Shown piece after piece: positions 1-64,000 of a stretch of 64,000 bases of DNA. Both the position numbers and the translations under genes were made by a program. The DNA comes from Elusimicrobiota bacterium (GTDB taxonomy: Bacteria > Elusimicrobiota > Elusimicrobia > FEN-1173 > JAKLIF01). Location: positions 318,661 to 382,660 of the forward strand of contig JAKLIF010000001.1 in NCBI GenBank assembly GCA_022709755.1. Reading direction: 5' to 3'. The notes under the pieces were generated by a model. That model was given only the letters and a program-made list of their open reading frames with translations, did not search any database and had not been told where the DNA came from. Each line of letters begins with the position of its first letter. Position 1 is the first letter of the stretch.

Positions 1-1875
1 CCCCTCCACCGGTTGGCCGAGCGCGAACAACGAAGAGACCATGACGATACACACCCCGACGAATTGGGAGGCGGTCCGAAGACAGGGCCCGCGTTGTAAA
101 AATCCCAGCAGATGTCCCCACCCCCTTCTCCCCGAGGACAACAACCGGCCCACCACCGAACCCACCACGGGAGCGAGGGGATCGTGTTCCTTTCCCGAAC
201 GGCCCGTCTCATCCAGGACGACGGGGGCCAGACAGGGGATCACGGTGAGGGACACGATCAACGAGGAGACCAGTGACGCGGTCACCGCCAGACCCAGGTC
301 GGAATAGAAGCCCGTGACGTCGGGAGGGAGGAACAGGAACGGAAGGAAGACGACCAGGGTGGTGACCGTGGAGGCCAACAGCGGGCCCGCCGCCGATTCC
401 GCCGCCGGCGCCACCGATTCGGATCGAGATCCGACCTCGGCGCCCTCCCACCGCTCCCGGATCCGTTCGAACACGACGATGGCGTTGTCGACCAGAAGAC
501 CGGCGCCGAGCGCCAAGCCGAACAGAGTCATCGCATTCAACGTGGCTCCCGCCGACTTCAACAGGATGAGACTCAGAAGGAGGGAGAGCGGGATCACGCC
601 CCCCACCAGGAGCGCGGGACGGAGAGAGCGGAAGCGAATGCCGGAAGCGAACACGACGACCAGGACGACACCGAGGAGGATCTCGATGGCGACGGATTCC
701 CACTGGAAGAGGGCTCTGCCGCACAACAGGAACACCGTGCCGGCGAGGAGCGAAATTCCGCCCCACCGGAGATGTCTCGACGCCGTGTGGATGACGGAGA
801 GGACCAGCACGATCAGGAGAACCCCGAACAGAACCGATATCCTCATGGACCGGATGCTGGAGCGGACCAGCGCCGCCTGATCGACGATGACGACGGACTG
901 GACGTTTTTCCGCCACCCCGCCGGCAGGCCGCCCCAGACTTCCCGCAGGCAACGTTGAACGGAACGGGCCACCGTCAGCGTGTTGGCCGACGATTCCTTT
1001 TGGACGTAGATCGATATGGCCGGGCGGCCGTTCAGTCGGGAGAATCCTTCCGGCTCCAGCGGGGATTCCTCGACGGTGGCCACCTGACCCAAGCGGATCG
1101 TTTCCCGCGACAGGTCTCGTCCGACCCGCACGTTCCGGATGTCTTCCACGCGGGGGAACAGGGCATCCAGCCGGACCGAGAGGTTCCGTTCCCCCGTCTC
1201 GCCGGATCCGACCTTCACAGCCAGATTCCTCTTTGACAGAAGAGACGTGACGCGCTGAACGGAGAGGCCGTAGGCGGCCATCCGGCTCTGATCCAGACTC
1301 ACGATGACCTTCTTCTCCCGGCCGCCGGCCAACTCGACATTGGCCACGCCGGGAACACGCAGTAAGCGTTCGCGGACGTGCCGGTCCGCCCAGGAACGGA
1401 TCTCCTCCGGGCTCGACGAATCGCTCGTCAGAGCGGCCACATATACCGGCGCGTCCGAATCCTCGTAATGGGCGATGACGGGTTTTTCAGTTTCGGGAGG
1501 GAGCTGGTCCGCGATCTGTTCGATCCGTTCATGAACCGCCACGGTCATCCGCGGCATATCGGCTTTGGAATCGAAGGTCAGGCCGACGACACAGCGGCCG
1601 TATTTGGCCACGGAAGAGACCGCCTCCAGATGGGGCAGACCCTCCAACGCCGATTCCAGGGGTTTGGAGAGACGTTCCTCGACCTCCAGGGGCGCAAGCC
1701 CCCCTCGGACCAGGACGCTGACGGTGATTATTTGAGATGCGTGATTCGGAAGGAGTTCAACAGGGAGAGATCTCAGCGATAAAAATCCGCCTACCAGCAG
1801 CCCCGCGACGAGGACCGAAAACAACGTCCGTCGGCGCAGAACCCACCGTGGCGCCCCGCGTGCAAAGACGAGCAC
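1..1875 (-). CDS. RND-family (AcrB/CzcA-like) efflux transporter permease, N-terminal ~625 aa; C-terminus runs off the window start
   Basis: Manual translation of the minus strand (1920->1620) gives ...RRRTLFSVLVAGLLVGGFLSLRSLPVELLPNHASQIITVSVLVRGGLAPLEVEERLSKPLESALEGLPHLEA..., a canonical RND N-terminus (TM1 followed by the first periplasmic loop). The same frame is open at ~700 (LRWGGISLLAGTVFLLCGRALFQWES, TM-like). It is absent from the ORF track because there is no stop codon inside the window. Start is ambiguous (GTG 1875 or TTG 1914). Confidence 0.75.
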   Translation of the reverse strand, partial: MLVFARGAPRWVLRRRTLFSVLVAGLLVGGFLSLRSLPVELLPNHASQIITVSVLVRGGLAPLEVEERLSKPLESALEGLPHLEAVSSVAKYGRCVVGLTFDSKADMPRMTVAVHERIEQIADQLPPETEKPVIAHYEDSDAPVYVAALTSDSSSPEEIRSWADRHVRERLLRVPGVANVELAGGREKKVIVSLDQSRMAAYGLSVQRVTSLLSKRNLAVKVGSGETGERNLSVRLDALFPRVEDIRNVRVGRDLSRETIRLGQVATVEESPLEPEGFSRLNGRPAISIYVQKESSANTLTVARSVQRCLREVWGGLPAGWRKNVQSVVIVDQAALVRSSIRSMRISVLFGVLLIVLVLSVIHTASRHLRWGGISLLAGTVFLLCGRALFQWESVAIEILLGVVLVVVFASGIRFRSLRPALLVGGVIPLSLLLSLILLKSAGATLNAMTLFGLALGAGLLVDNAIVVFERIRERWEGAEVGSRSESVAPAAESAAGPLLASTVTTLVVFLPFLFLPPDVTGFYSDLGLAVTASLVSSLIVSLTVIPCLAPVVLDETGRSGKEHDPLAPVVGSVVGRLLSSGRRGWGHLLGFLQRGPCLRTASQFVGVCIVMVSSLFALGQPVEG

Positions 1876-2111
1876 GAACAGGGTGAATGAAACAGGTATG
1901 ACCAAAGATTCCAACTAGCAGCCGCAGGGTTTCTTGGGGCCCATAAATTTCTCCTTGTTTGTTTTCGTTGGTGACGAACTCTACGCCTCTTATTGTACCA
2001 ATTTTCAAAGCCGGGGTGTCAACGCCCTCTTTTTCTTCGACCGGCCGACATGAATTTTGATAGAATAAAAAGGTGGGCTCCAAATGGGACCTCACGAGGC
2101 TGGTTCGATAT

Positions 2112-2184
2112 GGCGGGGTAGCTCAGTTGGTAGAGCAGCGGACTCATAAGCCGTTGGTCGCCGGTTCAAATCCGGCCCCCGCTA
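2112..2184 (+). tRNA. tRNA-Met (anticodon CAU), elongator type; tRNA-Ile(LAU) not excluded
   Basis: Cloverleaf folded by hand: acceptor GGCGGGG/CCCCGCT (G1:U72), D-arm GCTC-AGTTGGTA-GAGC, anticodon stem GCGGA/GCCGT with loop CTCATAA (CAT), T-arm GCCGG-TTCAAAT-CCGGC, discriminator A, no encoded CCA. C11:G24 and lack of three consecutive G:C pairs in the anticodon stem argue against an initiator tRNA. Confidence 0.85.
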
Positions 2185-2234
2185 TTTCCTTTTTTCCTCA
2201 TATTCTCCGATCCCCCTGACATAAGAAGAGCTCC

Positions 2235-4499
2235 ATGAAATCAAAGACAGCCCTCATCCCCCTGCTGACCGCCCTGATGTTCCTGATTCCGGGCCGACCT
2301 CTCCATGGCGCGCCGAAGAACGTCATCCTGTTCATCGGGGACGGGATGGGTCCCGAACAGATCAAGGCGGCCGGCATCTACAAGAACGGCCAGTCCGGTT
2401 CACTCAACTTCGAATCCTTCCCCCATCAGGGGACTTTTACGACCTATTCGGCGGACAATGCCGTCACCGATTCCGCGGCGGCGGCCACGGCCATCGCGAC
2501 CGGCCATAAGGTCAACAACGGCGTTGTCAGCCAACAGACGCCGGGAGATGGTAGCGAGCTAGAAACCCTGCTCGAATATTTCAAAACCCGCGGTAAGAAA
2601 ACAGGGCTCGTCACCACCACGTACATCACCCACGCCACGCCGGCCTGTTTCGGGGCCCATGAATCCAGCCGCAACAACGAAACAGAGATCGCCGGGGACT
2701 TCCTGAACCAGACGCTGCCCGACGTCCTCTACGGTGGAGGAGCCCACGGTATGACGCCCGCCGACGCCCTCACCGCCGGGTATACGGTCGTCACCGACCG
2801 GAGCGAGATGCAATCCTTGGACACGGAGACGGTCGCCCGCGTCTCGGGCCAGTTCGGGACCAGTTACCTCCCCTTCGAAGCGGACGGATTGGGAACTCTG
2901 CCGCACCTTTCCGAGATGACGGCGTCCGCTCTGGCCGTCCTGGACGGAGACGCAGACGGTTTTTTCCTCATGGTCGAAGGAGGGATAATAGACACGGCGG
3001 GACACGCGAACCACCTTCAGCGGAACATATTCGAAACGATCGAATTCTCCAGCGCGGTCCAAGTCGCCCTCGATTGGGCTCAGGGGCGCACGGACACCCT
3101 CATCCTGGTCACGGCCGACCACGAGACGGGCGGGTTGACGGTCACGCAAAACAACGGGCAGGGCAACCTTCCGGATGTGACATGGGCATCAGTCGACCAT
3201 ACCGCAACGGACGTCCCCGCGTATGCCCGGGGCCCCAACTCGGGATTGGTCTCGGGAACGATGAACAACACGGACATCTTCCGTATCTGCACGGTGGACA
3301 CCGCCGACATCAACGGCCATGTCCGGGACCTCCGGGGAACCGGCTTGTCCGGGATGACGCTGGTTCTATCGGGGGACGTCTCGACCTCCACCGTCACCGA
3401 CGCGAGCGGATATTACGAATTCGCCACCCTCTTTTCGACGGTCTCCTACACCGTGATGCCCTCCTCGTCGGCGACCCTTCAATTCTCGCCGGCTCAACGC
3501 GATTACAACCCGTTGGGCCCGACGAAGACGGCGGCGGATTTCACCCGCAAAAACTATTCCATCGGCGGCACACTCCGCGACATCCACTCCCAACCGATCT
3601 CCGGCGCCTCGATGACCCTCTCGGGGGGCTCTTCGGCGGCCTCCACGACGGACAGCGGCGGGGCCTATGCGTTCTCCATGCTCACCCCGTCCCTCGACTA
3701 CACGCTGACCCCTTCGAGAACCGGCTATGATTTCACTCCCGTCTCAAAGAGCGTGACCTCCCTGCAATCCGATCAAACGAACGTCGATTTTCAAGGGATC
3801 GTGACCCCGCTGAACACATCGATCCCCTCGACCGACCCGGTGTCGCTGCAATACGAACTCCCGGCGGGAAAGATCGACCTGAACCTCCCTTCCCAGGTGT
3901 TCGGGGAGACCGTGACCCTGACCCTGTCGGAACCAGGATCGTTTCCTCCCATGTCTTCCACCCACGGGAATCTTCGGGGTATCAACGTCGGTGTCGAAAT
4001 CACCAACGATAAGAACCTCCAACCGCGAAGAGAGATCAGCCTGACTTTACGTTACCGGGATTCCGACGTGACGGGGCTGGATGAATCGGCGCTGAAGGTG
4101 GCTTACTATGACGGGACTACGGCCACCTGGACACCCTGCCCGTCGACCCCGGACCCCGCCCGCAATCAGGTGACGGCCCTCCTCCAGCACCTGAGCGTGT
4201 TCCAGATCGTCGCCATGGCCCCCCCGGCGAACATCGATCGGGTCATCGCTTATCCCAATCCGTTCCGCCCGGGTCTGGGACACGCCCGAATCACCTTCAC
4301 GAACCTGACCCAAGACGCCACTCTTCACATCTACACGAGTTCGGGGGAACTGGTGAAAAAACTTTCAGCGGACACCTCCGGACAGGCCTTTTGGACGGGT
4401 CACAATGACCACGGGAACCGCGTGGCCAGCGGGGTCTATTTCGTCCTCGTCAAAGACGGAGAGGACACGAAACGATTGAAATTGGCCGTGATCCGCTGA
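2235..4499 (+). CDS. Secreted alkaline phosphatase (PhoA family) with two carboxypeptidase-regulatory/Ig-like repeats and a T9SS-type/FlgD-Ig-like C-terminal domain
   Basis: N-terminal signal peptide (MKSKTALIPLLTALMFLIPG). PhoA motifs FIGDGMG and catalytic-Ser motif TDSAAAATA. Two internal repeats (LSGMTLVLSGDVSTSTVTDASGYYEF / ISGASMTLSGGSSAASTTDSGGAYAF). C-terminus AYPNPF...LHIYTSSGELVKKL...WTGHNDHGNRVASGVYFVLVKDGEDTKRLKLAVIR matches the por-secretion/FlgD-like sorting domain pattern. AAGGAG-like SD upstream. Confidence 0.85.
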   Translation: MKSKTALIPLLTALMFLIPGRPLHGAPKNVILFIGDGMGPEQIKAAGIYKNGQSGSLNFESFPHQGTFTTYSADNAVTDSAAAATAIATGHKVNNGVVSQQTPGDGSELETLLEYFKTRGKKTGLVTTTYITHATPACFGAHESSRNNETEIAGDFLNQTLPDVLYGGGAHGMTPADALTAGYTVVTDRSEMQSLDTETVARVSGQFGTSYLPFEADGLGTLPHLSEMTASALAVLDGDADGFFLMVEGGIIDTAGHANHLQRNIFETIEFSSAVQVALDWAQGRTDTLILVTADHETGGLTVTQNNGQGNLPDVTWASVDHTATDVPAYARGPNSGLVSGTMNNTDIFRICTVDTADINGHVRDLRGTGLSGMTLVLSGDVSTSTVTDASGYYEFATLFSTVSYTVMPSSSATLQFSPAQRDYNPLGPTKTAADFTRKNYSIGGTLRDIHSQPISGASMTLSGGSSAASTTDSGGAYAFSMLTPSLDYTLTPSRTGYDFTPVSKSVTSLQSDQTNVDFQGIVTPLNTSIPSTDPVSLQYELPAGKIDLNLPSQVFGETVTLTLSEPGSFPPMSSTHGNLRGINVGVEITNDKNLQPRREISLTLRYRDSDVTGLDESALKVAYYDGTTATWTPCPSTPDPARNQVTALLQHLSVFQIVAMAPPANIDRVIAYPNPFRPGLGHARITFTNLTQDATLHIYTSSGELVKKLSADTSGQAFWTGHNDHGNRVASGVYFVLVKDGEDTKRLKLAVIR

Positions 4500-4592
4500 C
4501 GTCGCGGCCTCCCCGCCCTGCCAAAGCCCGAAAAGTTTTGTAAAATCACTTCGACCAGACGGTGGAACCCACATTGAAAAAGGAGATTCGAC

Positions 4593-5339
4593 ATGATCAA
4601 ACTCGTTTTAGTCCGGCACGGGGAAAGCACTTGGAACAAGGAGAACCGCTTCACGGGATGGACGGACGTGGATCTCTCCGACACGGGAAGGACTGAGGCC
4701 CGCGAGGCCGGCGTCGTCCTGAAACGAGAGGGATACGTTTTCGATGTCGCCTACACCTCGCTCCTCAAACGCGCCATCCGCACATTATGGTCGATCCTCG
4801 ACGAGATGGACCTCATGTGGATCCCGGTGCATCGCACGTGGAGACTGAACGAACGGCACTATGGCGCCCTGCAGGGGCTCAACAAAGCGGAGACGGCGGC
4901 GAAGTTCGGGGAAGATCAGGTCAAGGTTTGGCGGCGGAGCTATGACGTTCCGCCCCCGGCCCTGGAACCGTCGGACGAGAGATATCCCGGACGCGATCCC
5001 CGATACAAATCCCTGACCCCGGCCGAGTTGCCGAAGACGGAATGCCTCAAAGACACGGTGGCCCGGTTCCTCCCCCTCTGGAAAGAATCTATTTCATCGG
5101 ATGTCCGCGCGGGGAAGAAAGTCCTGATCGCCGCGCACGGGAACAGTCTGCGGGCCCTGGTCAAATACCTGGACGACATCTCGGACGCCGATATCACGGA
5201 ACTCAACATCCCGACGGGGATGCCTCTGGTCTACGAGCTGGACGATCGGCTGAAACCGATCAAGAAGTATTATCTGGGAGACGCGGAAAAAGTGCGGAAG
5301 GCCATGGAAGCCGTCGCCAATCAAGGAAAGAAAAAATAA
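4593..5339 (+). CDS. gpmA: 2,3-bisphosphoglycerate-dependent phosphoglycerate mutase
   Basis: [26 protein letters not shown] (catalytic His in the RHGE motif), ...[10 protein letters not shown]; ~248 aa, typical dPGM length. AAGGAG SD 8 nt upstream of the ATG. Confidence 0.93.
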
Positions 5340-5342
5340 TCC

Positions 5343-6710
5343 CTAGCGGAGCCGCTCGAGGACCGAGCGGCCCGAACTCAACAACCGGGCGAACATCTCC
5401 GCCCGGACGAACGGATAAATCAGATACGGATGGCCCGATTCCAGGACGGCGGCCATCGTCTTCTCGTCAACCCGGTGATCGTCATCCTGCAGCACGACCA
5501 CGCGCCAAGCCCTCGGGAGAAAACCGTCCAACTTGGGATCGCGGGTCCGGCCCGCGTGATAGAGCAACGTGAGCCCGGCCGATTTGGCCGTCTCGAAATA
5601 GCCGCTGCCTTCTGATTCGTCCCCCCCGATCAAAACCAACGTCTCCCCCCGATAGACCGTCGGAACCGACCCGGAAGACGATTCCATCACCTTCTTCAGG
5701 ACCGCGATCGTGGTCCGCTGTTCGGATTGGGTCCGTTGGAGGACCGGGAGATCCCCCTGAAGTTTCACCGCCTCCTCCGACTTCTCCTCAAACACCCGTC
5801 TCAACCGAAGGAGCTCGTGCTCCAGTTCCGCCATCCTCTTCTGATTCTTCTTGATCCGGCCCTCCGCCTCCTGAAGGTCGGCGAGTCGCTTCTCCAACGA
5901 GGCTATTTTAGATTCCAGTTGAACCCGCGCCTTTTCTCCGGCGGAGCCGGCCTGCTGGAGTTTCTTCTGTTCTTCCGTCAGCCGGAGGATCCTCTCTTCC
6001 AGTTCCAGACGCCGATTGTTCTCCTCCCGCCAACGAGCCGACACCGCTTCTTTCTCGATGACCAGTTCATCGACCTCGTTTTTTAAGCGCTTGAGGTCGT
6101 CGCCCTCCTCCAGCGGCGGGAGTTTCCAAAAAGAGTCCTCCCCCTCGGGCGTGAGGCGGTTTTCCCCGGCCGCCCGGACGATCTCATCCAATTTCCCGTC
6201 CTTCTCGGAAACAGTCTTCAATATCTGGAACGCCAACCGACGGAGCGGCTCATTCGTCGATAGGAGGAACAGCCAGAACGTCAAGGGAAACCCCATCCGT
6301 TCGACGAACCGCCAGGGGTTCTTCTGGACATCCCCGACGTTGAGCATCTTCAGGGAATCCGTCTCTTTCCGATGGCCTTCCAGCCATTTCAGCACCAGGT
6401 GGGATTGGAACGGAAGCTCGCGTTGAAGCCGCTTCTTCAATATCTTCACGGCCTCCGCGCGGGGAACGCTGTCCGGACGGTAGCCATGGATCTTGAAACG
6501 AACCACGGTCTCCTTCGCCAGATCGTGCAATAACCGGGGATCCAGATCCTCCAGGAACCAGGTCAACAACGCGTCCGGGACAGACGGCGGGATGGGGAAT
6601 CGGGGCCCGACGGGGCGCGGGGGGACCCCGCGCTGTATGTTCTGTATCGCCCGGAGCGCGTCCAGGTGGATGTTCATTTTTTTAAACGGATCGGGAGGCG
6701 GATGGGGCAT
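5343..6710 (-). CDS. Hypothetical protein: central ~150-aa coiled coil plus a C-terminal alpha/beta domain of unknown function
   Basis: 455-aa ORF. Heptad-rich E/K/L/R segment (LKRLKNEVDELVIEKEAVSARWREENNRRLELEERILRLTEEQKKLQ...LADLQEAEGRIKKNQKRMAELEHELLRLRR). C-terminal LVLIGGDESEGSGYFETAKSAGLTLLYHAG... Last gene of the co-directional block that begins at the TonB-dependent receptor. Confidence 0.7.
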   Translation of the reverse strand: MPHPPPDPFKKMNIHLDALRAIQNIQRGVPPRPVGPRFPIPPSVPDALLTWFLEDLDPRLLHDLAKETVVRFKIHGYRPDSVPRAEAVKILKKRLQRELPFQSHLVLKWLEGHRKETDSLKMLNVGDVQKNPWRFVERMGFPLTFWLFLLSTNEPLRRLAFQILKTVSEKDGKLDEIVRAAGENRLTPEGEDSFWKLPPLEEGDDLKRLKNEVDELVIEKEAVSARWREENNRRLELEERILRLTEEQKKLQQAGSAGEKARVQLESKIASLEKRLADLQEAEGRIKKNQKRMAELEHELLRLRRVFEEKSEEAVKLQGDLPVLQRTQSEQRTTIAVLKKVMESSSGSVPTVYRGETLVLIGGDESEGSGYFETAKSAGLTLLYHAGRTRDPKLDGFLPRAWRVVVLQDDDHRVDEKTMAAVLESGHPYLIYPFVRAEMFARLLSSGRSVLERLR

Positions 6711-6721
6711 GGGCTCCTCTT

Positions 6722-7756
6722 TTATAAAGGCAAGGCGATGTACTCCAGATGAAGGACATCCTGAGTCAGGTTCTCGAAATAGTAAGGGCTATCCGGGGGG
6801 ATCAAGAGATATCCATAATCCATCTCCTGCTGTTCGGACCCGATGTAGGCCAGGCCGCGCCCTTTGCTCACCCGATAGATCAGGCTGAGCCCCTTCTCCC
6901 GCACGGTGACCGTCCTTCCTCCCGGAGGAACGATGAACCCACCCACCCGGTGAGGGGAATTCGTCGGGAGAAGCCCCTGCGACTGATAGAACGGGGCGAC
7001 GTCGAAACGGGCCGCTTCGGACAGTTCTCCGGGGGCCACGACCTGGGTGACCGGCCCCCGCGTCTTCTTGCCCGGAGTCTCGATGGCCTTGAGCAGTCTC
7101 CAGAGATCGCGCGCCAAAACCGCTTCCACCGACCAGTCCTCATGAGGGCGGCCCGGGGAGGACCGGGTCTCATCGGCCTGGATCAACAACGGGGGCATGG
7201 CATTATAGAGCAGTTGCCGCTCGGTCGCCGACTTCAACGACTCATAGCGGGTCATGATATCCCAATAGATCCGGCTTTCCGGCTCTCCCAGTCGCCGGCG
7301 AAGAAGAACGTCCTCCAACAACCCGTCGAATTCACGGCGATAGCGTTCCCAACTCTGAAATACCAGTTTTTCCGCTTCGGGGTCGGCCGGGACGGATCTT
7401 CCCCGGGACCGCTGCATCCGGACCGACTGAGACCGCTGCCGAAGGGATTGAACGTCGCCGTCGAGCGTCGTCGGGGGGGTCCCCCCCGCGACCTTGAACT
7501 GTTCGTGGAGCTCCCGAAGGCGTTCTTCTCCCAGTTTCGTGACCCGCTGATAGTCGTAGTGGGCGGCCCGCACGCGCTCGCAGGTCAACCGAGAGACAGC
7601 CTCCACATCGGCCTTGAACTGTCGGGACGAGGGCGGGTCTCCCGCCCAGAGCGTCGCGGGACAAAGGAGCGAAACGGACACCACGGCGATTCGGCATTGA
7701 TGAGAAAAAAAGACGGGCTTTGACATTCTCCGTCTGTGGAAGAGGGGCGGGATCAT
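6722..7756 (-). CDS. Hypothetical secreted protein (signal peptide), no recognisable domain
   Basis: Probable start at MSKPVFFSHQCRIAVVSVSLLCPATLWAG (signal peptide, start ~7726). 4-bp overlap with the upstream GT-C-like paralog (7753-7756). Confidence 0.65.
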   Translation of the reverse strand: MIPPLFHRRRMSKPVFFSHQCRIAVVSVSLLCPATLWAGDPPSSRQFKADVEAVSRLTCERVRAAHYDYQRVTKLGEERLRELHEQFKVAGGTPPTTLDGDVQSLRQRSQSVRMQRSRGRSVPADPEAEKLVFQSWERYRREFDGLLEDVLLRRRLGEPESRIYWDIMTRYESLKSATERQLLYNAMPPLLIQADETRSSPGRPHEDWSVEAVLARDLWRLLKAIETPGKKTRGPVTQVVAPGELSEAARFDVAPFYQSQGLLPTNSPHRVGGFIVPPGGRTVTVREKGLSLIYRVSKGRGLAYIGSEQQEMDYGYLLIPPDSPYYFENLTQDVLHLEYIALPL

Positions 7757-9537
7757 GATCTTAGTCTATCACGTATGAAACGGTTGGGCAACGAACCGGG
7801 AGGAGGCGACATCCCCGATTCCGTTCGTCCGTGACGGGACTTGAAAACAAAAAGATACACCCTCTCCGTCATCCGATAGCCGACCGCATCGCGATACGAA
7901 TCGAATATCTTCCGATACTTGGTTTTATCGACGAGTTTTTGGAGTCCCTCCATCGTTTCCCGACGGACAACCTCCACGGGGCTCCCCTCTCCCCGTTCAT
8001 CATCGACCACCATGAACAGATAGCGGCGACCGTCGAACAGTCCCAGATGCTTCCGTTGCCACTTCTTGCCGGGAGAGGGAAGGATATCATACATGTTCCA
8101 ATCGAAACGGATATCGTTATAAAATGCCTGGGAATCGACCAAATAGGACACCAAGCCCCAATGATTCCTGATCCCCTGCAGAGTCCCATCGGATTGTATC
8201 CTCACCCCGGTCTCCACAACGGGGATCGGGCCCCCCGGCGGGACCGGCTGTTCCTGTTTCAGGTAATGGAACAGCTGTCTCAGGTCATACAGTTCCTGAT
8301 AATAATCCCTCTCGTTGTATTCCCTCGAATGTCCGTGTTGGGGAGCCAAGACGTGGAACCCGGTCAGTGAAGCCAAACAAAACCATATCAGGAATCGTGT
8401 CTTGGGACCGGACCGCTGTATGATCCTCCAAGACAACAGCACGAAGAGCATGATCCCGGCCGAATAAAAAGCCGTGTAATTGCCGACATAAGTCCTCGGC
8501 ACGGCGATCAAGACCAAAAAATTTGCGGCCACAAACGACGAAAGGAACCCAAGAACCCTCCCCCCTTCTTCCGGCGGACGGGACTGCGCGGATTTCAACC
8601 GGATCCGATAATAGAGGAGCGCCACGGAACAGAACGAATAAAACACCGAAGGACCCCAATACCCCTTCAGGTCTCTCATCACGCTCATGAAAGCCCAAGG
8701 AGAACGACTTCCGATGGTGACCGCGTGGGCGCGAAGCAATCCCTTGAAATCGAAATACGGGAAACCATCCGTTAAAAACCGATTCAAACAATAATCCTCC
8801 CGATATCCATTCCCCAGCAGAAGGGCGACGAAGAAGAGGATGAAGACAACCGGCGCGAATTTTTTATCGGCCGAGAAGAACCAATACACCCAGATGATGA
8901 AAAAATAGAGGTAGGCCGAATAATGGATCCATGTGGAGACATAGAACAGAGCACCGAAGAGGATGAGATATCTCATCCTCCGGCCTTCCATATAAATCCA
9001 ATGAATGTGCAGGGCCCAGACAGTGACACAGGCCAGCGGCAAGAAACCGAAATAGCGTCGCGACATCGCAATGACGTTGGGGGTGGTCAGCAACAACATC
9101 GCCCCCACGAGACTGATCAATTCGTTCCGCGTTTGCCGGAAGAGGAACACAGAGACGGCCAGAGCCAACCCGAGCAAAGCCCAGATCATGCTCATCTTAT
9201 AGACAAACAAGGATTTTCCGAAGACCTGGAAACAGACCGCCAGGACCAGCGTTTGCAAATTCTTTCCATACCAATAGTCGCTCCGATGAAAGAGCAGGTC
9301 CCGAATGCTGTCGCGGATATAGCGGCCGGGATCCCGGTCATAATCCGAATACATCCCGGAAGCGGACAGGATCACACCATCGTGATCGAAAGCGAAGATC
9401 TGGTCGCTGATGGCATAACTCGAGTAATCCAGGACCGTATAGCCGACAATCAACGCCAAACAGAGCCCGAACAGAAGCGGGGTCTTATCAATCTTCGATA
9501 TGTCCAAGAGACGCCTCTCCGCGCGACCGGAAGACAA
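7753..9537 (-). CDS. GT-C-like polytopic membrane protein, paralog 1 of 5 (putative PMT_2/ArnT-like glycosyltransferase)
   Basis: 594-aa ORF. TM1 (LLFGLCLALIVGYTVL), then an ~80-aa loop with the acidic motif FAFDHDGVIL...YSDYDRDPGRYIRDSIRDLLFHR, then ~10 more TM helices, then a ~190-aa C-terminal soluble domain. This topology is typical of GT-C enzymes. Family assignment is a fold-level inference. Confidence 0.8.
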   Translation of the reverse strand: MSSGRAERRLLDISKIDKTPLLFGLCLALIVGYTVLDYSSYAISDQIFAFDHDGVILSASGMYSDYDRDPGRYIRDSIRDLLFHRSDYWYGKNLQTLVLAVCFQVFGKSLFVYKMSMIWALLGLALAVSVFLFRQTRNELISLVGAMLLLTTPNVIAMSRRYFGFLPLACVTVWALHIHWIYMEGRRMRYLILFGALFYVSTWIHYSAYLYFFIIWVYWFFSADKKFAPVVFILFFVALLLGNGYREDYCLNRFLTDGFPYFDFKGLLRAHAVTIGSRSPWAFMSVMRDLKGYWGPSVFYSFCSVALLYYRIRLKSAQSRPPEEGGRVLGFLSSFVAANFLVLIAVPRTYVGNYTAFYSAGIMLFVLLSWRIIQRSGPKTRFLIWFCLASLTGFHVLAPQHGHSREYNERDYYQELYDLRQLFHYLKQEQPVPPGGPIPVVETGVRIQSDGTLQGIRNHWGLVSYLVDSQAFYNDIRFDWNMYDILPSPGKKWQRKHLGLFDGRRYLFMVVDDERGEGSPVEVVRRETMEGLQKLVDKTKYRKIFDSYRDAVGYRMTERVYLFVFKSRHGRTESGMSPPPGSLPNRFIRDRLRS

Positions 9538-11326
9538 AAAGACGCGTGCCCGGATCCATCTGATAATCCACGAGATACTGGTACATTTCCATTACTTTTT
9601 TCAGGAATTTGGAATCCGCCAAGGACCTCATCTGATCCTCCACGTAGACATGATCAAACTTCATGCTTCGTTCAACCCCCTCCATGTGTTTGACAAGGAC
9701 GAACAGATAACGATACCCATCTAACACAGCCACGGCACGGTCATCCGGGGAGACCTCCTCAGGCGATGTTTTGGCCTTCGTCGTCAACGCGTCGAAATGA
9801 TACGGCCTAAAACGGACATCCTCATAGAAAGACTGCGCGTCCACAAAACAGCTCATCATGTAAACGTCACTGAAGTCCTTCTGATAGACCAATTGTTGCT
9901 GATTATTCAAGACCAATCCCGTCCGAAGAGACCCGATCTCCTTGGCTCCCCCTCCGTCCTCCGTTTGCCTGACGTAATGAAAGAACTGCCCCAAACCATC
10001 GCTCCCCTTTATTTCCGACGGGACCCCGAAGCGCCAAACCCCCCCGGCCCGCACGAGTTGCAGCGGGACGACGATAAACAGACAGGCCCATCCGACATTT
10101 CTGAACCAAACCGATGGACTCCTCGTCAAACCCCACGCCATCAAGACATAAAGCAGCGCGCCCGCCGAGTATAACACCACGTAACTCTCCGTCTTAACAA
10201 CGCCGATCAAGCGCATGATGACGATCAGCGAGACCATGATCGCCCCCAAGAACCGCATCGTCCGGATGGTCGCCGCCACCGGCTCCGGATTTTTCCTGTT
10301 CCCGATGAAACAGCGAAGGCCATAAACGATCAGGAGAAATCCGGACATATAAAACAGCGCTTCGCCATACTCCGCTTTCAGTCCATGATGGAAATCAGCC
10401 AGACCCGGACCCGGGTGTTTCCTCAAGAAAACCAGTCCGGAAGAGATCAGATCCGTCACCGGGCCATTCGGAGCGGCCGATCCCAGGATCGGTCCTATTC
10501 TCTTCTGAAACCGGCTCAACCACCACAACAATTGGTCCTTGTTCCATAACAGAACCGACAGATAAAATATCGAATAAACCGCGAGGAAACGACGCTCCTT
10601 CCACACGAACAGGCCGACGACGGCGAACATCATGAAATACAAATAGACCGAATAATGGATCCATGTGCCGACGACAAAAAGAGCGCACAACAGGGCGAAC
10701 CAGCGCCGCCCCCCCTCCTCCTGGTAACGGAGATACGCATAGAGCGCCCAGAGCGCCACGCAGGCCATCGGCAAAAATCCGAAATATCTTCGAGACATCG
10801 TGATCGTGTTCGTCATCGTCAATAAGAGCAGCGCCCCCCACAGGCCGGCCAGTTCACTCCGCGTTTCGCGATAAAGCAGGAGATAGGCGGCCAGGACCAG
10901 ACCCAGAAGCGCCCAGATCATGCTCATTTTATAGACGATCAATGTCTTTCCGAAAAGCATGAAGCAGCCCGCCAGGATCAGCGTCTGTAGATTCTTCGTA
11001 TACCACCGGTCTCCGCGGTGAAAAAGGATATCCTGAACGCTCTCCCGCAGATATCGCCCGGGAGCCCGCTGATCATAATCCGAATAGATCCGGGCGGAGG
11101 ACAAGATCATATAATCATGATCGATGACGTAATCGCGATCGGTGATTGAATACACATAATGGCCAGCCCAAGCATAGCCACAGACCGTCAGCAAGCAGAG
11201 ATAAAACAGGATCTTGTTCTTGAACAGACGGGTTTTCATCATCGGCCAGAGCGAGGAGAGACGGGAGGCCCCCCGTCCGGACAACGGGACCACGGGATTA
11301 ACGCGGGGCACTTCCTGCCCGAGCAT
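9488..11326 (-). CDS. GT-C-like polytopic membrane protein, paralog 2 of 5
   Basis: 612-aa ORF; true start probably MMKTRLFKNKILFYLCLLTV (~11242). Loop motif VIDHDYMILSSARIYSDYDQRAPGRYLRESVQDILFHRGDRWYTKNLQTL. Core ~60 % identical to paralog 1. Confidence 0.8.
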   Translation of the reverse strand: MLGQEVPRVNPVVPLSGRGASRLSSLWPMMKTRLFKNKILFYLCLLTVCGYAWAGHYVYSITDRDYVIDHDYMILSSARIYSDYDQRAPGRYLRESVQDILFHRGDRWYTKNLQTLILAGCFMLFGKTLIVYKMSMIWALLGLVLAAYLLLYRETRSELAGLWGALLLLTMTNTITMSRRYFGFLPMACVALWALYAYLRYQEEGGRRWFALLCALFVVGTWIHYSVYLYFMMFAVVGLFVWKERRFLAVYSIFYLSVLLWNKDQLLWWLSRFQKRIGPILGSAAPNGPVTDLISSGLVFLRKHPGPGLADFHHGLKAEYGEALFYMSGFLLIVYGLRCFIGNRKNPEPVAATIRTMRFLGAIMVSLIVIMRLIGVVKTESYVVLYSAGALLYVLMAWGLTRSPSVWFRNVGWACLFIVVPLQLVRAGGVWRFGVPSEIKGSDGLGQFFHYVRQTEDGGGAKEIGSLRTGLVLNNQQQLVYQKDFSDVYMMSCFVDAQSFYEDVRFRPYHFDALTTKAKTSPEEVSPDDRAVAVLDGYRYLFVLVKHMEGVERSMKFDHVYVEDQMRSLADSKFLKKVMEMYQYLVDYQMDPGTRLFVFRSRGEASLGHIED

Positions 11327-11332
11327 CGACGA

Positions 11333-13108
11333 TCACACCCCTTCCGAGGACGGGGGAACGCCACGTTTCGCTCGAAAGACGATGAGCCGGCGCCCCGGGG
11401 CCCCCATACCATAATGCACCAGATACCGATAGTTTCTCGTGACCTCCGCGAGAGCATTGTTTCCCGCCGTCTCTTTCACCGCAGAAAAAACCCGGTCCGG
11501 AAGAACATCCGAACCCTGCGGTGTGAACACGAAGAGGACGGGAATCTCTTTCGAAATATCTTTCTTCTTCCCCAATGAAGCATCCCCCCGTCTCCCCGCC
11601 GACAACCCCGCCTCCTCACACAGACCTTCCCATTCCAATCGCACGCCTCCATAAAAAGCCTGGGCGGTGATCAATTCATCGTGGATGTTCGGCCTCCCTT
11701 TAAACAACGGAGGGCACGTCCAGCGCGATTCTCCGGCCTTGTCTTTTTCTATGAAACCCACCATCGCCGGGATGGTCTTATCACCCGACGGGACATAATT
11801 ATTTTTTAAATAATGCATCAATTGGGAGAGGTCAATCATTTCATTGGACATCCGATAGGTATTGGAAGGCCGGGGGGCATTCCAAGACACCGCCATCACG
11901 GTGCCGACCAGACAGCTCCACGAGAACACCCTGAGCCAGGGGCCCCCCGACCGCCCCATATCCCACAAGATAAGAACGAAAAGCAAGACCCCCACCACAT
12001 AAAACACCACATAGTTGGACAATTGGACGATGTCGTTCATGAACATCGCCAGGGCGATGCCGGCCAAGACAGCGGCCAAAATCTTTATTCCAAACCGGGA
12101 CCTCGAGAGATCGTCGGCCTTCCTCTTTAAATGCCACAGAGCGTATAGGAACGCCGAAAAGACATAAAGATAGAATACCACTCCTCCGAACTGATATCGA
12201 AGTATGTCATACTCCGCTCGGTAATGCCGCGAGAAAATGCCGTGAATGACGTATCGACACGCCTTCATTGTTTTGTCCGCAATCCCGTTGAGTCCGCCCA
12301 GCGGGCCCTCCTCATAGAATTGCCACTGCAAGCCGAGTGTCTGATGGATGTTCATCATGAGTACCCCGACATAAAGAAGGAAGAAGAGCCCCGCGGAAGT
12401 CCGGCGACGAGGGATCATCAACAGGAGAACCCCCATCACAAGGAAATAGAGGTAGGCGGAATAATGGGTCCAACTGGCGACATAGAACACCCCGCAGAAA
12501 AGAAGGAAATACCGTTTCCCGTGATCCTGGAGATAAAGCAAGAAAGCACAGGCACCCCATAGGAACAGGCAAGCCAGGGGGATGAACGCAAAATACGTGC
12601 GAGACATCGCGACGATGTTCGGGATGAGGAGCATCAGGAGCGTTCCCAGAAGTCCGACCATTTCGCTTCGGGTCAGGACATACAAAATGCAGTATCCCGC
12701 CAGCGCGAGCCCGAGGAGCGCCCAGATCATGCTCATCTTATAGACGAACACCGTTTTCCCGAATAGTGCGAACAGGATGGCGAGGACCGTCGTATGGAGA
12801 CGACAGGCGTCCCCTTGCCGGCGCCAGGGAGCCACCATATCTTGAAAACACCGCCGAATGTAACCCGCCGGATCCTCCGAATACACCGAATAGAACCCGG
12901 CCTTCTCCAGAATGACGCAATCATGTTCGACCACGAAATTCCTATCACTGACGGCATATCCGTACTGCATCACGCACACATGAGCACAGATGAAGAGCAG
13001 GCATATCCCCGCAAGGATCTTGTTGTGATAGGACCGCATCAGGACAGTCCCCGCTCCGCCGATCCATCCGCGCAGAACAGCTGTCATACCGGTCATCGAC
13101 ACCGTCAT
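11333..13108 (-). CDS. GT-C-like polytopic membrane protein, paralog 3 of 5
   Basis: 591-aa ORF; probable start MRSYHNKILAGICLLF (~13039). Loop motif VVEHDCVILEKAGFYSVYSEDPAGYIRR. Core VYKMSMIWALLGLALAGY...MSRTYFAFIPLACLFLWG. Confidence 0.8.
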   Translation of the reverse strand: MTVSMTGMTAVLRGWIGGAGTVLMRSYHNKILAGICLLFICAHVCVMQYGYAVSDRNFVVEHDCVILEKAGFYSVYSEDPAGYIRRCFQDMVAPWRRQGDACRLHTTVLAILFALFGKTVFVYKMSMIWALLGLALAGYCILYVLTRSEMVGLLGTLLMLLIPNIVAMSRTYFAFIPLACLFLWGACAFLLYLQDHGKRYFLLFCGVFYVASWTHYSAYLYFLVMGVLLLMIPRRRTSAGLFFLLYVGVLMMNIHQTLGLQWQFYEEGPLGGLNGIADKTMKACRYVIHGIFSRHYRAEYDILRYQFGGVVFYLYVFSAFLYALWHLKRKADDLSRSRFGIKILAAVLAGIALAMFMNDIVQLSNYVVFYVVGVLLFVLILWDMGRSGGPWLRVFSWSCLVGTVMAVSWNAPRPSNTYRMSNEMIDLSQLMHYLKNNYVPSGDKTIPAMVGFIEKDKAGESRWTCPPLFKGRPNIHDELITAQAFYGGVRLEWEGLCEEAGLSAGRRGDASLGKKKDISKEIPVLFVFTPQGSDVLPDRVFSAVKETAGNNALAEVTRNYRYLVHYGMGAPGRRLIVFRAKRGVPPSSEGV

Positions 13109-13120
13109 ATTGGAACGCCC

Positions 13121-14941
13121 CTAGACACCCTCATCACGCGCCCCGGCGGGTCCCGCCTCACGGCTCCCCGCGGGCCTTTTCCCATAGACGTAGAAATACA
13201 GCCCCTCGGTCGCTTTAAAACCGGTCATATAACGGAACGGGCTGAATATCTTCCGATAAGCAACGGAGCCGATGTTATCCCGGATGACATGGGCTACCCG
13301 TTCTTGGGTGGCCTCTGTCGCCATGTCTTGGCGGTCACGCCAGTCGACCAAGACGATCAGATAGTGATATTCGGAGGCTGTATCCGCCGCTTTGTCCGGA
13401 GGGATCCATTTACCGACAAAACCGGGCAAATGGGTCTCGAGCGGATCGAAGTATTGTGTCTGGAATATCACGTCATGGAAGAATGCCGGAGAATCAAGGT
13501 AATTCCTGAACGGGTGTATATAATAAAAGTTGCCGACATATTTCAACTGTCCGTCGGGAGCGGCGCGAAGACCCGTCCGCAACGTTTTAATGACAGTCAT
13601 CCCGTCCATGTTCCGGAATCCTTTCATGTAGTCCACGAGAAGACCCGGATCATACACATCCCGCGGATAATCTCTTTCATTATATGCGGGAGGGTGTCCG
13701 TGGTACGGCGACGCCGCATGATACAACGCCAGACCGACCAGGCAAATCCAAGCCGATCCGCTGACCCAACTATTTTCATACCGGCTTAATTCCCATAACA
13801 CCAAGACCGTCAACAGGATCCCGGCCACATAGACGGAAAGGAAATTGATGCTTTCCACGCACACGAACACGTTCATAATGAGGAAGCTGCCCGCCAAGAA
13901 CGCCGCCAGAAGCATCATCGCCTTCCTGGTTGCGCAATCCGACCACTTCCGTCCTCTCCGGAGAGAGCCGGCATAAACCAGGATGCCGAGGATGAGCGCA
14001 TAAAACACATTGCTCCCCAAATGGCCCCGGAAGTTCATGATGATGCCCTTCAAAGCGTTCCAAGAGGTGTCTTCGAAGATATAGCCGACATAAGCCTTGA
14101 CGCGCAGGAGAATGCCGATGTCAGCGGACGGAGCGCCCCCTACTGTTTCAGCGCCGAAAAGCATGCTGAACCATAGAGCATATTTAGGGCTGTTCCAAAG
14201 AATGATCCCGATGACGATCGATAGGAACGACAATGCGGCACGCCGGTCTTGGATCAGCCAATAGGCGCCGAAGATCCCGGCATAGAGGTAGATCGAATGA
14301 TGGGCCAATGAGCCCAGATAAAATAATGCGCACACCATTGCGAAGTAACTCGTCCTCCTGTTCTCCTCATACAACAGAAAGACATGGAACGCCCACAACA
14401 ACAGGCACGCCACCGGCAGGAAACCAAAATATTTCCGGGAGTTTGTGATCACGCTTGGGAGTGTCACCAGGAGGAGGGTCCCCGACAAAGCGGTCAATTC
14501 GCTTTTTGTCTGCCTGAACAGGAACACGTACGCGGCCAACGCCAAACCCAACAACCACCACACTAAACTCATTTTATAGGCCACCAACGTTTGGCCGAAC
14601 ACCAGAAAGAACAACGACAGTGTCAGAGATTGGATGGTCTGGCCGCGCCAGTTCTCCCCCCGGTGAAGGACCATCCCCTGAACACCCTCTTTGATGTGTG
14701 ACCAGGGCCCGTATTCCTCATTATCGAATATATGCGCGAGATGCAAATAGGGATAATCATGATCCACCGCAAAGGAGGGATCGCTGACAGCATATCCCCA
14801 TTGCATCAGGACGACATACCCACACAGGAACACGATACACATCCAATGCAAAACCCCGCCGGAATATACTTTTGATGATTTGATCGAATGGTTCATCGTC
14901 TCAAGCCACTGCGCCATGAAGAAGGTCCGTTGGTCATGCAT
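13121..14941 (-). CDS. GT-C-like polytopic membrane protein, paralog 4 of 5
   Basis: 606-aa ORF. Loop motif AVDHDYPYLHLAHIFDNEEYGPWSHIKEGVQGMVLHRGENWRGQTIQSL. Core AYKMSLVWWLLGLALAAYVFLFRQTKSEL...NSRKYFGFLPVACLLLWA. Confidence 0.8.
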   Translation of the reverse strand: MHDQRTFFMAQWLETMNHSIKSSKVYSGGVLHWMCIVFLCGYVVLMQWGYAVSDPSFAVDHDYPYLHLAHIFDNEEYGPWSHIKEGVQGMVLHRGENWRGQTIQSLTLSLFFLVFGQTLVAYKMSLVWWLLGLALAAYVFLFRQTKSELTALSGTLLLVTLPSVITNSRKYFGFLPVACLLLWAFHVFLLYEENRRTSYFAMVCALFYLGSLAHHSIYLYAGIFGAYWLIQDRRAALSFLSIVIGIILWNSPKYALWFSMLFGAETVGGAPSADIGILLRVKAYVGYIFEDTSWNALKGIIMNFRGHLGSNVFYALILGILVYAGSLRRGRKWSDCATRKAMMLLAAFLAGSFLIMNVFVCVESINFLSVYVAGILLTVLVLWELSRYENSWVSGSAWICLVGLALYHAASPYHGHPPAYNERDYPRDVYDPGLLVDYMKGFRNMDGMTVIKTLRTGLRAAPDGQLKYVGNFYYIHPFRNYLDSPAFFHDVIFQTQYFDPLETHLPGFVGKWIPPDKAADTASEYHYLIVLVDWRDRQDMATEATQERVAHVIRDNIGSVAYRKIFSPFRYMTGFKATEGLYFYVYGKRPAGSREAGPAGARDEGV

Positions 14942-14944
14942 GTC

Positions 14945-16714
14945 TCAGGGCCTCCTGTTCCGATAGACGGTGAGTGTCATCCCCATGTCGATCGGATAAT
15001 GGGCCAGTAAACGATAAGACTCACCCATTCTCCGGTGCGACAACGGGTCCCCGTTTTGTTCTAAATATTTCTCAAAACATCGCGCCCGACCCTCCCGATC
15101 GTCCATCTCCCGGCGCTCATCGCCCACGAACACGAAGAGATAATCATATGGCTTCCCCCCTCGATCCATGTCATTATCCACCAAATCCCGCATGGCTTTC
15201 TGCGATGCGAGCCCCGCCGGGGGATTCAAAATAACCCACGATATCCTCATGGAGCTGTAAAACGCCCTTGAATCCAAGCAAGAGATGTTCTTTTTGAGGT
15301 CGTACATCTTATCGCACTGCCCGCCGGATCCCATTTCCGCCCCCGCGACGAGGCAAACCGTGGATCCCCGTTTTGAGGCATCTTGTTCCGTTTGGATATA
15401 GTGCATGAGTTGAACCAAATCGAGCTCTTCTCCCTGCCCCCAATATTTGCGGACACGCTCGTATCGGGCCGAATAAACATCCTGTTGAGACAGCACCAAG
15501 ACAACAAGGATCCCGAAGACACAGGTCCCCATCCATCGGGGCATATATCGACTCATATCCCATAACAAGAGTGTCAACAAAATGGCTTCGAGCACATAGA
15601 ACATGGTGAAATTTCCCGCCGCCACACCCGACGTCATCAACATGACGGACAACAGGGCCCCCATGCAAAACAAAAGAAAGGCGACGACGGCGTCGACCTC
15701 TCTTTTTCCGTCGATCCGAGGTCTGATGTATTTCCGATGAAACCAGATATAGACCGGCAACAGAGCCGCCAACAGGGAATAGGTGGCCGGCCCCCCGTGC
15801 CTCTTCAGTCCTCGGAAACAGAACATCATCCCTCGATAGAAATCATGTCCATCACCCACGGCCAAGGGAGTCAACGGGAGCCCCCCATGGAATAAATTCA
15901 GGAACGAAAAAAACCATCTCGGCATGACGTTCATGTCCTTATAGAAGAGCATGAAAAACACGAGGAGGAATGCGATCGCAACGCGCCTCGTGTTCGGCCG
16001 CAAAAACAAATAAAAACCCAATATCCCGAAATAAAGATATCCCGAATAATGGGTTCGGACGGCCATAAAGAACAACATGATGAAAAAAAAGAAATCCCTC
16101 CACCGAAAACACCGGCACATCGAGATACACAGGTTCAAAGCCCACATCATGACGCAGGCCAAGGGAAGAAAACCGAAGTACAAACCAGCCATTTTCACGA
16201 CGTTGGGAAGGACCAATACAAGGAGTGTTCCCAGAAAAGCCGTCATTTCCATCTTGGTCTGCCGATAAAGAAAGACATACACGCCGAACGCCAACCCCAA
16301 TAAAGCCCAGACCATGCTCATTTTGTAGACGAACAGGGTCTTGCCAAAAAAGATGAAACAGAGGGCAAGGATCAGCGTATGAGGACTATATCCTCTTCTC
16401 CCATCGCCGAAACTGAACAACCGGCGCAACGACACCCGAACGTACCCAGGGGGGTTTTGGCTGAACAAAGCGCCCCCCCCCATGAACCCGGCGGCAGTCA
16501 ATATGTCGTAATCATGGTCCGGAGCCACGACGCGATCCGTGATGGCGAATCCATATTGGCCGAGAATGACATAGCCGGTGATGAACAAAAGGCAGAACCA
16601 ATGAAGAAGGACCGATTGATAGGGTTTATTGAATAATGTTGGTTTCATCATCAGACCGATGGGCACGGCGGGAGCCGGCATGGAGCGGAAAGGGGTCATG
16701 GGGCCTGCCATCAA
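14945..16714 (-). CDS. GT-C-like polytopic membrane protein, paralog 5 of 5
   Basis: 589-aa ORF; probable start MMKPTLFNKPYQSVLLHWFCLLF (~16651). Loop motif VAPDHDYDILTAAGFMGGG. Core VYKMSMVWALLGLAFGVYVFLYRQTKMEM...LYFGFLPLACVMMWA. Confidence 0.8.
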   Translation of the reverse strand: MMAGPMTPFRSMPAPAVPIGLMMKPTLFNKPYQSVLLHWFCLLFITGYVILGQYGFAITDRVVAPDHDYDILTAAGFMGGGALFSQNPPGYVRVSLRRLFSFGDGRRGYSPHTLILALCFIFFGKTLFVYKMSMVWALLGLAFGVYVFLYRQTKMEMTAFLGTLLVLVLPNVVKMAGLYFGFLPLACVMMWALNLCISMCRCFRWRDFFFFIMLFFMAVRTHYSGYLYFGILGFYLFLRPNTRRVAIAFLLVFFMLFYKDMNVMPRWFFSFLNLFHGGLPLTPLAVGDGHDFYRGMMFCFRGLKRHGGPATYSLLAALLPVYIWFHRKYIRPRIDGKREVDAVVAFLLFCMGALLSVMLMTSGVAAGNFTMFYVLEAILLTLLLWDMSRYMPRWMGTCVFGILVVLVLSQQDVYSARYERVRKYWGQGEELDLVQLMHYIQTEQDASKRGSTVCLVAGAEMGSGGQCDKMYDLKKNISCLDSRAFYSSMRISWVILNPPAGLASQKAMRDLVDNDMDRGGKPYDYLFVFVGDERREMDDREGRARCFEKYLEQNGDPLSHRRMGESYRLLAHYPIDMGMTLTVYRNRRP

Positions 16715-16785
16715 CGGAAAAGATCCGTCATATCTTCTGAAAACCGATCATCCGGAAATTCCGGGGAGCCGCACAATCCCGCCGG

Positions 16786-18696
16786 TCAGTCGACGAACCA
16801 GATCGTGATTCCCGCCCAATAAGTCCTCGCCACATTGGGGACCAACCCGGTGCTGACGGATTCGATGAAACGCTTGTTCGTTATATTATCCACACCGAGA
16901 TAAAGATCGGAACTCAGGATCTTCTTGACCAACCTCGCGTGCCAGAGGGTATAGGAGGGGAACCTCATCCCCTGTTCGTTATCATATTGAAAACGATGGT
17001 GCACGTATTGCACCGTATTGATCAACCTCCATTTTCTGGGGAGAGAAGTCGTCAGGCGATAGTTCGCCGTATGACGGGGCGTCATCTGGAGCGGGACGTA
17101 ACGATAGGACCCCATGGAGTTCCCGATCGCCCGCTGATAGGTGTAATTGATACTCTCCTCGAAGGGTCCCCAACGCGAATCCATCTCCGCCTCGCCCCCC
17201 GTCACCTCGGCCCGCGGAGCATTCTCATAAACCGCCGATTTCGCCGCAATCCGTTCCCTCAACTGAGAATGAAAACCCGTCAGTTTCAACGAGAATGTCT
17301 TTCCAGACCGCCATTCCGTCCCGGCGTCATAAGTCCAGGCGGTTTCGGGTCTCAAGAAGATATTCCCCAAAGTTCCGCTCGACGAGTAGAGTTCGGTGAA
17401 CGAGGGGGCGCGGAACGAGCGGGCGGCGCTGCATGAAAGCCTCCAATTCGGGGTGGCCCGAAAAACGATCGCCAATCGTGGATTCACCACGTTACCGAAC
17501 GCGCTGTGCTGGTCCAGTCGCACTGTGGGGATCAGATCGCATCGGTCTCCCTCCCAATGCTCCTGCACGGTGACGCCCCACGAGGCGGCATGATGCGGCG
17601 TTCCCCCCTCAATCAACTCTTCATCCCGTTCATAGGAACCCCCGACGCTGAAACCGCCGGGGAACTGAAGTCGCGTGGTGTTTCCGACGACCTGGTTGAC
17701 CCGTTCCATATCCGGATCAGCACCGCTGGACGGACGGGTCAGATATTTCTGTCTGGACCCATAGGACATCGTCTGCAATCCCGCGGGGGACTCCCCGAGG
17801 GGGAGCGACAAGGTGAGCCGACCCAGATCGGTCGTCTGTTCCACACGACGCCATCGGTTCGACGGCTCTTTTTCCCGCCGCCCATCCCACCGGTCAACGG
17901 GAATCGGGGTCCCCTGGGGATCTCCGGTCTCCTGACTCACGCGGGACAGGGCCAGGGAGATCCGCGTTCCGTTCTGGGCCGTGTATTCGCCATTCCCGGT
18001 CAGAGCCGCATTGTGCCCCTCGGAATTCGTCTGGTATCCACCCGTGTAATACTTGCTCCCCGTGATATAGGTATCAAACCCCTTGCCCCCCGTGCCCAGT
18101 TGAGCGTTATACATGCGGACCGGATAAGAACGTCTTTCCCCGCTGGAAATCGGATAAGAGCGGGTTTGATATCCGAAAGAAGAATGGGCCTTCTCGGCGG
18201 TGTGCCGTTTGGTGATGACATCGATGACCCCGCCCAAGGTGTTGGCTCCATGGACCATGGAGGACCCTCCTCGGACGACCTCAATCTTCTCGATGTTATC
18301 GACGGGGATCTGAGAGAGATCGACGAACTGGGAAGAGACCCCTCCCAACGGCTGGCCATCGATCAGGATCCGGCACGAGGCGGGCGACGGCAGTCCCCTC
18401 ATCCGGCATGTTGCCATGGAACCCAAGGCGCCCGTCTTCTGGACGTCGATCGAAGGCAATCGGTCCAGGACGTCGGCCAGAGATTGGCCTCCCGTGTTCC
18501 GAATCTCCTCTTTCCGGTAGACAGTGATATTGGTGGGTAAGCGGCGTGAATCTGTCTTTGACAGCGTATAGGACAAAAACTCCGAATCCGGATCGACCTT
18601 CTGCGCCGCCATCGACCGCGTCTTCGTAAAAAAGAATGTGATCGTCGCCAATGCGACGAAGGTTCTTAGCCGCATCTCAAATGAGACAAAAAACAT
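16786..18696 (-). CDS. TonB-dependent outer-membrane receptor
   Basis: Signal peptide (MRLRTFVALATITFFFT). Plug-domain motifs ...ITVYRKEEIRNTGGQSLADVLDRLPSIDV... and IEKIEVVRGGSSMVHGANTLGGVIDVITK. Long beta-barrel region rich in alternating aromatic residues. C-terminus ...TYWAGITIWFVD. Confidence 0.88.
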   Translation of the reverse strand: MFFVSFEMRLRTFVALATITFFFTKTRSMAAQKVDPDSEFLSYTLSKTDSRRLPTNITVYRKEEIRNTGGQSLADVLDRLPSIDVQKTGALGSMATCRMRGLPSPASCRILIDGQPLGGVSSQFVDLSQIPVDNIEKIEVVRGGSSMVHGANTLGGVIDVITKRHTAEKAHSSFGYQTRSYPISSGERRSYPVRMYNAQLGTGGKGFDTYITGSKYYTGGYQTNSEGHNAALTGNGEYTAQNGTRISLALSRVSQETGDPQGTPIPVDRWDGRREKEPSNRWRRVEQTTDLGRLTLSLPLGESPAGLQTMSYGSRQKYLTRPSSGADPDMERVNQVVGNTTRLQFPGGFSVGGSYERDEELIEGGTPHHAASWGVTVQEHWEGDRCDLIPTVRLDQHSAFGNVVNPRLAIVFRATPNWRLSCSAARSFRAPSFTELYSSSGTLGNIFLRPETAWTYDAGTEWRSGKTFSLKLTGFHSQLRERIAAKSAVYENAPRAEVTGGEAEMDSRWGPFEESINYTYQRAIGNSMGSYRYVPLQMTPRHTANYRLTTSLPRKWRLINTVQYVHHRFQYDNEQGMRFPSYTLWHARLVKKILSSDLYLGVDNITNKRFIESVSTGLVPNVARTYWAGITIWFVD

Positions 18697-18720
18697 CCTT
18701 CATCATCGGATCGCGTCCCC

Positions 18721-19077
18721 TCAACCCAACTTCTTCATTTTAGCCAAAAGCCCGATCACCTCGGTCGTCTTGCTTCTAAACGGTGATTGGGGGTTGTCGA
18801 GTATGGCCAACGCCTCGGTGATTTTATTCGAATTAACCAGATTGACGATTTCCGCAGCGTATCGATGGAACTCCGCATGAATCTCAATCAATTTCTGGAA
18901 ATCGGGGGAACTCCCGAATTTTTCCTTCGCCTCTCCGTGGATCCATTTCCCCAGATCACACCGGTTATCTTTATTGACCAGATTCGAATCCAGGTTCTCT
19001 TTTCGATCGGCTTTGCAATAATCCCGAAGTCTCATCTTCCAATTCACATGAGCCTGCATGGCTTCATCGATGTTCAT
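18721..19077 (-). CDS. Stand-alone CZB (chemoreceptor zinc-binding) domain protein
   Basis: 118 aa with the CZB signature H-x2-W ... C-x-LGKW-x-H ... FH (AHVNWKMRLRDYCKADRK...NRCDLGKWIHGEAKE...EIHAEFHRY). GC content markedly lower (~48 %) than surrounding genes. Confidence 0.8.
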   Translation of the reverse strand: MNIDEAMQAHVNWKMRLRDYCKADRKENLDSNLVNKDNRCDLGKWIHGEAKEKFGSSPDFQKLIEIHAEFHRYAAEIVNLVNSNKITEALAILDNPQSPFRSKTTEVIGLLAKMKKLG

Positions 19078-19272
19078 GACACACCTCCATCGTCATTAAA
19101 GTCATTTTCATTATAAGAGTATTACCCGTAAACCGCAACAGCATATTCCCGCCGGGGAACACCCCCGACCACCGTCTTTTCAGTATTTAAAACGCGGGCC
19201 GCGCGGAAACGACACGATTAATCTTCTCACTCGGGCGTCCTTATCTTATAATTCTACCAGGAAGCGACAGAC
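19078..19272. promoter_or_regulatory. Divergent promoter region between the CZB gene (-) and the SGNH hydrolase gene (+)
   Basis: AT-rich. TATAAT at 19247-19252, ~20 nt upstream of the SGNH ATG, with an AGGAAG SD. On the other side it is the likely promoter for the CZB-TonB-dependent receptor-GT-C block. Confidence 0.3.
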
Positions 19273-20229
19273 ATGGCATTTTTTCATACATTAAAAACAT
19301 CCTTCTCCACGCTCATCAAGATCGCCGGGAAAATCATCCTCATCTTGATCCTCACCGAGATCGTATTGGGTACCACTGGAATCCTGCTTTTAACCTACTA
19401 CAGGCATTTCGTCTATTCCAAGATCCCGTTATTAAAGGACGAACACAGGATTCTGTTTATCGGCGAATCGACGACCTGTGGAGACGGCTCCACCAACAAA
19501 CAAACGGACTCATACCCGGCCCAACTTGAAAGGATTCTGAATTCTCAAACCCCCCGCAACCGGTTCCGGTCGATCAATATCGGGTTCGGCGGTCTGACGA
19601 CAGAACACATGCTCAGAGACCTAAAAGAAAATATCTATCGGTATAAGCCAGACATCGTGGTGATCCAGGCGGGATTCAACAATTGTTCCCCCAGCCTGTT
19701 CACCCTATTCAAAGGCCAATCCTTGCCGGCGGCCTGGAGGAAGATCGTCATCATGAAATTGGAGATGTCGCGGACCTATCGTCTCATGAAATGGGCCTAT
19801 GAGTCCGTCTGGAAACAATGTTTGCTGCGCTACCTGCAGAACCGTGGGTTCACCCCGACATCAAATCCGGGGTTTTGGGTGACCGACATGTATCCGGAGG
19901 AATACCAAATAACGAAGGTGGAATCGGAAATACACCTATGCCGGATGATCGAAATCCTCCGCGAACACAACATCCCGCTCGTCCTGTGCGGGTATTTCAT
20001 CGCCGAAGACGAGAACATCATGCTGCGCCGGTTATCAAAGACATACGCCGTCCCCTTTTGCGACAATGAGTTGGAGGACACGCCGTTCAATAGAAAGGAA
20101 TACATATCCGTGGACCAATTCCATCCCAACACGAACGGATATTTCCTCATCGCCCAGAATCTATTCAAGACGTTGACCGACCATCATCTCATCCCAGAAA
20201 CCCCTTCCGACCCGTCCACCGCGTCTTGA
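19273..20229 (+). CDS. Membrane-anchored SGNH/GDSL-family hydrolase (esterase/acyl-hydrolase, possibly carbohydrate O-acyl esterase/transferase)
   Basis: N-terminal TM helix (IILILILTEIVLGTTGILLLTYY). Block I FIGESTTCGDGS (GDS-like with nucleophile Ser). Block V DQFHPN (catalytic Asp/His). Low GC (~45 %). AGGAAG SD 8 nt upstream. Confidence 0.8.
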   Translation: MAFFHTLKTSFSTLIKIAGKIILILILTEIVLGTTGILLLTYYRHFVYSKIPLLKDEHRILFIGESTTCGDGSTNKQTDSYPAQLERILNSQTPRNRFRSINIGFGGLTTEHMLRDLKENIYRYKPDIVVIQAGFNNCSPSLFTLFKGQSLPAAWRKIVIMKLEMSRTYRLMKWAYESVWKQCLLRYLQNRGFTPTSNPGFWVTDMYPEEYQITKVESEIHLCRMIEILREHNIPLVLCGYFIAEDENIMLRRLSKTYAVPFCDNELEDTPFNRKEYISVDQFHPNTNGYFLIAQNLFKTLTDHHLIPETPSDPSTAS

Positions 20230-20260
20230 CTTTTTTGACCAACTCGGCTAAAGTCTTGTC

Positions 20261-21232
20261 ATGTTTCGGAAAGAAATCAAGGTATTGGACTGCACCATCC
20301 GCGACGGCGGGCTGATCAACAATTATCAGTTCTCCGACGATTTCGTCAAAGCCGTCTACCGCGCCATCTGCGAGGCCGGAGTGGACTTCATCGAACTGGG
20401 AAAGAAACTCTCCGAGAGCGCCGAGTATTCCCGTTCGAAGTTCGGCCCCTGGAATTTCTGTGACGACGACATCCTGAAGCGGATCGTCGACAGCCATGAC
20501 TGCAAAGTCCGCCCGGCCATTGCGGTCATGTTCGACGTGGGGCGAGTGGATATTTCCTCCCTGAAAGACAAGAAGGACAGCCCCGTGGACATGATCCGAA
20601 CGGCCTGCTACGTCCCCCAGATCGACAAGGGCCTTGATCTGGTCAAACGGAGCAAAGACAAGGGATACAGGACTTCTTTGAACATCATGGCGGTTTCAGC
20701 GGCCATCGAATCGGAGTTGATCGAGGCGCTGGAAGAAGTGGCCAAGGTCCCCGAAGTGGATTACCTCTATCTGGTGGACAGCTACGGTGCTTTCTATTCG
20801 GAACAAGTCTCCTATTATCTCAACCTGTATTCCAAATACGTGCCGAAGGAAAAACTGGGTTTCCACGGCCACAACAACATCCAGCTGGGATATTCCAACA
20901 CGCAACAGGCCATCATCGACGGCGTCAACCTATTGGACGCCACCATCAACGGGATCGGGCGCGGAGCGGGGAACTGCTGTTTGGAACTGCTGTTGGGATT
21001 CCTGAAGAACCCGAAATTCGACGTGCGGCCGATCTTCAAGGTGATCCAGAAGGAATTCGTTCCTCTGAGGAAACAGATCGAGTGGGGATACAACGACATC
21101 TACGGGATCTCCGGGATACTGAACCAGCACCCTCGGGAAGCCATGAAGTTCCGGGCCACTCCCGAGACCCGCGATAATTGCTACGATTTCTACGAATACG
21201 TCACGCGACAAGACATCGTCGCGGCCGAATAA
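20261..21232 (+). CDS. DRE-TIM metallolyase (HMGL-like; 4-hydroxy-2-oxovalerate aldolase/DmpG-like) family protein
   Basis: LDCTIRDGG (cf. DmpG DVTLRDGSHA). LVDSYG. HGHNNIQLGYSNTQQAIIDGVNLLDATINGIGRGAGNCCLELLL (metal-binding His pair plus GxGxGAGN). No adjacent acylating dehydrogenase partner (no DmpF). Confidence 0.75.
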   Translation: MFRKEIKVLDCTIRDGGLINNYQFSDDFVKAVYRAICEAGVDFIELGKKLSESAEYSRSKFGPWNFCDDDILKRIVDSHDCKVRPAIAVMFDVGRVDISSLKDKKDSPVDMIRTACYVPQIDKGLDLVKRSKDKGYRTSLNIMAVSAAIESELIEALEEVAKVPEVDYLYLVDSYGAFYSEQVSYYLNLYSKYVPKEKLGFHGHNNIQLGYSNTQQAIIDGVNLLDATINGIGRGAGNCCLELLLGFLKNPKFDVRPIFKVIQKEFVPLRKQIEWGYNDIYGISGILNQHPREAMKFRATPETRDNCYDFYEYVTRQDIVAAE

Positions 21233-21247
21233 GAACCCTCCAACAGA

Positions 21248-21585
21248 CTAATCCTTTTTCCCTTCTTCCTCCTCCGACCAGACCTTCATCTCCTCCGGCC
21301 GGCCGTCGGACCTTTCCACGAACCTGAATTCGATCTCTCCGGGACGAACGAGCCCCAACTGCCGGCGGGCTTCGTTCTCGCTGTAGAAAGAATTCGTCTC
21401 CAGCCGTGAGATCCGCCGTTTCTTGCCGGTCATCCTCTCGGAGCGCTCGAAGATCTCCTTCTGGACGGCCCTATATTCGGTGCGGCGCTTCACGTACTTC
21501 TGAGGTCCCCCATGGATCAGGACAAAGAGGACCCCGGCCCCGAGGAACGTCAACAGGGCGAGATGTCGGGAAAAAAATTCCCTCA

Positions 21586-21586
<1 letters not shown>
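21248..21586 (-). CDS. ftsB: Cell-division protein FtsB/DivIC-like (septum formation initiator)
   Basis: Probable start MREFFSRHLALLTFLGAGVLFVLIHGG (TM) followed by a coiled coil. Sits immediately downstream of eno, the widely conserved eno-ftsB arrangement. The longer ORF in the track (to 21691) overlaps the eno 3' end and is probably an artefactual extension. Confidence 0.7.
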
Positions 21587-22971
<1,385 letters not shown>

Positions 22972-24426
22972 TTAAGCTGTGAGACCGGCCAACTGGCGGC
23001 CGGCCTGTTCCAACGCCTTGACTTTGGCGGGCGAATCGGTTTCCAGATAGATGCGGACGACGGGTTCGGTCCCGGACAAACGGATCCCGAGCCAGCTCCC
23101 GTCGGTCAGGATGAACTTATGCCCGTCGGTCTCGACGATGCGGCGCACGTTGAAATGTTTGAACTTCGTCGGCGGGCTCTCCCGGAGTTTCTCTTTGAGG
23201 TCGATCATCTTCTCCGGGGTCAGATGGAAATTGAGCCGTTGGGAATAAAAAGTGCCGACTTCCTTCTGGAGGGCTTGGAGCTGTTTCCGAAGGGATTTTT
23301 TGTTCACAGCCACCATCTCGGCGGCCAGAAGACAGGCCAGAACGCCGTCTTTCTCGGGCACATGTCCCCGGATGGAAACCCCGCCGGATTCCTCCCCTCC
23401 CAGGATGAAATTCCCCTCCTTGGAAGGATAAACGGAATTCTCGCGGGCCATGATGTCGCCGATGTATTTGAAACCGACGGCGGTCTCCTGGAGTTCCAAT
23501 CCGTGTTTGCGGGCCACCGCATCGAAGAAATGGGACGTCATGACGCTCCTCACCACGATCCCCTTCCATTGGCGGGTCTTGACCACGTGGTCCAGCATCA
23601 GCGGCAGGAGTTCGTTGGGGGATAAAATCGATCCGTCTTCGTCCATAATGCCGAAACGATCCGCATCGCAATCAGTCCCCAGACCGATCTGCGCCCGTTG
23701 TTTGACCATCGTCTGCCGCATCAACCCCAGGGTCTCCGGGATCGGGTTGGGCACCCCGCCGCCGAAAAGGACATCGCGGTCGGTATGGAGGGAGACGACC
23801 TGGCAACCGCACTTTTTCAAGAATTCGTCGGTATATCCGCGACCGGCGCCCCACAACGAATCGACGACGATCTTGCTCTTCCCCCGGCGCAACGCGCGCA
23901 TATCCACGAGGCGTTCGAGATGTTTGAAATAATAGGGCTGGGGGTCGATCGGAACGATCAATTTCTGTTTGACGCCCACCGCTTCCTGGGCCGTCTTCGG
24001 CAGGTGGGAGGCGGCCAGATAACCGTCGCAGGCCATCTCGATGCGCTGAGTGATCTCGGGGAGGGCCGGTCCGCCCTCCTGGGATGAATATTTGAGTCCC
24101 GAATAGTCGTACGGGTTGTGGCTCGCCGTGATATTGATGGCGCCGGCGGCCTTTCGACGGAGGATCTCGAAAGCGATGACGGGGGTGGGCGTGTCCCGGT
24201 CGCAGAGGAGCGCCTGCAATCCGTTCGCCGCCAGCACCCCGGCGGCCGTTCGCGCGAAATGTTCCGACAGGAAACGCGTGTCGTAGCCCACCACGACGGG
24301 GAGGTTGTGCAGGTTTTCCTGTTTGAGGTAATCCGCGATCGCCTGGGTGATGATACGGACCCGCGGATAGGTGATGTCGTCCGAGATGATACCGCGCCAA
24401 CCGGATGTGCCGAACTTTATTTTCAT
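22972..24426 (-). CDS. Phosphoglucomutase/phosphomannomutase (alpha-D-phosphohexomutase family)
   Basis: Active-site loop INITASHNPYDYSG, metal-binding GLGTDCDADRFG, sugar-binding GGEESGG. 484 aa. Confidence 0.92.
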   Translation of the reverse strand: MKIKFGTSGWRGIISDDITYPRVRIITQAIADYLKQENLHNLPVVVGYDTRFLSEHFARTAAGVLAANGLQALLCDRDTPTPVIAFEILRRKAAGAINITASHNPYDYSGLKYSSQEGGPALPEITQRIEMACDGYLAASHLPKTAQEAVGVKQKLIVPIDPQPYYFKHLERLVDMRALRRGKSKIVVDSLWGAGRGYTDEFLKKCGCQVVSLHTDRDVLFGGGVPNPIPETLGLMRQTMVKQRAQIGLGTDCDADRFGIMDEDGSILSPNELLPLMLDHVVKTRQWKGIVVRSVMTSHFFDAVARKHGLELQETAVGFKYIGDIMARENSVYPSKEGNFILGGEESGGVSIRGHVPEKDGVLACLLAAEMVAVNKKSLRKQLQALQKEVGTFYSQRLNFHLTPEKMIDLKEKLRESPPTKFKHFNVRRIVETDGHKFILTDGSWLGIRLSGTEPVVRIYLETDSPAKVKALEQAGRQLAGLTA

Positions 24427-24490
24427 ATTTTCGTCCTATAATGACTTGATCGGTGGAAACGCTGGGATGTTAGCAAAGCCTAATATGTCT

Positions 24491-24518
24491 GTCAATAAAG
24501 CCCCCGGAACCCCGGGAA
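24491..24518 (-). terminator. Putative rho-independent terminator after the crcB-DUF190 pair (end of the nucleotide supercluster transcript)
   Basis: On the minus strand, 10 nt after the DUF190 TAA: CCCGGGGUUCCGGGGG hairpin (CCCGG/CCGGG stem), followed by CUUUAUUG. Confidence 0.45.
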
Positions 24519-24525
24519 CACCGTC

Positions 24526-24873
24526 TTAGGCGCCCTTCTCACCGGCCCGGTAGAGTATGACGTTGGCCTTCTCCAGGGTGATGAGTCCCTCCCGGACCAT
24601 CTCATCCAGATGGGGCAGGAAACCGTTGATCTTCTCCTCGCTGTCGACCATCTCCACGATGATCGGCAGGTCTTCGGACAAGCGGAGGATCTTGGCCGTG
24701 TGCATATGGCTCTTGCAGCCGAACCCCATCATCCCTTTCAACACCGTGGCTCCCGCCATGCCGTTCTTCCGGGCCAGGTTCACGATGGCCTCGTAGAGCG
24801 GAGCGCCGTTCCACCGGTCGCTCTCCCCGATGAATATCCTCAGCAGTTTTCCATCTTCCGGAATCTTCATGTC
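24526..24873 (-). CDS. DUF190 (P-II-like) protein commonly paired with CrcB/Fluc fluoride channels
   Basis: Probable start MKIPEDGKLLRIFIGESDRWNGAPLYEAIVNLARKNGMAGATVLKGMMGFG...; the longer ORF in the track overlaps crcB. Confidence 0.75.
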   Translation of the reverse strand, partial: DMKIPEDGKLLRIFIGESDRWNGAPLYEAIVNLARKNGMAGATVLKGMMGFGCKSHMHTAKILRLSEDLPIIVEMVDSEEKINGFLPHLDEMVREGLITLEKANVILYRAGEKGA

Positions 24874-24883
24874 ATCCCCCCGT

Positions 24884-25264
24884 CTATACGAACTCGCCGA
24901 TCCAGGCGCCCACACGGAACAACAGGTAGCCGAACACCACGCTGCCGCCGACATTCAAAACGACCTTCAACCACTCCCCGTCTTTCAGCAGGTTCGAGGA
25001 TTCCAGGATGAACGTGGAGAACGTCGTGAAAGCCCCGCAGAAACCGGTCATCAGGAGTATCCGAGAATTCGTCCCCAGGACGAACTTCACTTCCGCCAGA
25101 CTGTTGAAAAATCCGACCAACAGGCAGCCGCACAGGTTGACGACCATCGTTCCGTAGGGGAAATCCGCTCCCCAGAACCGGTAGACGAACCCTCCCAACT
25201 GATACCGGGAGAATCCGCCGAGAAGACTTCCCAACGCCAGGCATAGATATTTTTCCATGATCAT
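24884..25264 (-). CDS. crcB: Fluoride ion channel CrcB/Fluc
   Basis: 126 aa, four TM helices, hallmark GFCGAFTTFSTF motif. Start ATG overlaps the purN stop (ATGA). Confidence 0.9.
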   Translation of the reverse strand: MIMEKYLCLALGSLLGGFSRYQLGGFVYRFWGADFPYGTMVVNLCGCLLVGFFNSLAEVKFVLGTNSRILLMTGFCGAFTTFSTFILESSNLLKDGEWLKVVLNVGGSVVFGYLLFRVGAWIGEFV

Positions 25265-25890
25265 CCTCTTCCGGATCGACCGGAAGTGTTCCCCTCCTTT
25301 CTGATCTGTTCGACCAGCCGGCCGACGACCAGGGGATAGATCCGGTGTTCTTCCTTCAGCACGCGAGCCGCCAAGGTCTCCGGCGTATCCCCGGGAAGAA
25401 CGGGCACGCGGGCCTGCATCAGGACCGGGCCGTGATCGTATTCCTCATCCACCACATGCACGGTGCACCCGGATTCAGTCTCGCGCTCCCCCAGGACGCT
25501 CTCATGGACCCGGTGTCCGAACATCCCGCGGCCGGCATGTTTCGGCAACAGGGATGGATGGATGTTGAGGATTCGTCCTGGATACTGCTGGATGAGGCCG
25601 GATTCCACCTTGAGTAAAAACCCCGCCAGACAGACCAAGGACACTCCCTTTTTTCGGAACTCGGAGGCGATCTTCATGGAGTAGGCCTTTCGGTCCGGGA
25701 AGAGGGCGGGATCCAACACCAAAGATTCCACTCCCAGATCCTTCGCCCGGTCGAGGGCGCCCACCCCCGGACGGTTCGAGATCACCAGTCGCACTTCGGC
25801 CTCGGGGATGCGCCCGTCCTGGACGGCGCGGGCGATCGCCTCGAAATTGCTCCCGCTTCCCGACACCAGCACGCCGATCCCGATCGTCAT
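25261..25890 (-). CDS. purN: Phosphoribosylglycinamide formyltransferase
   Basis: MTIGIGVLVSGSGSNFEAI...ISNRPGVGALDRA...VCLAGFLLKV...NIHPSLLP...H; start ATG at 25890. The ORF-track N-terminal extension overlaps purM. Confidence 0.9.
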   Translation of the reverse strand: MTIGIGVLVSGSGSNFEAIARAVQDGRIPEAEVRLVISNRPGVGALDRAKDLGVESLVLDPALFPDRKAYSMKIASEFRKKGVSLVCLAGFLLKVESGLIQQYPGRILNIHPSLLPKHAGRGMFGHRVHESVLGERETESGCTVHVVDEEYDHGPVLMQARVPVLPGDTPETLAARVLKEEHRIYPLVVGRLVEQIRKEGNTSGRSGRG

Positions 25891-25904
25891 GGGGAGACGG
25901 GGGT

Positions 25905-26885
25905 TCAGATCAATCTGACTTTCTGTGAGCCGGCGGACACCCGGCCGATCTCGTAACAGGGGGATAGATATTTTTGAATGGACCGGGACCGGTCTGGGGA
26001 GACCGCCAACACCATTCCGATGCCCATGTTGAACGTTCGGAACATCTCCTGGTCCCGGACGCGGCCGCGCCGTTGAAGTTCCACGAAGACGTCGTGGACG
26101 GGCCAACGGCCCAGAGTGAACACCGCATCGCATTTCTTCGGGAGGAAACGGGGAACGTTCTCCAAAAGACCTCCGCCGGTGATATGGGCGAGGCCCTTGA
26201 TGTCACCCGGATATCTCTTCAGGGCTCCCAGAACGGGCCGGACATAGATCCTCGTCGGGGCCAGGAGTTTCTTTCCCCATTTTTTCAGCAAAGCCCCCCG
26301 GTAGACCGCCCTCACGAGGGAATACCCGTTGGAATGGAAACCGGAAGAGGGCAGACCCAAGAGCACGTCGCCGGGTTTGATCCGGGAGGGATCCACCCGC
26401 TGGGAATGGTCCACCACTCCCACCGAGAACCCGGCCAGATCGTATTCTCCGGGACGGTACATCCCGGGCATCTCCGCCGTCTCTCCGCCAATCAGGGCGC
26501 ACGCGGCCTCGCGGCAGCCTCGGATGATACCGCCGACGACCTTCTCCGCCACGTCCACATCCAGTTTCCCGGCGGCGAAATAATCCAAGAAGAACAGGGG
26601 CCGGGCTCCGCAACAGATGAGATCGTTCACGTTCATGGCGACCAGGTCAATCCCGATGGTCTCATGCACATCGAGTTCCTGGGCGATCTTCAATTTCGTT
26701 CCCACGCCGTCGGTGCATCCGACCAGATAGGGCCTTTTGTATCCGGCCGGGAACGGGAACAGTCCGGCGAAATCACCGATGGACGGCAGTCGGCGACGGA
26801 TGCGGTCCACCAGCGCGTCCCCGGCATCGATGTCGACTCCGGCCCGACGATAGGTCCAGGATTCGGTTTTTTTCGGCATTCTCAT
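25905..26885 (-). CDS. purM: Phosphoribosylformylglycinamidine cyclo-ligase (AIR synthetase)
   Basis: YRRAGVDIDAGDALVDRI...GLFPF...LVGCTDGVGTKLKIA; start ATG 26885 (MRMPKK). Overlaps the pyrE stop by 4 bp. Confidence 0.92.
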   Translation of the reverse strand: MRMPKKTESWTYRRAGVDIDAGDALVDRIRRRLPSIGDFAGLFPFPAGYKRPYLVGCTDGVGTKLKIAQELDVHETIGIDLVAMNVNDLICCGARPLFFLDYFAAGKLDVDVAEKVVGGIIRGCREAACALIGGETAEMPGMYRPGEYDLAGFSVGVVDHSQRVDPSRIKPGDVLLGLPSSGFHSNGYSLVRAVYRGALLKKWGKKLLAPTRIYVRPVLGALKRYPGDIKGLAHITGGGLLENVPRFLPKKCDAVFTLGRWPVHDVFVELQRRGRVRDQEMFRTFNMGIGMVLAVSPDRSRSIQKYLSPCYEIGRVSAGSQKVRLI

Positions 26886-27481
26886 GTCCTCCCTTCGGGA
26901 CGGCTCCCCGGTTTTTCGACCGGTTTCCCTTCCCGGCATAACGGGCACTGGGTCGGATCGTAATTTTCCAAATCGACGGTCAGCAAGGCAAAATGCGGCG
27001 CCGGGAAAGACGGCGCGTCTTTCCCCCGTTGGACAAGACACGCCAGGCCCGCCACCCGGGCCTTCCAGGACCGGACCAATTCCGTCAGTTCGTTGAAAGA
27101 ACCGCCCGTCGTGAGGACATCGTCCACCAGAAGGACGTTCTCCCCGTCACGAAGGGTGAATCCCCGTCTCAAGACCATCCCCGGGACGTCCCTCTCGGAA
27201 AACACGTGTCGGACTCCCAGCGCCCGGGCCACTTCATGTCCCAGGATCAGCCCCCCCACGGCCGGCGACGCCACCACATCGATCTTCCGGCCTTGTTTTA
27301 AAAGAGCATCCCGGCACTTTTCCGCCAGGGCCCGGCCCAATTGTTCGGCTCGGTCGGGATGCTGAAGAGCTTTGGCGCACTGCATGTAATTCCGGCTGTG
27401 CCGGCCGCTGGACAACTTGAAATGACCCGTGAGCAGCGCCTGGGAATCCTCCAAAATCCTGGTGACGTCTTTTTCGTTCAT
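26882..27481 (-). CDS. pyrE: Orotate phosphoribosyltransferase
   Basis: Start MNEKDVTRILEDSQALLTGHFKLSSGRHSRNYMQCAKALQHP; PRPP-binding motif VLLVDDVLTTGGS. Confidence 0.9.
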   Translation of the reverse strand: MNEKDVTRILEDSQALLTGHFKLSSGRHSRNYMQCAKALQHPDRAEQLGRALAEKCRDALLKQGRKIDVVASPAVGGLILGHEVARALGVRHVFSERDVPGMVLRRGFTLRDGENVLLVDDVLTTGGSFNELTELVRSWKARVAGLACLVQRGKDAPSFPAPHFALLTVDLENYDPTQCPLCREGKPVEKPGSRPEGRT

Positions 27482-28188
27482 GGTTTCCACGCCTTTCTGA
27501 TGTCTCGGACCGCCCGGGCCGGATCCCTGGCCTCGAGGATGGATCTCCCCATCACGACGAAATCCGCCCCGTTCTTCCAAGCGTCCTGCGGGGTGGACAC
27601 TCTCTTCTGATCGGTCCCCGAGACCTTTCCCCACCGGATCCCCGGGGTCACCAAGGTGAGCCCGAACTTCTTCAAGAGCGGGAGTTCCAACGGGGAGCAG
27701 ACCATTCCGTCGAGCCCCTCTCTCCGGGCAAGCCGCGCCAAACGCAGGACCTGTTTCCTGACGCCCGCCGATACGCCGACATCCCTCAGATCCCGGTCGG
27801 AAAAACTCGTCAGCACGCTCACTCCCCAGATCAGGGGCCGCGGACGCGCGGACAGGGCCGCCCTCAACACGTCCCGTCCGGCGCTCAGATGGACCGTGCA
27901 CGAGTCCACGCCCAGCCGGGCGGCGGCCTCCACGGAACGTTTCACCTGGGAAGGGATGTCATACCACTTAAAATCGAGGAATATCTTCTTGCCGCGCTGT
28001 TTCAACCATCGGACGATCGTGGGGTCCTTGAAATACAGGCCCGGGGACACCTTATAGAACCGGACTTGGGATCCGAGTTTCATCACGAGATCCTTGTCCT
28101 GACGGACGGTCTTCCCATCCAACGCCACGATGATATCCTTCTTCGGTCTGGTCATCGTCTTCATCCTCCGTCCGTTGGCCGGGCTCAT
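27478..28188 (-). CDS. pyrF: Orotidine-5'-phosphate decarboxylase
   Basis: IIVALDGKT...KIFLDFKWYDIPSQV (catalytic DxK...D). 4-bp overlaps with pyrE and pyrD. Confidence 0.9.
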   Translation of the reverse strand: MSPANGRRMKTMTRPKKDIIVALDGKTVRQDKDLVMKLGSQVRFYKVSPGLYFKDPTIVRWLKQRGKKIFLDFKWYDIPSQVKRSVEAAARLGVDSCTVHLSAGRDVLRAALSARPRPLIWGVSVLTSFSDRDLRDVGVSAGVRKQVLRLARLARREGLDGMVCSPLELPLLKKFGLTLVTPGIRWGKVSGTDQKRVSTPQDAWKNGADFVVMGRSILEARDPARAVRDIRKAWKP

Positions 28189-29288
28189 ACACCGCGGCCG
28201 ACGGCCTGCATCACGCTCGAAAAACCGTCGCGTCTCAAGAGATCCGAAAGGCCCCGGTTGATCCGGTTCACCAGCGTAAACCCCGAATACACCCAGCCGG
28301 TATAGATCTGGACCAGCGACGCCCCGGCCAATATCTTCTCATACGCGTCCTCGGCGGAAAAGACACCGCCCGACCCGATGAGGAGCAACCGCCCCTTGGA
28401 GAACCGATGGATCCTCCGGAGCGAATCGGTGGAGAGATGTCGGAGAGGCCGGCCGCTCATCCCCCCCTCTTCCGGATAAGGGGGTGTCAGCCCGTCCCGC
28501 GACCGCGTGGTGTTCGTCGCGACGATCCCATCGAACCGGGCCGCCAGGACGCTCTCCACGACGGACTCTTCCATGTTCTCGTCGGGCGAGATCTTCACCA
28601 GCAGCCGGGGCCTCGTCCGAGCCGGCCTCTTCCCGGCCCACTCATCCGCCTTCTCCCGAACCGCCGTCAACAACGCCGCGAGGGAAGCCCCCTCCTGAAG
28701 ACGGCGTAATTCCGGCGTGTTCGGCGAACTCACGTTGACGACGAAATAATCCGCGTGATCGTAAAGAACCTCAAGACACCTCACATAATCGCCGGCGGCA
28801 CGGTCCAACGGCGTCTCCTTCATCTTTCCGATGTTGAACCCCAGCGGGACGGAGACGATCCGTTTCCCCGGCGAGCGGGCCAACCGTTCGGAGACCTTGT
28901 CCGCCCCGGCGTTGTTGAATCCCATCCGGTTCACCAGGGCTTCTTCTTTCACGAAACGGAACAGGCGCGGCGGCGGGTTCCCCGGCTGGCCGGTCGGTGT
29001 CAACGTGCCGGCTTCCAGGAATCCGAATCCGAAATTTTCAAGGGCGGGCAGCGCGACGGCGTCCTTGTCGAAACCCGCGGCCAAGCCGACCGGGTTCGGG
29101 AAAACCAGCCGGTCCTCTCCCTCGCCGACGGTGACTTTCAGAATCTCATCCTTCACGGTCAACACGGACCGAAGGACTCCTCCCCACGGACGAGCGCCCC
29201 ACCGGAGAGCGCAAATCGCCATCCGATGGGCCGTCTCGGGCGGCAGTCGGAAAAGCACGGGGCGGATGAGATTCTTATAGATATTCAA
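28185..29288 (-). CDS. pyrD: Dihydroorotate dehydrogenase (quinone), class 2
   Basis: FPNPVGLAAGFDKD...GFGFLEAGTLTP...NVSSPNTP...GIVATNTT...IGSGGV; N-terminal amphipathic segment typical of class 2. Confidence 0.92.
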   Translation of the reverse strand: MNIYKNLIRPVLFRLPPETAHRMAICALRWGARPWGGVLRSVLTVKDEILKVTVGEGEDRLVFPNPVGLAAGFDKDAVALPALENFGFGFLEAGTLTPTGQPGNPPPRLFRFVKEEALVNRMGFNNAGADKVSERLARSPGKRIVSVPLGFNIGKMKETPLDRAAGDYVRCLEVLYDHADYFVVNVSSPNTPELRRLQEGASLAALLTAVREKADEWAGKRPARTRPRLLVKISPDENMEESVVESVLAARFDGIVATNTTRSRDGLTPPYPEEGGMSGRPLRHLSTDSLRRIHRFSKGRLLLIGSGGVFSAEDAYEKILAGASLVQIYTGWVYSGFTLVNRINRGLSDLLRRDGFSSVMQAVGRGV

Positions 29289-29338
29289 TGGGGGATCCGG
29301 ATCGATGGGTCCGTGACGGTCCCTGAGGGACCGGTCTA

Positions 29339-30649
29339 TTATTTTAAAAGCCCGTCCCGCATCACCACGCGGCCGCCGACGATCACGACCGTCGCAAAAC
29401 CGGTCAGGGTCTTTCCCGCGAACGGCGAGTTCTGGCTGAGGGAACAGAACGAGGTGATCGTCCGTGTCCGATTCGGATCGATCAGGACGACGTCGGCCGG
29501 CGCCGCCGGACCCAGATGACCGACGGGGAGCTTCAATATCTTCGCCGGATTCAAGGATATTTTGCGGATCAGGTCGGTCCAGGACAACGCCTTCTTCCGG
29601 ATCAAATGGGTGACGGCCAACGGCAACAGCGTCTCGAGACCGATGATCCCGAACGGCGCGACGGAAAATTCCTGTTCTTTGGCCGAGCGCGTATGAGGCG
29701 CGTGATCGGAAGCGATGGCGTCGATCGTCCCATCGACCAGTCCCGTCACCAGCGCCTCACAGTCCTTCTTCAGGCGCAGGGGCGGGTTCATCTTCGCGTT
29801 GGTCCCGCACCGGGTCACGGCGTCCTCGGTCAGGGTCAGATGGTGAGGTGTCGCCTCCGCGGTCACGCGGACTCCCCTCTTCTTGGCCGCGCGCACGAGT
29901 TCCACGGATTCCAGAGTCGATAGATGGGCCACGTGCAACCGGGACCCGGTCAGTTCCGCCAACGCGATATCCCGCGCCACGGCCACATATTCCGCCTGCC
30001 GGGGGATGCCCTTATACCCCAGGCGGGTGGCCAACGGTCCCTCGTTCATGACGCCGTCCGCCATCAACGCGCGGTCTTCCGCGTGTTCGATGACGACCAG
30101 ATCAAAGACTTTCGCGTATTCCAGGGCGCGCCGCAACAGCTGGCTGTTCGCGACGGAGGCCCCGTCGTCGGTGATGGCGACGCAACCGTCTCCGACCATC
30201 GCGCCGATCTCGGAGAGGGATTCGCCGGTCCGCCCGCGGGTGATGGTGCCGGTGGGCCACACACGCGCCGCGCCGGACTCTTCCGCCTTGCGGAGGATGA
30301 ACCGGACTCCCGCCACGTTGTCCATGGGCGGCCTCGTGTTGGGCATGGCCACCACGCTGGTGATCCCGCCGGCCACAGCCGCCCGTGTCCCCGACTCGAT
30401 CGTTTCGGCGTCTTCGTTGCCGGGCTCGCGAAGATGGACGTGCATGTCCACCAATCCCGGAGCCACGATGAGCCCCCGCGCTTCCAACACGGAGACATCG
30501 CCCGACACCTTGATATTCTTCCCGACCTGGGCGATCTTCCCTTCGCGGACCAACACATCCATCAAACCGTCCCGCTTATGGGCGGGATCCACCACGCGTC
30601 CACCCCGGATCAACAGCGGTCCTTCTGAAAACTTCTTGATGTCGTTCAT
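29339..30649 (-). CDS. pyrC: Dihydroorotase
   Basis: Start MNDIKKF (ATG 30649). PGLVDMHVHLREPG (HxH metal site), ...ASDHAPH. The long N-terminal ORF extension overlaps pyrB and is discarded. Confidence 0.92.
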   Translation of the reverse strand: MNDIKKFSEGPLLIRGGRVVDPAHKRDGLMDVLVREGKIAQVGKNIKVSGDVSVLEARGLIVAPGLVDMHVHLREPGNEDAETIESGTRAAVAGGITSVVAMPNTRPPMDNVAGVRFILRKAEESGAARVWPTGTITRGRTGESLSEIGAMVGDGCVAITDDGASVANSQLLRRALEYAKVFDLVVIEHAEDRALMADGVMNEGPLATRLGYKGIPRQAEYVAVARDIALAELTGSRLHVAHLSTLESVELVRAAKKRGVRVTAEATPHHLTLTEDAVTRCGTNAKMNPPLRLKKDCEALVTGLVDGTIDAIASDHAPHTRSAKEQEFSVAPFGIIGLETLLPLAVTHLIRKKALSWTDLIRKISLNPAKILKLPVGHLGPAAPADVVLIDPNRTRTITSFCSLSQNSPFAGKTLTGFATVVIVGGRVVMRDGLLK

Positions 30650-31635
30650 GCGATGTCCCTCAAGGCCGGTTCGATGGCATTGTTCTCTTTCTCGATCTCG
30701 GAGGGGTCCAACGTGAACCCGTTCGGTCCGGAGAACATGTAGAGGACCGCCATACGGACGGCGATGCCGTTGGTGACCTGTTCGAGGATCATGGAACGGG
30801 GCCCGTCGGCCACTTCCGACGATATCTCCACGCCTCGGTTCATGGGCCCCGGATGGAGAACGAGACAGTCGGGTTTGGCGAGCCGGAGCCGGTTCTGGTT
30901 CAATCCGTACAGTTCCGTATATTCCCGGAGGCTGGGGAGATAATTCCCCTCCTGTCGTTCGCGCTGGAGCCGGAGCACGTTGATGACATCCGCCCCGCGG
31001 AGGGCCTCCTCCAGGTTGAAGGAAACCTGCACTTTCTTTCCGAAAACTTCCCGGATCCCGGGCGGGATCAGCGTGGCCGGACCGCAGACCGTGACCTGGG
31101 CGCCGAGTTTGGTGAGCCCCCACAGGTTCGAACGGGCGACGCGCGAATGGAGGACGTCTCCGACGATCACGATCCGCAGACCGTCGACGCGGTCTTTCTT
31201 CTCAAGGATCGTGAACATATCCAACAGGCCCTGCGTGGGATGCTCATGCGTGCCGTCGCCGGCGTTGATGACGCGCGCCTTGACTTCCGGCGCGACCAAA
31301 TCGGGCGCCCCCGACGAGGAATGGCGCAACACCATGAAATCCACCTTCATGGCCTCCAACGTCTTGGCCGTATCGAGGAGGGATTCCCCTTTCGTCACGG
31401 AGCTCGTGGCGACGGCGATGTTCAGCGTATCGGCGGACAAACGTTTGGCGGCTAGTTCGAACGAACTCCGTGTGCGGGTGGACGGTTCGAAGAACAGAAG
31501 GGCCACCGTCTTTCCACGCAAAACGGGGACTTTCTTGATGGACCGCGTGAACAACGCCTTCATGGGGCGGGTCGTCTCCAAAATCCGTTCGATCTGCGCC
31601 CGCGTCATCTTCTCCAAACCCAATAGGTCTTTCAC
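30646..31635 (-). CDS. pyrB: Aspartate carbamoyltransferase catalytic subunit
   Basis: ALLFFEPSTRTRSSFE, HPGP, LQ...; GTG start at 31635, 4 nt after the pyrR stop. Confidence 0.93.
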   Translation of the reverse strand: MKDLLGLEKMTRAQIERILETTRPMKALFTRSIKKVPVLRGKTVALLFFEPSTRTRSSFELAAKRLSADTLNIAVATSSVTKGESLLDTAKTLEAMKVDFMVLRHSSSGAPDLVAPEVKARVINAGDGTHEHPTQGLLDMFTILEKKDRVDGLRIVIVGDVLHSRVARSNLWGLTKLGAQVTVCGPATLIPPGIREVFGKKVQVSFNLEEALRGADVINVLRLQRERQEGNYLPSLREYTELYGLNQNRLRLAKPDCLVLHPGPMNRGVEISSEVADGPRSMILEQVTNGIAVRMAVLYMFSGPNGFTLDPSEIEKENNAIEPALRDIA

Positions 31636-31639
31636 GCTG

Positions 31640-32215
31640 TCACCTCGCCCCTTTCCGACCGGGACTCTCTTTTCCCGGCGATCTCAACCAGACGGCATCC
31701 TCGCCGTCGATCTCTTCCAGATGGACTTCCACCATCTCGTCGGCGGCGGTGGACACCGTCTCTCCCGCCACGTCCGCGTGGATGGGCAGTTCCCGATGCC
31801 CCCGGTCCACCAGCACAACCAGGTAGATCTTCTTGGGCCGTCCGAAATCCATCAGTTCATCCAGCGCCGACCGGATCGTGCGCCCCGTGTAAAGGACGTC
31901 GTCCACCAGCAGGACCACCTTTCCCGTCACGTCGAAGGGGATGTCCGTGTCCTGAACGATCGGGTGCAAGGCCACTTCATCCATGTCGTCCCGATAAAAA
32001 GTGATGTCCAGCGTGCCCACGGGCGGGCGGGGAACGCCGGCGTCGGCCAAGTGGCGGCCCAACCGTTCGGCGAGAGGAACCCCGCGCCTCTGGATCCCCA
32101 CGACCACCCATTCCGCCGTCGGTTCAGGAACGGTCTTCAGGATGGTCTTGGCCATCTTCTCGATGAGGACGCGGACCTGGTTCTTGGTCAGTATGTTCTT
32201 TCTCGGTAGATTCAT
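31640..32215 (-). CDS. pyrR: Bifunctional pyrimidine regulatory protein PyrR / uracil phosphoribosyltransferase
   Basis: Start MNLPRKNILTKNQVRVLIEKMA (ATG 32215, overlapping the purD stop). PRPP motif VVLLVDDVLYTGRTIRSAL. Confidence 0.9.
   Translation of the reverse strand: MNLPRKNILTKNQVRVLIEKMAKTILKTVPEPTAEWVVVGIQRRGVPLAERLGRHLADAGVPRPPVGTLDITFYRDDMDEVALHPIVQDTDIPFDVTGKVVLLVDDVLYTGRTIRSALDELMDFGRPKKIYLVVLVDRGHRELPIHADVAGETVSTAADEMVEVHLEEIDGEDAVWLRSPGKESPGRKGAR
31656..31680 (-). promoter_or_regulatory. Candidate PyrR-binding-loop-like RNA hairpin overlapping the 3' end of pyrR, ~20-45 nt upstream of the pyrB GTG
   Basis: Minus-strand RNA CGCCGGGAAAAGAGAGUCCCGGUCGG. 5-7-bp GC stem closing a purine-rich loop that contains AGAGAG, reminiscent of the ...AGAGAGG... 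loop of PyrR binding sites. Confidence 0.25.
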
Positions 32216-33510
32216 GAGCGAGCTCCGGACGCCGTCTTCAGCGCTTTGGCGGCGATGTCTTTTCTGAAATAGATTCCGTCGAATCGGATGGATCGGGCGG
32301 CCGCGTAAGCCCGCCGACAGGCCGTTTCCAGGTCGGGGCCCAAACCCGTCACTCCCAACACCCGTCCTCCGGCGGTCAGGCACCGATCGTTCCGGCGCAC
32401 GGTTCCCGCATGGAAGACCGCCACATCTTCCTGAAGGGCCACGCGGTCCAGCCCGGAGATCTCTTGGCCCTTCTCATAGTCGCCCGGATACCCTCCCGAC
32501 GCCAGCACCACGCAGACCGCCGCGCCGGATTTCACGCGCAACTCGACTTCGTGGAGACGGTTCCCGACCGAGGCCTGGATCACATCAAAAAGATCGTTTT
32601 CCATCAGGGGGAGCACGGCCTGCGTTTCCGGATCGCCGAACCTCACGTTGAACTCCAATATCTTCGGGCCGGATTCCGTCACCATTATACCGAAATAAAT
32701 CACTCCCTCATATCGGAGATTTCGTTCCCTCAACCCCTTCAGGAACGGCTCGAACACCCTCTTCCGGACGGATTCCCAGACCGGGCCCGTCACGAAGGGC
32801 ACCGGCGCATAGGCGCCCATCCCGCCGGTGTTGGGACCCTGATCCCCATCGCCGATACGTTTATGGTCCTGGGACGGGGGAAGGGGGCGGAGGGTCTTTC
32901 CATCGCAGAACGCCATGACGCTCAACTCGTCCCCCTCCAAAAGCTCTTCGATCACCACGCGGGCGCCGGCCGATCCGAAGGCCTTCCGATCCATCAACTC
33001 CCGCAGCGCCTCCAACACTCCGGCGCGGTCCTTGCAGACAAAAACTCCTTTACCCGCGGCCAACCCGTCGGCCTTCACCACCCGGAACGGCTCTTTCCAT
33101 TCGACGGACTCCACAAAGGCGACCGCTTGGGAAAGGTCCGAAAACTCCCTGTAATCGGCTGTGGGGATCCCGTGTTCCGTCATGAACCGTTTAGCGAAAA
33201 TCTTGCTCCCCTCGAGTTGCGCCGCCTCCCGGCCGGGCCCGAAGACCGCCCCCCCGTCTTTCCGGATCAGGTCGGCCAGTCCTTCCACCAGGGGCGCTTC
33301 CGGACCGACGACCGTCAATCCGATCTTCTGTTCCTTCAGGAAAGAGAGGACGTTCCGTCCGTCCTTCAGGTCCAGCGGCACGCCGCGCGCCACGGCGTCG
33401 ATCCCGGCGTTGCCCGGCGAACACCAGAGCGTCTCCACCCGGGGACTCTTCTTCAAGGCCCAGGCCAACGCGTGTTCGCGACCGCCGCCACCGATGAGGA
33501 GAACGTTCAT
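32212..33510 (-). CDS. purD: Phosphoribosylamine--glycine ligase
   Basis: MNVLLIGGGGREHALAWAL...; ATP-grasp region; 432 aa. Confidence 0.93.
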   Translation of the reverse strand: MNVLLIGGGGREHALAWALKKSPRVETLWCSPGNAGIDAVARGVPLDLKDGRNVLSFLKEQKIGLTVVGPEAPLVEGLADLIRKDGGAVFGPGREAAQLEGSKIFAKRFMTEHGIPTADYREFSDLSQAVAFVESVEWKEPFRVVKADGLAAGKGVFVCKDRAGVLEALRELMDRKAFGSAGARVVIEELLEGDELSVMAFCDGKTLRPLPPSQDHKRIGDGDQGPNTGGMGAYAPVPFVTGPVWESVRKRVFEPFLKGLRERNLRYEGVIYFGIMVTESGPKILEFNVRFGDPETQAVLPLMENDLFDVIQASVGNRLHEVELRVKSGAAVCVVLASGGYPGDYEKGQEISGLDRVALQEDVAVFHAGTVRRNDRCLTAGGRVLGVTGLGPDLETACRRAYAAARSIRFDGIYFRKDIAAKALKTASGARS

Positions 33511-33513
33511 GTA

Positions 33514-34017
33514 TTACCTGGATTTCAATTTTTTCGACAGGACCTTCCGTCGGAGATCGCGCTTATAGGCCGCCACTCGGTTCAAAAGCCCCTCATCGAC
33601 GAGCGTCCCGCCGGCGCCCAGGATCTGGGCGGCCAACACCCCCGCGTTCCAGGCGTTGCCGATCGCGACGGTGGCCACCGGGACGCCGCGCGGCATCTGC
33701 ACGATGGACAACAGCGAATCCTGTCCCTTCAGCGGCCCGAAAGGGACCGGCACCCCGATCACGGGCAGTTCGGTCAACGCGGCGATCATCCCCGGCAGAT
33801 GGGCGGCCCCGCCGGCTCCGGCGATCACCACGCGAACGCCCCGCCGGCGCGCTTGCTCGGCGAACCCCACCATCTCTTTCGGCGTGCGGTGCGCGGACAC
33901 CACCGCCGTCTCATGGGGAACGCCCAGCACGGTCAAAATCTCGGCGGCTTCCTTCATCACCGGCCAATCCGAATCACTCCCCATCACGATGCTGACCTTG
34001 GGTCTGCTCTTTTTCAT
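33514..34017 (-). CDS. purE: N5-carboxyaminoimidazole ribonucleotide mutase
   Basis: Start [21 protein letters not shown]...SAHRTP...[15 protein letters not shown]. Confidence 0.92.
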
Positions 34018-35210
34018 CGTTCGGTCCCTTCCTTCCCTCTCTTCAGATTTTCTTCCCATTGCCGACGGTAATCTTCCATCATTTTGACCAGCTTTGCAAT
34101 CTGTTCCGGCGACCCGGCCGTGGCGTTCAGATGTCCCATCTTCCGGCGCGGCTGAAGGTCGTCCTTGTCATACCAATGAAGATGGAGTTGGGCCGGGACG
34201 GGGGGAAGGTCTTTCCGCGACGCGATCCCCCGACAACCGGCCGGACCCAGCAAGTTCTGCATGGCGAACACGCCCGGACAATCGGTGGGTCCCAACGGCC
34301 AGCCCAGGACCGCCCTCCAATGGTTCTCGAACTGGGCGGTCTTGGCGGCATCCATGGTATAGTGGCCGCTGTTGTGGACGCGCGGCGCGATCTCGTTCAC
34401 CCAGAGTTCTCCGCCGGAGGTCTCGAACAGTTCCAGCGCAAAACATCCGTACAGGTTCATCTTCTCCGCCAGACGGCGGGCATACTCGCGGGCGTCCCGG
34501 TCCAACTGAGCCGACACGCCGAACGAGACGGCCGGACCCTGGACCCGGAAACAGATCCCCTCATCCTGTTCGGAGATCACCAGGGGATACGCCGAGAATT
34601 CGGAGGTGCGGGAATAGCACGCCACCAACGCCAGTTCCCGCCGGAAGTCGACCCGCGGTTCGGCGAAAAGGGGGATGCCCCTCTTGTCCGCCTGGCGGCA
34701 AAAATCGACCGCCGCGTCGCGATCGGCGCGACCCCCTGTCGATATAAAAACGCCTTTCCCGTCATATCCCCCCTGGGCCCATTTCATCACGCAGGAACCC
34801 GAATACCGGTCGAAGGCCCTTTTGACCCAGGCCTCCGCCGTTTCCCCGTCGGACCTGACGATGAAGGGGGCGCAGGGGATATCCAATTGGACGAGCAATT
34901 CCTTCTGACGGATCTTATTCTGGAACAGCCGGATCACATCGACGGCCGGCTGGAACTCGCAGTACAATCCCTGAGCCGCTTTCCGGAGGATGTCGGTGTC
35001 GATGAACTCGTTCTCATAAACCGCCACATCCACCGACTCCAAAAAATCCCTCAACGACTTCGGGTCGCCCCACCGGCCCGACACGGTCTTGCGGCAGACC
35101 TTGGCGGCGGGACTGGAGGGATCGTCGGTGTAGACGACGGGGCGGAGCCCCATCGAATGAGCGGCGTCGGTCAGCATCCGCGCCAACTGGCCGCCCCCCA
35201 GGATCCCCAT
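34014..35210 (-). CDS. purK: N5-carboxyaminoimidazole ribonucleotide synthase
   Basis: [21 protein letters not shown]... ATP-grasp; N-terminal ORF extension probably not translated. Confidence 0.88.
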
Positions 35211-35295
35211 GGATCGGACCCCCGAATCCGTCCGACGGACATCCGTGCGCCGGTTCATCCTCTTTTTGTTCATCATCAGTGTCATCATGGCCCTG

Positions 35296-36735
35296 TCACT
35301 TCATCGTCCCGTGCGCCGGGACGGGGATCGGATACATATTCGTAAAACACGCGGTGCAAAAATCGCGGGGCGGAAGGCCGGTCGCCTTCAACATTCCCCC
35401 CAGACTGAGATAGGTGAGGCTGTCCGCGCGGAGATACTCTTTGATCCGGTCGGTCTTGAGCCGGAAGGCGATCAGTTCTTTGTCCCGCGGCGTGTCGATC
35501 CCGTAGAAACAGGGGCCCACGATCGGGGGCGAACTGATCTTGATGTGAATCTCCCGGGCTCCGGCCTGACGGAGCATCCGGATGAGCTTCCGGCTCGTCG
35601 TCCCCCGGACGATGGAATCATCCACGAGGATCACCCGTTTTCCACGGATGGCTTCCGGAACCACGCTGTATTTCATCCGGGCGCCGAAATCACGAATGGC
35701 CTGTTTGGGCTCGATGAACGTGCGCCCCACGTAGTGACTGCGGATGAGCCCGATCTCGAAGGGGATGCCGGACTGTTCCGAATAACCGACCGCCGCGCAG
35801 TTGGCCGAATCGGGAACGGCGACCACGATGTCCGCCCGCACCGGCGCCTCGCGGGCCAGTTGACGGCCCAGTTCCCGGCGGACCTGATAGACGCTCTTGC
35901 CGAAGATCTGGCTGTCGGGACGCGAGAAATAGATGAACTCGAAGATGCATTGAGCCCGGCCCGACGACGGGAGCTTCTCGACGGAGCGGATCCCCTGGTC
36001 ATCCAGACAGACGATCTCGCCGGGGTTCACTTCCCGCACCAGCCGCCCGCCGATGATCTCGAACGCGCAGGTCTCCGACGCCAGGACGAAAGACCCGTTC
36101 AGCCGGCCGATGTGGAGGGGTCTGACTCCCCACGGATCGCGCACGGCATAGAGCGCTTTGGGGGTGAGGATCCCGATGGAATAGGCGCCCTCCACCTGAG
36201 AGAAGGCGTCCTTCATCGCCGCGACGAACGTCTTCGCGTCCGACTTGGCGATCAAGTGCAGAATGGTCTCGCTGTCGGCCGAGGTCTGAAAAATGGACCC
36301 TTCCTTCTCCAAGCGCTGCCGGAGGATCTGCGCGTTGGTCAGGTTCCCGTTATGAGCCAGCGCCAAAGGACCCCACGCCGTGGCGACCACGATGGGCTGG
36401 GCGTTGACCAGCAACGACATCCCCGCCGTACCGTACCGCACATGGCCGATGGAATGCCGGCCCCGGAGACGGTCCAAGACCGACTGATTGAAAACGTCCG
36501 ACACCAATCCCATCCCGAGATGGGAATAGAACCTCTTCGTGTCCGACGTCACGATCCCCGCCGATTCCTGTCCGCGATGCTGGAGCTGATGGAGACCGAG
36601 ATACGTGAGGCGGGACACGTCCGCGTGGTTGTAGATGCCGAAGACGCCGCATTCCTCGCGCATCCGGTCGAAGGGCTCTTTCATGGACTCCTCTGAAGAC
36701 ATGACTTCAATTCCTCTCTTTCCATTCCATCGCAT
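35296..36735 (-). CDS. purF: Amidophosphoribosyltransferase
   Basis: N-terminal nucleophile CGVFGI (after a propeptide). PRTase motif VILVDDSIVRGTTS. C-terminal Cys ligands for a 4Fe-4S cluster (CTACFTNMYP). Confidence 0.93.
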   Translation of the reverse strand: MRWNGKRGIEVMSSEESMKEPFDRMREECGVFGIYNHADVSRLTYLGLHQLQHRGQESAGIVTSDTKRFYSHLGMGLVSDVFNQSVLDRLRGRHSIGHVRYGTAGMSLLVNAQPIVVATAWGPLALAHNGNLTNAQILRQRLEKEGSIFQTSADSETILHLIAKSDAKTFVAAMKDAFSQVEGAYSIGILTPKALYAVRDPWGVRPLHIGRLNGSFVLASETCAFEIIGGRLVREVNPGEIVCLDDQGIRSVEKLPSSGRAQCIFEFIYFSRPDSQIFGKSVYQVRRELGRQLAREAPVRADIVVAVPDSANCAAVGYSEQSGIPFEIGLIRSHYVGRTFIEPKQAIRDFGARMKYSVVPEAIRGKRVILVDDSIVRGTTSRKLIRMLRQAGAREIHIKISSPPIVGPCFYGIDTPRDKELIAFRLKTDRIKEYLRADSLTYLSLGGMLKATGLPPRDFCTACFTNMYPIPVPAHGTMK

Positions 36736-37504
36736 GGCGAACCATGTTCTTGAAAATCTGGAATCCCACGCCGTGTTCGGGCTGACGGCTCAGACGGGTC
36801 CAGTGGGAATGCTGATGGGGGAACGCGTGCCGTTCCGGGTGAGGCATCAGCCCCAGCACGTTCCCCGCCGGATTGCACAGTCCCGCCACATGTCCGACGG
36901 ATCCGTTCGGGTTCCACGGATATCCCGCCAGACGGCCGTGGGCGTCGGCGTATTTGAAGACCACCTGCCCCCGCTTCTCCAAAGCGGTCAGGAACGAACT
37001 GGATTCCGGAACGAACTTCCCCTCTCCGTGCGCCACCGGCAACGGGAACACCGACGGAAGACCTTTCACGAAAGGGCACCGGCGGGACGCCACCTTGAGA
37101 TAGGACCACCGGCATTCGAACCGGCCCGAATCGTTCTCGGCCAGCGTCACCCGGATCCGGAAATCCTCACCGTCGAGACCGGGCAGAAGCCCGCACTTCA
37201 CCAACACCTGAAAACCGTTGCAGATCCCGAGGAGGGGGCGTCCCGACTTCACGAACTCTTCCAACGGGGACCGGAGCCGGTTCAACAGTTGGTTCGCCAG
37301 CACCTTCCCCGACGCGATGTCGTCTCCATACGAGAAACCGCCGGGGATGACGACAATGTCATAATCCTGCAACTTCTTCTCCCCCCGGACGAGCCGGTTG
37401 ACGTGGACGCGGTCGGGCTGGGCTCCGGCCTCTTCCAAAGACCAGGCCGTCTCCTCATCGCAATTCGTTCCGGCGCACCGGATCACCAACGCCCGCACGA
37501 TCAT
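36707..37504 (-). CDS. purQ: Phosphoribosylformylglycinamidine synthase, glutaminase subunit
   Basis: Class I GATase: GICNGFQVL (catalytic Cys), HPE. Confidence 0.9.
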   Translation of the reverse strand: MIVRALVIRCAGTNCDEETAWSLEEAGAQPDRVHVNRLVRGEKKLQDYDIVVIPGGFSYGDDIASGKVLANQLLNRLRSPLEEFVKSGRPLLGICNGFQVLVKCGLLPGLDGEDFRIRVTLAENDSGRFECRWSYLKVASRRCPFVKGLPSVFPLPVAHGEGKFVPESSSFLTALEKRGQVVFKYADAHGRLAGYPWNPNGSVGHVAGLCNPAGNVLGLMPHPERHAFPHQHSHWTRLSRQPEHGVGFQIFKNMVRHAMEWKERN

Positions 37505-39937
37505 CTAAGGAGTCAATCCTTCCCGCCAGGCCGTTTCCACCTGGCGCAACGACCATGAATATTTCCCCCGGGTCAACCCGACCATGTCGATCCGCCCGTT
37601 CTCCCGCACCTGCCCGACGCGCGCAAAAGAGACTCCCTGGAGATGTCCCTCGAACCGGCGGGCCTGCGTCGACGGGACCTCCGCGACGAACCGCCCGTTG
37701 GATTCCGAAAAAAGGATCTTATCGTCCCGCTCCTGCGCCTTCAGGTCCGGCGAAACGGGGACCCGGTCCAGATCGACATGCAGTCCCATCGCCCCCCCGA
37801 TGGCCATCTCGGCCAGGGCCACGCCCAGCCCTCCATCGGAACAATCGTGGCACGAAACCACCCAGCCCCGGTGGATCGCCTCCGATAATCGTTCATAAAG
37901 GACGATGGTTTCCTTCGGGTCCAGGCGCGGCACCTCTCCCCCCGGCGTGTTCAGGAGCCGTCCGTATTGCGATCCGCCCAACTCGTCCCGCGTGGTCCCC
38001 AGGACATAGATCCAATTCCCGGCCCGCTTGAAATCCATGGTGATCAGCCGGCGGATATCGTCGACCCCGGCGATGGCCGACACCAACAGGGTCGTCGGGA
38101 TGCTGCGTTTGCCTCCCGAGGCCCGGTCCACGAACTGATTGTTCAGACTGTCTTTGCCCGAAATGAACGGCGTGCCGTAGGCGAGGGCCACGTCATAACA
38201 AGCCTGGGCCGCGCGCACCAACTCCCCCATGCACTTGGGCGTCTGCGGATCCCCTCCGCAGAAATTATCCAGGAGCGCGACCCGGTCGAGACGGGCCCCG
38301 ACGGCGATCAGGTTCCGGATGGACTCGTCGATGGCCGACGCCGCCATCCAATACGGGTCCCACCGGCTGAAATGGGGGCACAACCCGTTGGAGACGGCCA
38401 CGCCCGCCATTGAAGGAGGGTCGCCCCTCAACACGGCGGCGTCGCCGGGACCCCGCTGTTGCACCCCGACGAGCGGCTTCAACACGGTGCGGCCCTGGAC
38501 TTCGTGGTCGTATTGACGGATGATCCATTCCTTGCTGGCCACCGTGGGGGCCGCCAACACTTTCATCAGGATGCTCTGCAAATGCGTCGAGTCCCTCAAT
38601 GCCCGCAACGTCGGGTTCGGAAATGCCTTCTGCGGAGGAGGAGACCAAAAAGATTTCAATTGGCGTTTCGGGACCCCGTCATGGAGGAAACTCATCTTCA
38701 GGTCCACGATCCGCTCGTCCCGGTAGTTGACCCGGAGGCGCCCGTCGTCCGTGAACTCCCCGATGTCGCTGCATTCCACGTCCTCGTCGGACAGGAGGAG
38801 ACGGAGCTCGTCCATGTTTTCGGGAGGGACCGCCAGCACCATGCGTTCCTGGGATTCGGAGAGCCAGATCTCCCACGGGGTCAAACCGGTGTATTTGAGC
38901 GGGACCCGCTCGAGAGAGACGGAGGCCCCGGTCTCGGCGCCCATCTCGCCGACCGCCGAAGACAATCCGCCCGCGCCGCAATCCGTGACGCCCCGATACA
39001 ACCGCCGGTCCCTCGCCTGAAGAAGGGCATCCATCATCTTCTTCTGGACGATGGGGTTCCCGATCTGAACAACGCTCGACGGGATGCCGTCACTGAGACT
39101 GTCCGATGAAAAAGTGGCCCCATGGATCCCGTCCCGTCCCACGCGCCCCCCCACCATCACGATGCGGTCGCCGGGCCGGACTTCCTTATGCACCGCCGAT
39201 ACGGGGAGGATCCCCACCGTGCCGCAGAACACCAGCGGGTTGTCGGCGAAGTCCTCATCGAAATAGACGGCCCCGTTCACCGTCGGGATCCCCATGCGGT
39301 TTCCGTAATCCCTCACGCCGGAGACGACGCCATGAAAGATCCTTCGCGTCGAAAGCCGCCGGCCTCGATCCCCCCTCTTCTGACCCTGCAGGGGGGCGAA
39401 ACAAAAAACGTCCGTGCTCGCGATGGGACGCGCGCCCAACCCCGCCCCCATGATATCCCGGATCACGCCGCCCAATCCCGTGCCGGCGCCCCCATAAGGT
39501 TCCAACGCGGAAGGATGGTTGTGCGTCTCCACCTTGAAAGCGATCGCCCGGTCCCCGTCGTAAGAGACGATCCCCGCATTGTCTTTGAACACCGAAACGC
39601 ACCAGGGGCGGCGCAGCTCCTCGGTGACGCGCATGATGGTCTCTTTCAACAGGTTCTTGTATTTCCGGCACCGGTCCATCCCCAGTTCATCCTTCTCCGT
39701 GTGAGTGACAGAGGCGCGGAACGATTTATGATTGCAATGTTCGGACCACGTCTGGGCCAACGTCTCCAACTCGGCATCGGTCGGATCGCGCCCGAGGGCG
39801 TTGAAATATTTCTGGATGGCCGCCATCTCCGGCAGGTTCAAGGACAAACCGCGGCCACGGCTCAATTCCATCAGTTCATCCGGCGAACGGTCGGCGAAAC
39901 CGATCTCGATCCGGTGAGTCGCGGCGGCGGGGTTCAT
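37505..39937 (-). CDS. purL: Phosphoribosylformylglycinamidine synthase subunit PurL (FGAM synthase II)
   Basis: 810 aa; ...EHCNHKSF...; duplicated AIRS-like domains. Confidence 0.92.
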   Translation of the reverse strand: MNPAAATHRIEIGFADRSPDELMELSRGRGLSLNLPEMAAIQKYFNALGRDPTDAELETLAQTWSEHCNHKSFRASVTHTEKDELGMDRCRKYKNLLKETIMRVTEELRRPWCVSVFKDNAGIVSYDGDRAIAFKVETHNHPSALEPYGGAGTGLGGVIRDIMGAGLGARPIASTDVFCFAPLQGQKRGDRGRRLSTRRIFHGVVSGVRDYGNRMGIPTVNGAVYFDEDFADNPLVFCGTVGILPVSAVHKEVRPGDRIVMVGGRVGRDGIHGATFSSDSLSDGIPSSVVQIGNPIVQKKMMDALLQARDRRLYRGVTDCGAGGLSSAVGEMGAETGASVSLERVPLKYTGLTPWEIWLSESQERMVLAVPPENMDELRLLLSDEDVECSDIGEFTDDGRLRVNYRDERIVDLKMSFLHDGVPKRQLKSFWSPPPQKAFPNPTLRALRDSTHLQSILMKVLAAPTVASKEWIIRQYDHEVQGRTVLKPLVGVQQRGPGDAAVLRGDPPSMAGVAVSNGLCPHFSRWDPYWMAASAIDESIRNLIAVGARLDRVALLDNFCGGDPQTPKCMGELVRAAQACYDVALAYGTPFISGKDSLNNQFVDRASGGKRSIPTTLLVSAIAGVDDIRRLITMDFKRAGNWIYVLGTTRDELGGSQYGRLLNTPGGEVPRLDPKETIVLYERLSEAIHRGWVVSCHDCSDGGLGVALAEMAIGGAMGLHVDLDRVPVSPDLKAQERDDKILFSESNGRFVAEVPSTQARRFEGHLQGVSFARVGQVRENGRIDMVGLTRGKYSWSLRQVETAWREGLTP

Positions 39938-40398
39938 TCCATCTCCATCGTCTGGACAAGGTCGTTCATCAGGTATCTCTCACAAAACGTTTTGACGTCC
40001 TGGCGGGACACCGGCCCCCGGAACTCATAGGCGAACCCGGTGCGGACCCGTTCAATGTTGTCGCATCCCAGATCGCGCGCCCCGAGCATCACCGTCTCAG
40101 CGGGAGGGTCCGAGACGCCCGGCTTGGGCCAGATCCGGACCCGGCGGACCCCGCTCCGGGTCGGCCGATGGTCGGCATACACGATCTCGCCGGTCTGGGT
40201 GATCGGATCGGTGAGGAGCGACTCCGTCAGGCGCTGAACATCCGCATCGCTCAGTCCGGAACCCGACAGTTCATAGACCTGCCCCGTCCCGATACCGTCG
40301 AGGGAAGGAAGTTTCGCGTGTCTCCACTCCGCCTCCAAGGCCCGTCCCCGATGGTCGATGACCCGGGGTTTCAGACTCACGAACACCCGCCAATTCAT
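39934..40398 (-). CDS. purS: PurS, tandem-duplicated (two PurS-like halves in one 154-aa polypeptide)
   Basis: First half WRVFVSLKPRVIDHRGRALE...DVQRLTESLLTDPITQ. Second half VRRVRIWPKPGVSDPPAETVMLG...VKTFCERYLMNDLVQT. Each resembles the ~80-aa PurS fold. 4-bp overlap with purL. Confidence 0.7.
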   Translation of the reverse strand: MNWRVFVSLKPRVIDHRGRALEAEWRHAKLPSLDGIGTGQVYELSGSGLSDADVQRLTESLLTDPITQTGEIVYADHRPTRSGVRRVRIWPKPGVSDPPAETVMLGARDLGCDNIERVRTGFAYEFRGPVSRQDVKTFCERYLMNDLVQTMEME

Positions 40399-40408
40399 CC
40401 CCGGGCCC

Positions 40409-41293
40409 TCATGAGAACTTCTCTCCGGTCAACGTCTCATACGCCGACACATATTTTTCCCGCGTCTTCCGGACGACATCCGGCGGAAGGGCCGGGGCGG
40501 GCGGGCGGCGGTCCCAACCGATGCGGTCCAAATGGTCCCGCACGTACTGTTTGTCGAACGACTCTTGAGGGCGGCCCGGCCGATAAGACGACCGGTCCCA
40601 ATAGCGGGATGAATCCGGGGTCAATAACTCATCGATCAGGATGATCCCGCCGTCTATTTCGCCGAACTCGAATTTGGTGTCCGCCAGGATGAACCCGCGG
40701 GACTCGGAGGTGGCCGACGCTTCCTTGAAGATCTTCAGGCTGAGGTCCTTCAACCGGCCGGCCCGTTCCGTTCCGACCAGCGCGCAGAGCCGCTCGTAAT
40801 CGATATTTTCGTCGTGCGCCCCCTGCGGGGCCTTGATGGCGGGCGTGAAAAGCGGCTCCGGAAAGCGGTCCGATTCCTTCAGTCCCGGCGGCAGGGGGAT
40901 CCCGGCGACGGTCCGCTTCTCCTGATATTCCTTCCAAGCGGACCCCGCCAGATATCCGCGCACCACGCACTCGACGTCGATCCGGCGGGCCTTCTTGACC
41001 AGCACCGTGCGTCCCTCCAGGGCCGGCCGGTAGGCCGCGGCCTCCGGCGGGAAACGGCCGATATCCGTCGAGACCAGATGGTTCGCGCAGACCGTCCCCA
41101 TCCTCTGGAACCAAAAATTGGACAGCCGGCACAACAGCACCCCTTTTTGAGGGACGAGCGTCGGGAGGATGGAATCGTAGGCGGAGATGCGGTCCGTGGC
41201 GACGATCAGAAGGTTCTCTCCGAGGTCGTAGACATCCCGGACCTTGCCGCGGGTCCACAGTTTGAAAGGGAGTTCCGGCGTCGGGAATGTCAT
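40409..41293 (-). CDS. purC: Phosphoribosylaminoimidazole-succinocarboxamide synthase
   Basis: GKVRDVYDLGENLLIVATDRISAYD...; 294 aa. Confidence 0.92.
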   Translation of the reverse strand: MTFPTPELPFKLWTRGKVRDVYDLGENLLIVATDRISAYDSILPTLVPQKGVLLCRLSNFWFQRMGTVCANHLVSTDIGRFPPEAAAYRPALEGRTVLVKKARRIDVECVVRGYLAGSAWKEYQEKRTVAGIPLPPGLKESDRFPEPLFTPAIKAPQGAHDENIDYERLCALVGTERAGRLKDLSLKIFKEASATSESRGFILADTKFEFGEIDGGIILIDELLTPDSSRYWDRSSYRPGRPQESFDKQYVRDHLDRIGWDRRPPAPALPPDVVRKTREKYVSAYETLTGEKFS

Positions 41294-41321
41294 CAGAGAT
41301 CGGTGTCCGAAACGGGGGTCG

Positions 41322-42848
41322 TCATTCCCACTCGATGGTCGCGGGAGGTTTGGAAGTGATGTCGTAGACGACGCGGTTGACTCCGCGCACCTCGTTGACG
41401 ATCCGGGACGATATCTTCGCCAGGACGTCCTCCGGCAGGCGCGCCCAATCGGCGGTCATGGCGTCCACCGACCGGACGGCGCGGACGGCGATGGTGTCCT
41501 CATAGGTACGTTCATCTCCCATCACGCCCACGCTGTTCACGGGCAGGAGGACGGCGAACGCCTGCCACAGACTGTTGTAAAGACCGGCGGCGCGGATCTC
41601 CTGTTCCACGATGTGATCCGCCTTGCGGACGCAGTCCAGCCGCTCTTCCGTCACGGCGCCCAAAACGCGGATCGCCAAACCGGGTCCCGGGAACGGCTGT
41701 CTCAACAAAAGGTCGGCGGGCAATCCCAGCCGGCGGCCCAACTCACGGACCTCGTCCTTGAACAGGAAGCGGAGCGGCTCCAACAGCCTCATCTTCATCC
41801 GCTTCGGCAGACCGCCCACGTTGTGATGGGTCTTGATCGTGGCCGAGGGTCCTTTCACGGAGACGCTCTCGATCACATCCGGATAAAGGGTCCCCTGGGC
41901 GAGGTATCGGATCCCCCGGTATTTCCGGGCGCTCCTTTCGAAGACGGAGATGAATTCATGCCCGATGATCTTTCTTTTCCGTTCCGGATCGGTCACGTTC
42001 CGGAGCCTGGAAAGGAACTGTCGACGGGCATCCACGATCTCCAAGGTCAGCCCCCGCGTCTTTCCGAAAACCGCCCGGACGCGCTCCTCCTCTCCCTGCC
42101 GGAGCAGGCCGTTGTTCACAAAGATGCAGATCAGTTGTGTCCCGATCGCTTCGCGGAGGAGGGCCGCCGTCACCGACGAATCCACCCCGCCGGACAGCGC
42201 GAGGATCACCCGCTCGCTTCCCACCGTCTCCCGGATCTTCCTCTTCTCGGATTCGGCGAACGAGGCCATATCCCAATCCGGCGTCTCTCCGCACACCCGG
42301 AACAGAAAATTGGACAGGATCTCGCGTCCCTGCGGCGTGTGATGCACCTCGGGATGGAATTGGACGCCGTAGAAACGCCTCGCGGGATCGGCGCACGCGG
42401 CGAAGGGAGCGTTCGCCGTGGTGGCCAGCGACACGAACCCCTCCGGAAGACGTTGGGCCGCGTCACCGTGGCTCATCCACACGTTCAACGTTTTGGAAAG
42501 CCCGGCGAACAGGTCCCGGCCGGCGGCCACATCGATGCGGGCCGGGCCGTATTCCCTCCGCGCGGACCGGACGACCTGACCCCCGAAATGAGTCACCATC
42601 ACCTGCAATCCGTAACAGATGCCCAAGACGGGAAGCCCCAACGCGAAGATCCCCGGATCCGGATGGGGAGCCCCCTTGGAGAAGACGCTGGCGGGCCCGC
42701 CGGACAGGATGAGGCCCCGGGGATTCGACGCCCGGATCTTGTCGACGGGATAGTTGAACGGATGTATCTCGCAGAAGACGTTCGCCTCGCGGACACGCCG
42801 GGCGATCAACTGGGTGTATTGGGATCCGAAATCAAGTATGACGATCAT
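41322..42848 (-). CDS. guaA: GMP synthase (glutamine-hydrolysing)
   Basis: [21 protein letters not shown]...GICYGLQ (GATase Cys). ATP-PPase SGGVDSSV. 508 aa. Confidence 0.95.
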
Positions 42849-42967
42849 CGGGTTGTGTCTTATCCTTTCCGATCGGGGGACCGGTCATTTAAAACCAGAA
42901 AACAGCGGGTGTTCTCGCTTCGGATGCGGCGACGGCGGCGATGACAGGATGAAAGAACGGAGGGGAC

Positions 42968-44131
42968 CTATTTCTTCCCCATTCCCACTCTCTGGGCCTG
43001 CTGAAAAAGTTTTCCTTCGTGCTTGATCTCCGGGGCGATGATGATCTCCGCCAACTGCAGTTCCCGGATGGTCCTGGCGCCGACGTATCCCATGCAGGTC
43101 CGCAACGCGCCCACGAAGTTCTGAAGTCCTTCTTCCTGGGTGGCCGGCCCGAAGAGGATCTCCTCGAGCGTGCTGGTGGTCCCCACATGGATCCGCGTGC
43201 CGCGCGGCAGGTATCGGTCCGGCATGGCCATGCCCCAATGATATCCCCGGCCGGGGGCTTCCTTGGCGCGGGCGAAGGTGGATCCCATCATGACCAGGTC
43301 CGCGCCGGCGGTGAACGCCTTGCAGACGTCGCCGGAGTTGGTCATCCCCCCGTCGGTGATGATGGAGACGTAACGGCCGGTCTTCTTGAAAAAATAGTCG
43401 CGGGCGGCCGCGCAATCCACGGTGGAAGTGATCTGCGGCACGCCGATCCCGAGCACTCCGCGGGAGGTGCAGGCCGCGCCGGGGCCGACCCCGACGAGGA
43501 TTCCCGCGCAGCCGGTCTCCATCAGTTCCAGAGCCGCCGTGTGCGTCACCACGTTTCCGATGATGACCGGGATCTTCAGCTCCTTGCAAAGTCTTCCGAG
43601 ATCCAGCGGTTTCCCGCGGGACGATTCATACCTCGCGGTGGCCACGGTCCCCTGCACCACCAGCACGTCCGCGCCGGCCTTGGCCGCCACGGCGCCGAAA
43701 TGAGCCGCGTTCTTGGGAACGCAGGACACCGCCGCGGCCGCGCCGCCCTTCTTGATCTCCTGGATCCGCCTGGAGATCAACGATTCCTGGATCGGCTGGG
43801 AGTAGATCTTCTGCAATATCTTGGGAGCGCTCTCCGGCGTGGCCTTGGCGATCTCCGAATACGCCTCTTCCGGCGATTCATAACGCGTGTGCAGCCCTTC
43901 CAGGTTCAGCACGGCCAAACCGCCCAGTTTTCCCATGGCCACGGCGAACTTCACGTCCACCGTGCCGTCCATGGCGCTGGCCACGAACGGGATCTTGAAT
44001 TTGAGGGGACCGATCACGGTCTCCGTGTTGGTGTCTTCGGGGTCCACCGTCATCATCCCCGGAACGATCGCCACTTCGTCGAACCCATACGCCCGCCGCG
44101 CTTCCCGATCCCGTCCTATGAAAAATGACAT
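42968..44131 (-). CDS. IMP dehydrogenase/GMP reductase family protein (CBS-less GuaB-like)
   Basis: FDEVAIVPG...; active-site loop [20 protein letters not shown] (cf. IMPDH GIGPGSICTTR..GVGVPQ). 387 aa, no CBS pair. Confidence 0.8.
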
Positions 44132-44194
44132 CCCATCCTCCTTGTGTGATGAATCTCAACGTCCCCGGCGTGTCGCCGGCGAAAATATTTATTT

Positions 44195-44752
44195 TTACAG
44201 ACGCGGCAACGTGATCGCCGTCTGTTTCTGATATTTCCCCTTCTTGTCCGCGTAGGAGACGGCGCACACCTCGTCCGCCTCGAAGAACAGCACCTGCGCG
44301 ATCCCCTCATTGGCGTAGACCCGGGCCGGCAACGGCGTCGTGTTCGAGATCTCCAGCGTGACGAACCCCTCCCACTCGGGCTCGAACGGCGTCACGTTGA
44401 CGATGATGCCGCAACGCGCATAGGTGGATTTCCCGACGCAGATGGTGAGCACGTTCCGGGGGATCCGGAAATATTCCACCGTCTGGGCCAGCGCGAACGA
44501 ATTGGGCGGCACCACGATGAAATCCTCCGTGATGATGTCCACGAACGACCGGGGATCGAACCGTTTCGGGTCCACGACCGTGTTGTGCACGTTCGTAAAG
44601 ACCTTGAAATGGTTCCCCACGCGGATGTCATACCCGTAACTCGAGACCCCGTAAGAGATCACGCCCTCGCGCACCTGCGCATCCACGAAAGGTTCGATCA
44701 TCCGGTGTTCCAACGCCATGCGGCGGATCCACGAATCTTGTTTTATCGACAT
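44195..44752 (-). CDS. dcd: dCTP deaminase
   Basis: [13 protein letters not shown]...GYDIRVGN...; 185 aa. Confidence 0.88.
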
Positions 44753-44786
44753 GAGAGCTCCTTGGGTGATGGTCCCCGGCGGCCGG

Positions 44787-47333
44787 TCAGGAACATTCCG
44801 AATGGCCGCAATCGTGACAGGTCACGCCGGAACAGCCGCTTTCCCGGGCCACGTTGTTTGAATAACAGGACGGGCAATAGAGGGCCGCGGCGCGGTCCCA
44901 CAATTCCAATCCCTGGGACGGGACCGGCGTGGCCCCGTTCCCGTTGGCGTTCGGCTCCAGCTTGTTCGTCTTCTGGAGATGCGTGCGCAGGGCCGTCGAG
45001 ATCGCGTGCGGGATGGAATCCACCCGGTAAGCGCCGAACCCGAAGGGACGGTCCCCCTTCACGGAGTTCAGATGTTTGAGGACGCGCACCGGATCTCCGC
45101 CCGCTTCCATGTATTTGGAGATCAGGATCCCCACCACCGACGTCAACCCGGACAGTTCCGTCCCGAGCGGAGGCAGATTGGTGAACACCCGGTAGGGCCC
45201 GGTCTCGTCGTAATCGATATGGACGTGCAGGGGACCGTAACCGGTCCGGATCTCGTAATACTCCGACGCCACGCCGCGCGACGAATCGCGCGACCGCGTC
45301 CCGTTCTCCGCCTTCTTCGCATCCAGGTTCAGCACCTGGTGGGACTTCGATCCGTCCCGGTAGATCGTGATGCCCTTGCAGCCCAGCCGATAGGCCAGCC
45401 AATAGGCCTCCTTCACGTCGTCCACCGTGGCGGTGTTCGGCATGTTGATGGTCTTGGACACGGCGTTGTCCGTGTGTTCCTGAAACGCCGCCTGGATCTT
45501 GACGTGGAACGGCACGGCCACGTCATGGGCGGAGGTGAACAGGTTCTGGATGTCGGCGGGAATCTCGGAGATCCCCTTGACGGACTTGTGGTTGTTCTCG
45601 ATCTTCTTCCACAACTCCTCTTCTTTGAGCCCGTAATAGCCGTCCCGGCGCGCCACCTCGCGGAAGAGCGGGTTCACTTCATAGAACACGTCCTTCTCGT
45701 TGGGGGTCTCGCCGCTCTTGATGGCGTCGAGCGCCTTGGCGTTATATCGCGTGTAGGTGATGGCGAAGAAGGGCTCGATCCCGGCGCCTTGCAGTCCGGC
45801 GGCCAGACCGATCGTCCCGGTCGGGGCGATGGTCGTGCGGGCGCAATGACGCGGATAACTTTCCCGTCCACGGAAGTGGGGGCTCTGCGGGTCATAGATA
45901 CTGCTTCGCCAGTTGGGGAACGCGCCGCGTTCCTGGGCCAACGACTCGGACGCTTCCTGGGCCTTGTCGTTGACAAACTTCATCACCTCGCGGGCCTGCG
46001 CCAACGCCTCCTCCGAATCGTAGGGGATCCCCAGTTTCACCAGGGTCTCCGCCCAACCCATCACGCCCAAACCGATCCGGCGGTTGCCCTTGGAAAGGAT
46101 CTCGATCTCCGGGAGCGGATAATTGTTCACTTCGATGACGTCGTCCAGGAACCGCACGGCCAGGGCCACCGTCTCACCGAGACGTTCCCAATCGATCTCG
46201 CCCTCGAGGATCTCGCCCCGCACGAAGTTGGACAGGTTGATGGACCCGAGGTTGCACGGCTCGTTCGGGAGGAGCGGCTGTTCGCCGCAGGGGTTGGTGC
46301 TCTCGATCTGGCCCAGATGGGGCGTGGGATTCGAGTTGGACTGGTTGATGCGGTCGATGACCACGATGCCCGGATCGCCGGTCTTCCAGGCGAAGTCCGC
46401 CATCATGTCGAACACCTCGCGGGCGTTGGCCTTGCCGACCGGCGTCATGGAACGCGGGTTGAGCAGGTCGTAATCTTCGCCCTTTTCGACGGCCTGCATG
46501 AACTTGTCGTCGATCGCCACCGACACGTTGAAATTCTCCATCACGCCCTGCTTGGACTTCATGGTGATGAATTCCTTGATCTCCGGATGCCAGTAGGGGA
46601 GGATGCCCATGTTGGCGCCGCGGCGGGCCCCGCCCTGCTTCACCACGTCCGTCATCTTGTCGAAAACCTGCATGAAGGAAATCGCCCCGGACGCCACCCC
46701 CTGGGTGGTCTTGACCTCGTCTCCCGACGGACGCAAGCGTTGGAACGAGAAACCGGTCCCCCCTCCCGACTTATGGATAAGCGCCTGCGCCTTCACCGCG
46801 TTGGCAATCCCCTCGATCGAATCCTCGACGGGGAGCACGTAACAGGCCGACAACTGCTGGAGTTCCCGGCCGGCGTTCATCAGCGTCGGCGAATTGGGGA
46901 GGAAATCCCAGCGGGCCATCATGTTATAGAACCGCGTCTTCCACGTGTCCGCGAGGATCTTGGCTTCGGGGATCTCCTGACCGGCCCGCTTCAGGTTCGC
47001 CAGGTACTTCGAGAAGTTGTGGTCGCGCTCCCGGGAGGACAAAAGCCCCTGATGGAAGAGGATCAGCCGCGTCGTATGGCCGTTCCTCGTCGCCACGTCC
47101 GAGATGCGGCAATGGACGTCGTCCCAAATGCCCCAGGACTCCGACTTGGGGGAATGGACCAACTCGGCCAAAGCGATGTTCTCGGCGACGCGATCCAGCC
47201 ACTGTTCGGCGGTATCGTCCCCGCGCACATATTTATCCTGTATCACTTTCTTCTGGTTTTCCGCCATCCGAAGGGTCACCTTCAACGGGTGTGCCGCCTC
47301 CGCGGGGCGGACCGGTGTTTGAATCATGTTCAT
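44787..47333 (-). CDS. nrdJ: Ribonucleotide reductase class II, adenosylcobalamin-dependent (monomeric NrdJ type) with C-terminal zinc ribbon
   Basis: ...[15 protein letters not shown]..., [23 protein letters not shown] (active-site Cys/Glu). C-terminal ...YCPSCYSNN...[10 protein letters not shown]. Start probably MNMIQTP; the ORF-track N-terminal extension overlaps nrdR. Confidence 0.92.
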
Positions 47334-47385
47334 TCCTTTTTTCCCCTTTGCTTTATTGGTGGAAGGTGACGATGATTTCGATGAA

Positions 47386-47916
47386 TCAGCGCGGTGAGTC
47401 GACATGCGACAGCTTCCATTTCTCTTTTTCCAAAGCGTTCTGCTTGGTCTTCATATGCTCCCGTTGGTGGCGGCGCTTCAACTTGCGCAGCTCCCCCAGG
47501 AACGCCTCCAGGTCCGCGAACTTCTTGTAGACCGACGCGAACCGCACGTAGGCCACGGGATCCAGCTCGTGAAGTTTCTTCAAGGTGCGCTCCCCGATCT
47601 CCCGGCTCGGCACCTCCAAAACGAAGTCCTGCAACTCATACTCGATCTCCGCCACCATCTTCTCGATGGCATCGGACGAGATGGGCCTCTTCTCGCAAGC
47701 GTGGAGTATCCCGTTCCTCAGTTTGGCCCGGTTGAACGGTTCCCGCCGGTTGTCGTTCTTGATCACCATGAGGGGGGTTGACTCCACCCGTTCGTAGGTG
47801 GTGAACCGTTTCCCGCAATGGCCGCAGACGCGGCGACGGCGGATCAACGTGGCCGATTCCAGGGGCCTGGAATCGATGACTCTGTCTTCAGGATGACGGC
47901 AATAGGGACAACGCAT
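47386..47916 (-). CDS. nrdR: Transcriptional repressor NrdR
   Basis: MRCPYCRHPEDRVIDSRPLESATLIRRRRVCGHCGKRFTTYERVE (zinc ribbon) followed by an ATP-cone. Directly upstream of nrdJ. Confidence 0.92.
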   Translation of the reverse strand: MRCPYCRHPEDRVIDSRPLESATLIRRRRVCGHCGKRFTTYERVESTPLMVIKNDNRREPFNRAKLRNGILHACEKRPISSDAIEKMVAEIEYELQDFVLEVPSREIGERTLKKLHELDPVAYVRFASVYKKFADLEAFLGELRKLKRRHQREHMKTKQNALEKEKWKLSHVDSPR

Positions 47917-48314
47917 AGTCTATATGTTGTGGTGTTATATCCTTATTTCAATATGTGTCAGATTTCGAGTAAATTTCGACTCGGGAGGCAAATCAATATG
48001 ATGTATACATAGATTCTACACCACTATGGCTAGGATGTCAAGCTTTTTCTTCCGACGGAGATGATAGATTTTATTTTTATTTGGTGTCGGTTAATACACC
48101 GCTACACAAACACCCGCATGGGCGCCACGGAGTCCCAACGTGGCTCATTATAGGTATATATATACTATATATGGTGGTATATAAAGGTATTAAAGATAAG
48201 AAAAATGCCCCCCCACCGAAAAGGTTTCAGAGGGCCATTATTGGGTCAGATCAGAGCCTATTTATAGAGAGCGAGGCAGTCTGATCCCACAAAAAACTTT
48301 TCTCTTCTGATTTA
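47917..48314. promoter_or_regulatory. ~400-bp AT-rich intergenic region (ferritin 3' end / nrdR promoter) with TA-rich repeats and an inverted repeat
   Basis: Local GC is far below the genome background. TATATATATACTATATATGGTGGTATATAAAGGTATTAAAG. Imperfect inverted repeat TGGGTCAGATCAGA...TCTGATCCCA followed by AAAAAACTTTTCTCTTC. Several ACAC/ATAT-containing near-palindromes that could be NrdR boxes. Confidence 0.35.
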
Positions 48315-48812
48315 TCAGTCCTTTTTCCCTCTCTTGCCCAGTTCTTTATCCAGATACAAAAGACCGCCCGAACTGTCACCGATCATCTTCAACTTCTCAA
48401 CGATTTCGGTCGCATTGGCCTCTTCTTCCACTTGTTCCGTCACAAACCAGTGGAGAAAAATCTCCGCCGCGGAGTCCTTTTCTTTCCTTGCCAGTTCCAG
48501 CAACCCGTTGATGCGTCCCGTGATATGGATCTCATGTTTATGTGCATCCTCGAACGCGGCGAGAGGCGATTTCCAATCGGTTTTCGGCGCGGAAATATCC
48601 GCCAATTGAACCCGACCTCCACGCTCATGGATGAATTCAAAAAACTTCATGGCGTGATCCCGCTCTTCTTTCGTCTGAACTCTCATCCAATTGGCCATCC
48701 CTTTGAGATTTTTGGACTCGAAGTACGCCGCCATGGAGAGATAGATATAGGCGGAAGCCAATTCCTCGTTGATCTGCTTGTTTAATTCATCCTGAATTCT
48801 TTTATTCAACAT
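48315..48812 (-). CDS. Ferritin (bacterial non-haem ferritin-like diiron protein)
   Basis: Start MLNKRIQDELNKQINEELASAYIYLSMAAYFE...EERDHAMKFFEFI...; ferroxidase E/H ligand pattern. Confidence 0.85.
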   Translation of the reverse strand: MLNKRIQDELNKQINEELASAYIYLSMAAYFESKNLKGMANWMRVQTKEERDHAMKFFEFIHERGGRVQLADISAPKTDWKSPLAAFEDAHKHEIHITGRINGLLELARKEKDSAAEIFLHWFVTEQVEEEANATEIVEKLKMIGDSSGGLLYLDKELGKRGKKD

Positions 48813-48870
48813 GGTTTGACACCTCACTCTATGATTTTATTTTCGTCAAAAACCACTGCCGATGTCTATC

Positions 48871-51087
<2,217 letters not shown>

Positions 51088-51110
51088 TCATTCTAAAGAT
51101 TTCGATTTTT

Positions 51111-51128
51111 GGCACTTTTTACAGTGCC
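51111..51128. promoter_or_regulatory. Perfect 6-6-6 palindrome GGCACT-TTTTAC-AGTGCC, 40-55 bp upstream of the katG start; candidate operator
   Basis: Located in the AT-rich katG upstream region, which also carries TTATTAATGA and TATATTAGAG (a -10-like element). Confidence 0.3.
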
Positions 51129-51312
51129 CCTCTAATATAACCCGCTTATTAATGACGTTGAACTGCTTTTTTATTCCGACAGGCACATCGATCTGTTCAT
51201 ACGATTTATTCTCAAAATCAATTATTGCGCCGTATTGCAAACACCTCATGAAGGGTTCCATCGCGTCGTTTCTTCCCTCCCGACACGGGCAAATAAGATT
51301 CCCCCCGCTTTC

Positions 51313-52791
51313 CTAGGACATGACGGCAAGAATTTCCCCCAAAGAGACAAAAGCGAATCCCGTGACGCGGTCTGACATGCCGTAGGGCAGGACCAATTGT
51401 TCCCCGTGCACGAGTGCGCCGCAGGTGTAGAGAACGTTGGGCACGTACCCTTCCCGCTCGATGCCTTCCGGGCGCATCAACGGTTCGCTCAGGCGGCCGA
51501 TCACCTTGGAAGGATCCTTCCGATCCAAAAGGAACGCGCCGAGGCAATATTTCCGCATGGGGCCCACTCCATGGCTCAAAATCAGCCAGCCCTCCTCCGT
51601 TTCGATGGGACAACCGCAATTGCCCGTCTTGATGAACTCCCAAGGATAGGCGGGCGAGAGGAGAAGACTCGCTTCGTTCCAAAAATGCACGTTGTCGGAA
51701 TACATCAGAAAAATATTCTCCCCATCCTGCCGGGAAAGCATGGCGAAGCGCCCGTCGATCTTGCGCGGGAAGAGAGCCATCCCCTTATTCTGCACGCCCG
51801 GACCGTTCAATGTGGCGAACTTGAAGTGACGGAAATCCTCCGTCTGAAAGAGCTGGGGAAGGACATTGCGCCCGTCGTAGGCGGTATAAGTGGCGTAATA
51901 GGTCGTTTTTCCGTCGTCATCCCGATGTGCCGTCAAACGAACGTCCTCCAGGCCGTTGCTCTGAATGGGAGTGACGGGAAAGATGATCCTTTCGGAAAGG
52001 TCCTGATCCGGCGGGAACCGTATATCGTAGTTGGACTGAGCCAAAAGCCAAAGGCCCTTGGCGGCGTTGTTGTCGCCGATCCGTTGGCCGGGCGCCGTTT
52101 CGCGGAGGACCTCCTTCAGTTCATTCTTGAGCTCGCTGATCGTGAAAAAATCCGCCAGCCGACCCAGCACGCGATCCGTCCATTCACCGGCCAACCCCAT
52201 TTCCGCGACTTTCCGCCGGAAGAGGTCTTTATGATAGGTCGAGTTTTCAACCAGAACGGGCTCGGCCAAAAATCGGGACGCCGGATCCACGGCAATGCCG
52301 TTGTGGGCGTTGATGACGCCGCTACGGAAAGAGATTGAAGAGATGTGGCCTTCGCCCGTCGAGCGGAGACTCAAGAGGAAGCGAAGGCTCCCCTTCGGCA
52401 ACTTCGATTGATCCGGATGGGGAAGGATGGAGGGATTGAAGAGTGCCGCGGATTCAGGCGAATATTCAAACATGAAGTAAGAACCGATCAAGAGCTTTCG
52501 CGCCTCCGAGAGGTCGTGGCCCGGGGGCAAGAAATGCTCAAGATAATGGAATCTTTTCAGGAGACGCTCGGTCAGCCAACGATGGCGGGAAGAAAACTCC
52601 GCAAGCGTTTGGTCCAGAACGATCCGGACATCCTTCTCGGAAAGCGCCAAGACCCGGCGAATGATCTTCACGTGTTCTTCATCGGAAGAAAAACCCAGAG
52701 GCCGCAGGACCACCCGGGTTTGATCCGGCGAGAGCCGGACTTCCGTCCGGCGGACATTTATGTTTTTGAGCGGACCGGAATGTTGATCCAT
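51313..52791 (-). CDS. GH130-family (DUF377) glycoside phosphorylase-like protein with ~150-aa N-terminal extension
   Basis: C-terminal ~340 aa match the GH130 pattern: EDVRLTAHRDDDGKTTYYATYTAYDG, NKGMALFPRKIDGRFAM, GNCGCPIETEEGWLILSHGVG...YCLGAFLLDRKDPSKVIGR, GYVPNVLYTCGALV. Confidence 0.78.
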   Translation of the reverse strand: MDQHSGPLKNINVRRTEVRLSPDQTRVVLRPLGFSSDEEHVKIIRRVLALSEKDVRIVLDQTLAEFSSRHRWLTERLLKRFHYLEHFLPPGHDLSEARKLLIGSYFMFEYSPESAALFNPSILPHPDQSKLPKGSLRFLLSLRSTGEGHISSISFRSGVINAHNGIAVDPASRFLAEPVLVENSTYHKDLFRRKVAEMGLAGEWTDRVLGRLADFFTISELKNELKEVLRETAPGQRIGDNNAAKGLWLLAQSNYDIRFPPDQDLSERIIFPVTPIQSNGLEDVRLTAHRDDDGKTTYYATYTAYDGRNVLPQLFQTEDFRHFKFATLNGPGVQNKGMALFPRKIDGRFAMLSRQDGENIFLMYSDNVHFWNEASLLLSPAYPWEFIKTGNCGCPIETEEGWLILSHGVGPMRKYCLGAFLLDRKDPSKVIGRLSEPLMRPEGIEREGYVPNVLYTCGALVHGEQLVLPYGMSDRVTGFAFVSLGEILAVMS

Positions 52792-52792
52792 T

Positions 52793-55078
52793 TCAATGTG
52801 GGTCGGCGGAATTTTTAAAAGCGGCCTTTTCGTTGTGCACCTGCTGCATCTCCACCAACGAAATGAGGAACGCCAGGGTGGACTCGGCCCCCTGGTTTTG
52901 GTTCACGCGGTCCACGTGCAACCCATCCCGGCAACCGCCGGTATTGGCATCGTAGAGGAACAGACCTAGATCATTGCGGCCCAAAAACCAGTCGAAGGCG
53001 CGGCGCGCTTGGCCGAACCAGTAATCGTCCGAAGTGCAGCGATAGGCCTCCAAACAGGCGGACACCATGGTCTGGGCTTCGATGGGCTGCTGGTCAAAAT
53101 TGGCCCTCTCTCCGCCACGCTTAAAAAAACCATTGGAACCGACGGGCCGAAGATAGCCTCCCTCGGCGGTCTGGATTTTTGTGAGCCAGCGCAACGTTTT
53201 TAATCCTGTCTCAAGCACGTCCGCGCGGGAGGTCCAGCGCCCGCTTAAAATCAGCGCGTGGCAAAGCACGGCGTTCATATAGGTCACCGAATCTTCAAAC
53301 CAGGGCCACTCCGGCGTGGCGGTGCGGGAGTAGAGCCCCATCAGCAAATCGGTCAGTGCTTCACGGGCTTGGTTCACCTGCCGGTCTCCATTCAACCGCC
53401 GCAAATATTCATGGGTGCCGATCAAAGCCAGGGCCCAGGCCCGAGGCGAACTGAAACCCGTGACCGGAGACAGCGCCTGGGCGAAAATCTGCCCGGCCAT
53501 GGTTTGAAAACCCGGGTTCTTGGATCGGCCCACGCAGGTCCCCAGGGCCAACAGGGCGCGGCCGCAACAGTCCTCCGATATGGTCTCGTCTTTCCAGGAT
53601 CGATCGAATTTCATGAAATTGCGGAACCGGTTCAACGAAGGGTCGAAAGCATATTGAAGGAAAGCGGCGTAGACAGTGGCGACGTTTATCAGATGGGGCG
53701 AGTCTTCCCCCAGTTCTTCCAGCAGCACCGTCAACGCCAGGGCCCGGGCGTTGTCGTCGGTACAATAGCCGGTGGAAAAGTTCGGCACAGCCACAATGGC
53801 GTGCTGAAAAATGCCGGTCGAATCGGTCATGCGGTAAAGGTGATCGAGCCTCATATCCGGAAGCTCGGTGAGCTGTTTATCCAGAGTCTTCATCGTGAAA
53901 AGCTTCCGGGTCAGGCCGGCACGCTGGTTCCGCGCGTTCTCAAAAGCCTGCATGTAGGAACAGGCCACGTTCCCCCACACCATGTCCCGTCCCATTTTGT
54001 AGGCGTTCTTCCGCATGATGTTCCGACGTACGTCATCCGTCAACAACCCTATCACCGCCCGGGCAATGGCGTCCGGGTCGCCGAAGGGGACCAATACGCC
54101 TCGGTTGTCGGCCAAAAGCTCTTGAGCATACCAGTAGGGCGTGGACACCACGGCTTTACCCGCTCCGAAACAATAGGCCAGGGTTCCCGAAGTGATTTGT
54201 GTCTCGTTCAAATAGGGGGTAATGTAGATATCCGCGGCGCCGATAAATTCCTTCAATTCAGCCAGCTCTACGAAACGATTGTAAAAGATTACGTTCTTCT
54301 GAACGCCGTTTTTTTCGGCCAACAATTCCAAACCCAAACGATACGATTCCCCTTGTTCACGCAGAAGGTTCGGGTGTGTGGCGCCCAAAACGATGTAAAC
54401 AACATCGGGGTGCGTCGCCACGATCTTGGGCAGGGCATTGAGCACATTTTCAATACCCTTGTTCGGGGAGAGCAAGCCGAAGGTCAGAAGAACCTGTTTG
54501 CCCTCCGCGCCGAAAAGATCTTTATAAAAATTGGAGTCCACGAAAGAGGTTTCCGGAATGCCGTGGGGGATGATGTCGATCTTATCCGCAGGCGCCTTAT
54601 ACACATCCTGCAGGAACCCCGCACCTTTTTGCGACATCACCACCAGCCGGGTGGAGAGGTGGATCAGTTCTTTCATCACGCGCTTTTGATCGGCGTTGGG
54701 ATCCTTCAGCACGGTGTGCAACGTGGTCACGACGGGAATATCCACTTCCCGTAGCAGGGCCAGGAGGTGCCCGCCGGCCACCCCCCCGTAAATGCCGTAT
54801 TCGTGTTGGACGCAAACCACATCCACATCGTTGATGCCCAAAAAATCCGCGGCACGGCGGTAGGAAGACAGGTTCTGCTCCTCAATCTCAAAGCGCACAT
54901 CCGACGGATAGTCGTATCCACCCTCCACGTCGTTGACGGGCACGGCAAAACACTGTACTTGGGGAAACTGAGTTGCCACGGAGGTGCACAGATCCGTGGT
55001 AAAGGTGGCAATACCGCAGAGGCGAGGAAGATAGTTCCCCACAAAAGCGACCTTTCGGATTTCGGAACGGGACATCAT
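52793..55078 (-). CDS. Two-domain protein: N-terminal GT4 glycosyltransferase (~400 aa) fused to a C-terminal (alpha/alpha)6-barrel glycoside-hydrolase-like domain (~350 aa)
   Basis: GT4 part: KVAFVGNYLPRLCGIATFTTDL...VVCVQHEYGIYGG..., GATHPN..., YCFGAGKAVVSTPYWYAQELLADNRGVLVPFGD (E-x7-E region). C-terminal part, ...IFQHAIVAVPNFSTGYCTDDNARALALTVLLEE... to ...ESTLAFLISLVEM, is helical-repeat, six-hairpin-like. Confidence 0.75.
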   Translation of the reverse strand: MMSRSEIRKVAFVGNYLPRLCGIATFTTDLCTSVATQFPQVQCFAVPVNDVEGGYDYPSDVRFEIEEQNLSSYRRAADFLGINDVDVVCVQHEYGIYGGVAGGHLLALLREVDIPVVTTLHTVLKDPNADQKRVMKELIHLSTRLVVMSQKGAGFLQDVYKAPADKIDIIPHGIPETSFVDSNFYKDLFGAEGKQVLLTFGLLSPNKGIENVLNALPKIVATHPDVVYIVLGATHPNLLREQGESYRLGLELLAEKNGVQKNVIFYNRFVELAELKEFIGAADIYITPYLNETQITSGTLAYCFGAGKAVVSTPYWYAQELLADNRGVLVPFGDPDAIARAVIGLLTDDVRRNIMRKNAYKMGRDMVWGNVACSYMQAFENARNQRAGLTRKLFTMKTLDKQLTELPDMRLDHLYRMTDSTGIFQHAIVAVPNFSTGYCTDDNARALALTVLLEELGEDSPHLINVATVYAAFLQYAFDPSLNRFRNFMKFDRSWKDETISEDCCGRALLALGTCVGRSKNPGFQTMAGQIFAQALSPVTGFSSPRAWALALIGTHEYLRRLNGDRQVNQAREALTDLLMGLYSRTATPEWPWFEDSVTYMNAVLCHALILSGRWTSRADVLETGLKTLRWLTKIQTAEGGYLRPVGSNGFFKRGGERANFDQQPIEAQTMVSACLEAYRCTSDDYWFGQARRAFDWFLGRNDLGLFLYDANTGGCRDGLHVDRVNQNQGAESTLAFLISLVEMQQVHNEKAAFKNSADPH

Positions 55079-55302
55079 CGCGCCGGAGCTTTCATATCAC
55101 TATTGTGCCTTATCGAGGGTGTAAGAGGAAACATATTTTTCCGGAAGTGAAATGTGCCATAAAATAAATCGTAAGCCCCAGACGGCCTCACGATGTTATC
55201 CCAAGTTGTTGTTCTATCTTATAATTCAGGTAGATGTGTTTAGCTAGTTTGACACTCGTCGTAGGCGGTAGGTTACTTAAATTCTCTATGACTTTAACAG
55301 AT

Positions 55303-55351
55303 ACTAAAAACACGAGGTCTGCTCCGCTATAAAAACGGAACAAACCTCGTC
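55303..55351 (-). terminator. Putative rho-independent terminator downstream of the PLD-family gene
   Basis: Minus-strand RNA ACGAGGU-uuguuCCGuuuuuauagCGGagcag-ACCUCGU (7-bp outer stem, 4-bp inner stem), followed by GUUUUUAG. Confidence 0.4.
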
Positions 55352-55401
55352 AAATTGCCGGATGGGTCAGGGGGATTTGAACCTTCTTTTTACAGATCCC
55401 G

Positions 55402-56613
55402 TCAGTATTCTTCTCCGACCTTCGGGGGGGCGTATTCCGTGTCGACATCGACGGGGTAGGAGTATTCGCTGTTCCACATGTTGTCAAAAAACGATTGGGC
55501 CTCCCGAGCGATGAGGCCATCTTCAACGACCACCCCGGCGTTCCGAGATTTGTAAAAATAATCTTTCTCCCAGTTATTGGAACCGATCCAGACGATCTTC
55601 CCATCCACGGTCATGTATTTGCAGTGCGACACCCTCGCGTGGGGGATGAATCCGGCCGAATATTCCGGAATGGTGCACATCTTCACTTCGATATTGGGAA
55701 AAAGAGAAAGGATCTTCAGGTCGTCGATCTTGGGAGGTTTCTTGCACCAATCCGAGCACAACAACCTCACCTTGACACCTCTTTTCGCCGCCCGCTGAAG
55801 GGCATCATCCAATTCTTTGAACCTGCCCTTGGTCGAATACGTCAAAACCTGCACGTTCACCTCCGAAACGGCCCCATCGATCAACCGCCTCAGAACGGGT
55901 TCGTCCCAGCCGTTGGCGTTGGGCAGATAACCCTTGGGACTGAACACCGGCGTCACCGGAACGACGCGGTCCCCCATATCCAGGGAGATGGTCGTCGGCA
56001 GAACGACGGTCTCTTCGGTGTAACCCATCCGGCCGAATGAGGCGGCTCGCCAATCACGCTCGAAAAGCCGCGTCATCTGGGCGGCCAACGCCTCGTTCTT
56101 GATCCGGATGCCGAGTTCCTGGATGTGCTTGATGGACCGCCAATCGAAGTTCTGGCTCCCGAGGAACACATCTTTCCCGTCGACGATGATATATTTGGCG
56201 TGCATGACCCCGCCACCGATCTCCTGGAAATTGATCTCCCGGTAATTGATGTTCTTGAGCAGTCCCAACGACGCCAGGGGTTCCGGATAGGTCTTGCGGA
56301 GAAGACTATCGATCAGCAACCGGACCTGCACCCCCCGTTCGGCAGCCGCGCGGATCCCGTCCAGGACCGCTTCAAGGGGTTCTCCGGGTTCCGACGTGAG
56401 ATAGAAGATGCCGATGTTCAGGGTCTGTGTCGCCGAAGCGATCATGTCGAGCCAGACCACGTCCGTATTGCGGATGTTCTCCAGATCCAGCGTCGTCTCC
56501 ACCGGCACGCTCTCGACCAACTCGATGAAAGCCGGTTCCTCGGCCCTCAAGGAGCGGGAAAAAACGACGCTCAGGAGGAGCGCCGGCAGTATTGTGATAT
56601 ATCTCCGAGTCAA
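55402..56613 (-). CDS. Secreted phospholipase D-family protein (two HKD motifs)
   Basis: Signal peptide MTRRYITILPALLLSVVFSRSLRA. HKD motifs HAKYIIVDGKDVFLGSQNFD and HCKYMTVDGKIVWIGSNNW. Confidence 0.85.
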   Translation of the reverse strand: MTRRYITILPALLLSVVFSRSLRAEEPAFIELVESVPVETTLDLENIRNTDVVWLDMIASATQTLNIGIFYLTSEPGEPLEAVLDGIRAAAERGVQVRLLIDSLLRKTYPEPLASLGLLKNINYREINFQEIGGGVMHAKYIIVDGKDVFLGSQNFDWRSIKHIQELGIRIKNEALAAQMTRLFERDWRAASFGRMGYTEETVVLPTTISLDMGDRVVPVTPVFSPKGYLPNANGWDEPVLRRLIDGAVSEVNVQVLTYSTKGRFKELDDALQRAAKRGVKVRLLCSDWCKKPPKIDDLKILSLFPNIEVKMCTIPEYSAGFIPHARVSHCKYMTVDGKIVWIGSNNWEKDYFYKSRNAGVVVEDGLIAREAQSFFDNMWNSEYSYPVDVDTEYAPPKVGEEY

Positions 56614-56623
56614 ATTTTTCCCC

Positions 56624-57061
56624 TCACGCGGAGAGCCGCTTCATCTTAAGGAAGGCGGGCCGTGCGAACAGCGCCTTCTGCCCGTGCAGTTGTTCGGAGA
56701 AACCGAACCGCTTGAAGATGTTCTCCCGATCCGTAATGGCAAGGACTTCATACACGCGCTTTTTCTTCGCCTCGCGCAGACATCGGTCCACAAGACCGCT
56801 CGCGATCCCGCGGCCGCGATACCTGTCATGGACCGCCAATGACCGGATCTCCGCCAATTTCCGGTTATAAGTCTCCAGTGCACAACAAGCCACCACGTCT
56901 TCATTCTCTTCCGCGACCCAGAAATGGTGGATCAGCCCTTTGATCTCGGCCTTGGATCGTTTCAGAATCTTCCCGCTTTTCTTCGCCAAGCGGATCAACT
57001 CATGGATGCGAGTCACGTCACGTTCCTGGGCCTTTCGAATAACGATCTTTCCGCTCATCAT
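56624..57061 (-). CDS. GNAT-family N-acetyltransferase
   Basis: Probable start MMSGKIVIRKAQERDVTRIHELI... Acetyl-CoA motif LAVHDRYRGRGIASGLV. ATGA overlap with the upstream gene. Confidence 0.75.
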   Translation of the reverse strand: MMSGKIVIRKAQERDVTRIHELIRLAKKSGKILKRSKAEIKGLIHHFWVAEENEDVVACCALETYNRKLAEIRSLAVHDRYRGRGIASGLVDRCLREAKKKRVYEVLAITDRENIFKRFGFSEQLHGQKALFARPAFLKMKRLSA

Positions 57062-57063
57062 GT

Positions 57064-58995
57064 CTATCGGGTCCCCCTTTCTATTTCGGACAATCTTTTC
57101 ACGTAATGAGATGACTGTTTCATAAAAGCGTCTTTCCTGGCGAGAGGCACATTCTTTTCCGGGGGCAGTTTTAAAGTCATGAAGTTCACATAACTCCCGT
57201 TCTTTCTCACGCGGAAATCCAGGTGGGGGCCCGTAGACCAACCCGTCGAGCCCACGTAACCGATGACCTGCCCCTGACGGACCTTGCTGCCTCGTTGGAG
57301 TCCTTTCGCATATCGGGACAGGTGGCCATAACAGGTGGTATAGGATGAGTTATGCCGGACCTCGATGTAGTTCCCGTAGGCCCCTTTCCTCCCCCGATAG
57401 ATGACTGTGCCGTCACCCACGCTCACAACGGGAGTGCCCGTCGGGGCCGCATAATCGATGGCCAGATGGGGACGGAAATAACGGAGGATGGGATGGAAGC
57501 GCCGACGGCTGAACCGGGACGTTATCCGGCGAAAAGCCAAGGGGGCTTTCAAGAAAGCCCGGCGGTGGGCTTCCCCTTTGGTGTCGTAATAATCGCCTTC
57601 GAAATGGATGCCGACCTGTTTTCCGGTCTGGCGGCCCTCGTAAGAAGCGGCCCGGATGCGCCGTTCCACGATCCGTCCGGTGGGTGTCAGATGGTCTTCC
57701 CACAAGAGAGCGAACCGGTCGCCCGCCCGGGGGTCCACGTTGAAATCGATCTCCCAGGCGAACACGTCGGCAAAAGCCGCGATCACGTCCGGGTCCACCC
57801 CTTGAGTCACCATGGAATTCCAGAGGGAATCGCTGAGCGTGCCGGCGGCCGTTTTTTCCTTGACCGTGAGATCCACCGGACGCGACTGGGCCATATAGGC
57901 GCCGGTCGTGGAGAGAGACACGATGAAATCTTTCACGCCCTGAGTGACGATGAACTCCAAGACTTCCCCCCCGGTGGACTGGATGATCCGGTAATGATCG
58001 TCGGCGCGGAGCCGCCGGAGGTTCAGAATGCGTGACAGTTCCCGGGTTAAGACGGCCTGCTCGTCCCTCTTCACCGAGACGCCGTCCATCACAGCCGCCA
58101 GCGTGCCCCCGCGGGCGAACGTGCCCGTGGTCACCACGATCTGGGACGAGTCGTAGCCTTCGAACTCGACGGCGGAGTCATCCCCCCGGAAAGACCGCCA
58201 GAGCCCGATCGCCGCCAACAAAACGACGAGGAGCGCCGCGGCCAGACCGATCTTGGCCTTCAAAGTCCAGAATCCGGGGGGAGTTTCAGGTCCGTTCATG
58301 TTTTTCAATATAGCATGCTTATTCCAATAACACCATCCCCGAGAAGCAACCATCACTTCCTGCTGGGCGCTACAGATCGTCTTCTCCGTGAACCCACCGG
58401 CATCCAAGAAACGGCGGACCTCACCCATCTGACGATGGAATGAATCATGGCTTTTTCCCTCCAAGCTATGACACCGATTGACCATCTCCATCCCTCTGTC
58501 TGTAAAATCACTCAAGATAATCTTGCCGTGATCCTTCAACACGCGGATCAACTCTTGAGCCACAGCCCGGGGATGTTCCAAGTGGTGGATCACATTCACA
58601 GACACCACGACATCAATCGATCCGGTCGGGAATGGCAGGCGTTCGGCGTCCGCCAGGATGAAATCGGCCCGATGGTCACACCCGTAATAGGCCAAGTTCA
58701 TCCGTGCGATGGATTGATCGACGGCATTCACATCCACGCTGGAAAAACGGTGCCCGTTCCGGGCCAGAGTGAGAGAAAAATGTCCCTTCCCGGTCCCGAT
58801 CTCGACGAGAACCCCACTCAACGGGAGGCATTGCCTGTAGATGAAATCCCGCTCCGCGATGAAATCACACCCGTTGCCGTCGTAAAATTCGAGCCGTTGG
58901 AGGAATGCCGCGTGGTTATCCGACACACCGGCGGCGAGAAACCGGGCCGGTGGAGCCGCCAACCACGGATGTTTTCGTTGAATTTCGGAAACCAC
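57064..58995 (-). CDS. Fusion protein: N-terminal class I SAM-dependent methyltransferase, central TM helix, C-terminal M23/LytM peptidase domain with an HxH->HxD variant
   Basis: MTase motifs VLVEIGTGKGHFSLTLARNG (motif I), IDVVVSVNVIHHLEHP (II), LKDHGKIILSDF (III). TM helix KIGLAAALLVVLLAAIGLW. M23 motifs HLAIDYAAPTGTPV (HxxxD) and GYVGSTGWSTGPHLDFRV (expected HLHF). A single uninterrupted 643-codon ORF. Confidence 0.7.
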   Translation of the reverse strand: MVSEIQRKHPWLAAPPARFLAAGVSDNHAAFLQRLEFYDGNGCDFIAERDFIYRQCLPLSGVLVEIGTGKGHFSLTLARNGHRFSSVDVNAVDQSIARMNLAYYGCDHRADFILADAERLPFPTGSIDVVVSVNVIHHLEHPRAVAQELIRVLKDHGKIILSDFTDRGMEMVNRCHSLEGKSHDSFHRQMGEVRRFLDAGGFTEKTICSAQQEVMVASRGWCYWNKHAILKNMNGPETPPGFWTLKAKIGLAAALLVVLLAAIGLWRSFRGDDSAVEFEGYDSSQIVVTTGTFARGGTLAAVMDGVSVKRDEQAVLTRELSRILNLRRLRADDHYRIIQSTGGEVLEFIVTQGVKDFIVSLSTTGAYMAQSRPVDLTVKEKTAAGTLSDSLWNSMVTQGVDPDVIAAFADVFAWEIDFNVDPRAGDRFALLWEDHLTPTGRIVERRIRAASYEGRQTGKQVGIHFEGDYYDTKGEAHRRAFLKAPLAFRRITSRFSRRRFHPILRYFRPHLAIDYAAPTGTPVVSVGDGTVIYRGRKGAYGNYIEVRHNSSYTTCYGHLSRYAKGLQRGSKVRQGQVIGYVGSTGWSTGPHLDFRVRKNGSYVNFMTLKLPPEKNVPLARKDAFMKQSSHYVKRLSEIERGTR

Positions 58996-59001
58996 GTTAT
59001 T

Positions 59002-59841
59002 TCAGAAGGAATAAACGGCGCCGGCGAGACCCTGAACACAGCGCGTGCCGAAACGTTCTTTTAAGAACGCCGTTCCGGAATCACCGGTACAGTGACAGGG
59101 GATGATTAACGACGGTGCAACCGCGTCGAGCGCCTGTGCCGCGACAGACAACTGTTCGTGAGACGCCCGGGACAAGTGCAACCCGCCGACGATCGCCTTG
59201 ACCGGGCTCTTATTCGTCAATTCCGAAATATATCCCAACGTGTTCTCCAGCCCAGAATGGGCGCAACCGGTCACGACCACTATCCCATCCGCCATGTCGA
59301 TCCACATCGCCTGGTCGTCGACGATGAGATCCGGCCGGATACCGGCTTCGTCCAGAAACAGGAAGGGATCCATCACATGGTGGGCCAAACGGCGCGGGAT
59401 GGGACCCGTCACCCACACGCCGGACCGAACCAGGACCGGCTCCCTGCACCAGACTACCTGCCCGGACGATCGATGAACGGCACCCCGCGACGCCGGCGGC
59501 ATCCCGATGGATCTCATCGATCCTCGCCGGGAACTGAAACGATCAATCAGCGCGTCCGGATGAAGATGAAGAGGAAGAACCCCACGCGTCTCCACCAGCC
59601 CCGCCAACCCTCCGGAATGATCCGAGTGCCCATGGCTGATGACAGCCTGGGACACCTTTTTCAGATCCAATCCCAGGCGAGGCGCATTGTTGACCAGGGC
59701 CGGACCCGCCCCTGTATCGAACAGGATGACGTCATCGTCCGCCTCGATCCAAAGGGACAATCCATGCTCTGTCCAGATCGCCCCAGAGACGGCATTATTG
59801 TCCGTCAGGACGCGGATGGTCAGATTCTTCACACCATCCAT
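59002..59841 (-). CDS. MBL-fold metallo-hydrolase
   Basis: HGHSDHSGG zinc-binding motif, ...DTGAGPALV..., ...VVTGCAHSG.... Start probably MDGVKNLTIRV (the longer ORF overlaps the NifX-like gene). Confidence 0.75.
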   Translation of the reverse strand: MDGVKNLTIRVLTDNNAVSGAIWTEHGLSLWIEADDDVILFDTGAGPALVNNAPRLGLDLKKVSQAVISHGHSDHSGGLAGLVETRGVLPLHLHPDALIDRFSSRRGSMRSIGMPPASRGAVHRSSGQVVWCREPVLVRSGVWVTGPIPRRLAHHVMDPFLFLDEAGIRPDLIVDDQAMWIDMADGIVVVTGCAHSGLENTLGYISELTNKSPVKAIVGGLHLSRASHEQLSVAAQALDAVAPSLIIPCHCTGDSGTAFLKERFGTRCVQGLAGAVYSF

Positions 59842-59863
59842 ATTGGCCTCTCTCCCCGAGTTC

Positions 59864-60226
59864 TCAATGGGAACATTCATGACCCTCCACGTGGTCACAA
59901 ACATTCAGCCCGGACTGGAGCGACCCGTTCAGGTAACACCGGACAATTTCCTCGGGAGTGTCCGACGGAGCGCCGAGAACCACTCGAATGGAATATTGAG
60001 CGAACAGTTCCTGGGCGTGACCGCCCATCCCCCCGGCAATAATCACATTCGCCCCCTGTTGAGCCAACCATGGCGGCAAGAGGCCCGGTTGGTGAGGAGG
60101 CGCCTTGATGTCGTCCCGCTTGAGTATCTTCTTCGCTGAAGTATCCACATCCAGGATTGCGAAAGATTCGCAATGCCCGAAATGGGCGGACAATTTTCCG
60201 GCAACGATAGGAATTGCTATTTTCAT
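59864..60226 (-). CDS. NifX/NafY/NifB-C-like (dinitrogenase Fe-Mo cofactor-binding domain) small protein
   Basis: MKIAIPIVAGKLSAHFGHCESFAILDVD...ANVIIAGGMGGHAQELFAQYSIRVV; 120 aa, typical of this domain family. Confidence 0.7.
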   Translation of the reverse strand: MKIAIPIVAGKLSAHFGHCESFAILDVDTSAKKILKRDDIKAPPHQPGLLPPWLAQQGANVIIAGGMGGHAQELFAQYSIRVVLGAPSDTPEEIVRCYLNGSLQSGLNVCDHVEGHECSH

Positions 60227-60321
60227 TGACTCCTCCTTTTGATTTCAAAACTCCCCTGCTCTAATGATACGTCCCCACAAACAAACCTTTTCTCTTTCCC
60301 TGACCGGGCCCGAGAGGACCC

Positions 60322-61590
60322 CTAAACGGACCCCCACATCTTTTTCAACGCGACCACCAGCGAATCGATGTCCGACCGATCGTTATAGACGTAGAAACTG
60401 ACCCGACAAGTGCCGGGAACCCCATAACGCGCCATCAACAATGGGGAACAGTGGTTTCCCACGCGAATGGCAATTCCTTCCCGATCCGCCATGGCACCGA
60501 CATCGCGGGAATCGACACCCTGGAGATTGAACGACACCACCCCTCCCCTGAGAGGGGTCTCGCTGACACCATACAACGAGATTCCGGGGACTTCGCCGAG
60601 AGCATGAAGCGCATACTGTGTCATCTCGATCTCATGCCGACGAACGTTCTCCATTCCTAAGGTCTCCAGATAATCGAGCGCCGCCCCAAAAGCCACGATG
60701 CCGGCGATGTTCGGTGTGCCCGCTTCGTATTTATGAGGAAGAACGTTCCAGGTCGCCCGGTCAGGCCATACATCCTTGATCATGTCCCCTCCGCCAAGGA
60801 ATGGAGGCATGGACTCCAATATCTCCCGCCGGCCCCACAGAACCCCAACACCCGTGGGTCCCAGCATCTTATGAGCCGAGAAGGAGAGAAAATCGCACCC
60901 GAGATCCTTCACATCCACCGGAAAGTGGGGCACCGACTGCGCTCCGTCCACCATGCAGAGCGCGCCGACGGCGTGAGCCCTCCGCGCGATTTCCCTGACC
61001 GGGTTGATCGTGCCGACAGCATTCGACATCTGAGTGACCGACACCAACCGCGTCCTCTCGGACAGCAACCGGTCGATATTCGACAGATCCAGCGTTTCCG
61101 TTTTAAGATCGACCGGGATAAAACGAAGCCGGGCCTCCGTTCTCTGGGCCAGGATCTGCCAGGGGATCAGATTGGCATTGTGTTCCATCTCGGAGATGAG
61201 GATCTCATGGCCCGGTTTCAGATTCGCAAGACCCCAGGCGTATGAAACCAGGTTGAACCCCTCCGTGGCGTTCCGAGTAAATATGATTTCGGCGGAATCG
61301 TCGACCCCGATGAAACGCGCCACCTTCCGCCGCGACGATTCCATCAGATCCGTGGCCGTCTTGGAAAGTTCATAGGGGCCCCGATGGACGTTCGCATAAC
61401 TCTCCCGATAAAAATCATCGGCCGCGCGAATGACACACGATGGTTTCTGCGTGGAAGAAGCGTTATCCAGATAGACCAACCGTTTTCCCTGGACCGGCCG
61501 GCCCAGGATGGGGAAATCACGGCGGACCGATTCAGTATCGATGGAGGGGGCTTCCCTCTCGGGGGCCGTCATCGCCGGGTCTCCGCGCAC
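60322..61590 (-). CDS. sufS: Cysteine desulfurase (SufS/class V aminotransferase family)
   Basis: ...YLDNASSTQKP...; PLP-Lys motif SFSAHKMLGPTGVGVL; active-site GNHCSPLL (Cys persulfide loop). 422 aa. Confidence 0.9.
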   Translation of the reverse strand: MRGDPAMTAPEREAPSIDTESVRRDFPILGRPVQGKRLVYLDNASSTQKPSCVIRAADDFYRESYANVHRGPYELSKTATDLMESSRRKVARFIGVDDSAEIIFTRNATEGFNLVSYAWGLANLKPGHEILISEMEHNANLIPWQILAQRTEARLRFIPVDLKTETLDLSNIDRLLSERTRLVSVTQMSNAVGTINPVREIARRAHAVGALCMVDGAQSVPHFPVDVKDLGCDFLSFSAHKMLGPTGVGVLWGRREILESMPPFLGGGDMIKDVWPDRATWNVLPHKYEAGTPNIAGIVAFGAALDYLETLGMENVRRHEIEMTQYALHALGEVPGISLYGVSETPLRGGVVSFNLQGVDSRDVGAMADREGIAIRVGNHCSPLLMARYGVPGTCRVSFYVYNDRSDIDSLVVALKKMWGSV

Positions 61591-62849
61591 AGACCCATCA
61601 CGTCCTGCGCGATTTTTCTGAACACTCGCGCGGTTTTCCCGTCGGAGCCGTTCGACACGAACGGGCGGCCCGCATCGCCCGATTCACCGATGGCAGGATC
61701 GACGGGGATGGATCCGAGGAACGGGACCTTCATATCGCGAGCCATCCTCTCTCCTCCCCCGACCTTGAACAAAGACGCCTCGCCCCCGCAATGGGGACAC
61801 ACATAACCGCTCATATTCTCGATCACCCCCAACACCGGCACGTTCAGTCTCCGGCAGAAGGTGACCGATTTTCGCACGTCCACCGTAGAGACACGCTGGG
61901 GGGTTGTGACGATCAACGCCCCGTCCACGTTCCCGATCAACTGGCAGACAGACAGCGGCTCATCTCCGGTCCCAGGGGGAGAATCCACGATCAGAAAATC
62001 GAGGTCTCCCCAAGCCGCGTCCGTCAGAAACTGCTTGATCGCTCCCATCTTTTTCGGGCCTCTCCAGATGACGGCTTCATCCGGATCGGGCAGAAAAAAT
62101 CCAATGGACAACACTTTGATCCCGCCCGACAATACCGGCACCAGTTCTCCCCCCTCAAAACGGACCGTCTTTCCGTCGAGACCCATCAATGTCGGCACGC
62201 TCGGCCCATGGATATCAGCGTCGATCAATCCGACTCTCTTCCCGGACTGCGCCAGGGCGACAGCCAGATTGACGGCCACCGTGCTCTTTCCCACCCCGCC
62301 CTTTCCAGACAAGACGACGATCTTACGGCCGATCCGGTCCAGTCGGGCCTGCACCCGGCAACGATCCCTGAAATCCTCTTCACTTTCACCAGGCCGCCGG
62401 GAGCCGGCCCCATCTCCGGTCCGTTTCTCGGGATCCCTTCCATCCGTCTCCCCGTTTCGTCGGTAATCCTCGCAGGCCGCCTTCAAGGTGTCGGACGCCA
62501 GGAGCGCGCAATGTTCGGAATCCTGTGGCAAACCGCCGAGGGCTTCCAAAATATCGCGCTGACTGACTTGGGCCGCCGCCGGAATCATTTTCCCTTCTGC
62601 CAAACACGTGGCCATGCTCCCGCTGGCATAAGAGGGCCCGCATCCCGTGGTGGTGAAGTGGGCCTGCATCACTTTCTGATCCTCGCAGAACAGCCACATT
62701 TCCATGGTGTCCCCGCACGGCCCCGTGATCTTCGCATGACCGTTATAGTTCTTCAGCCTCCCGTTGTTCCGCGGGTTCTGAACATGGTCCATCAACGTCT
62801 TCGACACCTTGAATGTATCCATCATCTCCTCCTTGGAAAAATCACCCAC
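61569..62849 (-). CDS. Fusion of an IscU/NifU-like Fe-S scaffold domain (N-terminal) with an Mrp/ApbC/NBP35-type P-loop Fe-S carrier ATPase
   Basis: N-terminal: GPCGDTMEMWL...TGCGPSYASGSMATCLAEG...DSEHCALLASDTLKAA (three scaffold Cys). C-terminal: VLSGKGGVGKSTVAVNLA (deviant Walker A) and CPHCG (CxxC). Confidence 0.8.
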   Translation of the reverse strand: MGDFSKEEMMDTFKVSKTLMDHVQNPRNNGRLKNYNGHAKITGPCGDTMEMWLFCEDQKVMQAHFTTTGCGPSYASGSMATCLAEGKMIPAAAQVSQRDILEALGGLPQDSEHCALLASDTLKAACEDYRRNGETDGRDPEKRTGDGAGSRRPGESEEDFRDRCRVQARLDRIGRKIVVLSGKGGVGKSTVAVNLAVALAQSGKRVGLIDADIHGPSVPTLMGLDGKTVRFEGGELVPVLSGGIKVLSIGFFLPDPDEAVIWRGPKKMGAIKQFLTDAAWGDLDFLIVDSPPGTGDEPLSVCQLIGNVDGALIVTTPQRVSTVDVRKSVTFCRRLNVPVLGVIENMSGYVCPHCGGEASLFKVGGGERMARDMKVPFLGSIPVDPAIGESGDAGRPFVSNGSDGKTARVFRKIAQDVMGLCAETRR

Positions 62850-62887
62850 TCGCCCACAGACCTCAGGACCTCTCCTCCCGAATATGT

Positions 62888-63208
62888 CTAGAAGGAAACG
62901 ACCTTATCATGCGTCTTTATGATGTCGTATAAATCCTTCATCGTCGAAAGAGGACAAATCTCGGTGCCCGGCATATTGCGGAACTTCAGGCAGGTCCCGC
63001 AAGCCAATATTTTTCCTCCATTCCGATGGAATTCCATCATTTGTCCCTTGATGTCATATTTATCCGTGCCGATGTTCTCGCATTCCACTCCCTTGGCCAC
63101 AAGGAAAACAGAGACCTCATCACCCTGATTCTTTGAGAAGTTTGACAGACGAAGAGCATTCCAAACCGCCTCCGCATCCGCCGAATATAAAATAATCCCT
63201 AATTTCAT
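62888..63208 (-). CDS. DsrE/DsrF-like sulfur-relay family small protein
   Basis: 106 aa; MKLGIILYSAD...KILACGTCL (conserved Cys); size and motif fit the DsrE/DsrF-like family. Confidence 0.6.
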   Translation of the reverse strand: MKLGIILYSADAEAVWNALRLSNFSKNQGDEVSVFLVAKGVECENIGTDKYDIKGQMMEFHRNGGKILACGTCLKFRNMPGTEICPLSTMKDLYDIIKTHDKVVSF

Positions 63209-63223
63209 GTGACACCTCCCCTT

Positions 63224-64000
63224 TTATAATTCAAGATTCTTCCAGAGATTCCGAATATCGGCGGCGGCAGGGGATTCCCTTTCAACGACAGACCTCCCCT
63301 CTCTCTGGGCCTGAGTAACGGACCGATCATATCTCACCCGACCCACCGGATGGACGTCCAAAGATCTGGCCCTTTCCTCCAAACGTTCCGTCAGAGAAGG
63401 ATTCAGATCCCATCGATTCACGCATATCATCGAACCAATCCCGAAATGAGCGGTCAGGTTGGCGGCCCTCTCGAAATCATGCAATCCGGATACGGTCGGT
63501 TCGGCGACAAAAAGAGCGCCAGAAACCCCTCCCAAAGACGCTATCACAGGACATCCGATCCCCGGAGGACCATCCACAAGGACCAGATCCAAATTCCGCT
63601 CTTTGGCAATCCGGCGAGCTTCTCTCTTGACTAAACCGACGAGTTTCCCAGAATTTTCACCGGACGGGGCAAGCCGGGCATGAACCAACGGCCCGGCGCG
63701 GGTCTCGAATTCGAACCATTCTCCCGTCAAGCGTTCCTGAAGTTTGACGGCCTTCGAGGGGCAAACCTCATAGCAAAAGCCACATCCCTCACACGCCAAC
63801 GGATCCACTTTGTATTTGGGACGAGGTCGGTCTCCCTCCCGATGAACAGCCCCGAAACGGCAAACAGATTCACACCTCCCGCAACCAACGCACAAATCGT
63901 CCGTTACACATGCGATCTCTCCGGAATAGAATGATTCCCTCCTCCTGACCGATACGTCGAATAAAAGGGGCAGATTGGAACCATCCACGTCGGTATCCGC
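63224..64000 (-). CDS. MinD/ParA-superfamily P-loop ATPase with inserted 2x[4Fe-4S] ferredoxin domain (CooC-like), N-terminus beyond window end
   Basis: CVGCGRCESVCRFGAV...CEGCGFCYEVCP (two CxxCxxCxxxCP motifs), then ...LVLVDGPPGIGCPVIAS.... No Walker A seen, so the true start lies beyond 64000. Confidence 0.75.
   Translation of the reverse strand, partial: ADTDVDGSNLPLLFDVSVRRRESFYSGEIACVTDDLCVGCGRCESVCRFGAVHREGDRPRPKYKVDPLACEGCGFCYEVCPSKAVKLQERLTGEWFEFETRAGPLVHARLAPSGENSGKLVGLVKREARRIAKERNLDLVLVDGPPGIGCPVIASLGGVSGALFVAEPTVSGLHDFERAANLTAHFGIGSMICVNRWDLNPSLTERLEERARSLDVHPVGRVRYDRSVTQAQREGRSVVERESPAAADIRNLWKNLEL

Follow-up and report, generated by a model that had tools for sequence, protein, structure and literature searches.

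Five tandem, diverged paralogs of a rare GT-C-type membrane protein family in Elusimicrobiota

The array and its genomic setting

The DNA analysed here, a 64,000-nucleotide stretch of an Elusimicrobiota genome that we call the window, carries on its minus strand five consecutive ORFs of 589–612 aa, all in the same direction (positions 7753–16714). They belong to a longer co-directional block, given here from its first gene to its last:

18721..19077, minus strand: CZB (chemoreceptor zinc-binding) domain protein, 118 aa, first in the block
16786..18696, minus strand: TonB-dependent receptor (Plug plus barrel, BtuB-like), 71 nt upstream of the array
14945..16714, minus strand: paralog 5, 589 aa, first gene of the array
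13121..14941, minus strand: paralog 4, 606 aa, GT-C family
11333..13108, minus strand: paralog 3, 591 aa, identical to NCBI PK876_01670
9488..11326, minus strand: paralog 2, 612 aa, GT-C family
7753..9537, minus strand: paralog 1, 594 aa counted from a TTG
6722..7756, minus strand: cupin-like protein, 344 aa or, counted from the second ATG, 334 aa; its N-terminus resembles a signal peptide
5343..6710, minus strand: coiled-coil protein, 455 aa, last in the block

The intergenic gaps of the array measure 3, 12 and 6 nt, and at the paralog 2/paralog 1 junction the genes overlap by 50 nt, or by 20 nt with the start that gene callers give to paralog 1 (position 9507, 584 aa); this is the spacing of 3–12 bp or overlap that an initial, sequence-only reading of this DNA had described. 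The same reading took the five for tandem, co-directional and diverged paralogs, and BLASTP bears this out, as all 10 pairs match over their full length (28–35% identity, E 1e-45 to 1e-97) and 52 columns of the five-way alignment are invariant. Judged by these alignments, the five ORFs are true paralogs. The identity of their DNA is at most 60–80%, conserved core included, which indicates that the duplications are old and under protein-level selection, and which rules out recent gene conversion as the source of the conserved core; together with the intact reading frames, it argues that selection maintains each copy. In NCBI, PK876_01670, from an Elusimicrobiota MAG, is a 'hypothetical protein'.

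The genes flanking the array are probably not its functional partners. In a relative (locus L016), an ortholog of the receptor (47% identity, 619 aa) is directly followed by an ortholog of the cupin-like protein (52%), with no GT-C gene and accompanied by a FecCD/ABC/binding-protein importer. Receptor and cupin are contiguous there; the array interrupts this pair, and we dropped both genes as candidate partners. The cupin-like protein has a homolog, P0028, that is 52% identical and carries the source label 'cupin superfamily'; the cupin-like protein itself has no PDB sequence match. Neither a GT2 donor synthase nor a flippase was found near the array in the 64-kb window. The array lacks both and lies inside a TonB-receptor/cupin pair; as a glycosylation operon it is not self-contained.

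Relatives of the five proteins are few. The whole family comprises 21 representatives among 1.84 billion proteins, and at least nine members occur in this genome, five in the array and at least four elsewhere. A pattern scan of the GTDB genome collection found no relative, word-indexed protein searches returned essentially self matches only, and a metagenome scan added a single new locus, which is single-copy. Of these relatives, P0007 is surrounded by LpxK, lipid A acyltransferase, GT4, Wzy_C and KdsB-like genes, P0016 adjoins a GT9 heptosyltransferase-family gene, and the distant members P0008 and P0017 adjoin a GT2 that best matches polyprenyl/dolichyl-P sugar synthases, with no flippase identified beside them. 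GT2, B12-radical-SAM and carbamoyltransferase genes all occur in the company of distant members.

Homology, fold and topology

All five paralogs stay below every curated Pfam and NCBIfam threshold. With PMT_2 (PF13231; cut-off 26.1 bits), the best of them scores 12.4 bits (E 0.18) and the other four have no match. One link to this family comes from P0007, which passes PMT_2 (29.7 bits against the 26.1-bit gathering cut-off), matches the paralog profile with an E value of 1.5e-101 and is nested within the clade with bootstrap 100/100. The fringe members P0020 and P0021 also pass PMT_2 (47.3 and 37 bits), and the PMT profile PF02366 matches, within the family, P0021 only. In hhalign, a family alignment from which all PMT_2-positive members had been left out matched ArnT/PMT_2 at 92.8% (E 4e-7) and 95.8% (E 8e-9), and a reversed control gave 2.0%. 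The match was not significant against two ArnT sequences alone (E 0.15); PDB sequence-profile searches with the 5- and 21-sequence alignments gave no match, nor did a PDB sequence search with the isolated C-terminal domain, and single-sequence searches starting from a canonical PMT_2 neighbour or from P0021 fell short of ArnT.

Structure points the same way. For the AF2 model of paralog 1 (pLDDT 79.5, pTM 0.81), the top 31 Foldseek matches are all GT-C, with probability 1.0; Emb structures appear among the fold matches, and the likeness to solved GT-C enzymes spans the TM domain, at approximately 10% identity to ArnT. An earlier AlphaFold run on the five paralogs alone (pLDDT 57) was left out of the fold search. 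The GT-C assignment, already proposed in the sequence-only reading, is thus supported by three independent lines: the PMT_2 pass of P0007, the profile-profile match and the fold. The family is a very rare, unannotated GT-C branch, and the array is a lineage-specific expansion of a known kind of enzyme, not a new kind of system.

In the model, 11 TM helices are joined by a C-terminal alpha/beta domain (residues ~420–570), and the loop EL1 (residues 43–116) contains helices at 54–59, 65–83 and 94–115. Lysine plus arginine per residue amounts to 0.225 in the cytoplasmic loops versus 0.103 in the periplasmic ones, and every cytoplasmic loop has a positive net charge, so that the positive-inside rule supports a periplasmic location for EL1 and for the C-terminal domain. 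We infer from the model a protein with 11 TM helices and its N-terminus inside, in which the catalytic loop EL1 and the C-terminal domain would both be periplasmic, in agreement with the location first proposed for them. Treating helix 94–115 as a TM segment clashes in parity, as it makes the C-terminal domain cytoplasmic, and was ruled out by homology to ArnT JM2 and by the positive-inside rule; the short helix that bears the FG motif belongs to loop 1 as a juxtamembrane helix and does not span the membrane. The protein shows the traits of GT-C_A enzymes, namely 7–13 TM helices and a long first extracytoplasmic loop with juxtamembrane helices and a conserved Asp. Since the model has 11 TM helices in total, about five follow the conserved core, instead of the approximately eight counted at first.

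Conserved centre and proposed function

Two short motifs of paralog 1 mark the putative active site:

9379..9405, minus strand: DQIFAFDHD, residues 45–53, in loop EL1 just past TM1 (translated from these positions)
8917..8925, minus strand: HYS, residues 205–207, in loop EL3; His205 aligns with ArnT Lys203

The five-way alignment recovers the motifs that had been quoted for these genes: the acidic cluster after TM1, which reads DHD in the paralogs and EHD in paralog 3, and the TM cores VYKMSMIWALLGLALA, SRRYFGFLPLAC and WIHYSxYLYF. Asp45, His52, Asp53, Lys114 and His205 are kept in all five copies; the motif exceptions are copy 3, with Glu instead of Asp51, and paralog 5, the only copy in which Gly replaces the near-universal Arg160 of loop EL2 (R160G). 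Across 16 family sequences, D45, D53, P70, G107, H205 and F472 are invariant, so conservation of the acidic loop extends to distant homologs, and His205 is the only residue invariant across all 21. DQIFAFDHD is a candidate catalytic and metal-binding acidic motif, possibly equivalent in position to ArnT D55/E56 and the PMT DE motif, although the equivalence of D53 or D45 to ArnT D55 falls in a low-confidence stretch of the alignment. Lys114 sits at the position of the Arg in ArnT 'QAR', which we take to be that of Arg138 in Pmt1.

Conservation is uneven along the proteins. Mean identity among the five copies is 42–44% in EL1 and the TM2–TM7 core, 22% in the C-terminal domain and 17% in EL4, so that EL4 is the most divergent region and the C-terminal domain, originally ranked first, comes second. 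In solved GT-Cs, substrates are engaged by these two regions. This focus of divergence fits differing acceptor specificities, and the idea of a multi-specificity cassette put forward in the sequence-only reading would agree with it.

We consider it likely that each gene encodes an inner-membrane GT-C, of GT-C_A type, that transfers a lipid-linked sugar to an envelope acceptor, with specificities that likely differ among the copies. If the mechanism resembles that of ArnT, PMT and Gtr-type enzymes, a GT2 in the cytoplasm would attach the sugar to polyprenyl phosphate, and the lipid-linked sugar would then be flipped across the membrane, held by the GT-C in the groove of its conserved TM2–TM7 module and moved onto the envelope acceptor at the periplasmic face, where EL1 with two juxtamembrane helices, EL4 and the ~180-aa C-terminal alpha/beta domain would lie. 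The EL1 acids, Asp45 and Asp51-His52-Asp53, would act as the base and might also bind a metal, in a centre that may also include Lys114, Arg160 (EL2) and the invariant His205 (EL3). The genomic context of P0008 and P0017, with their neighbouring GT2, suggests a polyprenyl-phosphate sugar as the donor at the extracytoplasmic face. As the copies keep the centre and diverge most in EL4 and in the C-terminal domain, they would most likely serve different acceptor sites or linkages. Among acceptors, LPS (lipid A, core or O-chain) is the best candidate, given that sister paralogs sit in LPS gene clusters.

A bolder and distinctly tentative version is that these proteins found a CAZy-level GT-C family of their own, with a DHD/His205 metal-type centre in which Arg160 replaces the Asp of ArnT that contacts the cationic Ara4N. 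The sugar might then be anionic, or heavily tailored by carbamoylation or C-methylation, and come from the GT2, B12-radical-SAM and carbamoyltransferase genes that keep company with distant members, and the array might form a combinatorial, possibly hetero-oligomeric, cassette for glycan diversification.

Other explanations are less probable than LPS decoration by independent enzymes. The acceptors could be proteins, each paralog being a PMT-like or TfpW-like periplasmic O-glycosyltransferase for one protein or sequon, the TonB-dependent receptor or the cupin-like protein, for example. We regard this as unlikely: no MIR or PMT (PF02366) domain was matched in the five paralogs, the DE dipeptide is absent from the first 100 residues of all five, the linkage to the flanking genes looks incidental given their adjacency without a GT-C in L016, and the sister paralogs lie in LPS clusters and not beside candidate glycoproteins. 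It is also conceivable, with still lower probability, that the copies do not act independently, but form hetero-oligomers (cf. Pmt1-Pmt2, EmbA-EmbB) with regulatory or inactive subunits, or handle or flip lipid-linked sugars, as has been proposed of Agl23-type proteins. Against this, all copies share the five residues of the centre, the best TIGR03663 score among the paralogs (18 bits) is far under its cut-off of 126, and the age of the duplications, together with the intact ORFs, points to selection on every copy.

A role in a TonB-dependent uptake locus, where a co-regulated array would modify or process the transported substrate or the receptor, would account for its place on the receptor's strand, 71 nt downstream and with no convincing terminator between, and for its overlapping or abutting the cupin gene. 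This is nonetheless improbable, since the L016 orthologs lie side by side with an importer and without a GT-C, other family members are never near such genes, the GC3 of the array is lower than that of its neighbours, and no cobalamin or other riboswitch was found upstream of the BtuB-like receptor. Finally, that these are no glycosyltransferases at all, but transporters, O-antigen polymerases or ligases, or other polytopic membrane proteins, is barely credible: only the want of a curated family match in the five proteins would favour it, the structural matches and the hhalign link to ArnT/PMT_2 contradict it, and none of the outcomes first named as adverse (a transporter, an O-antigen polymerase, a cytoplasmic or non-conserved acidic loop) was found.

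Significance and relation to known systems

GT-C enzymes build and remodel envelope glycoconjugates, from LPS and lipid A modifications to arabinan and glycosylated proteins, and envelope remodelling governs antibiotic resistance, phage resistance and immune recognition. New GT-C sequence families are still being founded (GT136 in 2024). The family described here escapes the curated Pfam/NCBIfam models and has an altered catalytic constellation, and its expansion is unusually large, old and species-specific, in an uncultured and poorly known phylum. If the specificities are distinct, the paralogs would point to an elaborate periplasmic glycan-decoration system in Elusimicrobiota and would offer a natural series of acceptor specificities on one catalytic scaffold. 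Since the family shares its fold, topology and general mechanism with an enzyme class that is already well understood, known biology is extended here, not overturned.

The likenesses and differences with known systems are as follows: (i) ArnT (GT83; the lipid A 4-amino-4-deoxy-L-arabinose transferase; PDB 5EZM/5F15) and PMT_2 (PF13231) are the closest. ArnT has 13 TM helices versus 11 in our model, and the roles of its residues, including the Asp158–Lys203 salt bridge and Lys85 of EKPP, have been described (PMC7801869). The family carries DHD in EL1 where ArnT has D55/E56; hhalign sets Arg160/161 against the ArnT Asp158 region and His205 against Lys203, so that Arg160 stands where ArnT has a substrate-binding Asp, and the equivalent of Lys85 is not conserved. 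The ArnT active-site set (Asp55, Asp158, Lys203, EKPP Lys85) is therefore not that of this family and, as neither Asp158 nor Lys203 is retained as such, the chemistry of the paralogs may differ. No arnBCADEF-type genes were found in the 64-kb window. (ii) In PMT (GT39; Pmt1-Pmt2 6P25/6P2R, Pmt4), the MIR domain occupies a big luminal loop, whereas the extra domain of this family is C-terminal. (iii) Oligosaccharyltransferases (STT3/PglB/AglB, GT66) are marked by a WWDxG motif in their C-terminal domain; none of the five copies contains WWD or W[WY]DxG. (iv) Three-component periplasmic glycosylation systems (GtrA/GtrB/Gtr*, and the GT136 ORF12 systems) combine a GT2 polyprenyl-P-sugar synthase, a flippase and a periplasmic GT-C (PMC11127046). 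The expected logic is the same, distant family members adjoin such a GT2, and the serotype-specific GT-Cs of Gtr systems likewise act with different specificities on one glycan, but the array consists of five GT-Cs without a synthase or flippase. (v) Tandem sets of GT-C paralogs are found in the mycobacterial embCAB arabinosyltransferases and in RgtA/RgtB (with RgtC) of Rhizobium, which act on Kdo of the LPS core. RgtA and RgtB are listed as galacturonosyltransferases (PMC4402001). As in the array, diverged GT-Cs are encoded together, and in the known sets they transfer from polyprenyl-P donors to different positions of one envelope glycoconjugate; in contrast, the array has five copies (plus at least four elsewhere in the genome) where those sets have three, and the similarity that it shares with them is detectable in the fold, not in the sequence.

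An old tandem expansion in a rare family

The sequence-only reading had proposed five tandem, co-directional and diverged paralogs, and this is borne out by the proteins themselves: all ten BLASTP pairs align over approximately their full length (E 1e-45 to 1e-97, 28-35% identity), 52 columns are invariant in the five-way alignment, and every motif quoted in that reading was found in the five copies.

Genes of the co-directional block (window positions)
18721-19077, minus: CZB protein, first gene of the block
16786-18696, minus: BtuB-like TonB-dependent receptor, upstream of the array
14945-16714, minus: paralog 5, ORF of 589 aa
13121-14941, minus: paralog 4, ORF of 606 aa
11333-13108, minus: paralog 3, ORF of 591 aa
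9488-11326, minus: paralog 2, ORF of 612 aa
7753-9537, minus: paralog 1, ORF of 594 aa
6722-7756, minus: cupin-like protein with a signal-peptide-like N-terminus, downstream of the array
5343-6710, minus: coiled-coil protein, end of the block

The array genes are separated by 3, 12 and 6 nt, and the last junction is a 50-nt overlap (20 nt if the start of the public gene callers is used). Since inter-copy DNA identity is only 60-80%, even across the most conserved protein segment, the duplications are old and similarity is kept by protein-level selection; recent gene conversion is ruled out on the same ground. Averaged over all pairs of the five copies, identity is 44% in the TM2-TM7 core, 42% in the first extracytoplasmic loop (EL1), 26% in TM8-TM11, 22% in the C-terminal alpha/beta domain and 17% in EL4. 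In solved GT-Cs the equivalent loop (PL4 of ArnT, EL5 of PglB) and extra periplasmic domains engage substrates, and the divergence pattern would be expected if the copies differed in acceptor or linkage specificity.

The family is very small, extremely rare and unannotated. Word-indexed searching of 5.8 billion proteins gave self matches only, a pattern scan of 185,579 species (one genome each) found no relative, and HMMER, run exhaustively over 1.84 billion cluster representatives, recovered only 21 family proteins, the five query copies among them. The window is identical in sequence to contig DAOOTU010000002.1 of Elusimicrobiota MAG GCA_035390445.1, and JGI metagenome contigs of samples 3300010429 and 3300025706 match it as well. 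Locus tags and accessions place four further homologues (P0006, P0007, P0016 and the P0008-like P0026) in the same MAG, so that at least nine family members occur in one genome. In a neighbour-joining tree the tandem copies form a clade with P0006 and P0007 (100/100 bootstrap), these two dispersed members nesting among them. The other family loci examined hold one copy each and, among these loci, the five-copy array is so far specific to the Elusimicrobiota species of the window.

Fold, topology and candidate active site

None of the five proteins reached curated Pfam or NCBIfam thresholds, the best sub-threshold matches, both on the TM core, being PMT_2 (E 0.18) and TIGR03663/Agl23 (E ~1e-3). 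P0007, which NCBI names 'glycosyltransferase family 39 protein', aligned along its entire length with the paralog profile (E 1.5e-101) and passes the PMT_2 gathering score in the same segment (29.7 vs 26.1 bits). With all PMT_2-positive sequences taken out, the remaining 16-sequence family alignment matched ArnT/PMT_2 profiles in hhalign (92.8%, E 4e-7), and a richer ArnT/PMT_2 template free of family members at 95.8% (E 7.9e-9) against 2.0% for its reversed-template control; versus two ArnT sequences alone the match was non-significant (E 0.15), with the register unchanged.

AlphaFold gave a poor model from the five paralogs as only input (pLDDT 57), and one of pLDDT 79.5 and pTM 0.81, with most of the TM core above 90, from the 21-sequence alignment. 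The best 31 Foldseek matches to this model were all GT-C structures (probability 1.0), including Pmt2, STT3B, AglB, AftB, AftD and AftA, and transporters came up only beyond E 0.07, their TM-scores being about 0.1; the transporter and polymerase readings, which the sequence-only reading had named as refuting its GT-C proposal, are thus excluded.

Counting every model helix as transmembrane was rejected owing to a parity conflict. In ArnT, Lys85 opens the second juxtamembrane helix of loop 1, while EL2, which precedes TM4, contains Asp158, and EL3, which follows TM5, contains Lys203 (PMC7801869). A short FG-containing helix (residues 94-115, paralog 1 numbering) corresponds to that juxtamembrane helix in the hhalign register, which leads to 11 TM helices and a cytoplasmic N-terminus. 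EL1 (43-116), EL2 (159-164), EL3 (205-207), EL4 (245-295), EL5 and the C-terminal domain (398-594) are predicted to be periplasmic. The positive-inside rule agrees with this topology across the 16 sequences: each proposed cytoplasmic loop is net positive (0.225 K+R per residue overall), and the short periplasmic loops have 0.103, most of it from conserved Arg160.

Asp45, Asp53, Pro70, Gly107, His205 and Phe472 are invariant in the 16 sequences, and Lys114, Thr136 and Arg160 nearly so; His205 is the sole residue invariant in all 21. It pairs with ArnT Lys203 whatever the alignment mode, and Arg160/Arg161 falls on or beside ArnT Asp158. Lys114 is aligned to the Arg of the ArnT 'QAR', a position that is probably also that of Pmt1 Arg138. 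The latter forms a salt bridge with Glu78 (PMC7801869). At the TM1 exit, 6-8 residues past Asp45, the DHD of the family occupies the position of D55/E56 in ArnT and of DE in PMTs, Asp53 standing opposite ArnT Asp55 within a low-confidence extension of the alignment. The five copies have no DE dipeptide within their first 100 residues and no WWDxG motif, and a Pfam search of them found no MIR domain. The catalytic constellation thus looks unlike that of ArnT, PMT or oligosaccharyltransferases. Arg in place of Asp at a position that contacts the sugar would speak against cationic sugars such as Ara4N, and DHD together with His205 suggests a putative metal site. Because all five copies keep the conserved residues, except for Asp51 to Glu in paralog 3 and Arg160 to Gly in paralog 5, they look catalytically competent.

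Paralog 5 alone has AGL where the others have the EL2 Arg (SRR/SRK/SRT), and P0007, alone in its clade, lacks D45, H52 and D53 and has H45, D51, F52 and G53; these changes suggest active-site sub-functionalisation within the expansion.

Genomic setting and proposed role

At L016, a relative's locus with no GT-C gene, a cupin-like orthologue (52% identity) comes immediately after a receptor orthologue (47% over 619 aa), and the pair lies downstream of a periplasmic-binding-protein/FecCD/ABC importer. No receptor- or cupin-type genes lie near other family members, and array GC3 is 0.65-0.68 versus 0.70-0.77 in its neighbours. The simplest reading of these comparisons would be that the array was inserted, and then expanded, inside an uptake locus, so that the receptor and cupin neighbours are probably not functional partners. 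The array may nonetheless be transcribed from the receptor promoter, as the two are separated by 71 nt in which no convincing terminator lies. A riboswitch search found none. The L016 relative (GC 0.72) also carries, after the cupin homologue, a giant opposite-strand gene (10973-20927) whose 8289-residue product runs past the locus end and has no Pfam match.

The rest of the window holds no GT2 donor synthase or flippase, the remaining genes being housekeeping. P0007 neighbours LpxK, a lipid A acyltransferase, a GT4, a Wzy_C ligase-type protein, a PMT_2-LmeA protein and a KdsB-like gene; P0016 adjoins GT9 and polysaccharide-deacetylase genes; P0006 starts 6 nt past a canonical PMT_2 gene; and P0008, P0009, P0012 and P0017 share a recurring cluster of a ~240-aa GT2, B12-binding radical-SAM enzymes and a NodU-like carbamoyltransferase, the best NCBIfam matches of the GT2 (AglJ, PpgS, Dol-P-hexose transferase, ArnC) being all below cut-off. 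In three-component periplasmic glycosylation (PMC11127046) a GT-C works with a flippase and a polyprenyl-P-sugar synthase, and the relatives' gene contexts fit this scheme. They make envelope glycolipid (LPS) modification the most likely role. The window's MAG holds a P0008-like gene in the same GT2 context, and the GT2 of that locus could supply the donor for the array.

The cluster (L009 9198-15044; L011 193-5163; L012 9181-13700; L021 6302-17947) has one or two radical-SAM enzymes, with HpnJ as best, sub-threshold match, and its GT2 is polyprenyl-P sugar synthase-like; at L021 it also includes a canonical PMT_2, a GDSL hydrolase and a GT2-radical-SAM fusion. It looks like an uncharacterised pathway making and transferring a tailored (methylated or carbamoylated) sugar. 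GDSL/SGNH hydrolase genes recur near the array (window 19273-20229, plus, divergently transcribed), near the P0017 cluster (L021 5240-6289) and near cupin-protein homologues (L017 3468-4127), which may be coincidence or a link to glycan O-acyl handling. Downstream of P0006, a defence-island-like run (L004 12665-21725; same MAG, contig DAOOTU010000001.1) encodes Peptidase_M78, TIR_2, an AAA_21/AAA_15 ATPase, PDDEXK_4 and a >1100-aa protein without a Pfam match.

Other features of the window
8923-9693, 12794-13789, 6749-7723 and 17506-18540, plus: ORFs of 256-344 aa antisense to GT-C, cupin and receptor genes, with Arg/Pro/Gly-rich, low-complexity translations; as genes, almost certainly artefacts of GC-rich sequence
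57064-58995, minus: 643-aa ORF (GTG start) with SAM-methyltransferase, Csd3_N2 and M23 peptidase domains, which shares sequence with the 5' end of the GNAT acetyltransferase ORF that follows it (56624-57241); either a genuine fusion or a reading frame extended too far
2112-2184, plus: tRNA, the window's only Rfam match, before the alkaline phosphatase
2235-4499, plus: 754-aa alkaline phosphatase with CarboxypepD_reg/SdrD_B and C-terminal FlgD_ig-like domains
51313-55078, minus: GH130 (mannoside phosphorylase family) gene adjoining a 761-aa GT4 glycosyltransferase, possibly a mannoside synthesis/recycling pair, with no relation to the array

Comparison with known systems

The array proteins belong to the GT-C fold superfamily and to the PMT_2 homology group, and their predicted working mode resembles that of ArnT, PMT or Gtr-type GT-C transferases. 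Rgt enzymes act on the LPS core (PMC4402001). The proteins are not members of the ArnT/GT83, PMT/GT39 or OST families, because the residues or domains that define these, when tested, were not found. Since tandem GT-C sets are precedented by Rgt and by embCAB, itself a tandem set of paralogs, the array as such is not new in kind; what is new is an unannotated, extremely rare family with an altered catalytic signature, and its old expansion within a single uncultured Elusimicrobiota species, which has at least nine members including the tandem five.

Follow-up and report, generated by a model that had tools for sequence, protein, structure and literature searches.

The AT-rich stretch at positions 18697-20230 of this DNA from an uncultured Elusimicrobiota bacterium is probably the junction of two divergent native transcription units and not a horizontally acquired island. 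In the window, by which we mean the whole 64,000-nucleotide (64-kb) stretch of DNA that was analyzed, a minus-strand operon headed by a CZB-domain gene would meet at this point a plus-strand unit in which an SGNH hydrolase gene is followed 31 nt later by an aldolase gene. The features that bear on this reading are:

7753..16714, minus strand: five tandem orphan membrane-protein paralogs of 589-612 aa, each with a C-terminal soluble domain
16786..18696, minus strand: TonB-dependent outer-membrane receptor, 636 aa, with Plug and TonB_dep_Rec_b-barrel domains
18721-19077, minus strand: CZB gene, 46.5% GC, GC3 0.59
19078-19272: divergent intergenic (control) region, 195 bp between the CZB and SGNH genes, 48.2% GC
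19273-20229, plus strand: SGNH gene, 49.8% GC, GC3 0.69
20261-21232, plus strand: aldolase gene, 54.1% GC, GC3 0.76 (native-like)

The stretch has a GC content of 49.1%, against a mean of 58.4% (SD 4.0%) for 1,534-bp windows across the 64 kb, and it lies at the GC minimum of the window, in the 0.8th percentile of windows of its own size. Sliding-window analysis therefore agrees with a sequence-only reading of this DNA that had described the CZB and SGNH genes as AT-rich and the aldolase gene as only modestly lower in GC. The same reading had placed the neighboring genes above 60% GC, which is too high: the immediate neighbors have 57.5% (TonB receptor), 56% (DivIC) and 58.9% (enolase), the five membrane-protein genes have 52-54%, and 60-64% is reached only in the 25-47 kb block of the window. 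Nor is the region between the CZB and SGNH genes unusually AT-rich, as had been claimed, since true intergenic DNA elsewhere in the window has 39-49% GC.

We decomposed the GC deficit of each gene into an amino-acid term and a synonymous term. The two terms are -0.077 and -0.057 for the CZB gene (z -4.2), -0.072 and -0.029 for the SGNH gene (z -3.6) and -0.069 and +0.011 for the aldolase gene, with amino-acid composition contributing 55-70% of the deficit in the first two and 100% in the third. The FYMINK content of the three proteins is 0.32-0.35 (mean, 0.24), and their GARP content is 0.19-0.21 (mean, 0.285). The GC dip is real, yet it is owed mostly to the amino-acid make-up of the proteins. 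Relative to the 64-kb window, the synonymous-site deficits of the CZB and SGNH genes are moderate but statistically real. They fall within the range of native genes: deficits as large or larger occur in the ferritin gene (z -5.2), in a DsrE-like gene (-4.6) and, over the adjacent 11 kb of the minus-strand operon, in the TonB receptor gene (-4.6) and the five paralogs (-5.4 to -8.9); genes at 57-63 kb have values of -2.9 to -3.8. For the aldolase, GC2 stays at 0.31-0.33 across seven genomes in which GC3 varies from 0.61 to 0.90, which indicates that its low GC is a property of the family. We propose that the low GC of the stretch reflects proteins rich in Phe, Tyr, Met, Ile, Asn and Lys and poor in Gly, Ala, Arg and Pro, together with a moderate relaxation of GC3 that is common to many genes.

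The sequence-only reading had favored horizontal acquisition of a two-gene island and had named beforehand, as the finding that would speak against it, best matches from the same lineage. The closest non-self homologs of the CZB protein (65% identity), the aldolase (80%) and the SGNH hydrolase (three paralogs, 35-38%) all come from another Elusimicrobia species (GCA_035454525.1 / RA.bin118), and this result contradicts a recent arrival by that reading's own standard. For the CZB and SGNH proteins, Elusimicrobia relatives are separated from all others by a clear gap in E value (3e-41 to 2e-35 versus 1e-24 or weaker). The sister species carries homologs of all three genes in other contexts: its CZB homolog adjoins rfbC and a 16S rRNA gene, and its closest SGNH homolog is the last gene of an rplU-rpmA-obg-proB operon.

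That a two-gene cassette was newly inserted between the TonB receptor and aldolase genes is very improbable. Such an event would fit the GC minimum and a raw tetranucleotide distance in the top 4.3%, a measure that is not GC-normalized. The GC-normalized dinucleotide signature is typical, however, with a delta* of 60.7 for the stretch against a window mean of 68.8 and equal or higher values in 57% of windows. The two supposed partners, moreover, are transcribed in opposite directions as parts of separate operons, most of their GC deficit comes from amino-acid composition, their best homologs lie within the same phylum, and four independent assemblies from different samples have the locus in identical form. 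We found no integrase or transposase gene in the window, and no tRNA or direct repeat at the stretch. The single tRNA of the window (tRNA-Met, 2111-2185) is distant and the flanking repeats are short matches at chance level, and we rejected island borders of either kind. Nothing indicates recently imported DNA.

An ancient transfer is harder to set aside, although we consider it unlikely. According to this alternative, the CZB gene, the SGNH gene or both, and perhaps the whole 7.7-20.2 kb block, came from a low-GC donor into the ancestor of this Elusimicrobia lineage and have since been largely ameliorated, with third codon positions near the host value and first and second positions lagging behind. 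Near-native GC3 combined with low GC1 and GC2 is the pattern expected of low-GC DNA that arrived long ago and has been largely ameliorated. At 0.44, the GC1 of the SGNH gene is the lowest in the window, and its GC3 is 0.69 where 0.76 is expected. GC3 is 0.59-0.70 over the entire 7753-20229 block, compared with 0.74-0.85 in the housekeeping block. The fold does not dictate the composition of the SGNH copy in the window, because the sister-species homolog has 61% GC; more distant SGNH relatives are found mostly in low-GC Omnitrophota and Planctomycetes (Planctomycetales) metagenome-assembled genomes (MAGs), and one homolog of the five paralogs belongs to a genome with 37% GC. In addition, of the five proteins in the window with the strongest AT bias, three are encoded side by side here (permutation test, p ~0.03), a mildly non-random clustering of compositionally extreme genes that counts against native origin, although the composition of the aldolase is intrinsic to its family. 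Against an ancient transfer stand the Elusimicrobia affinity of the nearest CZB and SGNH relatives with its clear E-value gap, the typical dinucleotide signature, the presence of native housekeeping genes of the same composition (ferritin and DsrE-like) and a search of the window that found no mobility remnants. We retain the junction of two native units as the preferred reading.

The CZB gene is the first of a predicted minus-strand operon of ~13.7 kb that comprises the CZB gene, the TonB receptor gene, the five paralogs and two further open reading frames (ORFs). Its product is a stand-alone (CZB-only) protein of 118 aa with no signal peptide, and it matches all 64 positions of the Pfam PF13682 profile (E 2.7e-15; 56.9 bits, cut-off 29.4), in keeping with the domain originally assigned. 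The link to DgcZ rests on an alignment to the NCBIfam model PRK09894, in which CZB residues 2-89 correspond to positions 14-101 (offset +12). In this alignment, C40 falls on DgcZ C52, and H10, H67 and H71 fall on the three His ligand positions, which we take to be numbered 22/79/83 in DgcZ. C52 is the zinc-binding Cys of DgcZ, and the CZB motif has been defined as CX(L/F)GXW(Y/L) (PMC8262984). The corresponding segment, C40-D-L-G-K-W-I, fits at six of the seven positions. A "CZB-only" class without a fused output domain has been described (Perkins et al. 2021, PMC8262984). The only close homolog of the protein is the 65%-identical one from another Elusimicrobiota MAG, and a phmmer search of the PDB gave only spurious coiled-coil-like matches. 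With all four predicted metal ligands kept, the protein is probably a cytoplasmic four-helix-bundle Zn(II)-thiolate sensor, which may relay Zn(II) or oxidant status by direct contact with a partner protein.

Between the divergent CZB and SGNH genes, a sigma-70-like promoter match (TTCTCA-17-TATAAT) occupies plus-strand positions 19224-19252, 21 nt ahead of the SGNH start, and a weaker one is found at minus-strand positions 19279-19251. The CZB ATG has a GGAGG Shine-Dalgarno sequence before it. No Rfam family matched this intergenic region at E<=1, and we rejected a riboswitch or other RNA element both here and upstream of the aldolase homologs, where nothing was found. A search for cobalamin and other riboswitches in the window was likewise negative.

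The TonB receptor gene begins 24 nt after the CZB gene, with which it is probably co-transcribed. The best NCBIfam models for the receptor are of the BtuB and siderophore types, all scoring below their cut-offs, and our literature search found no description of a CZB gene leading a TonB-dependent-receptor operon. Downstream of the receptor, in the same orientation and spaced 3-71 nt apart, are the five paralogs, which are 28-32% identical to one another. Their alignment (A2) predicts at least 12 transmembrane (TM) helices and a C-terminal soluble domain, with D60, H67 and D68 invariant after TM1. These features are compatible with a GT-C glycosyltransferase, and the genes are those that the sequence-only reading had called a "GT-C array", a label that we treat as putative. 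No Pfam family matched any of the five at E<0.01 (one of them has a PMT_2 match at E=0.18), a PDB sequence search gave no match, hhalign against a PMT_2 protein returned a probability of 0.2%, and the AF2 model (pLDDT 51) is too poor for a fold search. Elsewhere, our metagenome scan found the family at two loci (L106 and L107), in single copy and beside PMT_2 genes in both cases. The paralogs are a rare orphan membrane-protein family that is amplified five-fold here.

On the other strand, the SGNH/GDSL hydrolase (318 aa) has a single N-terminal TM helix at residues ~17-42 that carries an invariant Glu29. Its assignment stands (Pfam Lipase_GDSL_2, E 4.5e-15, 57 bits against a cut-off of 32.9), and the active-site check that had been suggested found blocks I, II, III and V intact, with Ser66 in block I (GESTT), Gly104 in block II, Asn136 in block III and Asp281 and His284 in block V. 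In an alignment of 16 sequences (A1), G64, S66, T67, G70, N136, H284 and E29 are invariant and E65, N102, G104 and G134 are present in at least 90%. Cys239 and Cys263 mostly co-occur (both are present in ten of these sequences, neither in four and one in two), which suggests a disulfide and an extracytoplasmic, periplasmic domain. The subfamily is lineage-restricted, with five cluster representatives at E<1e-30 (the query and four others, the closest of which is 38% identical). Among proteins of solved structure, generic esterases and acetyl-xylan esterases come nearest (profile E 1e-17 to 1e-14); these score far better than Ape1 (4K3U), which aligns over block V only (E 2.6e-4). On the basis of its complete Ser-Asp-His triad and oxyanion residues, we suggest that the protein is a signal-anchored serine esterase or acyltransferase. 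Its catalytic domain probably faces the periplasm, where it may remove or transfer O-acyl groups on an envelope glycan or lipid.

A functional connection between the SGNH hydrolase and the neighboring array had been proposed as well. In its fuller form, which is compatible with native origin, the hydrolase would cooperate with the five paralogs, and possibly with the TonB receptor, in modifying the O-acyl groups of an envelope glycan or glycolipid, and it would have the 195-bp control region, with the CZB sensor at its head, in common with them. We regard this as doubtful. Evidence for it comes from one independent metagenomic cluster, L107, in the other organism of 37% GC noted above. There the paralog-family homolog is accompanied, at a distance of 3.6 kb, by an SGNH gene whose product has the same architecture, an N-terminal TM helix bearing a Glu (E 3.5e-19 with the A1 HMM; 97.6% hhalign probability), and the two belong to one co-directional cluster with PMT_2, GT2, B12-radical-SAM and carbamoyltransferase genes. 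At L106, too, the paralog homolog adjoins a PMT_2 protein. Much the same families dominate the genes immediately beside SGNH-family members in 80 genomes (n=118): radical SAM (15), B12-binding (6), GT2 (5), carbamoyltransferase (3), GT1 (3), PMT_2 (3) and MBOAT (2), and the covarying Cys pair points to a periplasmic SGNH domain. The co-occurrence of SGNH and array genes is a single case, however: the 80 SGNH-family loci include none with a homolog of the paralogs within 10 kb, and the closest SGNH relatives are found among housekeeping genes (Ala racemase; rplU-obg-proB). In the window itself, the SGNH gene is divergent from the array, with two genes between them, and the GT-C identity of the array is putative given the scores above. 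The SGNH hydrolase has no specific similarity to PatB, Ape1, AlgX or OafB-type O-acetyl enzymes, and we found no MBOAT gene in the window. A functional link to envelope-glycan genes is thus weakly suggested, and the proposed link to this array is a tentative one.

The aldolase (323 aa) had been read as DmpG-like and as missing its usual acetaldehyde-dehydrogenase partner. Its membership in the HMGL-like DRE-TIM lyases is borne out (Pfam E 1.8e-21; 77 bits against a cut-off of 29), and HMGL-like is the only family that Pfam reports at E<=0.01, with no DmpG_comm domain. Orthology to DmpG is not. The protein scores 103 bits against TIGR03217 (cut-off, 286) and 117 against PRK08195 (cut-off, 229), and its sequence alignments with DmpG end at residues 246-250. 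All 24 family members compared carry Leu18 at the position of DmpG His21, which we take to be the catalytic base described by Manjasetty 2003 and Baker 2011. As had been noted for this locus, an acylating acetaldehyde dehydrogenase (DmpF/BphJ) is absent beside the aldolase, and this extends to all ten contexts inspected (the window and nine others). The replacement of the catalytic His, the scores below curated cut-offs and the missing dehydrogenase partner together exclude DmpG orthology.

Homologs that are 72-82% identical occur in Elusimicrobiota, FCPU426, Glassbacteria, Gemmatimonadota, Deltaproteobacteria and Chromatiaceae. Within this clade (alignment A4; mean column identity, 78%), R14, D15, H202 and H204 are invariant and correspond to the enolate-stabilizing Arg and to an Asp/His/His metal site. 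The AF2 model (pLDDT 82) has 3DXI as its best fold match, followed by DmpG-type aldolases (TM-score ~0.70). 3DXI is the N-terminal domain of BVU_2661, annotated as a "putative aldolase" and ~30-35% identical to our protein (E 6e-41), and a literature search on it returned only unrelated matches. We conclude that the protein represents an uncharacterized, extremely conserved, stand-alone DRE-TIM clade. As a metal-dependent lyase, it may make or break a C–C bond next to a 2-oxo acid, and with Leu in place of the catalytic His, its chemistry would differ from that of DmpG.

No neighbor is shared across the nine other aldolase contexts. A hemerythrin gene lies upstream of the homolog in two of them, and the Chromatiaceae homolog is located between trpE and trpG. 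We also considered the SGNH and aldolase genes as a conserved pair and rejected this: at locus L012, the GDSL_2 gene divergent from the aldolase homolog is unrelated to the SGNH gene of the window (E 0.13), making the proximity there a coincidence, and an aldolase homolog was found at none of the SGNH-family loci.

Taken together, the GC dip is accounted for and the genes appear native, so the stretch has no importance as a candidate transferred island, and the locus overall is ordinary. For genomes of ~60% GC, it carries a caution that a local GC dip can come mainly from amino-acid composition and needs to be separated into amino-acid and synonymous parts before transfer is invoked. Three elements retain a modest interest of their own: the strongly conserved, taxonomically wide and apparently uncharacterized lone aldolase clade without the DmpG catalytic His; the CZB-only leader gene of a TonB-receptor operon, as a context in which to seek a CZB-only output; and the five-fold amplification of a rare orphan membrane family next door. 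It is conceivable, though in our view improbable, that the CZB zinc or redox sensor heads and, via the shared 195-bp region, also governs an undescribed envelope-modification system, with the lyase a separate, central-metabolic enzyme of non-DmpG chemistry. If so, that system would consist of the TonB receptor, the five-fold orphan family (possibly divergent and GT-C-like) and the SGNH O-acyl esterase or transferase.

Compared with known systems, the stretch resembles genomic islands in being a local GC minimum relative to its surroundings. It differs from them in lacking an integration site, mobility genes and flanking repeats, and in its typical dinucleotide signature, its division between two divergent operons and its same-phylum homologs. 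The CZB protein shares with the CZB-only class, whose prototypes are the CZB domains of E. coli DgcZ and H. pylori TlpD, a predicted four-helix bundle, the CxLGxW core and the lack of an output domain, and it has the 3His/1Cys ligand spacing of DgcZ (H10, C40, H67 and H71). It departs from the CZB consensus in ending the motif with Ile instead of Tyr or Leu. The organism is a free-living Elusimicrobiota bacterium from an anaerobic digester, which makes sensing of host HOCl unlikely for this protein.

The SGNH hydrolase has blocks I, II, III and V in common with the lysophospholipase L1-like esterase 9OTV, Geobacillus Axe2 (3W7V) and Bacteroides GDSL-like proteins. Relative to solved GDSL esterases, it has in addition an N-terminal TM helix with an invariant Glu and an insertion of ~140 residues between blocks III and V, and its block I reads GESTT rather than GDSL. 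The best fold match to the aldolase, 3DXI, is itself uncharacterized. With DmpG/BphI (TIGR03217; PDB 1NVM), the aldolase shares the TIM barrel, the Arg-Asp pair and the His-x-His metal site. The two differ in that the aldolase has an invariant Leu in place of His21, no DmpG_comm domain and no DmpF-type neighbor, and its clade, 72-82% identical across phyla, is far more conserved.

The stretch at 18697–20230 is low in GC (49.1%): among windows of equal size none has a lower value, and it ranks at the 0.8th percentile, 2.3 SD under the 58.4% mean. The gene values of the sequence-only reading are accurate (46.5% for the CZB gene, 49.8% for the SGNH hydrolase gene and 54.1% for the adjoining lyase gene), and the contrast with the neighboring genes that it described is present but smaller than claimed (TonB-dependent receptor 57.5%, DivIC 56%, enolase 58.9%). 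GC reaches only 52–54% in the five genes left of the receptor. The intergenic region, singled out as AT-rich, has 48% GC, which is ordinary against the 39–49% of the window's other true intergenic regions. A ferritin gene (48315–48827, −; 48% GC, GC3 0.60) and a DsrE-like gene (62888–63208, −; 45.5% GC, GC3 0.57) are as low as the flagged genes, so native genes that are small and AT-rich occur scattered over this genome. Upstream of the ferritin gene, the intergenic region (47917–48314) has only 39% GC. Positions 1–1000 have 64.8% GC, a strong AT skew (+0.36) and no convincing complete open reading frame, and are probably part of a gene running off the window start.

Exact-sequence look-ups matched NCBI proteins HOW27192–27194 and JGI contig Ga0116241_10000051 to this region, and the gene order is identical in four independent assemblies:

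7753–16714, − strand: five paralogous membrane proteins, about 590–612 aa
16786–18696, − strand: TonB-dependent receptor
18721–19077, − strand: CZB protein
19078–19272, no strand: intergenic region, 195 bp
19273–20229, + strand: SGNH hydrolase
20261–21232, + strand: HMGL-like lyase
from 21248, − strand: DivIC, enolase, phosphoglucomutase, then pur/pyr genes

The end of the CZB gene lies 24 nt from the receptor gene start, and the minus-strand genes that follow the receptor, down to 5343, are spaced by 3–71 nt or overlap; the CZB gene is thus the first of a co-directional block of ~13.7 kb. The SGNH hydrolase and lyase genes, 31 nt apart, are both on the opposite strand. Given these strands and spacings, what had been read as a two-gene island consists of two divergent genes in different transcription units.

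Around the flagged stretch we found neither a tRNA nor a mobility gene, and no significant repeat flanks it. In an indexed search of 5.8 billion proteins, the sole non-self homolog of the CZB protein was 65% identical and came from another Elusimicrobiota MAG. For the SGNH hydrolase, an exhaustive HMMER search yielded five cluster representatives below 1e-30, including the query itself; three of the four others, 35–38% identical over the full length, are paralogs in the MAG that holds the CZB homolog, from a second Elusimicrobia species (GCA_035454525.1, RA.bin118). When 185,579 species genomes were scanned, the two best SGNH matches again came from RA.bin118, far ahead of those from Omnitrophota and Planctomycetales. 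The best non-self matches of the lyase are 80–82% identical and include the same MAG. In this sister species, homologs of the flagged genes occupy core contexts: at L014:6324–8164, the CZB-only homolog (65% identity) lies between rfbC and a 16S rRNA gene that starts ~540 bp downstream, and the nearest SGNH homolog stands at the end of rplU-rpmA-obg-proB. On the rfbC side of the CZB homolog there is also a cluster for polysaccharide synthesis (GT2, flippase, methyltransferase). The best homologs are therefore in Elusimicrobia, which counts against the horizontal acquisition first proposed; that reading is not supported, and the genes, which sit in a native context, add new members to known families.

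To locate the source of the low GC, we took 37 genes of the window as reference (60.1%) and split each gene's deficit into an amino-acid part, the GC expected under reference synonymous codon usage, and a remainder attributable to codon choice. The amino-acid and codon parts are −0.077 and −0.057 for the CZB gene (z −4.2), −0.072 and −0.029 for the SGNH gene (z −3.6) and −0.069 and +0.011 for the lyase gene, and all three products are among the window's four most FYMINK-rich, GARP-poor proteins. Equal or larger synonymous deficits occur in the five paralogs, the receptor and genes at 51–55 and 57–63 kb, as well as in the plainly native small ferritin and DsrE-like genes. Across seven genomes, lyase GC2 stays at 0.31–0.33 while GC3 tracks the host (0.61 to 0.90), so the lower GC of this gene is a property of its extremely conserved sequence. 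The GC-normalized dinucleotide relative-abundance distance of the flagged stretch (60.7) is below the 68.8 average. An old transfer, since ameliorated, would be expected to leave low GC1 and GC2 with almost native GC3, as seen here; an SGNH paralog of the sister species lacks the low GC, and three compositionally extreme genes stand side by side (p about 0.03). We consider such a transfer unlikely. The low GC stems mainly from protein composition, to which a relaxation of codon choice, common in this genome, adds.

The CZB protein matches the entire Pfam domain. Aligned to the DgcZ model, C40 falls on zinc-binding C52, and H10, H67 and H71 fall on the three histidines. The family is defined by the motif CX(L/F)GXW(Y/L) (PMC8262984), which C40-DLGKWI fits. 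Because it lacks a signal peptide and an output domain, the protein belongs to the 'CZB-only' class named in the same work. By analogy with DgcZ and TlpD, a Zn–thiolate switch would most likely alter helix-bundle dynamics that are read by a partner protein, and the leader position of the CZB gene suggests that this partner may be encoded in the TonB-receptor operon. No riboswitch was found upstream of the gene.

The lyase, previously taken for a DmpG-like aldolase, is a DRE-TIM metallolyase with an HMGL-like domain and invariant R14/D15 and H202/H204. Its AF2 model (pLDDT 82) best matches the fold of 3DXI, followed by DmpG-type aldolases (TM about 0.70). We rejected assignment as DmpG: scores are far under curated cut-offs, alignments to DmpG end at about residue 250, and an invariant Leu occupies the position of the catalytic His21 of DmpG. 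The acetaldehyde-dehydrogenase partner is indeed missing, as no acylating dehydrogenase gene adjoins the lyase gene, either in the window or in any of nine further genomic contexts. The protein represents a different, uncharacterized enzyme family, not a partner-less DmpG. Its clade (alignment A4; loci L008, L009, L012, L018, L023, L108–L110) spans Elusimicrobiota, FCPU426, Glassbacteria, Gemmatimonadota, Deltaproteobacteria and Chromatiaceae at 72–82% identity, which appears to us unusually high between phyla; mean identity per alignment column is 78%. We found no characterized member of this clade; some of its records carry the wrong name 'nucleoid-structuring protein H-NS'. The gene is usually monocistronic and lacks a recurrent neighbor. 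It lies between trpE and trpG in Chromatiaceae and directly downstream of a hemerythrin gene in two genomes.

The five tandem paralogs, called a GT-C array in the sequence-only reading, are 28–32% identical among themselves and are copies of an orphan polytopic membrane protein without a Pfam or PDB match; we found no confirmation of the GT-C identity. Each has a soluble C-terminal domain, and D60/H67/D68, just after TM helix 1, are invariant. In 241 M metagenome records, a pattern scan recovered the family at only two other loci (L106:10013–11647 and L107:9977–11845), single-copy and adjoining PMT_2 (GT-C) genes at each. These proteins may be highly divergent membrane enzymes that handle glycans, with five-fold amplification in this genome only. 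A functional link between this array and the SGNH hydrolase seems doubtful to us: no homolog of the paralogs, CZB or lyase occurs within 10 kb at any of 80 SGNH-family loci, and the closest SGNH relatives are in housekeeping contexts. Two observations favor a link. Direct neighbors in the wider SGNH family are enriched in families typical of glycan clusters: radical SAM, B12-binding, GT2, GT1, carbamoyltransferase, PMT_2 and MBOAT proteins. At L107, on a metagenome contig of 37% GC, an SGNH gene of the same architecture lies 3.6 kb from the paralog homolog in a co-directional cluster (5288–17159, +) that encodes, in order, a TM-anchored SGNH, PMT_2, GT2, B12-radical SAM, the paralog-family homolog, a carbamoyltransferase, a B12-radical SAM and a GT2 fused to radical SAM/SPASM. 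These families also recur in MAGs of Omnitrophota and Planctomycetales, beside genes of the SGNH family, suggesting a recurrent, undescribed type of glycan-modification cluster.

A 16-member SGNH family alignment (A1) shows the catalytic apparatus to be complete, because G64, S66, T67, G70, N136 and H284 are invariant, G104 is nearly so and an Asp is conserved three residues ahead of H284. The N-terminal hydrophobic helix (residues 17–42) is likewise conserved, with an invariant Glu29 in the motif L-x-E-x-x-L; the L107 homolog also carries this transmembrane-helix glutamate (E29). That a charged residue is retained inside what is presumed to be a membrane anchor hints at a function, or a partner, within the membrane. 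Family members mostly have both Cys239 and Cys263 or neither, a pattern suggestive of a disulfide and thereby of a putatively periplasmic catalytic domain.

Among solved structures, the closest relative of the lyase, 3DXI, is itself an uncharacterized structural-genomics target. For the SGNH hydrolase, generic esterases and acetyl-xylan esterases are the nearest relatives with a solved structure; it is not specially close to O-acetyl enzymes acting on peptidoglycan or alginate.

Follow-up and report, generated by a model that had tools for sequence, protein, structure and literature searches.

Gene content and junctions

The window, a 64-kb stretch of the metagenome-assembled genome of an uncultured Elusimicrobiota bacterium, carries 23 genes arranged head to tail on the minus strand, from the ATG of nrdR (47916) to the stop codon of a DUF190 gene (24526). 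This nucleotide-synthesis block spans 23.4 kb (Table 1). Its head module encodes NrdR, NrdJ, Dcd, GuaB3, and GuaA and is followed by genes for PurC, PurS, PurL, PurQ, PurF, PurK, PurE, and PurD; by a pyrimidine set of PyrR, PyrB, PyrC, a quinone-dependent PyrD, PyrF, and PyrE; by PurM and PurN; and by a tail of CrcB and DUF190. All 23 genes belong to already known families, as assigned with NCBIfam or Pfam models, either past the curated score cut-offs or on the strength of very low E-values. These assignments agree with the original prediction in gene identity, order, and coordinates (23 of 23) and in the placement of pyrimidine genes among pur genes, with overlaps across the pathway boundaries at purD/pyrR and pyrE/purM; the gene first described as "IMPDH-like" encodes GuaB3. 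PurS is unusually long, with PurS models matching only part of it, and a comparison of its two halves with each other revealed no similarity.

Table 1. Features of the nucleotide-synthesis block and its borders
Feature	Position	Strand	Details
NrdR-box-like site	48162..48177	.	3 mismatches, top match of the window; AT-rich region; shuffle p about 0.01
Sigma-70-like promoter	48013..48041	-	TTGACA-17-TAGAAT, 11/12, consensus scan
NrdR-box-like site	48021-48036		6 mismatches, weaker partner, in promoter spacer
NrdR-box-like site	47991..48006	.	5 mismatches, just downstream of -10; conserved as ACACATGATATTGATT in L092
NrdR-box-like palindrome	47917..47932	.	4 mismatches to ACACWATATATWGTGT; abuts nrdR start codon
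nrdR	47386..47916	-	Transcriptional repressor of ribonucleotide reductase genes; TIGR00244, 186 bits, full length
nrdJ	44787..47333	-	B12-dependent class II ribonucleotide reductase; TIGR02504, 669 bits
dcd	44195..44752	-	dCTP deaminase; TIGR02274, 168 bits
guaB3	42968..44131	-	CBS-less IMP dehydrogenase class; TIGR01304, 435 bits
guaA	41322..42848	-	GMP synthase; NF000848, 792 bits
purC	40409..41293	-	NF010568, 391 bits
purS	39934..40398	-	154 aa; PurS models match residues 86-152 only
purS/purL overlap	39934-39937	-	4 bp
purL	37505..39937	-	TIGR01736, 613 bits
purQ	36707..37504	-	TIGR01737, 228 bits; abuts purL
purF	35296..36702	-	TIGR01134, 509 bits
purK	34014..35288	-	NF004679, 322 bits
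purK/purE overlap	34014-34017	-	4 bp
purE	33514..34017	-	TIGR01162, 206 bits
purD	32212..33510	-	TIGR00877, 528 bits
purD/pyrR overlap	32212-32215	-	4 bp
pyrR	31640..32215	-	PyrR-family phosphoribosyltransferase; NF003549, 200 bits
pyrB	30646..31635	-	NF002032, 407 bits
pyrB/pyrC overlap	30646-30649	-	4 bp
pyrC	29339..30649	-	TIGR00857, 427 bits
Hairpin in pyrC-pyrD gap	29317..29333	-	No U-tract on coding strand
pyrD	28185..29288	-	Quinone-dependent class 2; TTG start; NF003652, 412 bits, aligned from residue 3
pyrD/pyrF overlap	28185-28188	-	4 bp, if pyrF starts at 28188
pyrF	27478..28188	-	NF001273, 215 bits
pyrF/pyrE overlap	27478-27481	-	4 bp
pyrE	26882..27481	-	TIGR01367, 191 bits
pyrE/purM overlap	26882-26885	-	4 bp
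purM	25905..26885	-	TIGR00878, 385 bits; strong SD AAGGGAGG inside pyrE
purN	25261..25890	-	TIGR00639, 189 bits
purN/crcB overlap	25261-25264	-	4 bp
crcB	24884..25264	-	Fluoride channel; TIGR00494, 86 bits
DUF190 gene	24526..24870	-	Usual crcB partner; PF02641, 144 bits
Terminator-like hairpin	24500..24519	-	8 pairs, then UUUAUU; -13.9 kcal/mol

Eight junctions of the block are 4-bp ATGA overlaps. These include the six proposed at the outset as well as purS/purL and purK/purE, which had been described as abutting; purL/purQ, the third such pair, does abut (0-nt gap). The other gaps measure 3 to 14 nt, plus 28, 34, 50, 52, 63, and 119 nt, with those of 52, 34, 63, and 119 nt falling in the head module; the largest, between guaB3 and guaA, is T/A-rich near its 3' end. 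Other in-frame starts lie a few codons further in for pyrF, purM, and crcB, and that of pyrF (28155) has a better Shine-Dalgarno sequence than the start at 28188. For nrdJ, an alternative start at 47405 would make the gene reach 20 nt into nrdR. Since nearly all genes between 21.5 and 64 kb of the window lie on the minus strand, the co-orientation of the block by itself means little. Its gaps, however, have a median of 4 nt versus 71 nt for flanking same-strand genes (p = 0.004-0.008), and gaps of at least 99 nt occur at 1 of 22 junctions versus 6 of 12 flanking same-strand pairs (Fisher p = 0.004).

The fluoride channel expected at the tail is indeed there, as a crcB-DUF190 pair. This tail is species-specific and stands where relatives have purB, a replacement that the original prediction did not mention. 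Just behind it lies, as proposed, the terminator-like hairpin that closes the block, the only intergenic one on the coding strand; weaker terminator-like matches within coding sequence number 27 versus a shuffled mean of 17.6, and 26 versus 15.7 (about 2 sd). The next gene, pgm, has a promoter-like site of its own.

Conservation and origin of the gene order

A metagenome-assembled genome invites the suspicion that assembly or binning joined separate pur, pyr, and nrd loci. This is extremely improbable here, as three independent assemblies from different projects (JGI 3300010429, ENA ERZ761563, and ERZ27257456) show 100% identity across the 20,576 bp from guaA to eno, the block is carried on contigs of 70 to 538 kb, and the order is the same in relatives. 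The string pyrR-pyrBCDFE-purMN(-purB) is also found in L084, L086, L088, L090, L091, L172, and L175, of which L086, L088, and L172 are named Elusimicrobia or Elusimicrobiota. In the Elusimicrobiota relatives with this string PyrR identity is 57 to 71%, and purD usually precedes it; six lineages (the window, L173, L172, L091, L090, and L084) have purD as the immediate upstream neighbor of pyrR. For the window and six of the relatives with the string, the pyrE-purM gap measures -4, -4, -4, -1, -20, +10, and +28 nt, and L175 has a 927-nt insertion at this place. On the upstream side, nrdJ-dcd-guaB3-guaA is shared by about 25 metagenome loci, and the closest relative, L092 (83% GuaB3 identity), has the order of the window except that purK was undetected. 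Protein identities of 57 to 83% indicate that these contigs do not stem from the window's own population.

We compared 80 pyrR loci, of which 79 belong to other phyla: purM follows pyrE in none of them, and a single locus has a pur gene adjoining pyr genes. The nested pyr/pur layout is thus conserved in the Elusimicrobiota lineage and rare elsewhere, which bears out the suggestion that the interleaved order is unusual and shows that it is not unique to this strain. A recent, strain-specific rearrangement with a functionally meaningless order would fit the crcB-DUF190 tail and the full loss of the purD-pyrR spacer, both seen in this species only, but it is very unlikely given that the core order is common to relatives down to 57% PyrR and 61% GuaB3 identity. 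Locus L156 holds a pyr-less form of the chain, purD-purM-purN-purB, so that the interleaved order appears to reflect a pyr operon set into the purD/purM junction. Neither this form nor a modular origin had been part of the original prediction.

Putative regulatory sites at the head of the block

A sigma-70-like promoter precedes nrdR, and its -35, its -10, and the adjoining box are conserved in L092. NrdR boxes occur in the window only at the cluster head. The palindrome abutting the nrdR start codon is one of only two matches with at most 4 mismatches in the 64 kb, and L134 has a similar box at the same position. In relatives, nrdR or nrdJ is preceded by tandem pairs with a spacing of 31 to 32 bp; the boxes of the window are degenerate (3 to 6 mismatches), and a spacing of about 30 bp is found only in the pair flanking the promoter, whose weaker member lies 30 bp upstream of the other. 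Promoter and boxes alike had previously gone unmentioned.

One transcript or several units

On balance, we favor reading the block as a lineage-conserved string of three modules, probably a single NrdR-headed transcript, in which PyrR is unlikely to be a classical attenuator. Module 1 (nrdR-nrdJ-dcd-guaB3-guaA) would provide dNTP supply and the GMP branch, and module 2 (purC-S-L-Q-F-K-E-D) the opening part of purine synthesis. Module 3 (pyrR-pyrB-C-D-F-E-purM-purN) would hold an entire pyr operon, set in between purD and purM; next after this module come purB in relatives and crcB-DUF190 in the window. The module junctions have shrunk in this species to overlaps or to gaps only a few nucleotides wide, so that the stretch from at least guaA to DUF190 would most likely be co-transcribed, as would probably the full 23.4 kb. 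Such a transcript would run from the promoter with its overlapping NrdR operators to the hairpin behind DUF190, and ribosomes would be handed from cistron to cistron, purine/pyrimidine boundaries included. We infer co-transcription from gap lengths and pattern scans, and translational coupling and NrdR control likewise from sequence; purine and pyrimidine genes could then be expressed jointly and stoichiometrically from a single transcript.

On the coding strand, the block ends (48041-48013 and 24495-24467) are the only places with strong promoter-like sites. None scoring at least 10/12 was found on this strand between 24.5 and 48.0 kb, with a consensus that may not be that of Elusimicrobiota and a scan that would miss promoters inside coding sequence. 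Quite possibly, the block is instead an "uber-operon," that is, a conserved neighborhood of several units (for example, nrdR-guaB3, guaA-purD, and pyrR-DUF190) expressed from hidden promoters in short gaps or upstream 3' ends, with the two pathways not obligatorily coupled. Most relatives have an extended -10-like element 10 to 40 nt upstream of pyrR, which suggests that module 3 was probably an independent unit ancestrally. Together with the stand-alone pyrR...purB of L088 and L175 and its 5-kb separation in L086, this element argues that purine/pyrimidine coupling at purD/pyrR is not a lineage-wide requirement. Modules are also combined differently across L093, L097, L098, L110, and L125, and the T/A-rich guaB3-guaA gap points the same way. 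Against several units stand, besides the lack of internal promoter-like sites in the scan, the purD/pyrR overlap of the window, the lack of a -10-like element within the final 200 nt of its purD, and a pyrE/purM junction that is tight in nearly all relatives. A functional equivalent of the relatives' pyrR promoter might persist in the 3' end of purD, and promoters or processing sites could lie in the head-module gaps and in the 50 nt between pyrC and pyrD; the fold of this last gap (-18.7 kcal/mol for a 61-nt stretch, z = -1.4) is not significant.

Role of PyrR

As originally proposed, pyrR has no leader for attenuation, because it overlaps purD. Rfam searches detected no elements in the cluster at E values up to 5 or in three relatives at E values up to 1, and a motif search found no PyrR loop at a plausible position. 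Alignments further showed that the equivalents of B. subtilis Arg19, His22, Arg27, Arg146, and Lys152 are substituted in the PyrR of the window, a point absent from the original prediction. Arg19, His22, and Arg146 are reportedly important for RNA binding. We compared 16 lineage members with the other 80 loci (58 scored at Arg19 and His22): Arg19 is kept in 3/16 versus 55/58, His22 in 0/16 versus 42/58, and Arg146 in 0/16 versus 43/80. The lack of these three residues makes classical PyrR attenuation unlikely in this lineage, although, since Arg146 varies in other phyla too, it is only suggestive of a loss of RNA binding. PyrR is probably kept as a phosphoribosyltransferase or in some other role.

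Comparison with known systems

The pur operon of Bacillus subtilis, purEKBCSQLFMNHD, is transcribed as a single unit, with PurR and a guanine riboswitch as its regulators. The block resembles it in its long one-strand purine set with overlapping or abutting cistrons, in an FGAM synthase split as PurS/PurL/PurQ, and in purM adjoining purN. It differs in its order (purC-S-L-Q-F-K-E-D ... M-N), in purB, purH, and a purine riboswitch (Rfam), none of which was found in the window, in the whole pyr operon between purD and purM, and in the guaA, guaB3, dcd, and nrdJ genes chained upstream.

In Bacillus-type pyr operons (pyrR-pyrP-pyrB-C-AA-AB-K-D-F-E), PyrR brings about attenuation at three sites, which lie in the leader or between cistrons. 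Here, too, pyrR comes first, pyrB-C-D-F-E follow in equal order, and PyrR passes the curated cut-off of its family. In contrast, the pyrR of the window lacks both the leader and a detectable binding loop, its product lacks the Arg19, His22, and Arg146 equivalents, carAB and pyrP are absent, pyrD encodes the class 2 enzyme, and the operon runs on into purM-purN.

Units of crcB and DUF190 are reportedly under fluoride riboswitch control, and enolase is a classic fluoride target. The pair described here is similar in that an enolase gene lies two genes downstream; however, an Rfam search found no fluoride riboswitch, and crcB overlaps purN and thereby ends up behind a set of biosynthetic genes.

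GuaB3 of the window appears to be like the cyanobacterial GuaB3 IMP dehydrogenase (PDB 8p4q and 8p37), as it passes the TIGR01304 model and aligns over its full length with 8p4q (444 bits). That this class is deposited as "IMP dehydrogenase subunit" had not been mentioned before. Unlike in the cyanobacterial case, guaB3 lies between dcd and guaA, an adjacency seen in dozens of metagenome contigs.

NrdR in described regulons controls mainly nrd genes, reportedly through tandem 16-bp boxes at their promoters. The window agrees in that nrdR adjoins a ribonucleotide reductase gene and palindromic boxes matching ACACWATATATWGTGT overlap a promoter, as do its relatives with their tandem pairs, and departs from this in the degeneracy of its boxes. 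Were the block transcribed as one unit, NrdR control would extend to the GMP, purine, and pyrimidine genes, well past the nrd genes that are its main described targets.

Gene content and junctions of the nucleotide cluster

Twenty-three consecutive minus-strand genes fill the block, and every gene name given in the original prediction was borne out by NCBIfam or Pfam matches: NrdR, NrdJ, Dcd, GuaB3, GuaA, PurC, PurS, PurL, PurQ, PurF, PurK, PurE, PurD, PyrR, PyrB, PyrC, quinone-dependent PyrD, PyrF, PyrE, PurM, PurN, CrcB, and DUF190. All of these proteins are members of well-known families. Their NCBI accessions run consecutively from dcd to DUF190 (HOW27168 to HOW27188), and the host is an uncultured Elusimicrobiota bacterium whose genome comes from metagenome assemblies at JGI and ENA. 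The cluster encodes 8 of the 10 purine enzymes (PurB and PurH are missing) and five of the six pyrimidine steps (CarAB is missing), together with the GMP branch, a class II ribonucleotide reductase and its repressor, and dCTP deaminase. The check proposed with the original prediction, here covering the 64-kb window, found no purB, purH, carAB, or pyrG elsewhere in it.

The gene first called “IMPDH-like” is guaB3. The structure closest to its product is PDB 8p4q (deposited as “IMP dehydrogenase subunit”; 444 bits), and guaB3-guaA therefore plausibly encode the entire IMP-to-GMP branch. The gene adjoins guaA, in the slot where guaB would be expected. PurS, at 154 amino acids, is about twice the usual length, and PurS models match residues 86 to 152 only; the long form is kept in relatives (153 to 158 amino acids). 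A tandem duplication (“double PurS”) could not be established, since a BLASTP comparison of the two halves returned no similarity, which leaves a strongly diverged PurS repeat or a novel extension as readings of the N-terminal half.

With gene starts picked from homology and Shine-Dalgarno context, eight of the 22 junctions are 4-bp ATGA overlaps (purS/purL, purK/purE, purD/pyrR, pyrB/pyrC, pyrD/pyrF, pyrF/pyrE, pyrE/purM, and purN/crcB), two or three of which are uncertain because pyrF, purM, and crcB could each also start a few codons further on. Furthermore, purL and purQ abut, eight further intergenic gaps measure 3 to 14 nt, and the others are 28, 34, 50, 52, 63, and 119 nt. The median gap is 4 nt within the block, compared with 71 nt for neighboring same-strand genes, and gaps of at least 99 nt occur at 1 of 22 junctions in the block versus 6 of 12 in the flanks (P = 0.004). 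The block thus has the co-directional genes and the short or overlapping junctions of an operon, although co-orientation itself weighs little, because nearly all genes between 21.5 and 64 kb share the minus strand. Over the same stretch (21500 to 64000) the GC skew is negative throughout, a strong strand bias that probably marks a single replichore. An assembly artifact can be excluded, as the sequence is 100% identical across 20,576 bp in three assemblies made by different projects.

Coordinates of features in the window and of insertions in relatives
Feature	Position	Strand	Remark
Nucleotide cluster	24526-47916	-	nrdR to DUF190
guaB3	42968-44131	-
purS	39934-40398	-
NrdR-box-like palindromes	48162-48177; 47917-47932		At most 4 mismatches; upstream of nrdR; consensus match
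Putative NrdR-box pair	47991-48006; 48021-48036		5 and 6 mismatches
Promoter-like TTGACA-17-TAGAAT	48041-48013	-	Upstream of nrdR; consensus scan
Promoter-like TTGACA-17-TAACAT	24495-24467	-	Upstream of pgm, next unit; consensus scan
Terminator-like hairpin	24519-24500	-	-13.9 kcal/mol, then UUUAUU; directly after DUF190
AT-rich promoter-like stretch	48100-48230	-	Contains the best NrdR box
Hairpin with U-rich tail	48131-48113
crcB-DUF190-pgm-eno	21586-25264	-
Ferritin and katG	48315-51072	-	Directly upstream of cluster
TonB-dependent receptor gene	16786-18696
Seven tandem ORFs	5343-6710; 6722-7756; 7753-9537; 9488-11326; 11333-13108; 13121-14941; 14945-16714	-	Together 5343-16714
SulP transporter gene (relative L172)	5484-7271		Between purQ and purF
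534-amino-acid ORF (relative L172)	12863-14467		Between pyrC and pyrD
PIN and zeta-toxin genes (relative L175)	13952-14580; 15906-16831		Insertions
bAvd-like gene (relative L090)	3995-4372		Insertion
pyrC-pyrD (relative L087)	11535-13940		Called as a single 801-amino-acid ORF

Conservation and history of the gene order

We traced PyrR homologs with 57 to 71% identity to their contigs, three of which are registered at NCBI as metagenome-assembled genomes of Elusimicrobia or Elusimicrobiota (L086, L088, and L172). All of these relatives have the core pyrR-pyrB-C-D-F-E-purM-purN-purB. Its most stable junction is pyrE-purM, with spacings of -4, -4, -4, -1, -20, +10, and +28 nt and a single 927-nt toxin-antitoxin insertion. 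Six lineages have purD immediately before pyrR, with a spacing between -4 and +100 nt; a 5-kb opposite-strand insertion parts the two genes in L086, and the pyrR block comes after unrelated genes in L088, L174, and L175. This recurrence of the order excludes a recent strain-specific rearrangement. The crcB-DUF190 tail was seen in the window's own species only; relatives have purB at this place, sometimes behind an inserted gene. Other insertions inside the cluster are likewise tolerated with the order kept (see the table).

A second comparison, a metagenome scan anchored on GuaB3, covered the head of the block. Here guaB3-guaA adjacency was found on about 35 contigs, about 25 of which carry nrdJ-dcd before it and about 10 also nrdR in front, and on several contigs the chain runs on into purC-S-L-Q. 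L092 (GuaB3 83% identical), the closest relative found, has the order of the window up to pyrR, with no purK detected, whereas L156 reads nrdR-nrdJ-dcd-guaB3-guaA-purC-S-L-Q-D-M-N-B, without pyr genes. Taken together with the orders in the other relatives, this pyr-less contig indicates that the apparent interleaving of purine and pyrimidine genes is best explained by the nesting of a complete pyr operon in a pur operon, at the purD|purM junction, or by its excision from that position in L156.

As a background, we scanned genome contigs with a PyrR alignment and obtained 80 pyrR loci, dominated by distant phyla (at most 54% identity) and without any close relative; 79 of the loci are from other phyla. 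None of the 80 has purM after pyrE. The order purD-purE-pyrR occurred only in L063, a contig of Endomicrobiaceae and hence itself from Elusimicrobiota, and one acidobacterial locus (L027) has purC after pyrC.

Promoters, terminators, and the head of the block

In consensus pattern scans, the strongest promoter-like sites on the coding strand, and the only strong ones, lie at the two borders of the block. A pattern scan found a single intergenic terminator-like hairpin on this strand, at the tail of the block; weaker matches within coding sequence stand about 2 standard deviations over the shuffled-sequence mean. No intergenic hairpin folded significantly below its shuffled energy (z = -0.7 to -1.8), and we accordingly claim no regulatory role for the hairpin between pyrC and pyrD. 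Nor did the cluster yield any riboswitch, PyrR site, or other element in an Rfam scan of the whole window at gathering thresholds. The only Rfam matches were one tRNA outside the cluster and one chance-level sRNA. A permissive scan (E up to 5) of 24.0 to 48.6 kb found no purine, ZTP, PRPP, fluoride, or B12 riboswitch and no PyrR site, so that the leader riboswitch of a riboswitch-controlled pur operon is absent from 24000 to 48600 as far as Rfam models detect it. Three relatives gave nothing at E up to 1.

The account of the block in the original prediction stands as to its genes but overlooked the NrdR-box-like palindromes at its head. Only two matches to the NrdR box ACACWATATATWGTGT with at most four mismatches exist in the 64 kb, both upstream of nrdR. 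A putative pair of weaker boxes with 30-bp spacing brackets the -10 element of the nrdR promoter (shuffle P value of about 0.01 in the box search). Relatives carry textbook tandem NrdR boxes 31 to 32 bp apart, upstream of either nrdR or nrdJ, and the promoter and the box downstream of its -10 element are conserved in L092. The NrdR protein itself matches TIGR00244 at full length (model positions 1 to 146 of 147; 186 bits), with zinc ribbon and ATP cone. Judged by these sequence patterns, tandem NrdR boxes are predicted to lie over the nrd promoter.

Further upstream than this main promoter, another AT-rich stretch also resembles a promoter, and behind it comes a hairpin with a U-rich tail that has no Rfam match; the stretch may represent a second promoter, a leader resembling an attenuator, or a small transcript.

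The reading best supported by these data is a lineage-conserved nucleotide super-operon whose module junctions have collapsed in the species of the window. The collapsed junctions suggest co-transcription and translational coupling of at least the genes from guaA to DUF190, and probably of the whole block from nrdR on; transcripts would start from a promoter controlled by NrdR and end behind DUF190. The principal alternative is a conserved neighborhood served by several internal promoters, as would fit both the shuffling of modules among relatives and the promoter-like elements found there. In relatives with a spacer before pyrR, an A-tract is followed by an extended -10-like TGnnATAAT, 10 to 40 nt from the start, suggesting an ancestral promoter for the third module (pyrR to purN). 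Nothing like it occurs in the window within the final 200 nt of purD.

PyrR is probably not a classical attenuator

The original prediction that no room is left for a leader upstream of pyrR was upheld, as the gene overlaps purD by 4 bp. The Rfam model of the PyrR site, RF00515, matched neither the window (E up to 5) nor three relatives (E up to 1), and the PyrR loop motif ARTCCAGAGAGGYT gave only chance-level matches, with 3 mismatches and none at a relevant position. Some relatives have GAGAGG-like strings before pyrR, but these are indistinguishable from Shine-Dalgarno sequences. The leader or intercistronic PyrR loop with terminator and antiterminator that typifies a classical pyr operon was thus not found.

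The protein is a clear family member (NF003549, 200 bits against a cutoff of 138) with an intact PRPP-binding motif, VLLVDDVLYTGRT. In Bacillus subtilis PyrR, Thr18, Arg19, His22, Arg27, Arg141, Arg146, and Lys152 are reportedly needed for RNA binding. By alignment to Bacillus-like PyrR structures, the corresponding residues in the window protein are Glu, Lys, Lys, Thr, Arg, His, and Glu, so that this reported basic set is not retained. Among 16 lineage members, His22 and Arg146 are kept in none and Arg19 in three. The other 80 loci keep Arg19 in 55 of 58 cases, His22 in 42 of 58, and Arg146 in 43 of 80, this last position being variable in other phyla too. The missing leader and binding site, the lost residues, and the intact PRPP motif together suggest that this PyrR is an enzyme, or regulates by other means, and is not a classical attenuator.

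Neighboring genes

The crcB-DUF190 tail lies directly upstream of pgm-eno. Rfam detected no crcB-motif riboswitch upstream of crcB, which overlaps purN, whether at the gathering score or with E relaxed to 5. Since enolase is the classic fluoride-sensitive enzyme, crcB-DUF190-pgm-eno may form a functional neighborhood. On the other side of the cluster, genes for a ferritin and the catalase-peroxidase KatG hint at oxygen exposure. Further away, seven tandem ORFs of about 345 to 610 amino acids, directly downstream of a TonB-dependent receptor gene, may encode a paralogous family of surface or secreted proteins; the four that we compared with Pfam had no match.

Comparison with known systems

Full-text literature searches returned no account of an operon mixing pur and pyr genes, nor of the present gene order in Elusimicrobia. 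The comparative-genomic observation is solid and probably unreported; NrdR as single gatekeeper is a testable regulatory hypothesis. We consider it rather unlikely that the full scheme holds, in which one Elusimicrobiota lineage would place ribonucleotide reduction, dCTP deamination, the GMP branch, 8 of 10 purine enzymes, and five of six pyrimidine steps on a single transcript of about 23 kb with an operator for NrdR only, making this dATP/ATP sensor the master regulator of the entire de novo synthesis of nucleotides and demoting PyrR from RNA-binding attenuator to an enzyme or another regulatory role. The merged lineage is a natural experiment on whether nucleotide pools can be balanced by nothing more than operon architecture and translational coupling. 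It also suggests a role for NrdR wider than control of nrd genes, and in its PyrR clade the enzymatic function may have come apart from the regulatory one. Finally, a compact set of genes for most of de novo nucleotide synthesis, about 23 kb long, could interest synthetic biologists.

As a rule, separate loci encode purine, pyrimidine, and deoxynucleotide synthesis, and each pathway is regulated on its own, by sensors such as PurR or a riboswitch, PyrR, and NrdR, respectively. The nearest models for the cluster are the Bacillus pur and pyr operons, NrdR regulons, crcB-DUF190 units, and cyanobacterial GuaB3. It differs from these in that no known cis-regulatory RNA was detected and, relative to classical PyrR, in a lineage clade that lacks the reported RNA-binding signature. 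Three normally separate regulons are physically fused in it, and, unlike in Bacillus, the pyr operon is nested inside the pur operon.

Follow-up and report, generated by a model that had tools for sequence, protein, structure and literature searches.

The locus described here lies within a window of 64,000 nucleotides from an Elusimicrobiota bacterium, where a single open reading frame on the reverse strand encodes, in this order, a class I SAM-dependent methyltransferase, a membrane anchor and an M23 (LytM-type) peptidase (Table 1). The original prediction had described one 643-codon frame, and the ORF listing bears this out, with all of the quoted motif strings located inside it: VLVEIGTGKGHF (residues 62 to 73), VVVSVNVIHHL (129 to 139), DHGKIILSDF (155 to 164), LAAALLVVLLAAIGLW (251 to 266) and PHLDF (590 to 594). 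HLAID (510 to 514) and YGHLS (556 to 560) are likewise found. Frame and domains are far beyond chance, and a protein identical to the translated frame is on record from an Elusimicrobiota MAG (NCBI HOW27160.1). An SD-like sequence, AAAGGGGGA, is located inside the tail of the frame, 5' of the GNAT acetyltransferase gene.

Table 1. Positions in the window of the fused frame, its parts and its direct neighbors
Feature	Coordinates	Strand	Basis or remark
MBL-fold gene, upstream	59002..59880	-	In-frame TGA stop 6 nt before fused ORF start; syntenic partner of the methyltransferase
Fused ORF	57064..58995	-	643 codons, uninterrupted; GTG start, TAG stop; ORF listing
Class I SAM-dependent methyltransferase module, residues 1-216	58348..58995	-	Pfam, homologs, AF2
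Linker, codons 217-232 (ASRGWCYWNKHAILKN)	58300..58347	-	Intergenic-like; composition and homolog ends
Internal ATG, M233	58297..58299	-	Probable original peptidase start; N termini of relatives
Single transmembrane signal-anchor helix, about residues 247-267	58195..58257	-	Hydropathy, AF2, homology
Periplasmic domain 1, about residues 284-379	57859..58146	-	Equivalent of the auto-inhibitory N-terminal domain of Csd3/ShyA/NMB0315
Csd3_N2 domain, residues 380-495	57511..57858	-	PF19425, 29 bits against a cutoff of 27
LytM/Peptidase_M23 catalytic domain, residues 509-604	57184..57471	-	PF01551
H510-x3-D514	57454..57468	-
H558	57322..57324	-
H591-L-D593-F-R595	57211..57225	-	Clade signature in place of canonical H-L-H-[FY]-[EQG]
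GNAT acetyltransferase gene, downstream	56624..57061	-	Start 2 nt past fused ORF stop

The methyltransferase half

Pfam searches confirmed both of the domain calls made earlier, and the methyltransferase region passed the profile check proposed for it, with Methyltransf_11 matching residues 64 to 161 (E = 1.4e-19; 70.9 bits against a cutoff of 21.2) and Methyltransf_25, Methyltransf_23 and Methyltransf_31 matching as well. Motif I reads E65-x-G67-T-G69-K-G71, with D88 as the acidic residue; E65, G67, G69, G71 and D88 are invariant in the alignment with stand-alone methyltransferase homologs. Fifteen such homologs (P0025 to P0039; approximately 200 amino acids [aa], 37 to 66% identity across the whole domain) share 26 invariant columns, all of which are present in the fused protein, and the family-invariant residues H72, N134, H137, H138, H176, E179, G180 and H183 are all kept. 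With a seven-strand Rossmann-like fold (AF2 model, pLDDT of 87.9; final strand at residues 212 to 218) in addition to profile, motif I and acidic residue, the module has the features of a class I SAM-dependent methyltransferase. Foldseek matched it to many methyltransferases with a probability of 1.0, all of them generic small-molecule methyltransferases that do not pin down the substrate. All of the named equivalog models considered (UbiE/UbiG, BioC, ArsM and DVU_1556) scored far below their curated cutoffs (BioC, 49 bits against 185); the nearest of them, that of the DVU_1556 family methyltransferase, reached 52 bits against a cutoff of 155, so the fused protein is not a member of that family.

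The loci of the methyltransferase relatives are Nitro_FeMo-Co/CbiA-Fer4/NifU/MBL clusters, like the cluster located upstream in the window, and the pairing of an MBL-fold gene with the methyltransferase gene recurs at the locus of the closest relative. The methyltransferase belongs with this upstream MBL/Nitro_FeMo-Co/Fe-S cluster. While the stand-alone genes share that MBL/Nitro_FeMo-Co neighborhood, they end at positions corresponding to residues 219 to 223 of the fused protein, whereas the fused gene reads on into the next gene; in the closest relatives, the methyltransferase gene is followed by a Thi4-like gene rather than by a peptidase gene.

The peptidase half and its HLD motif

A single transmembrane helix had been proposed, and only one segment (windows 241 to 270) indeed exceeds a Kyte-Doolittle value of 1.6 over 19 residues. 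This anchor is helical in both AlphaFold models (residues 245 to 262 and 245 to 269) and corresponds by homology to the anchor at the N terminus of stand-alone peptidase relatives; we also consider the N-in topology implied at the time to be correct. Residues 284 to 604 make up a three-domain M23 endopeptidase of the MepM/ShyA/Csd3 type. The Peptidase_M23 match is strong (E = 5.7e-32; 110.2 bits against a cutoff of 28.7), phmmer matches to 6muk, 3slu, 4rny and 6ue4 extend over all domains (those to 6muk and 3slu begin at residue 296 of the full protein), and Foldseek aligned approximately 350 columns to ShyA, NMB0315 and Csd3, the best match being the open form of ShyA (E = 1e-27; 352 columns). 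The nearest relatives of this half (59 to 62% identity; 422 to 435 aa) are stand-alone proteins that start near M233 and have a porin gene, a PAS kinase gene or, on the 5' side, a glnA-like gene as neighbors; no methyltransferase gene was found adjoining them. All family-invariant residues are retained in each half of the fusion. A combined alignment of the two halves misplaced most of the methyltransferase homologs and was left unused, and the halves were modeled separately.

Among known systems, the M23B peptidoglycan DD-endopeptidases MepM (YebA) of Escherichia coli and ShyA and ShyC of Vibrio cholerae share with the fused protein the anchor, domain 1, the Csd3_N2-type domain 2 and the C-terminal LytM domain. 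The best NCBIfam matches, to ShyC (217.8 bits), ShyA (164.9 bits) and MepM (145.5 bits), nevertheless stay far below the respective equivalog cutoffs (700, 700 and 341), so the protein is a relative of these enzymes and not an orthologue. It differs from them in carrying an aspartate in place of the second histidine of HxH, with an arginine at +2, and in the 232 residues of methyltransferase plus linker that precede the anchor. A second group, the three-domain latent endopeptidases Csd3 (HdpA) of Helicobacter pylori and NMB0315 and NGO1686 (Mpg) of Neisseria, aligns over all three periplasmic domains (phmmer, E = 1e-40 to 1e-43) and shares H-x3-D, the third histidine and the first histidine of HxH. 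These proteins hold zinc through His-Asp-His (His259, Asp263 and His341 in Csd3) and have no cytoplasmic domain, whereas the fused protein has D593 at the third position.

Judged as an M23 peptidase, the LytM domain has the family profile, H-x3-D (H510-L-A-I-D514) and the additional catalytic histidine (H558, in YGHLS) expected approximately 30 residues before HxH (LytM H260). HxH itself reads H591-L-D593: the first, catalytic histidine is present, and D593 aligns to the second in NGO1686, NMB0315 and Csd3, where that histidine is a zinc ligand (PMC4356371, PMC9662197). The exchange of histidine for aspartate at a zinc-ligand position, as originally reported, is therefore real, but it is no oddity of this protein, given that 129 of 171 relatives, from many phyla, carry aspartate there. 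Position +2 is arginine in 123 of these 129 and is E, G or Q in the histidine class. H510, D514 and H558 are invariant in the 171 relatives, with the exception, within the HLD class, of one protein without H510 (128/129); D514, H558 and H591 are found in all 129 members of that class.

It had also been suggested that the domain might be noncatalytic and EnvC/NlpD-like. On this reading, HLD would be the mark of an inactive LytM domain that, as in EnvC, NlpD and Csd2, has a regulatory role and activates other hydrolases. Such degenerate domains are well known (PMC9662197), and the canonical zinc-ligand histidine is missing here, so that the LytM fold and the departure from the canonical zinc motif are common to both. 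In EnvC, NlpD and Csd2, however, most of the ligand and catalytic residues are gone and the domains are arranged differently, whereas the fused protein deviates at one position, at which it carries an aspartate conserved across a large clade. Of the five residues that serve in catalysis or as ligands, the active-site alignment showed four to be kept, and these are invariant in the 129 HLD-class relatives (again but for H510 in one of them), as is D593, with its covarying arginine. In addition, the protein is built like the MepM/ShyA enzymes rather than like EnvC, a coiled-coil protein, or NlpD, a LysM lipoprotein; the NlpD model of NCBIfam scored 40.6 bits against a cutoff of 311, and no EnvC model was among the best NCBIfam hits. 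We therefore regard a dead domain as improbable; the invariance of the other catalytic residues and the covariation at +2 argue, at the level of sequence, for an active enzyme. Aspartate is a competent zinc ligand. We know of no characterized enzyme that carries HxD, and nothing relevant emerged from literature searches on the HLD motif or on fusions of M23 peptidases with methyltransferases.

The junction and the distribution of the fusion

The linker has a GC content of 0.40, and its third codon positions are G or C in 6 of 16 codons (0.375), compared to 0.71 in the rest of the frame (binomial tail, 0.0055); the region with the lowest GC3 of the entire ORF falls here. Stand-alone methyltransferase homologs terminate at query positions 219 to 223 (P0025 at approximately 230), the N termini of stand-alone peptidase relatives project onto positions 222 to 242, and the AF2 pLDDT is 46 to 61 across residues 221 to 244. 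Seven of the 16 linker codons (W221, C222, Y223, W224, K226, L230 and K231) are one substitution away from a stop codon, both alternative frames meet stops inside the linker, and a run of four guanines is present at 58337-58340. No clear SD-like sequence was found 5' of M233; SD usage is mixed across the window, with many genes lacking such a sequence, so its absence before M233, or before the GTG start of the fused frame, is uninformative. A promoter and terminator scan yielded nothing in the linker, with counts near those of shuffled sequences. Composition and homolog ends give the junction the look of an intergenic spacer that is now read through, up to the original ATG of the peptidase gene.

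The proposed search for further fusions of a methyltransferase to an M23 peptidase recovered this protein and no other: no further word-sharing hit from 5.8 billion proteins carries both Pfam families, and, in a search of 1.84 billion representatives, none of the remaining proteins in the top 150 of 121,481 hits covers both halves. Its 90% cluster contains only copies of the same sequence that differ in the annotated start, and a 632-aa variant read from the window is not on record. The ENA, Logan and JGI loci are DNA identical over 11 to 22 kb, and the same DNA was obtained with several pipelines (SPAdes, MEGAHIT, Logan and JGI). Since all assemblies with the fusion are DNA identical, they represent one clonal, uncultured population; neither the 90% cluster nor the JGI locus provided an independent strain that carries it. 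No close strain with two separate genes was found either, so the ancestral state of the locus is one that we infer rather than observe. In no relative were a methyltransferase gene and an M23 gene found to be adjacent, and, with a Thi4-like gene following the closest methyltransferase relatives, the adjacency itself also appears to be lineage specific. A scan of GTDB genomes pointed to a second candidate, L019 (match over residues 62 to 637), which we rejected, as it consists of an M23 gene, arsR and an ArsM-like methyltransferase gene, in the opposite order. The architecture, rightly called uncharacterized before, did not recur in independent lineages in these searches, as that of an evolved multidomain family would.

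Origin and significance of the fusion

We consider it probable that the frame arose by a recent, lineage-specific, in-frame fusion of two adjacent, functionally unrelated genes, through stop loss or an indel and without evolved coupling. The first gene would have encoded a cytoplasmic class I SAM methyltransferase of approximately 220 aa, from an uncharacterized and normally stand-alone family found in FUR/DUF5320/Nitro_FeMo-Co/MinD-type 4Fe-4S ATPase/NifU/MBL clusters, of which it would here be the last gene. The second would have encoded a bitopic peptidoglycan endopeptidase of the MepM/ShyA/Csd3 type, with a short cytoplasmic N terminus, the signal-anchor helix, inhibitory domain 1, Csd3_N2 and LytM. 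The methyltransferase stop may have been lost by substitution at one of the near-stop codons 221 to 224; alternatively, an indel may be responsible, the G4 run at codons 219 and 220 being one candidate site. Read-through would then cross the old, AT-rich 16-codon spacer into the peptidase ATG (M233). As the N terminus of MepM-type proteins is already cytoplasmic, the extra 232 residues would stay there, making the fusion topologically harmless. The halves would presumably work independently, the methyltransferase being tethered to the membrane and the peptidase cleaving peptidoglycan cross-links in the periplasm, with a predicted metal site of H510, D514 and D593, catalysis by H558 and H591, and R595 as a putative second-shell partner of D593.

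The fusion could instead be a sequencing or consensus artifact, or a minority allele, with a stop or a one-base difference, such as one in the G4 run, splitting the frame into a methyltransferase gene (approximately 222 to 230 aa) and a peptidase gene (approximately 411 aa from M233). The sequence is known from one population, through DNA-identical assemblies that probably share their reads or draw on sister read sets, and the coverage of the SPAdes contig is just approximately 7.6x; moreover, seven of the 16 linker codons are close to a stop, and, with both alternative frames ending in the linker, one indel would suffice to separate the genes again. On the other hand, at least four pipelines made identical base calls, contigs of 70 to 388 kb pass through the site, and the halves already share a frame, so that no frameshift is needed to join them. 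Illumina consensus errors are rare at runs of four bases. On balance, we find an artifact unlikely. Very unlikely, in our view, is a selected bifunctional membrane protein in which the cytoplasmic methyltransferase is coupled to the periplasmic endopeptidase, for example by regulating or localizing the hydrolase, or in which wall remodeling could be tied to the upstream metal-cofactor cluster. The open frame, the retention of all family-invariant residues in both halves, the compatible topology and the tight, operon-like array (the upstream gene stops 6 nt before the frame, and the downstream gene starts 2 nt after it) would fit such a protein. However, there is no second case among billions of proteins, the relatives of the halves never co-occur (the genes at L019 being separate), and the linker has an intergenic composition, low predicted order and the retained original ATG. 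That the fusion is an evolved architecture, as was implied at first, is thus not supported, in view of its confinement to one clonal population, the unrelated neighborhoods of the halves' relatives and the spacer-like junction. It is highly improbable that the 643-aa product is made and functions as a unit, with the tethered methyltransferase controlling or coupled to an endopeptidase with a His-Asp-Asp metal site; if it did, it would represent a new link from cytoplasmic metabolism to cell wall cleavage.

If two neighboring genes were indeed joined by chance, the fusion itself carries little weight and would be a textbook case of a lost stop codon, illustrating that a novel architecture seen in a single genome should be checked for recurrence before being counted as biology. 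A more useful by-product is the large, cross-phylum clade of MepM-like proteins with H-L-D-[FY]-R instead of H-L-H-[FY]-E, which includes members from Bacteroidales, Chitinophagales, Desulfobacterota, Acidobacteriota, some Gammaproteobacteria and Elusimicrobiota. Cultured bacteria such as Parabacteroides distasonis and Chitinophaga pinensis are among the carriers of HLD-class proteins. HxH has been used to define the M23 family in a review of that family. Should the aspartate be the third metal ligand, then this definition, and motif filters, would miss many probably active enzymes, and the metal affinity or regulation of the HLD enzymes may differ.

Domains of the fused ORF and their relatives

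The uninterrupted 643-codon ORF of the original prediction was borne out; it opens with GTG, 6 nt past the in-frame TGA of the upstream MBL-fold gene, and all sequence strings quoted from it were located (residues 62 to 73, 129 to 139, 155 to 164, 251 to 266, and 590 to 594). Its class I methyltransferase did not fail a profile search (Pfam Methyltransf_11, residues 64 to 161; E = 1.4e-19) and was further confirmed by the confident AF2 fold of residues 1 to 218, a seven-strand class I methyltransferase (pLDDT 87.9) with its final strand at 212 to 218. The proposed single TM helix coincides with the sole segment of membrane-helix hydrophobicity (windows 241 to 270), helical in both AlphaFold models, and the LytM/M23 domain with Peptidase_M23 (residues 509 to 604; E = 5.7e-32), which contains the PHLDF string at 590 to 594 and follows Csd3_N2 (residues 380 to 495).

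Structural neighbors of the methyltransferase half were generic small-molecule methyltransferases, and none of the named methyltransferase equivalogs in NCBIfam was reached. Its sequence relatives (37 to 66% identity, 178 to 245 aa) are all stand-alone and have 26 invariant residues in common with the query, including GTGKGH, NxxHHL, and a CHxxEGxxH stretch. In all contexts examined, their genes lie within clusters of FUR, DUF5320, two Nitro_FeMo-Co, MinD-type 4Fe-4S ATPase, NifU, ARMT1-like, and MBL-fold genes. Since the same MBL-fold gene precedes both the closest relative and the window's methyltransferase, and since the window holds a matching cluster, the methyltransferase belongs with its upstream neighbors and not with the peptidase. 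These relatives (P0025 to P0039; loci L009 to L012 and L096 to L098) form an uncharacterized family of proteins some 200 aa long in which His/Cys-rich positions are invariant, and the strongly conserved neighborhood of their genes (Nitro_FeMo-Co, 4Fe-4S ATPases, NifU, MBL) hints at a function involving a metal or Fe-S cofactor.

For the peptidase half, the top NCBIfam models were ShyC, ShyA, and MepM, every score being far under the equivalog cutoff. A phmmer search against PDB returned NGO1686, NMB0315, Csd3, ShyA, and VC0503, with matches (E = 1e-36 to 1e-43) that extend through all three periplasmic domains, and a structure search with the AF2 model (pLDDT 81) recovered these entries again in alignments of about 350 columns, the open form of ShyA first. 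Residues 233 to 643 are therefore a normal bitopic endopeptidase of the MepM/ShyA/Csd3 type, with the usual layout of short cytoplasmic N terminus, anchor helix, domain 1, domain 2, and LytM domain. The closest relatives (59 to 62% identity, 422 to 435 aa) are stand-alone genes in unrelated contexts. Four other MepM-like relatives, P0104 (951 aa) and P0137, P0144, and P0160 (548 to 593 aa), carry N-terminal extensions of 180 to 600 residues ahead of the three-domain module, none of which matched the ORF's methyltransferase.

Features of the fused ORF and its surroundings (window coordinates)
Feature	Position	Strand	Remarks
Upstream cluster	59002-64000	-	L001 1-9994; ZnuA/ABC-3 transporter, then DUF134, Nitro_FeMo-Co, two CbiA/Fer4, DsrE, NifU-Mrp, NifS, Nitro_FeMo-Co, MBL
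NifU_N-Mrp/ParA fusion	61569..62849	-	Upstream cluster
NifS-like cysteine desulfurase	60322..61590	-	Upstream cluster
Nitro_FeMo-Co	59864..60226	-	Resembles MrpORP C terminus
Fused ORF	57064..58995	-	
Methyltransferase half	58348-58995	-	
HLD motif	57211-57225	-	
Codons 623-643	57064-57130	-	
GNAT acetyltransferase, 145 aa	56624..57061	-	PRK07757-like; weak ArsN2 similarity
205-aa ORF, rejected	56624-57241	-	Mechanical listing overlapping 3' end of peptidase gene; replaced by the 145-aa GNAT gene
Phospholipase D-family protein	55402-56613	-	Two HKD, hydrophobic N terminus; best models (DISARM DrmC, NucT, cardiolipin synthase) all below cutoff

Junction and origin of the fusion

Stand-alone methyltransferases stop at query positions 219 to 223 (one at about 230), and the N termini of the peptidase relatives project to positions 222 to 242, around the in-frame ATG of M233. 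The halves are joined by a 16-codon linker, ASRGWCYWNKHAILKN, where GC content is 0.40 and GC3 is lower than in any other window of the ORF (6/16, versus 0.71 in the rest; binomial tail, 0.0055). Seven linker codons are one substitution away from a stop, a G4 run is present, stops in both other frames close the linker, and AF2 models it with low confidence; together with the relatives' termini, these features bear the mark of a spacer that once lay between two genes and is now translated. Promoter and terminator scans of the linker and a Shine-Dalgarno (SD) scan gave no informative signal.

Among word-sharing candidates from 5.8 billion proteins, both domains occurred only in the identical HOW27160.1, from an Elusimicrobiota MAG, so the architecture search yielded no second case; when 1.84 billion representatives were searched exhaustively with phmmer, the sole protein among the best 150 to span both halves was the same fusion. 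Its 90% cluster comprises four entries of one sequence with differing start calls. Over 11 to 22 kb, the loci from ENA (SPAdes, MEGAHIT), Logan, and JGI share one and the same DNA sequence: all assemblies with the fusion represent one clonal population, and the agreement of several pipelines excludes an assembler artifact.

Loss of the methyltransferase stop would have let translation run through the spacer into the peptidase gene. The full polypeptide, if made, would keep the methyltransferase in the cytoplasm, cross the membrane by the single helix at about 247 to 267, and expose the three peptidase domains to the periplasm, in agreement with the topology first proposed. Since MepM-type proteins start in the cytoplasm anyway, the fusion would be topologically neutral. 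Every family-invariant residue is kept in both halves, so neither is decaying.

It would take only one altered base, in the G4 run or in a near-stop codon, to give two genes again, and a consensus error or minority allele in a genome that really has two separate genes is a conceivable, if unlikely, explanation. That the fusion is a selected bifunctional protein seems very improbable: no sign of functional coupling was seen, and the two families were not found together elsewhere. The one apparent co-occurrence, L019 (2998-5498) of a Melioribacteraceae MAG, was rejected as a second fusion; joining of loci had given one match to query residues 62 to 637, but an HLD-class M23 gene is followed there by arsR and then by a separate ArsM-like methyltransferase gene. 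On the best reading, two neighboring genes were joined once, and recently, through loss of a stop, and the fusion in itself holds little general interest.

The HLD motif

In contrast, the HLD motif merits attention in its own right, not as a property of the fused ORF. In solved relatives (NGO1686, NMB0315, Csd3), the residue aligned to D593 is the second His of HxH, a zinc ligand in M23 enzymes, in which catalytic roles fall to the first His of this motif and to another His about 30 residues before it (PMC9662197, PMC4356371). Of the active-site residues, H510, D514, H558, and H591 are kept, and only the second His of HxH is replaced. Among 171 relatives (50%-identity cluster representatives plus word-index matches), this position is Asp in 129, His in 33, and Cys in 5, hardly an oddity of one ORF. 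The Asp class retains H510 in 128/129 and D514, H558, and H591 in 129/129, with Arg at +2 from the Asp in 123/129; the His class has Glu, Gly, or Gln there. In these 129 of the 171 MepM-like relatives (from P0002 to P0190; loci L015 to L094), H-L-D-[FY]-R stands in place of H-L-H-[FY]-[EQG], a replacement of which the M23 review makes no mention; nor was any mention of the HLD variant found in the literature searched.

The original prediction had allowed for a noncatalytic, EnvC/NlpD-like domain. Although the substitution falls on a zinc ligand, a catalytically dead LytM domain is quite unlikely, given that in the 129 Asp-class relatives the Asp is strictly conserved, the Arg covaries, and the other catalytic residues are invariant. 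Such conservation is to be expected of an active enzyme whose third ligand has changed, and not of a degenerate domain of the EnvC/NlpD type; we infer that D593 is a metal ligand. TGPHL[DC][FY]R, scanned in one genome per GTDB species, gave at least 600 matches; those listed include Bacteroidales (Parabacteroides distasonis among them), Chitinophaga, Pontibacter, Desulfacinum, Acidobacteriota, Nitrospirota, and several Gammaproteobacteria, with Parabacteroides, Chitinophaga, and Desulfacinum as cultured taxa. HLD is a clade-wide trait, not one peculiar to the fused ORF.

The ORF's C-terminal tail (codons 623 to 643) is the second part of the ORF where AT is high and GC3 low (GC falling to 0.31 over 48 nt); it is little conserved among relatives and also serves as the ribosome-binding region of the GNAT gene, which starts 2 nt past the peptidase stop and is preceded by the SD-like AAAGGGGGA.
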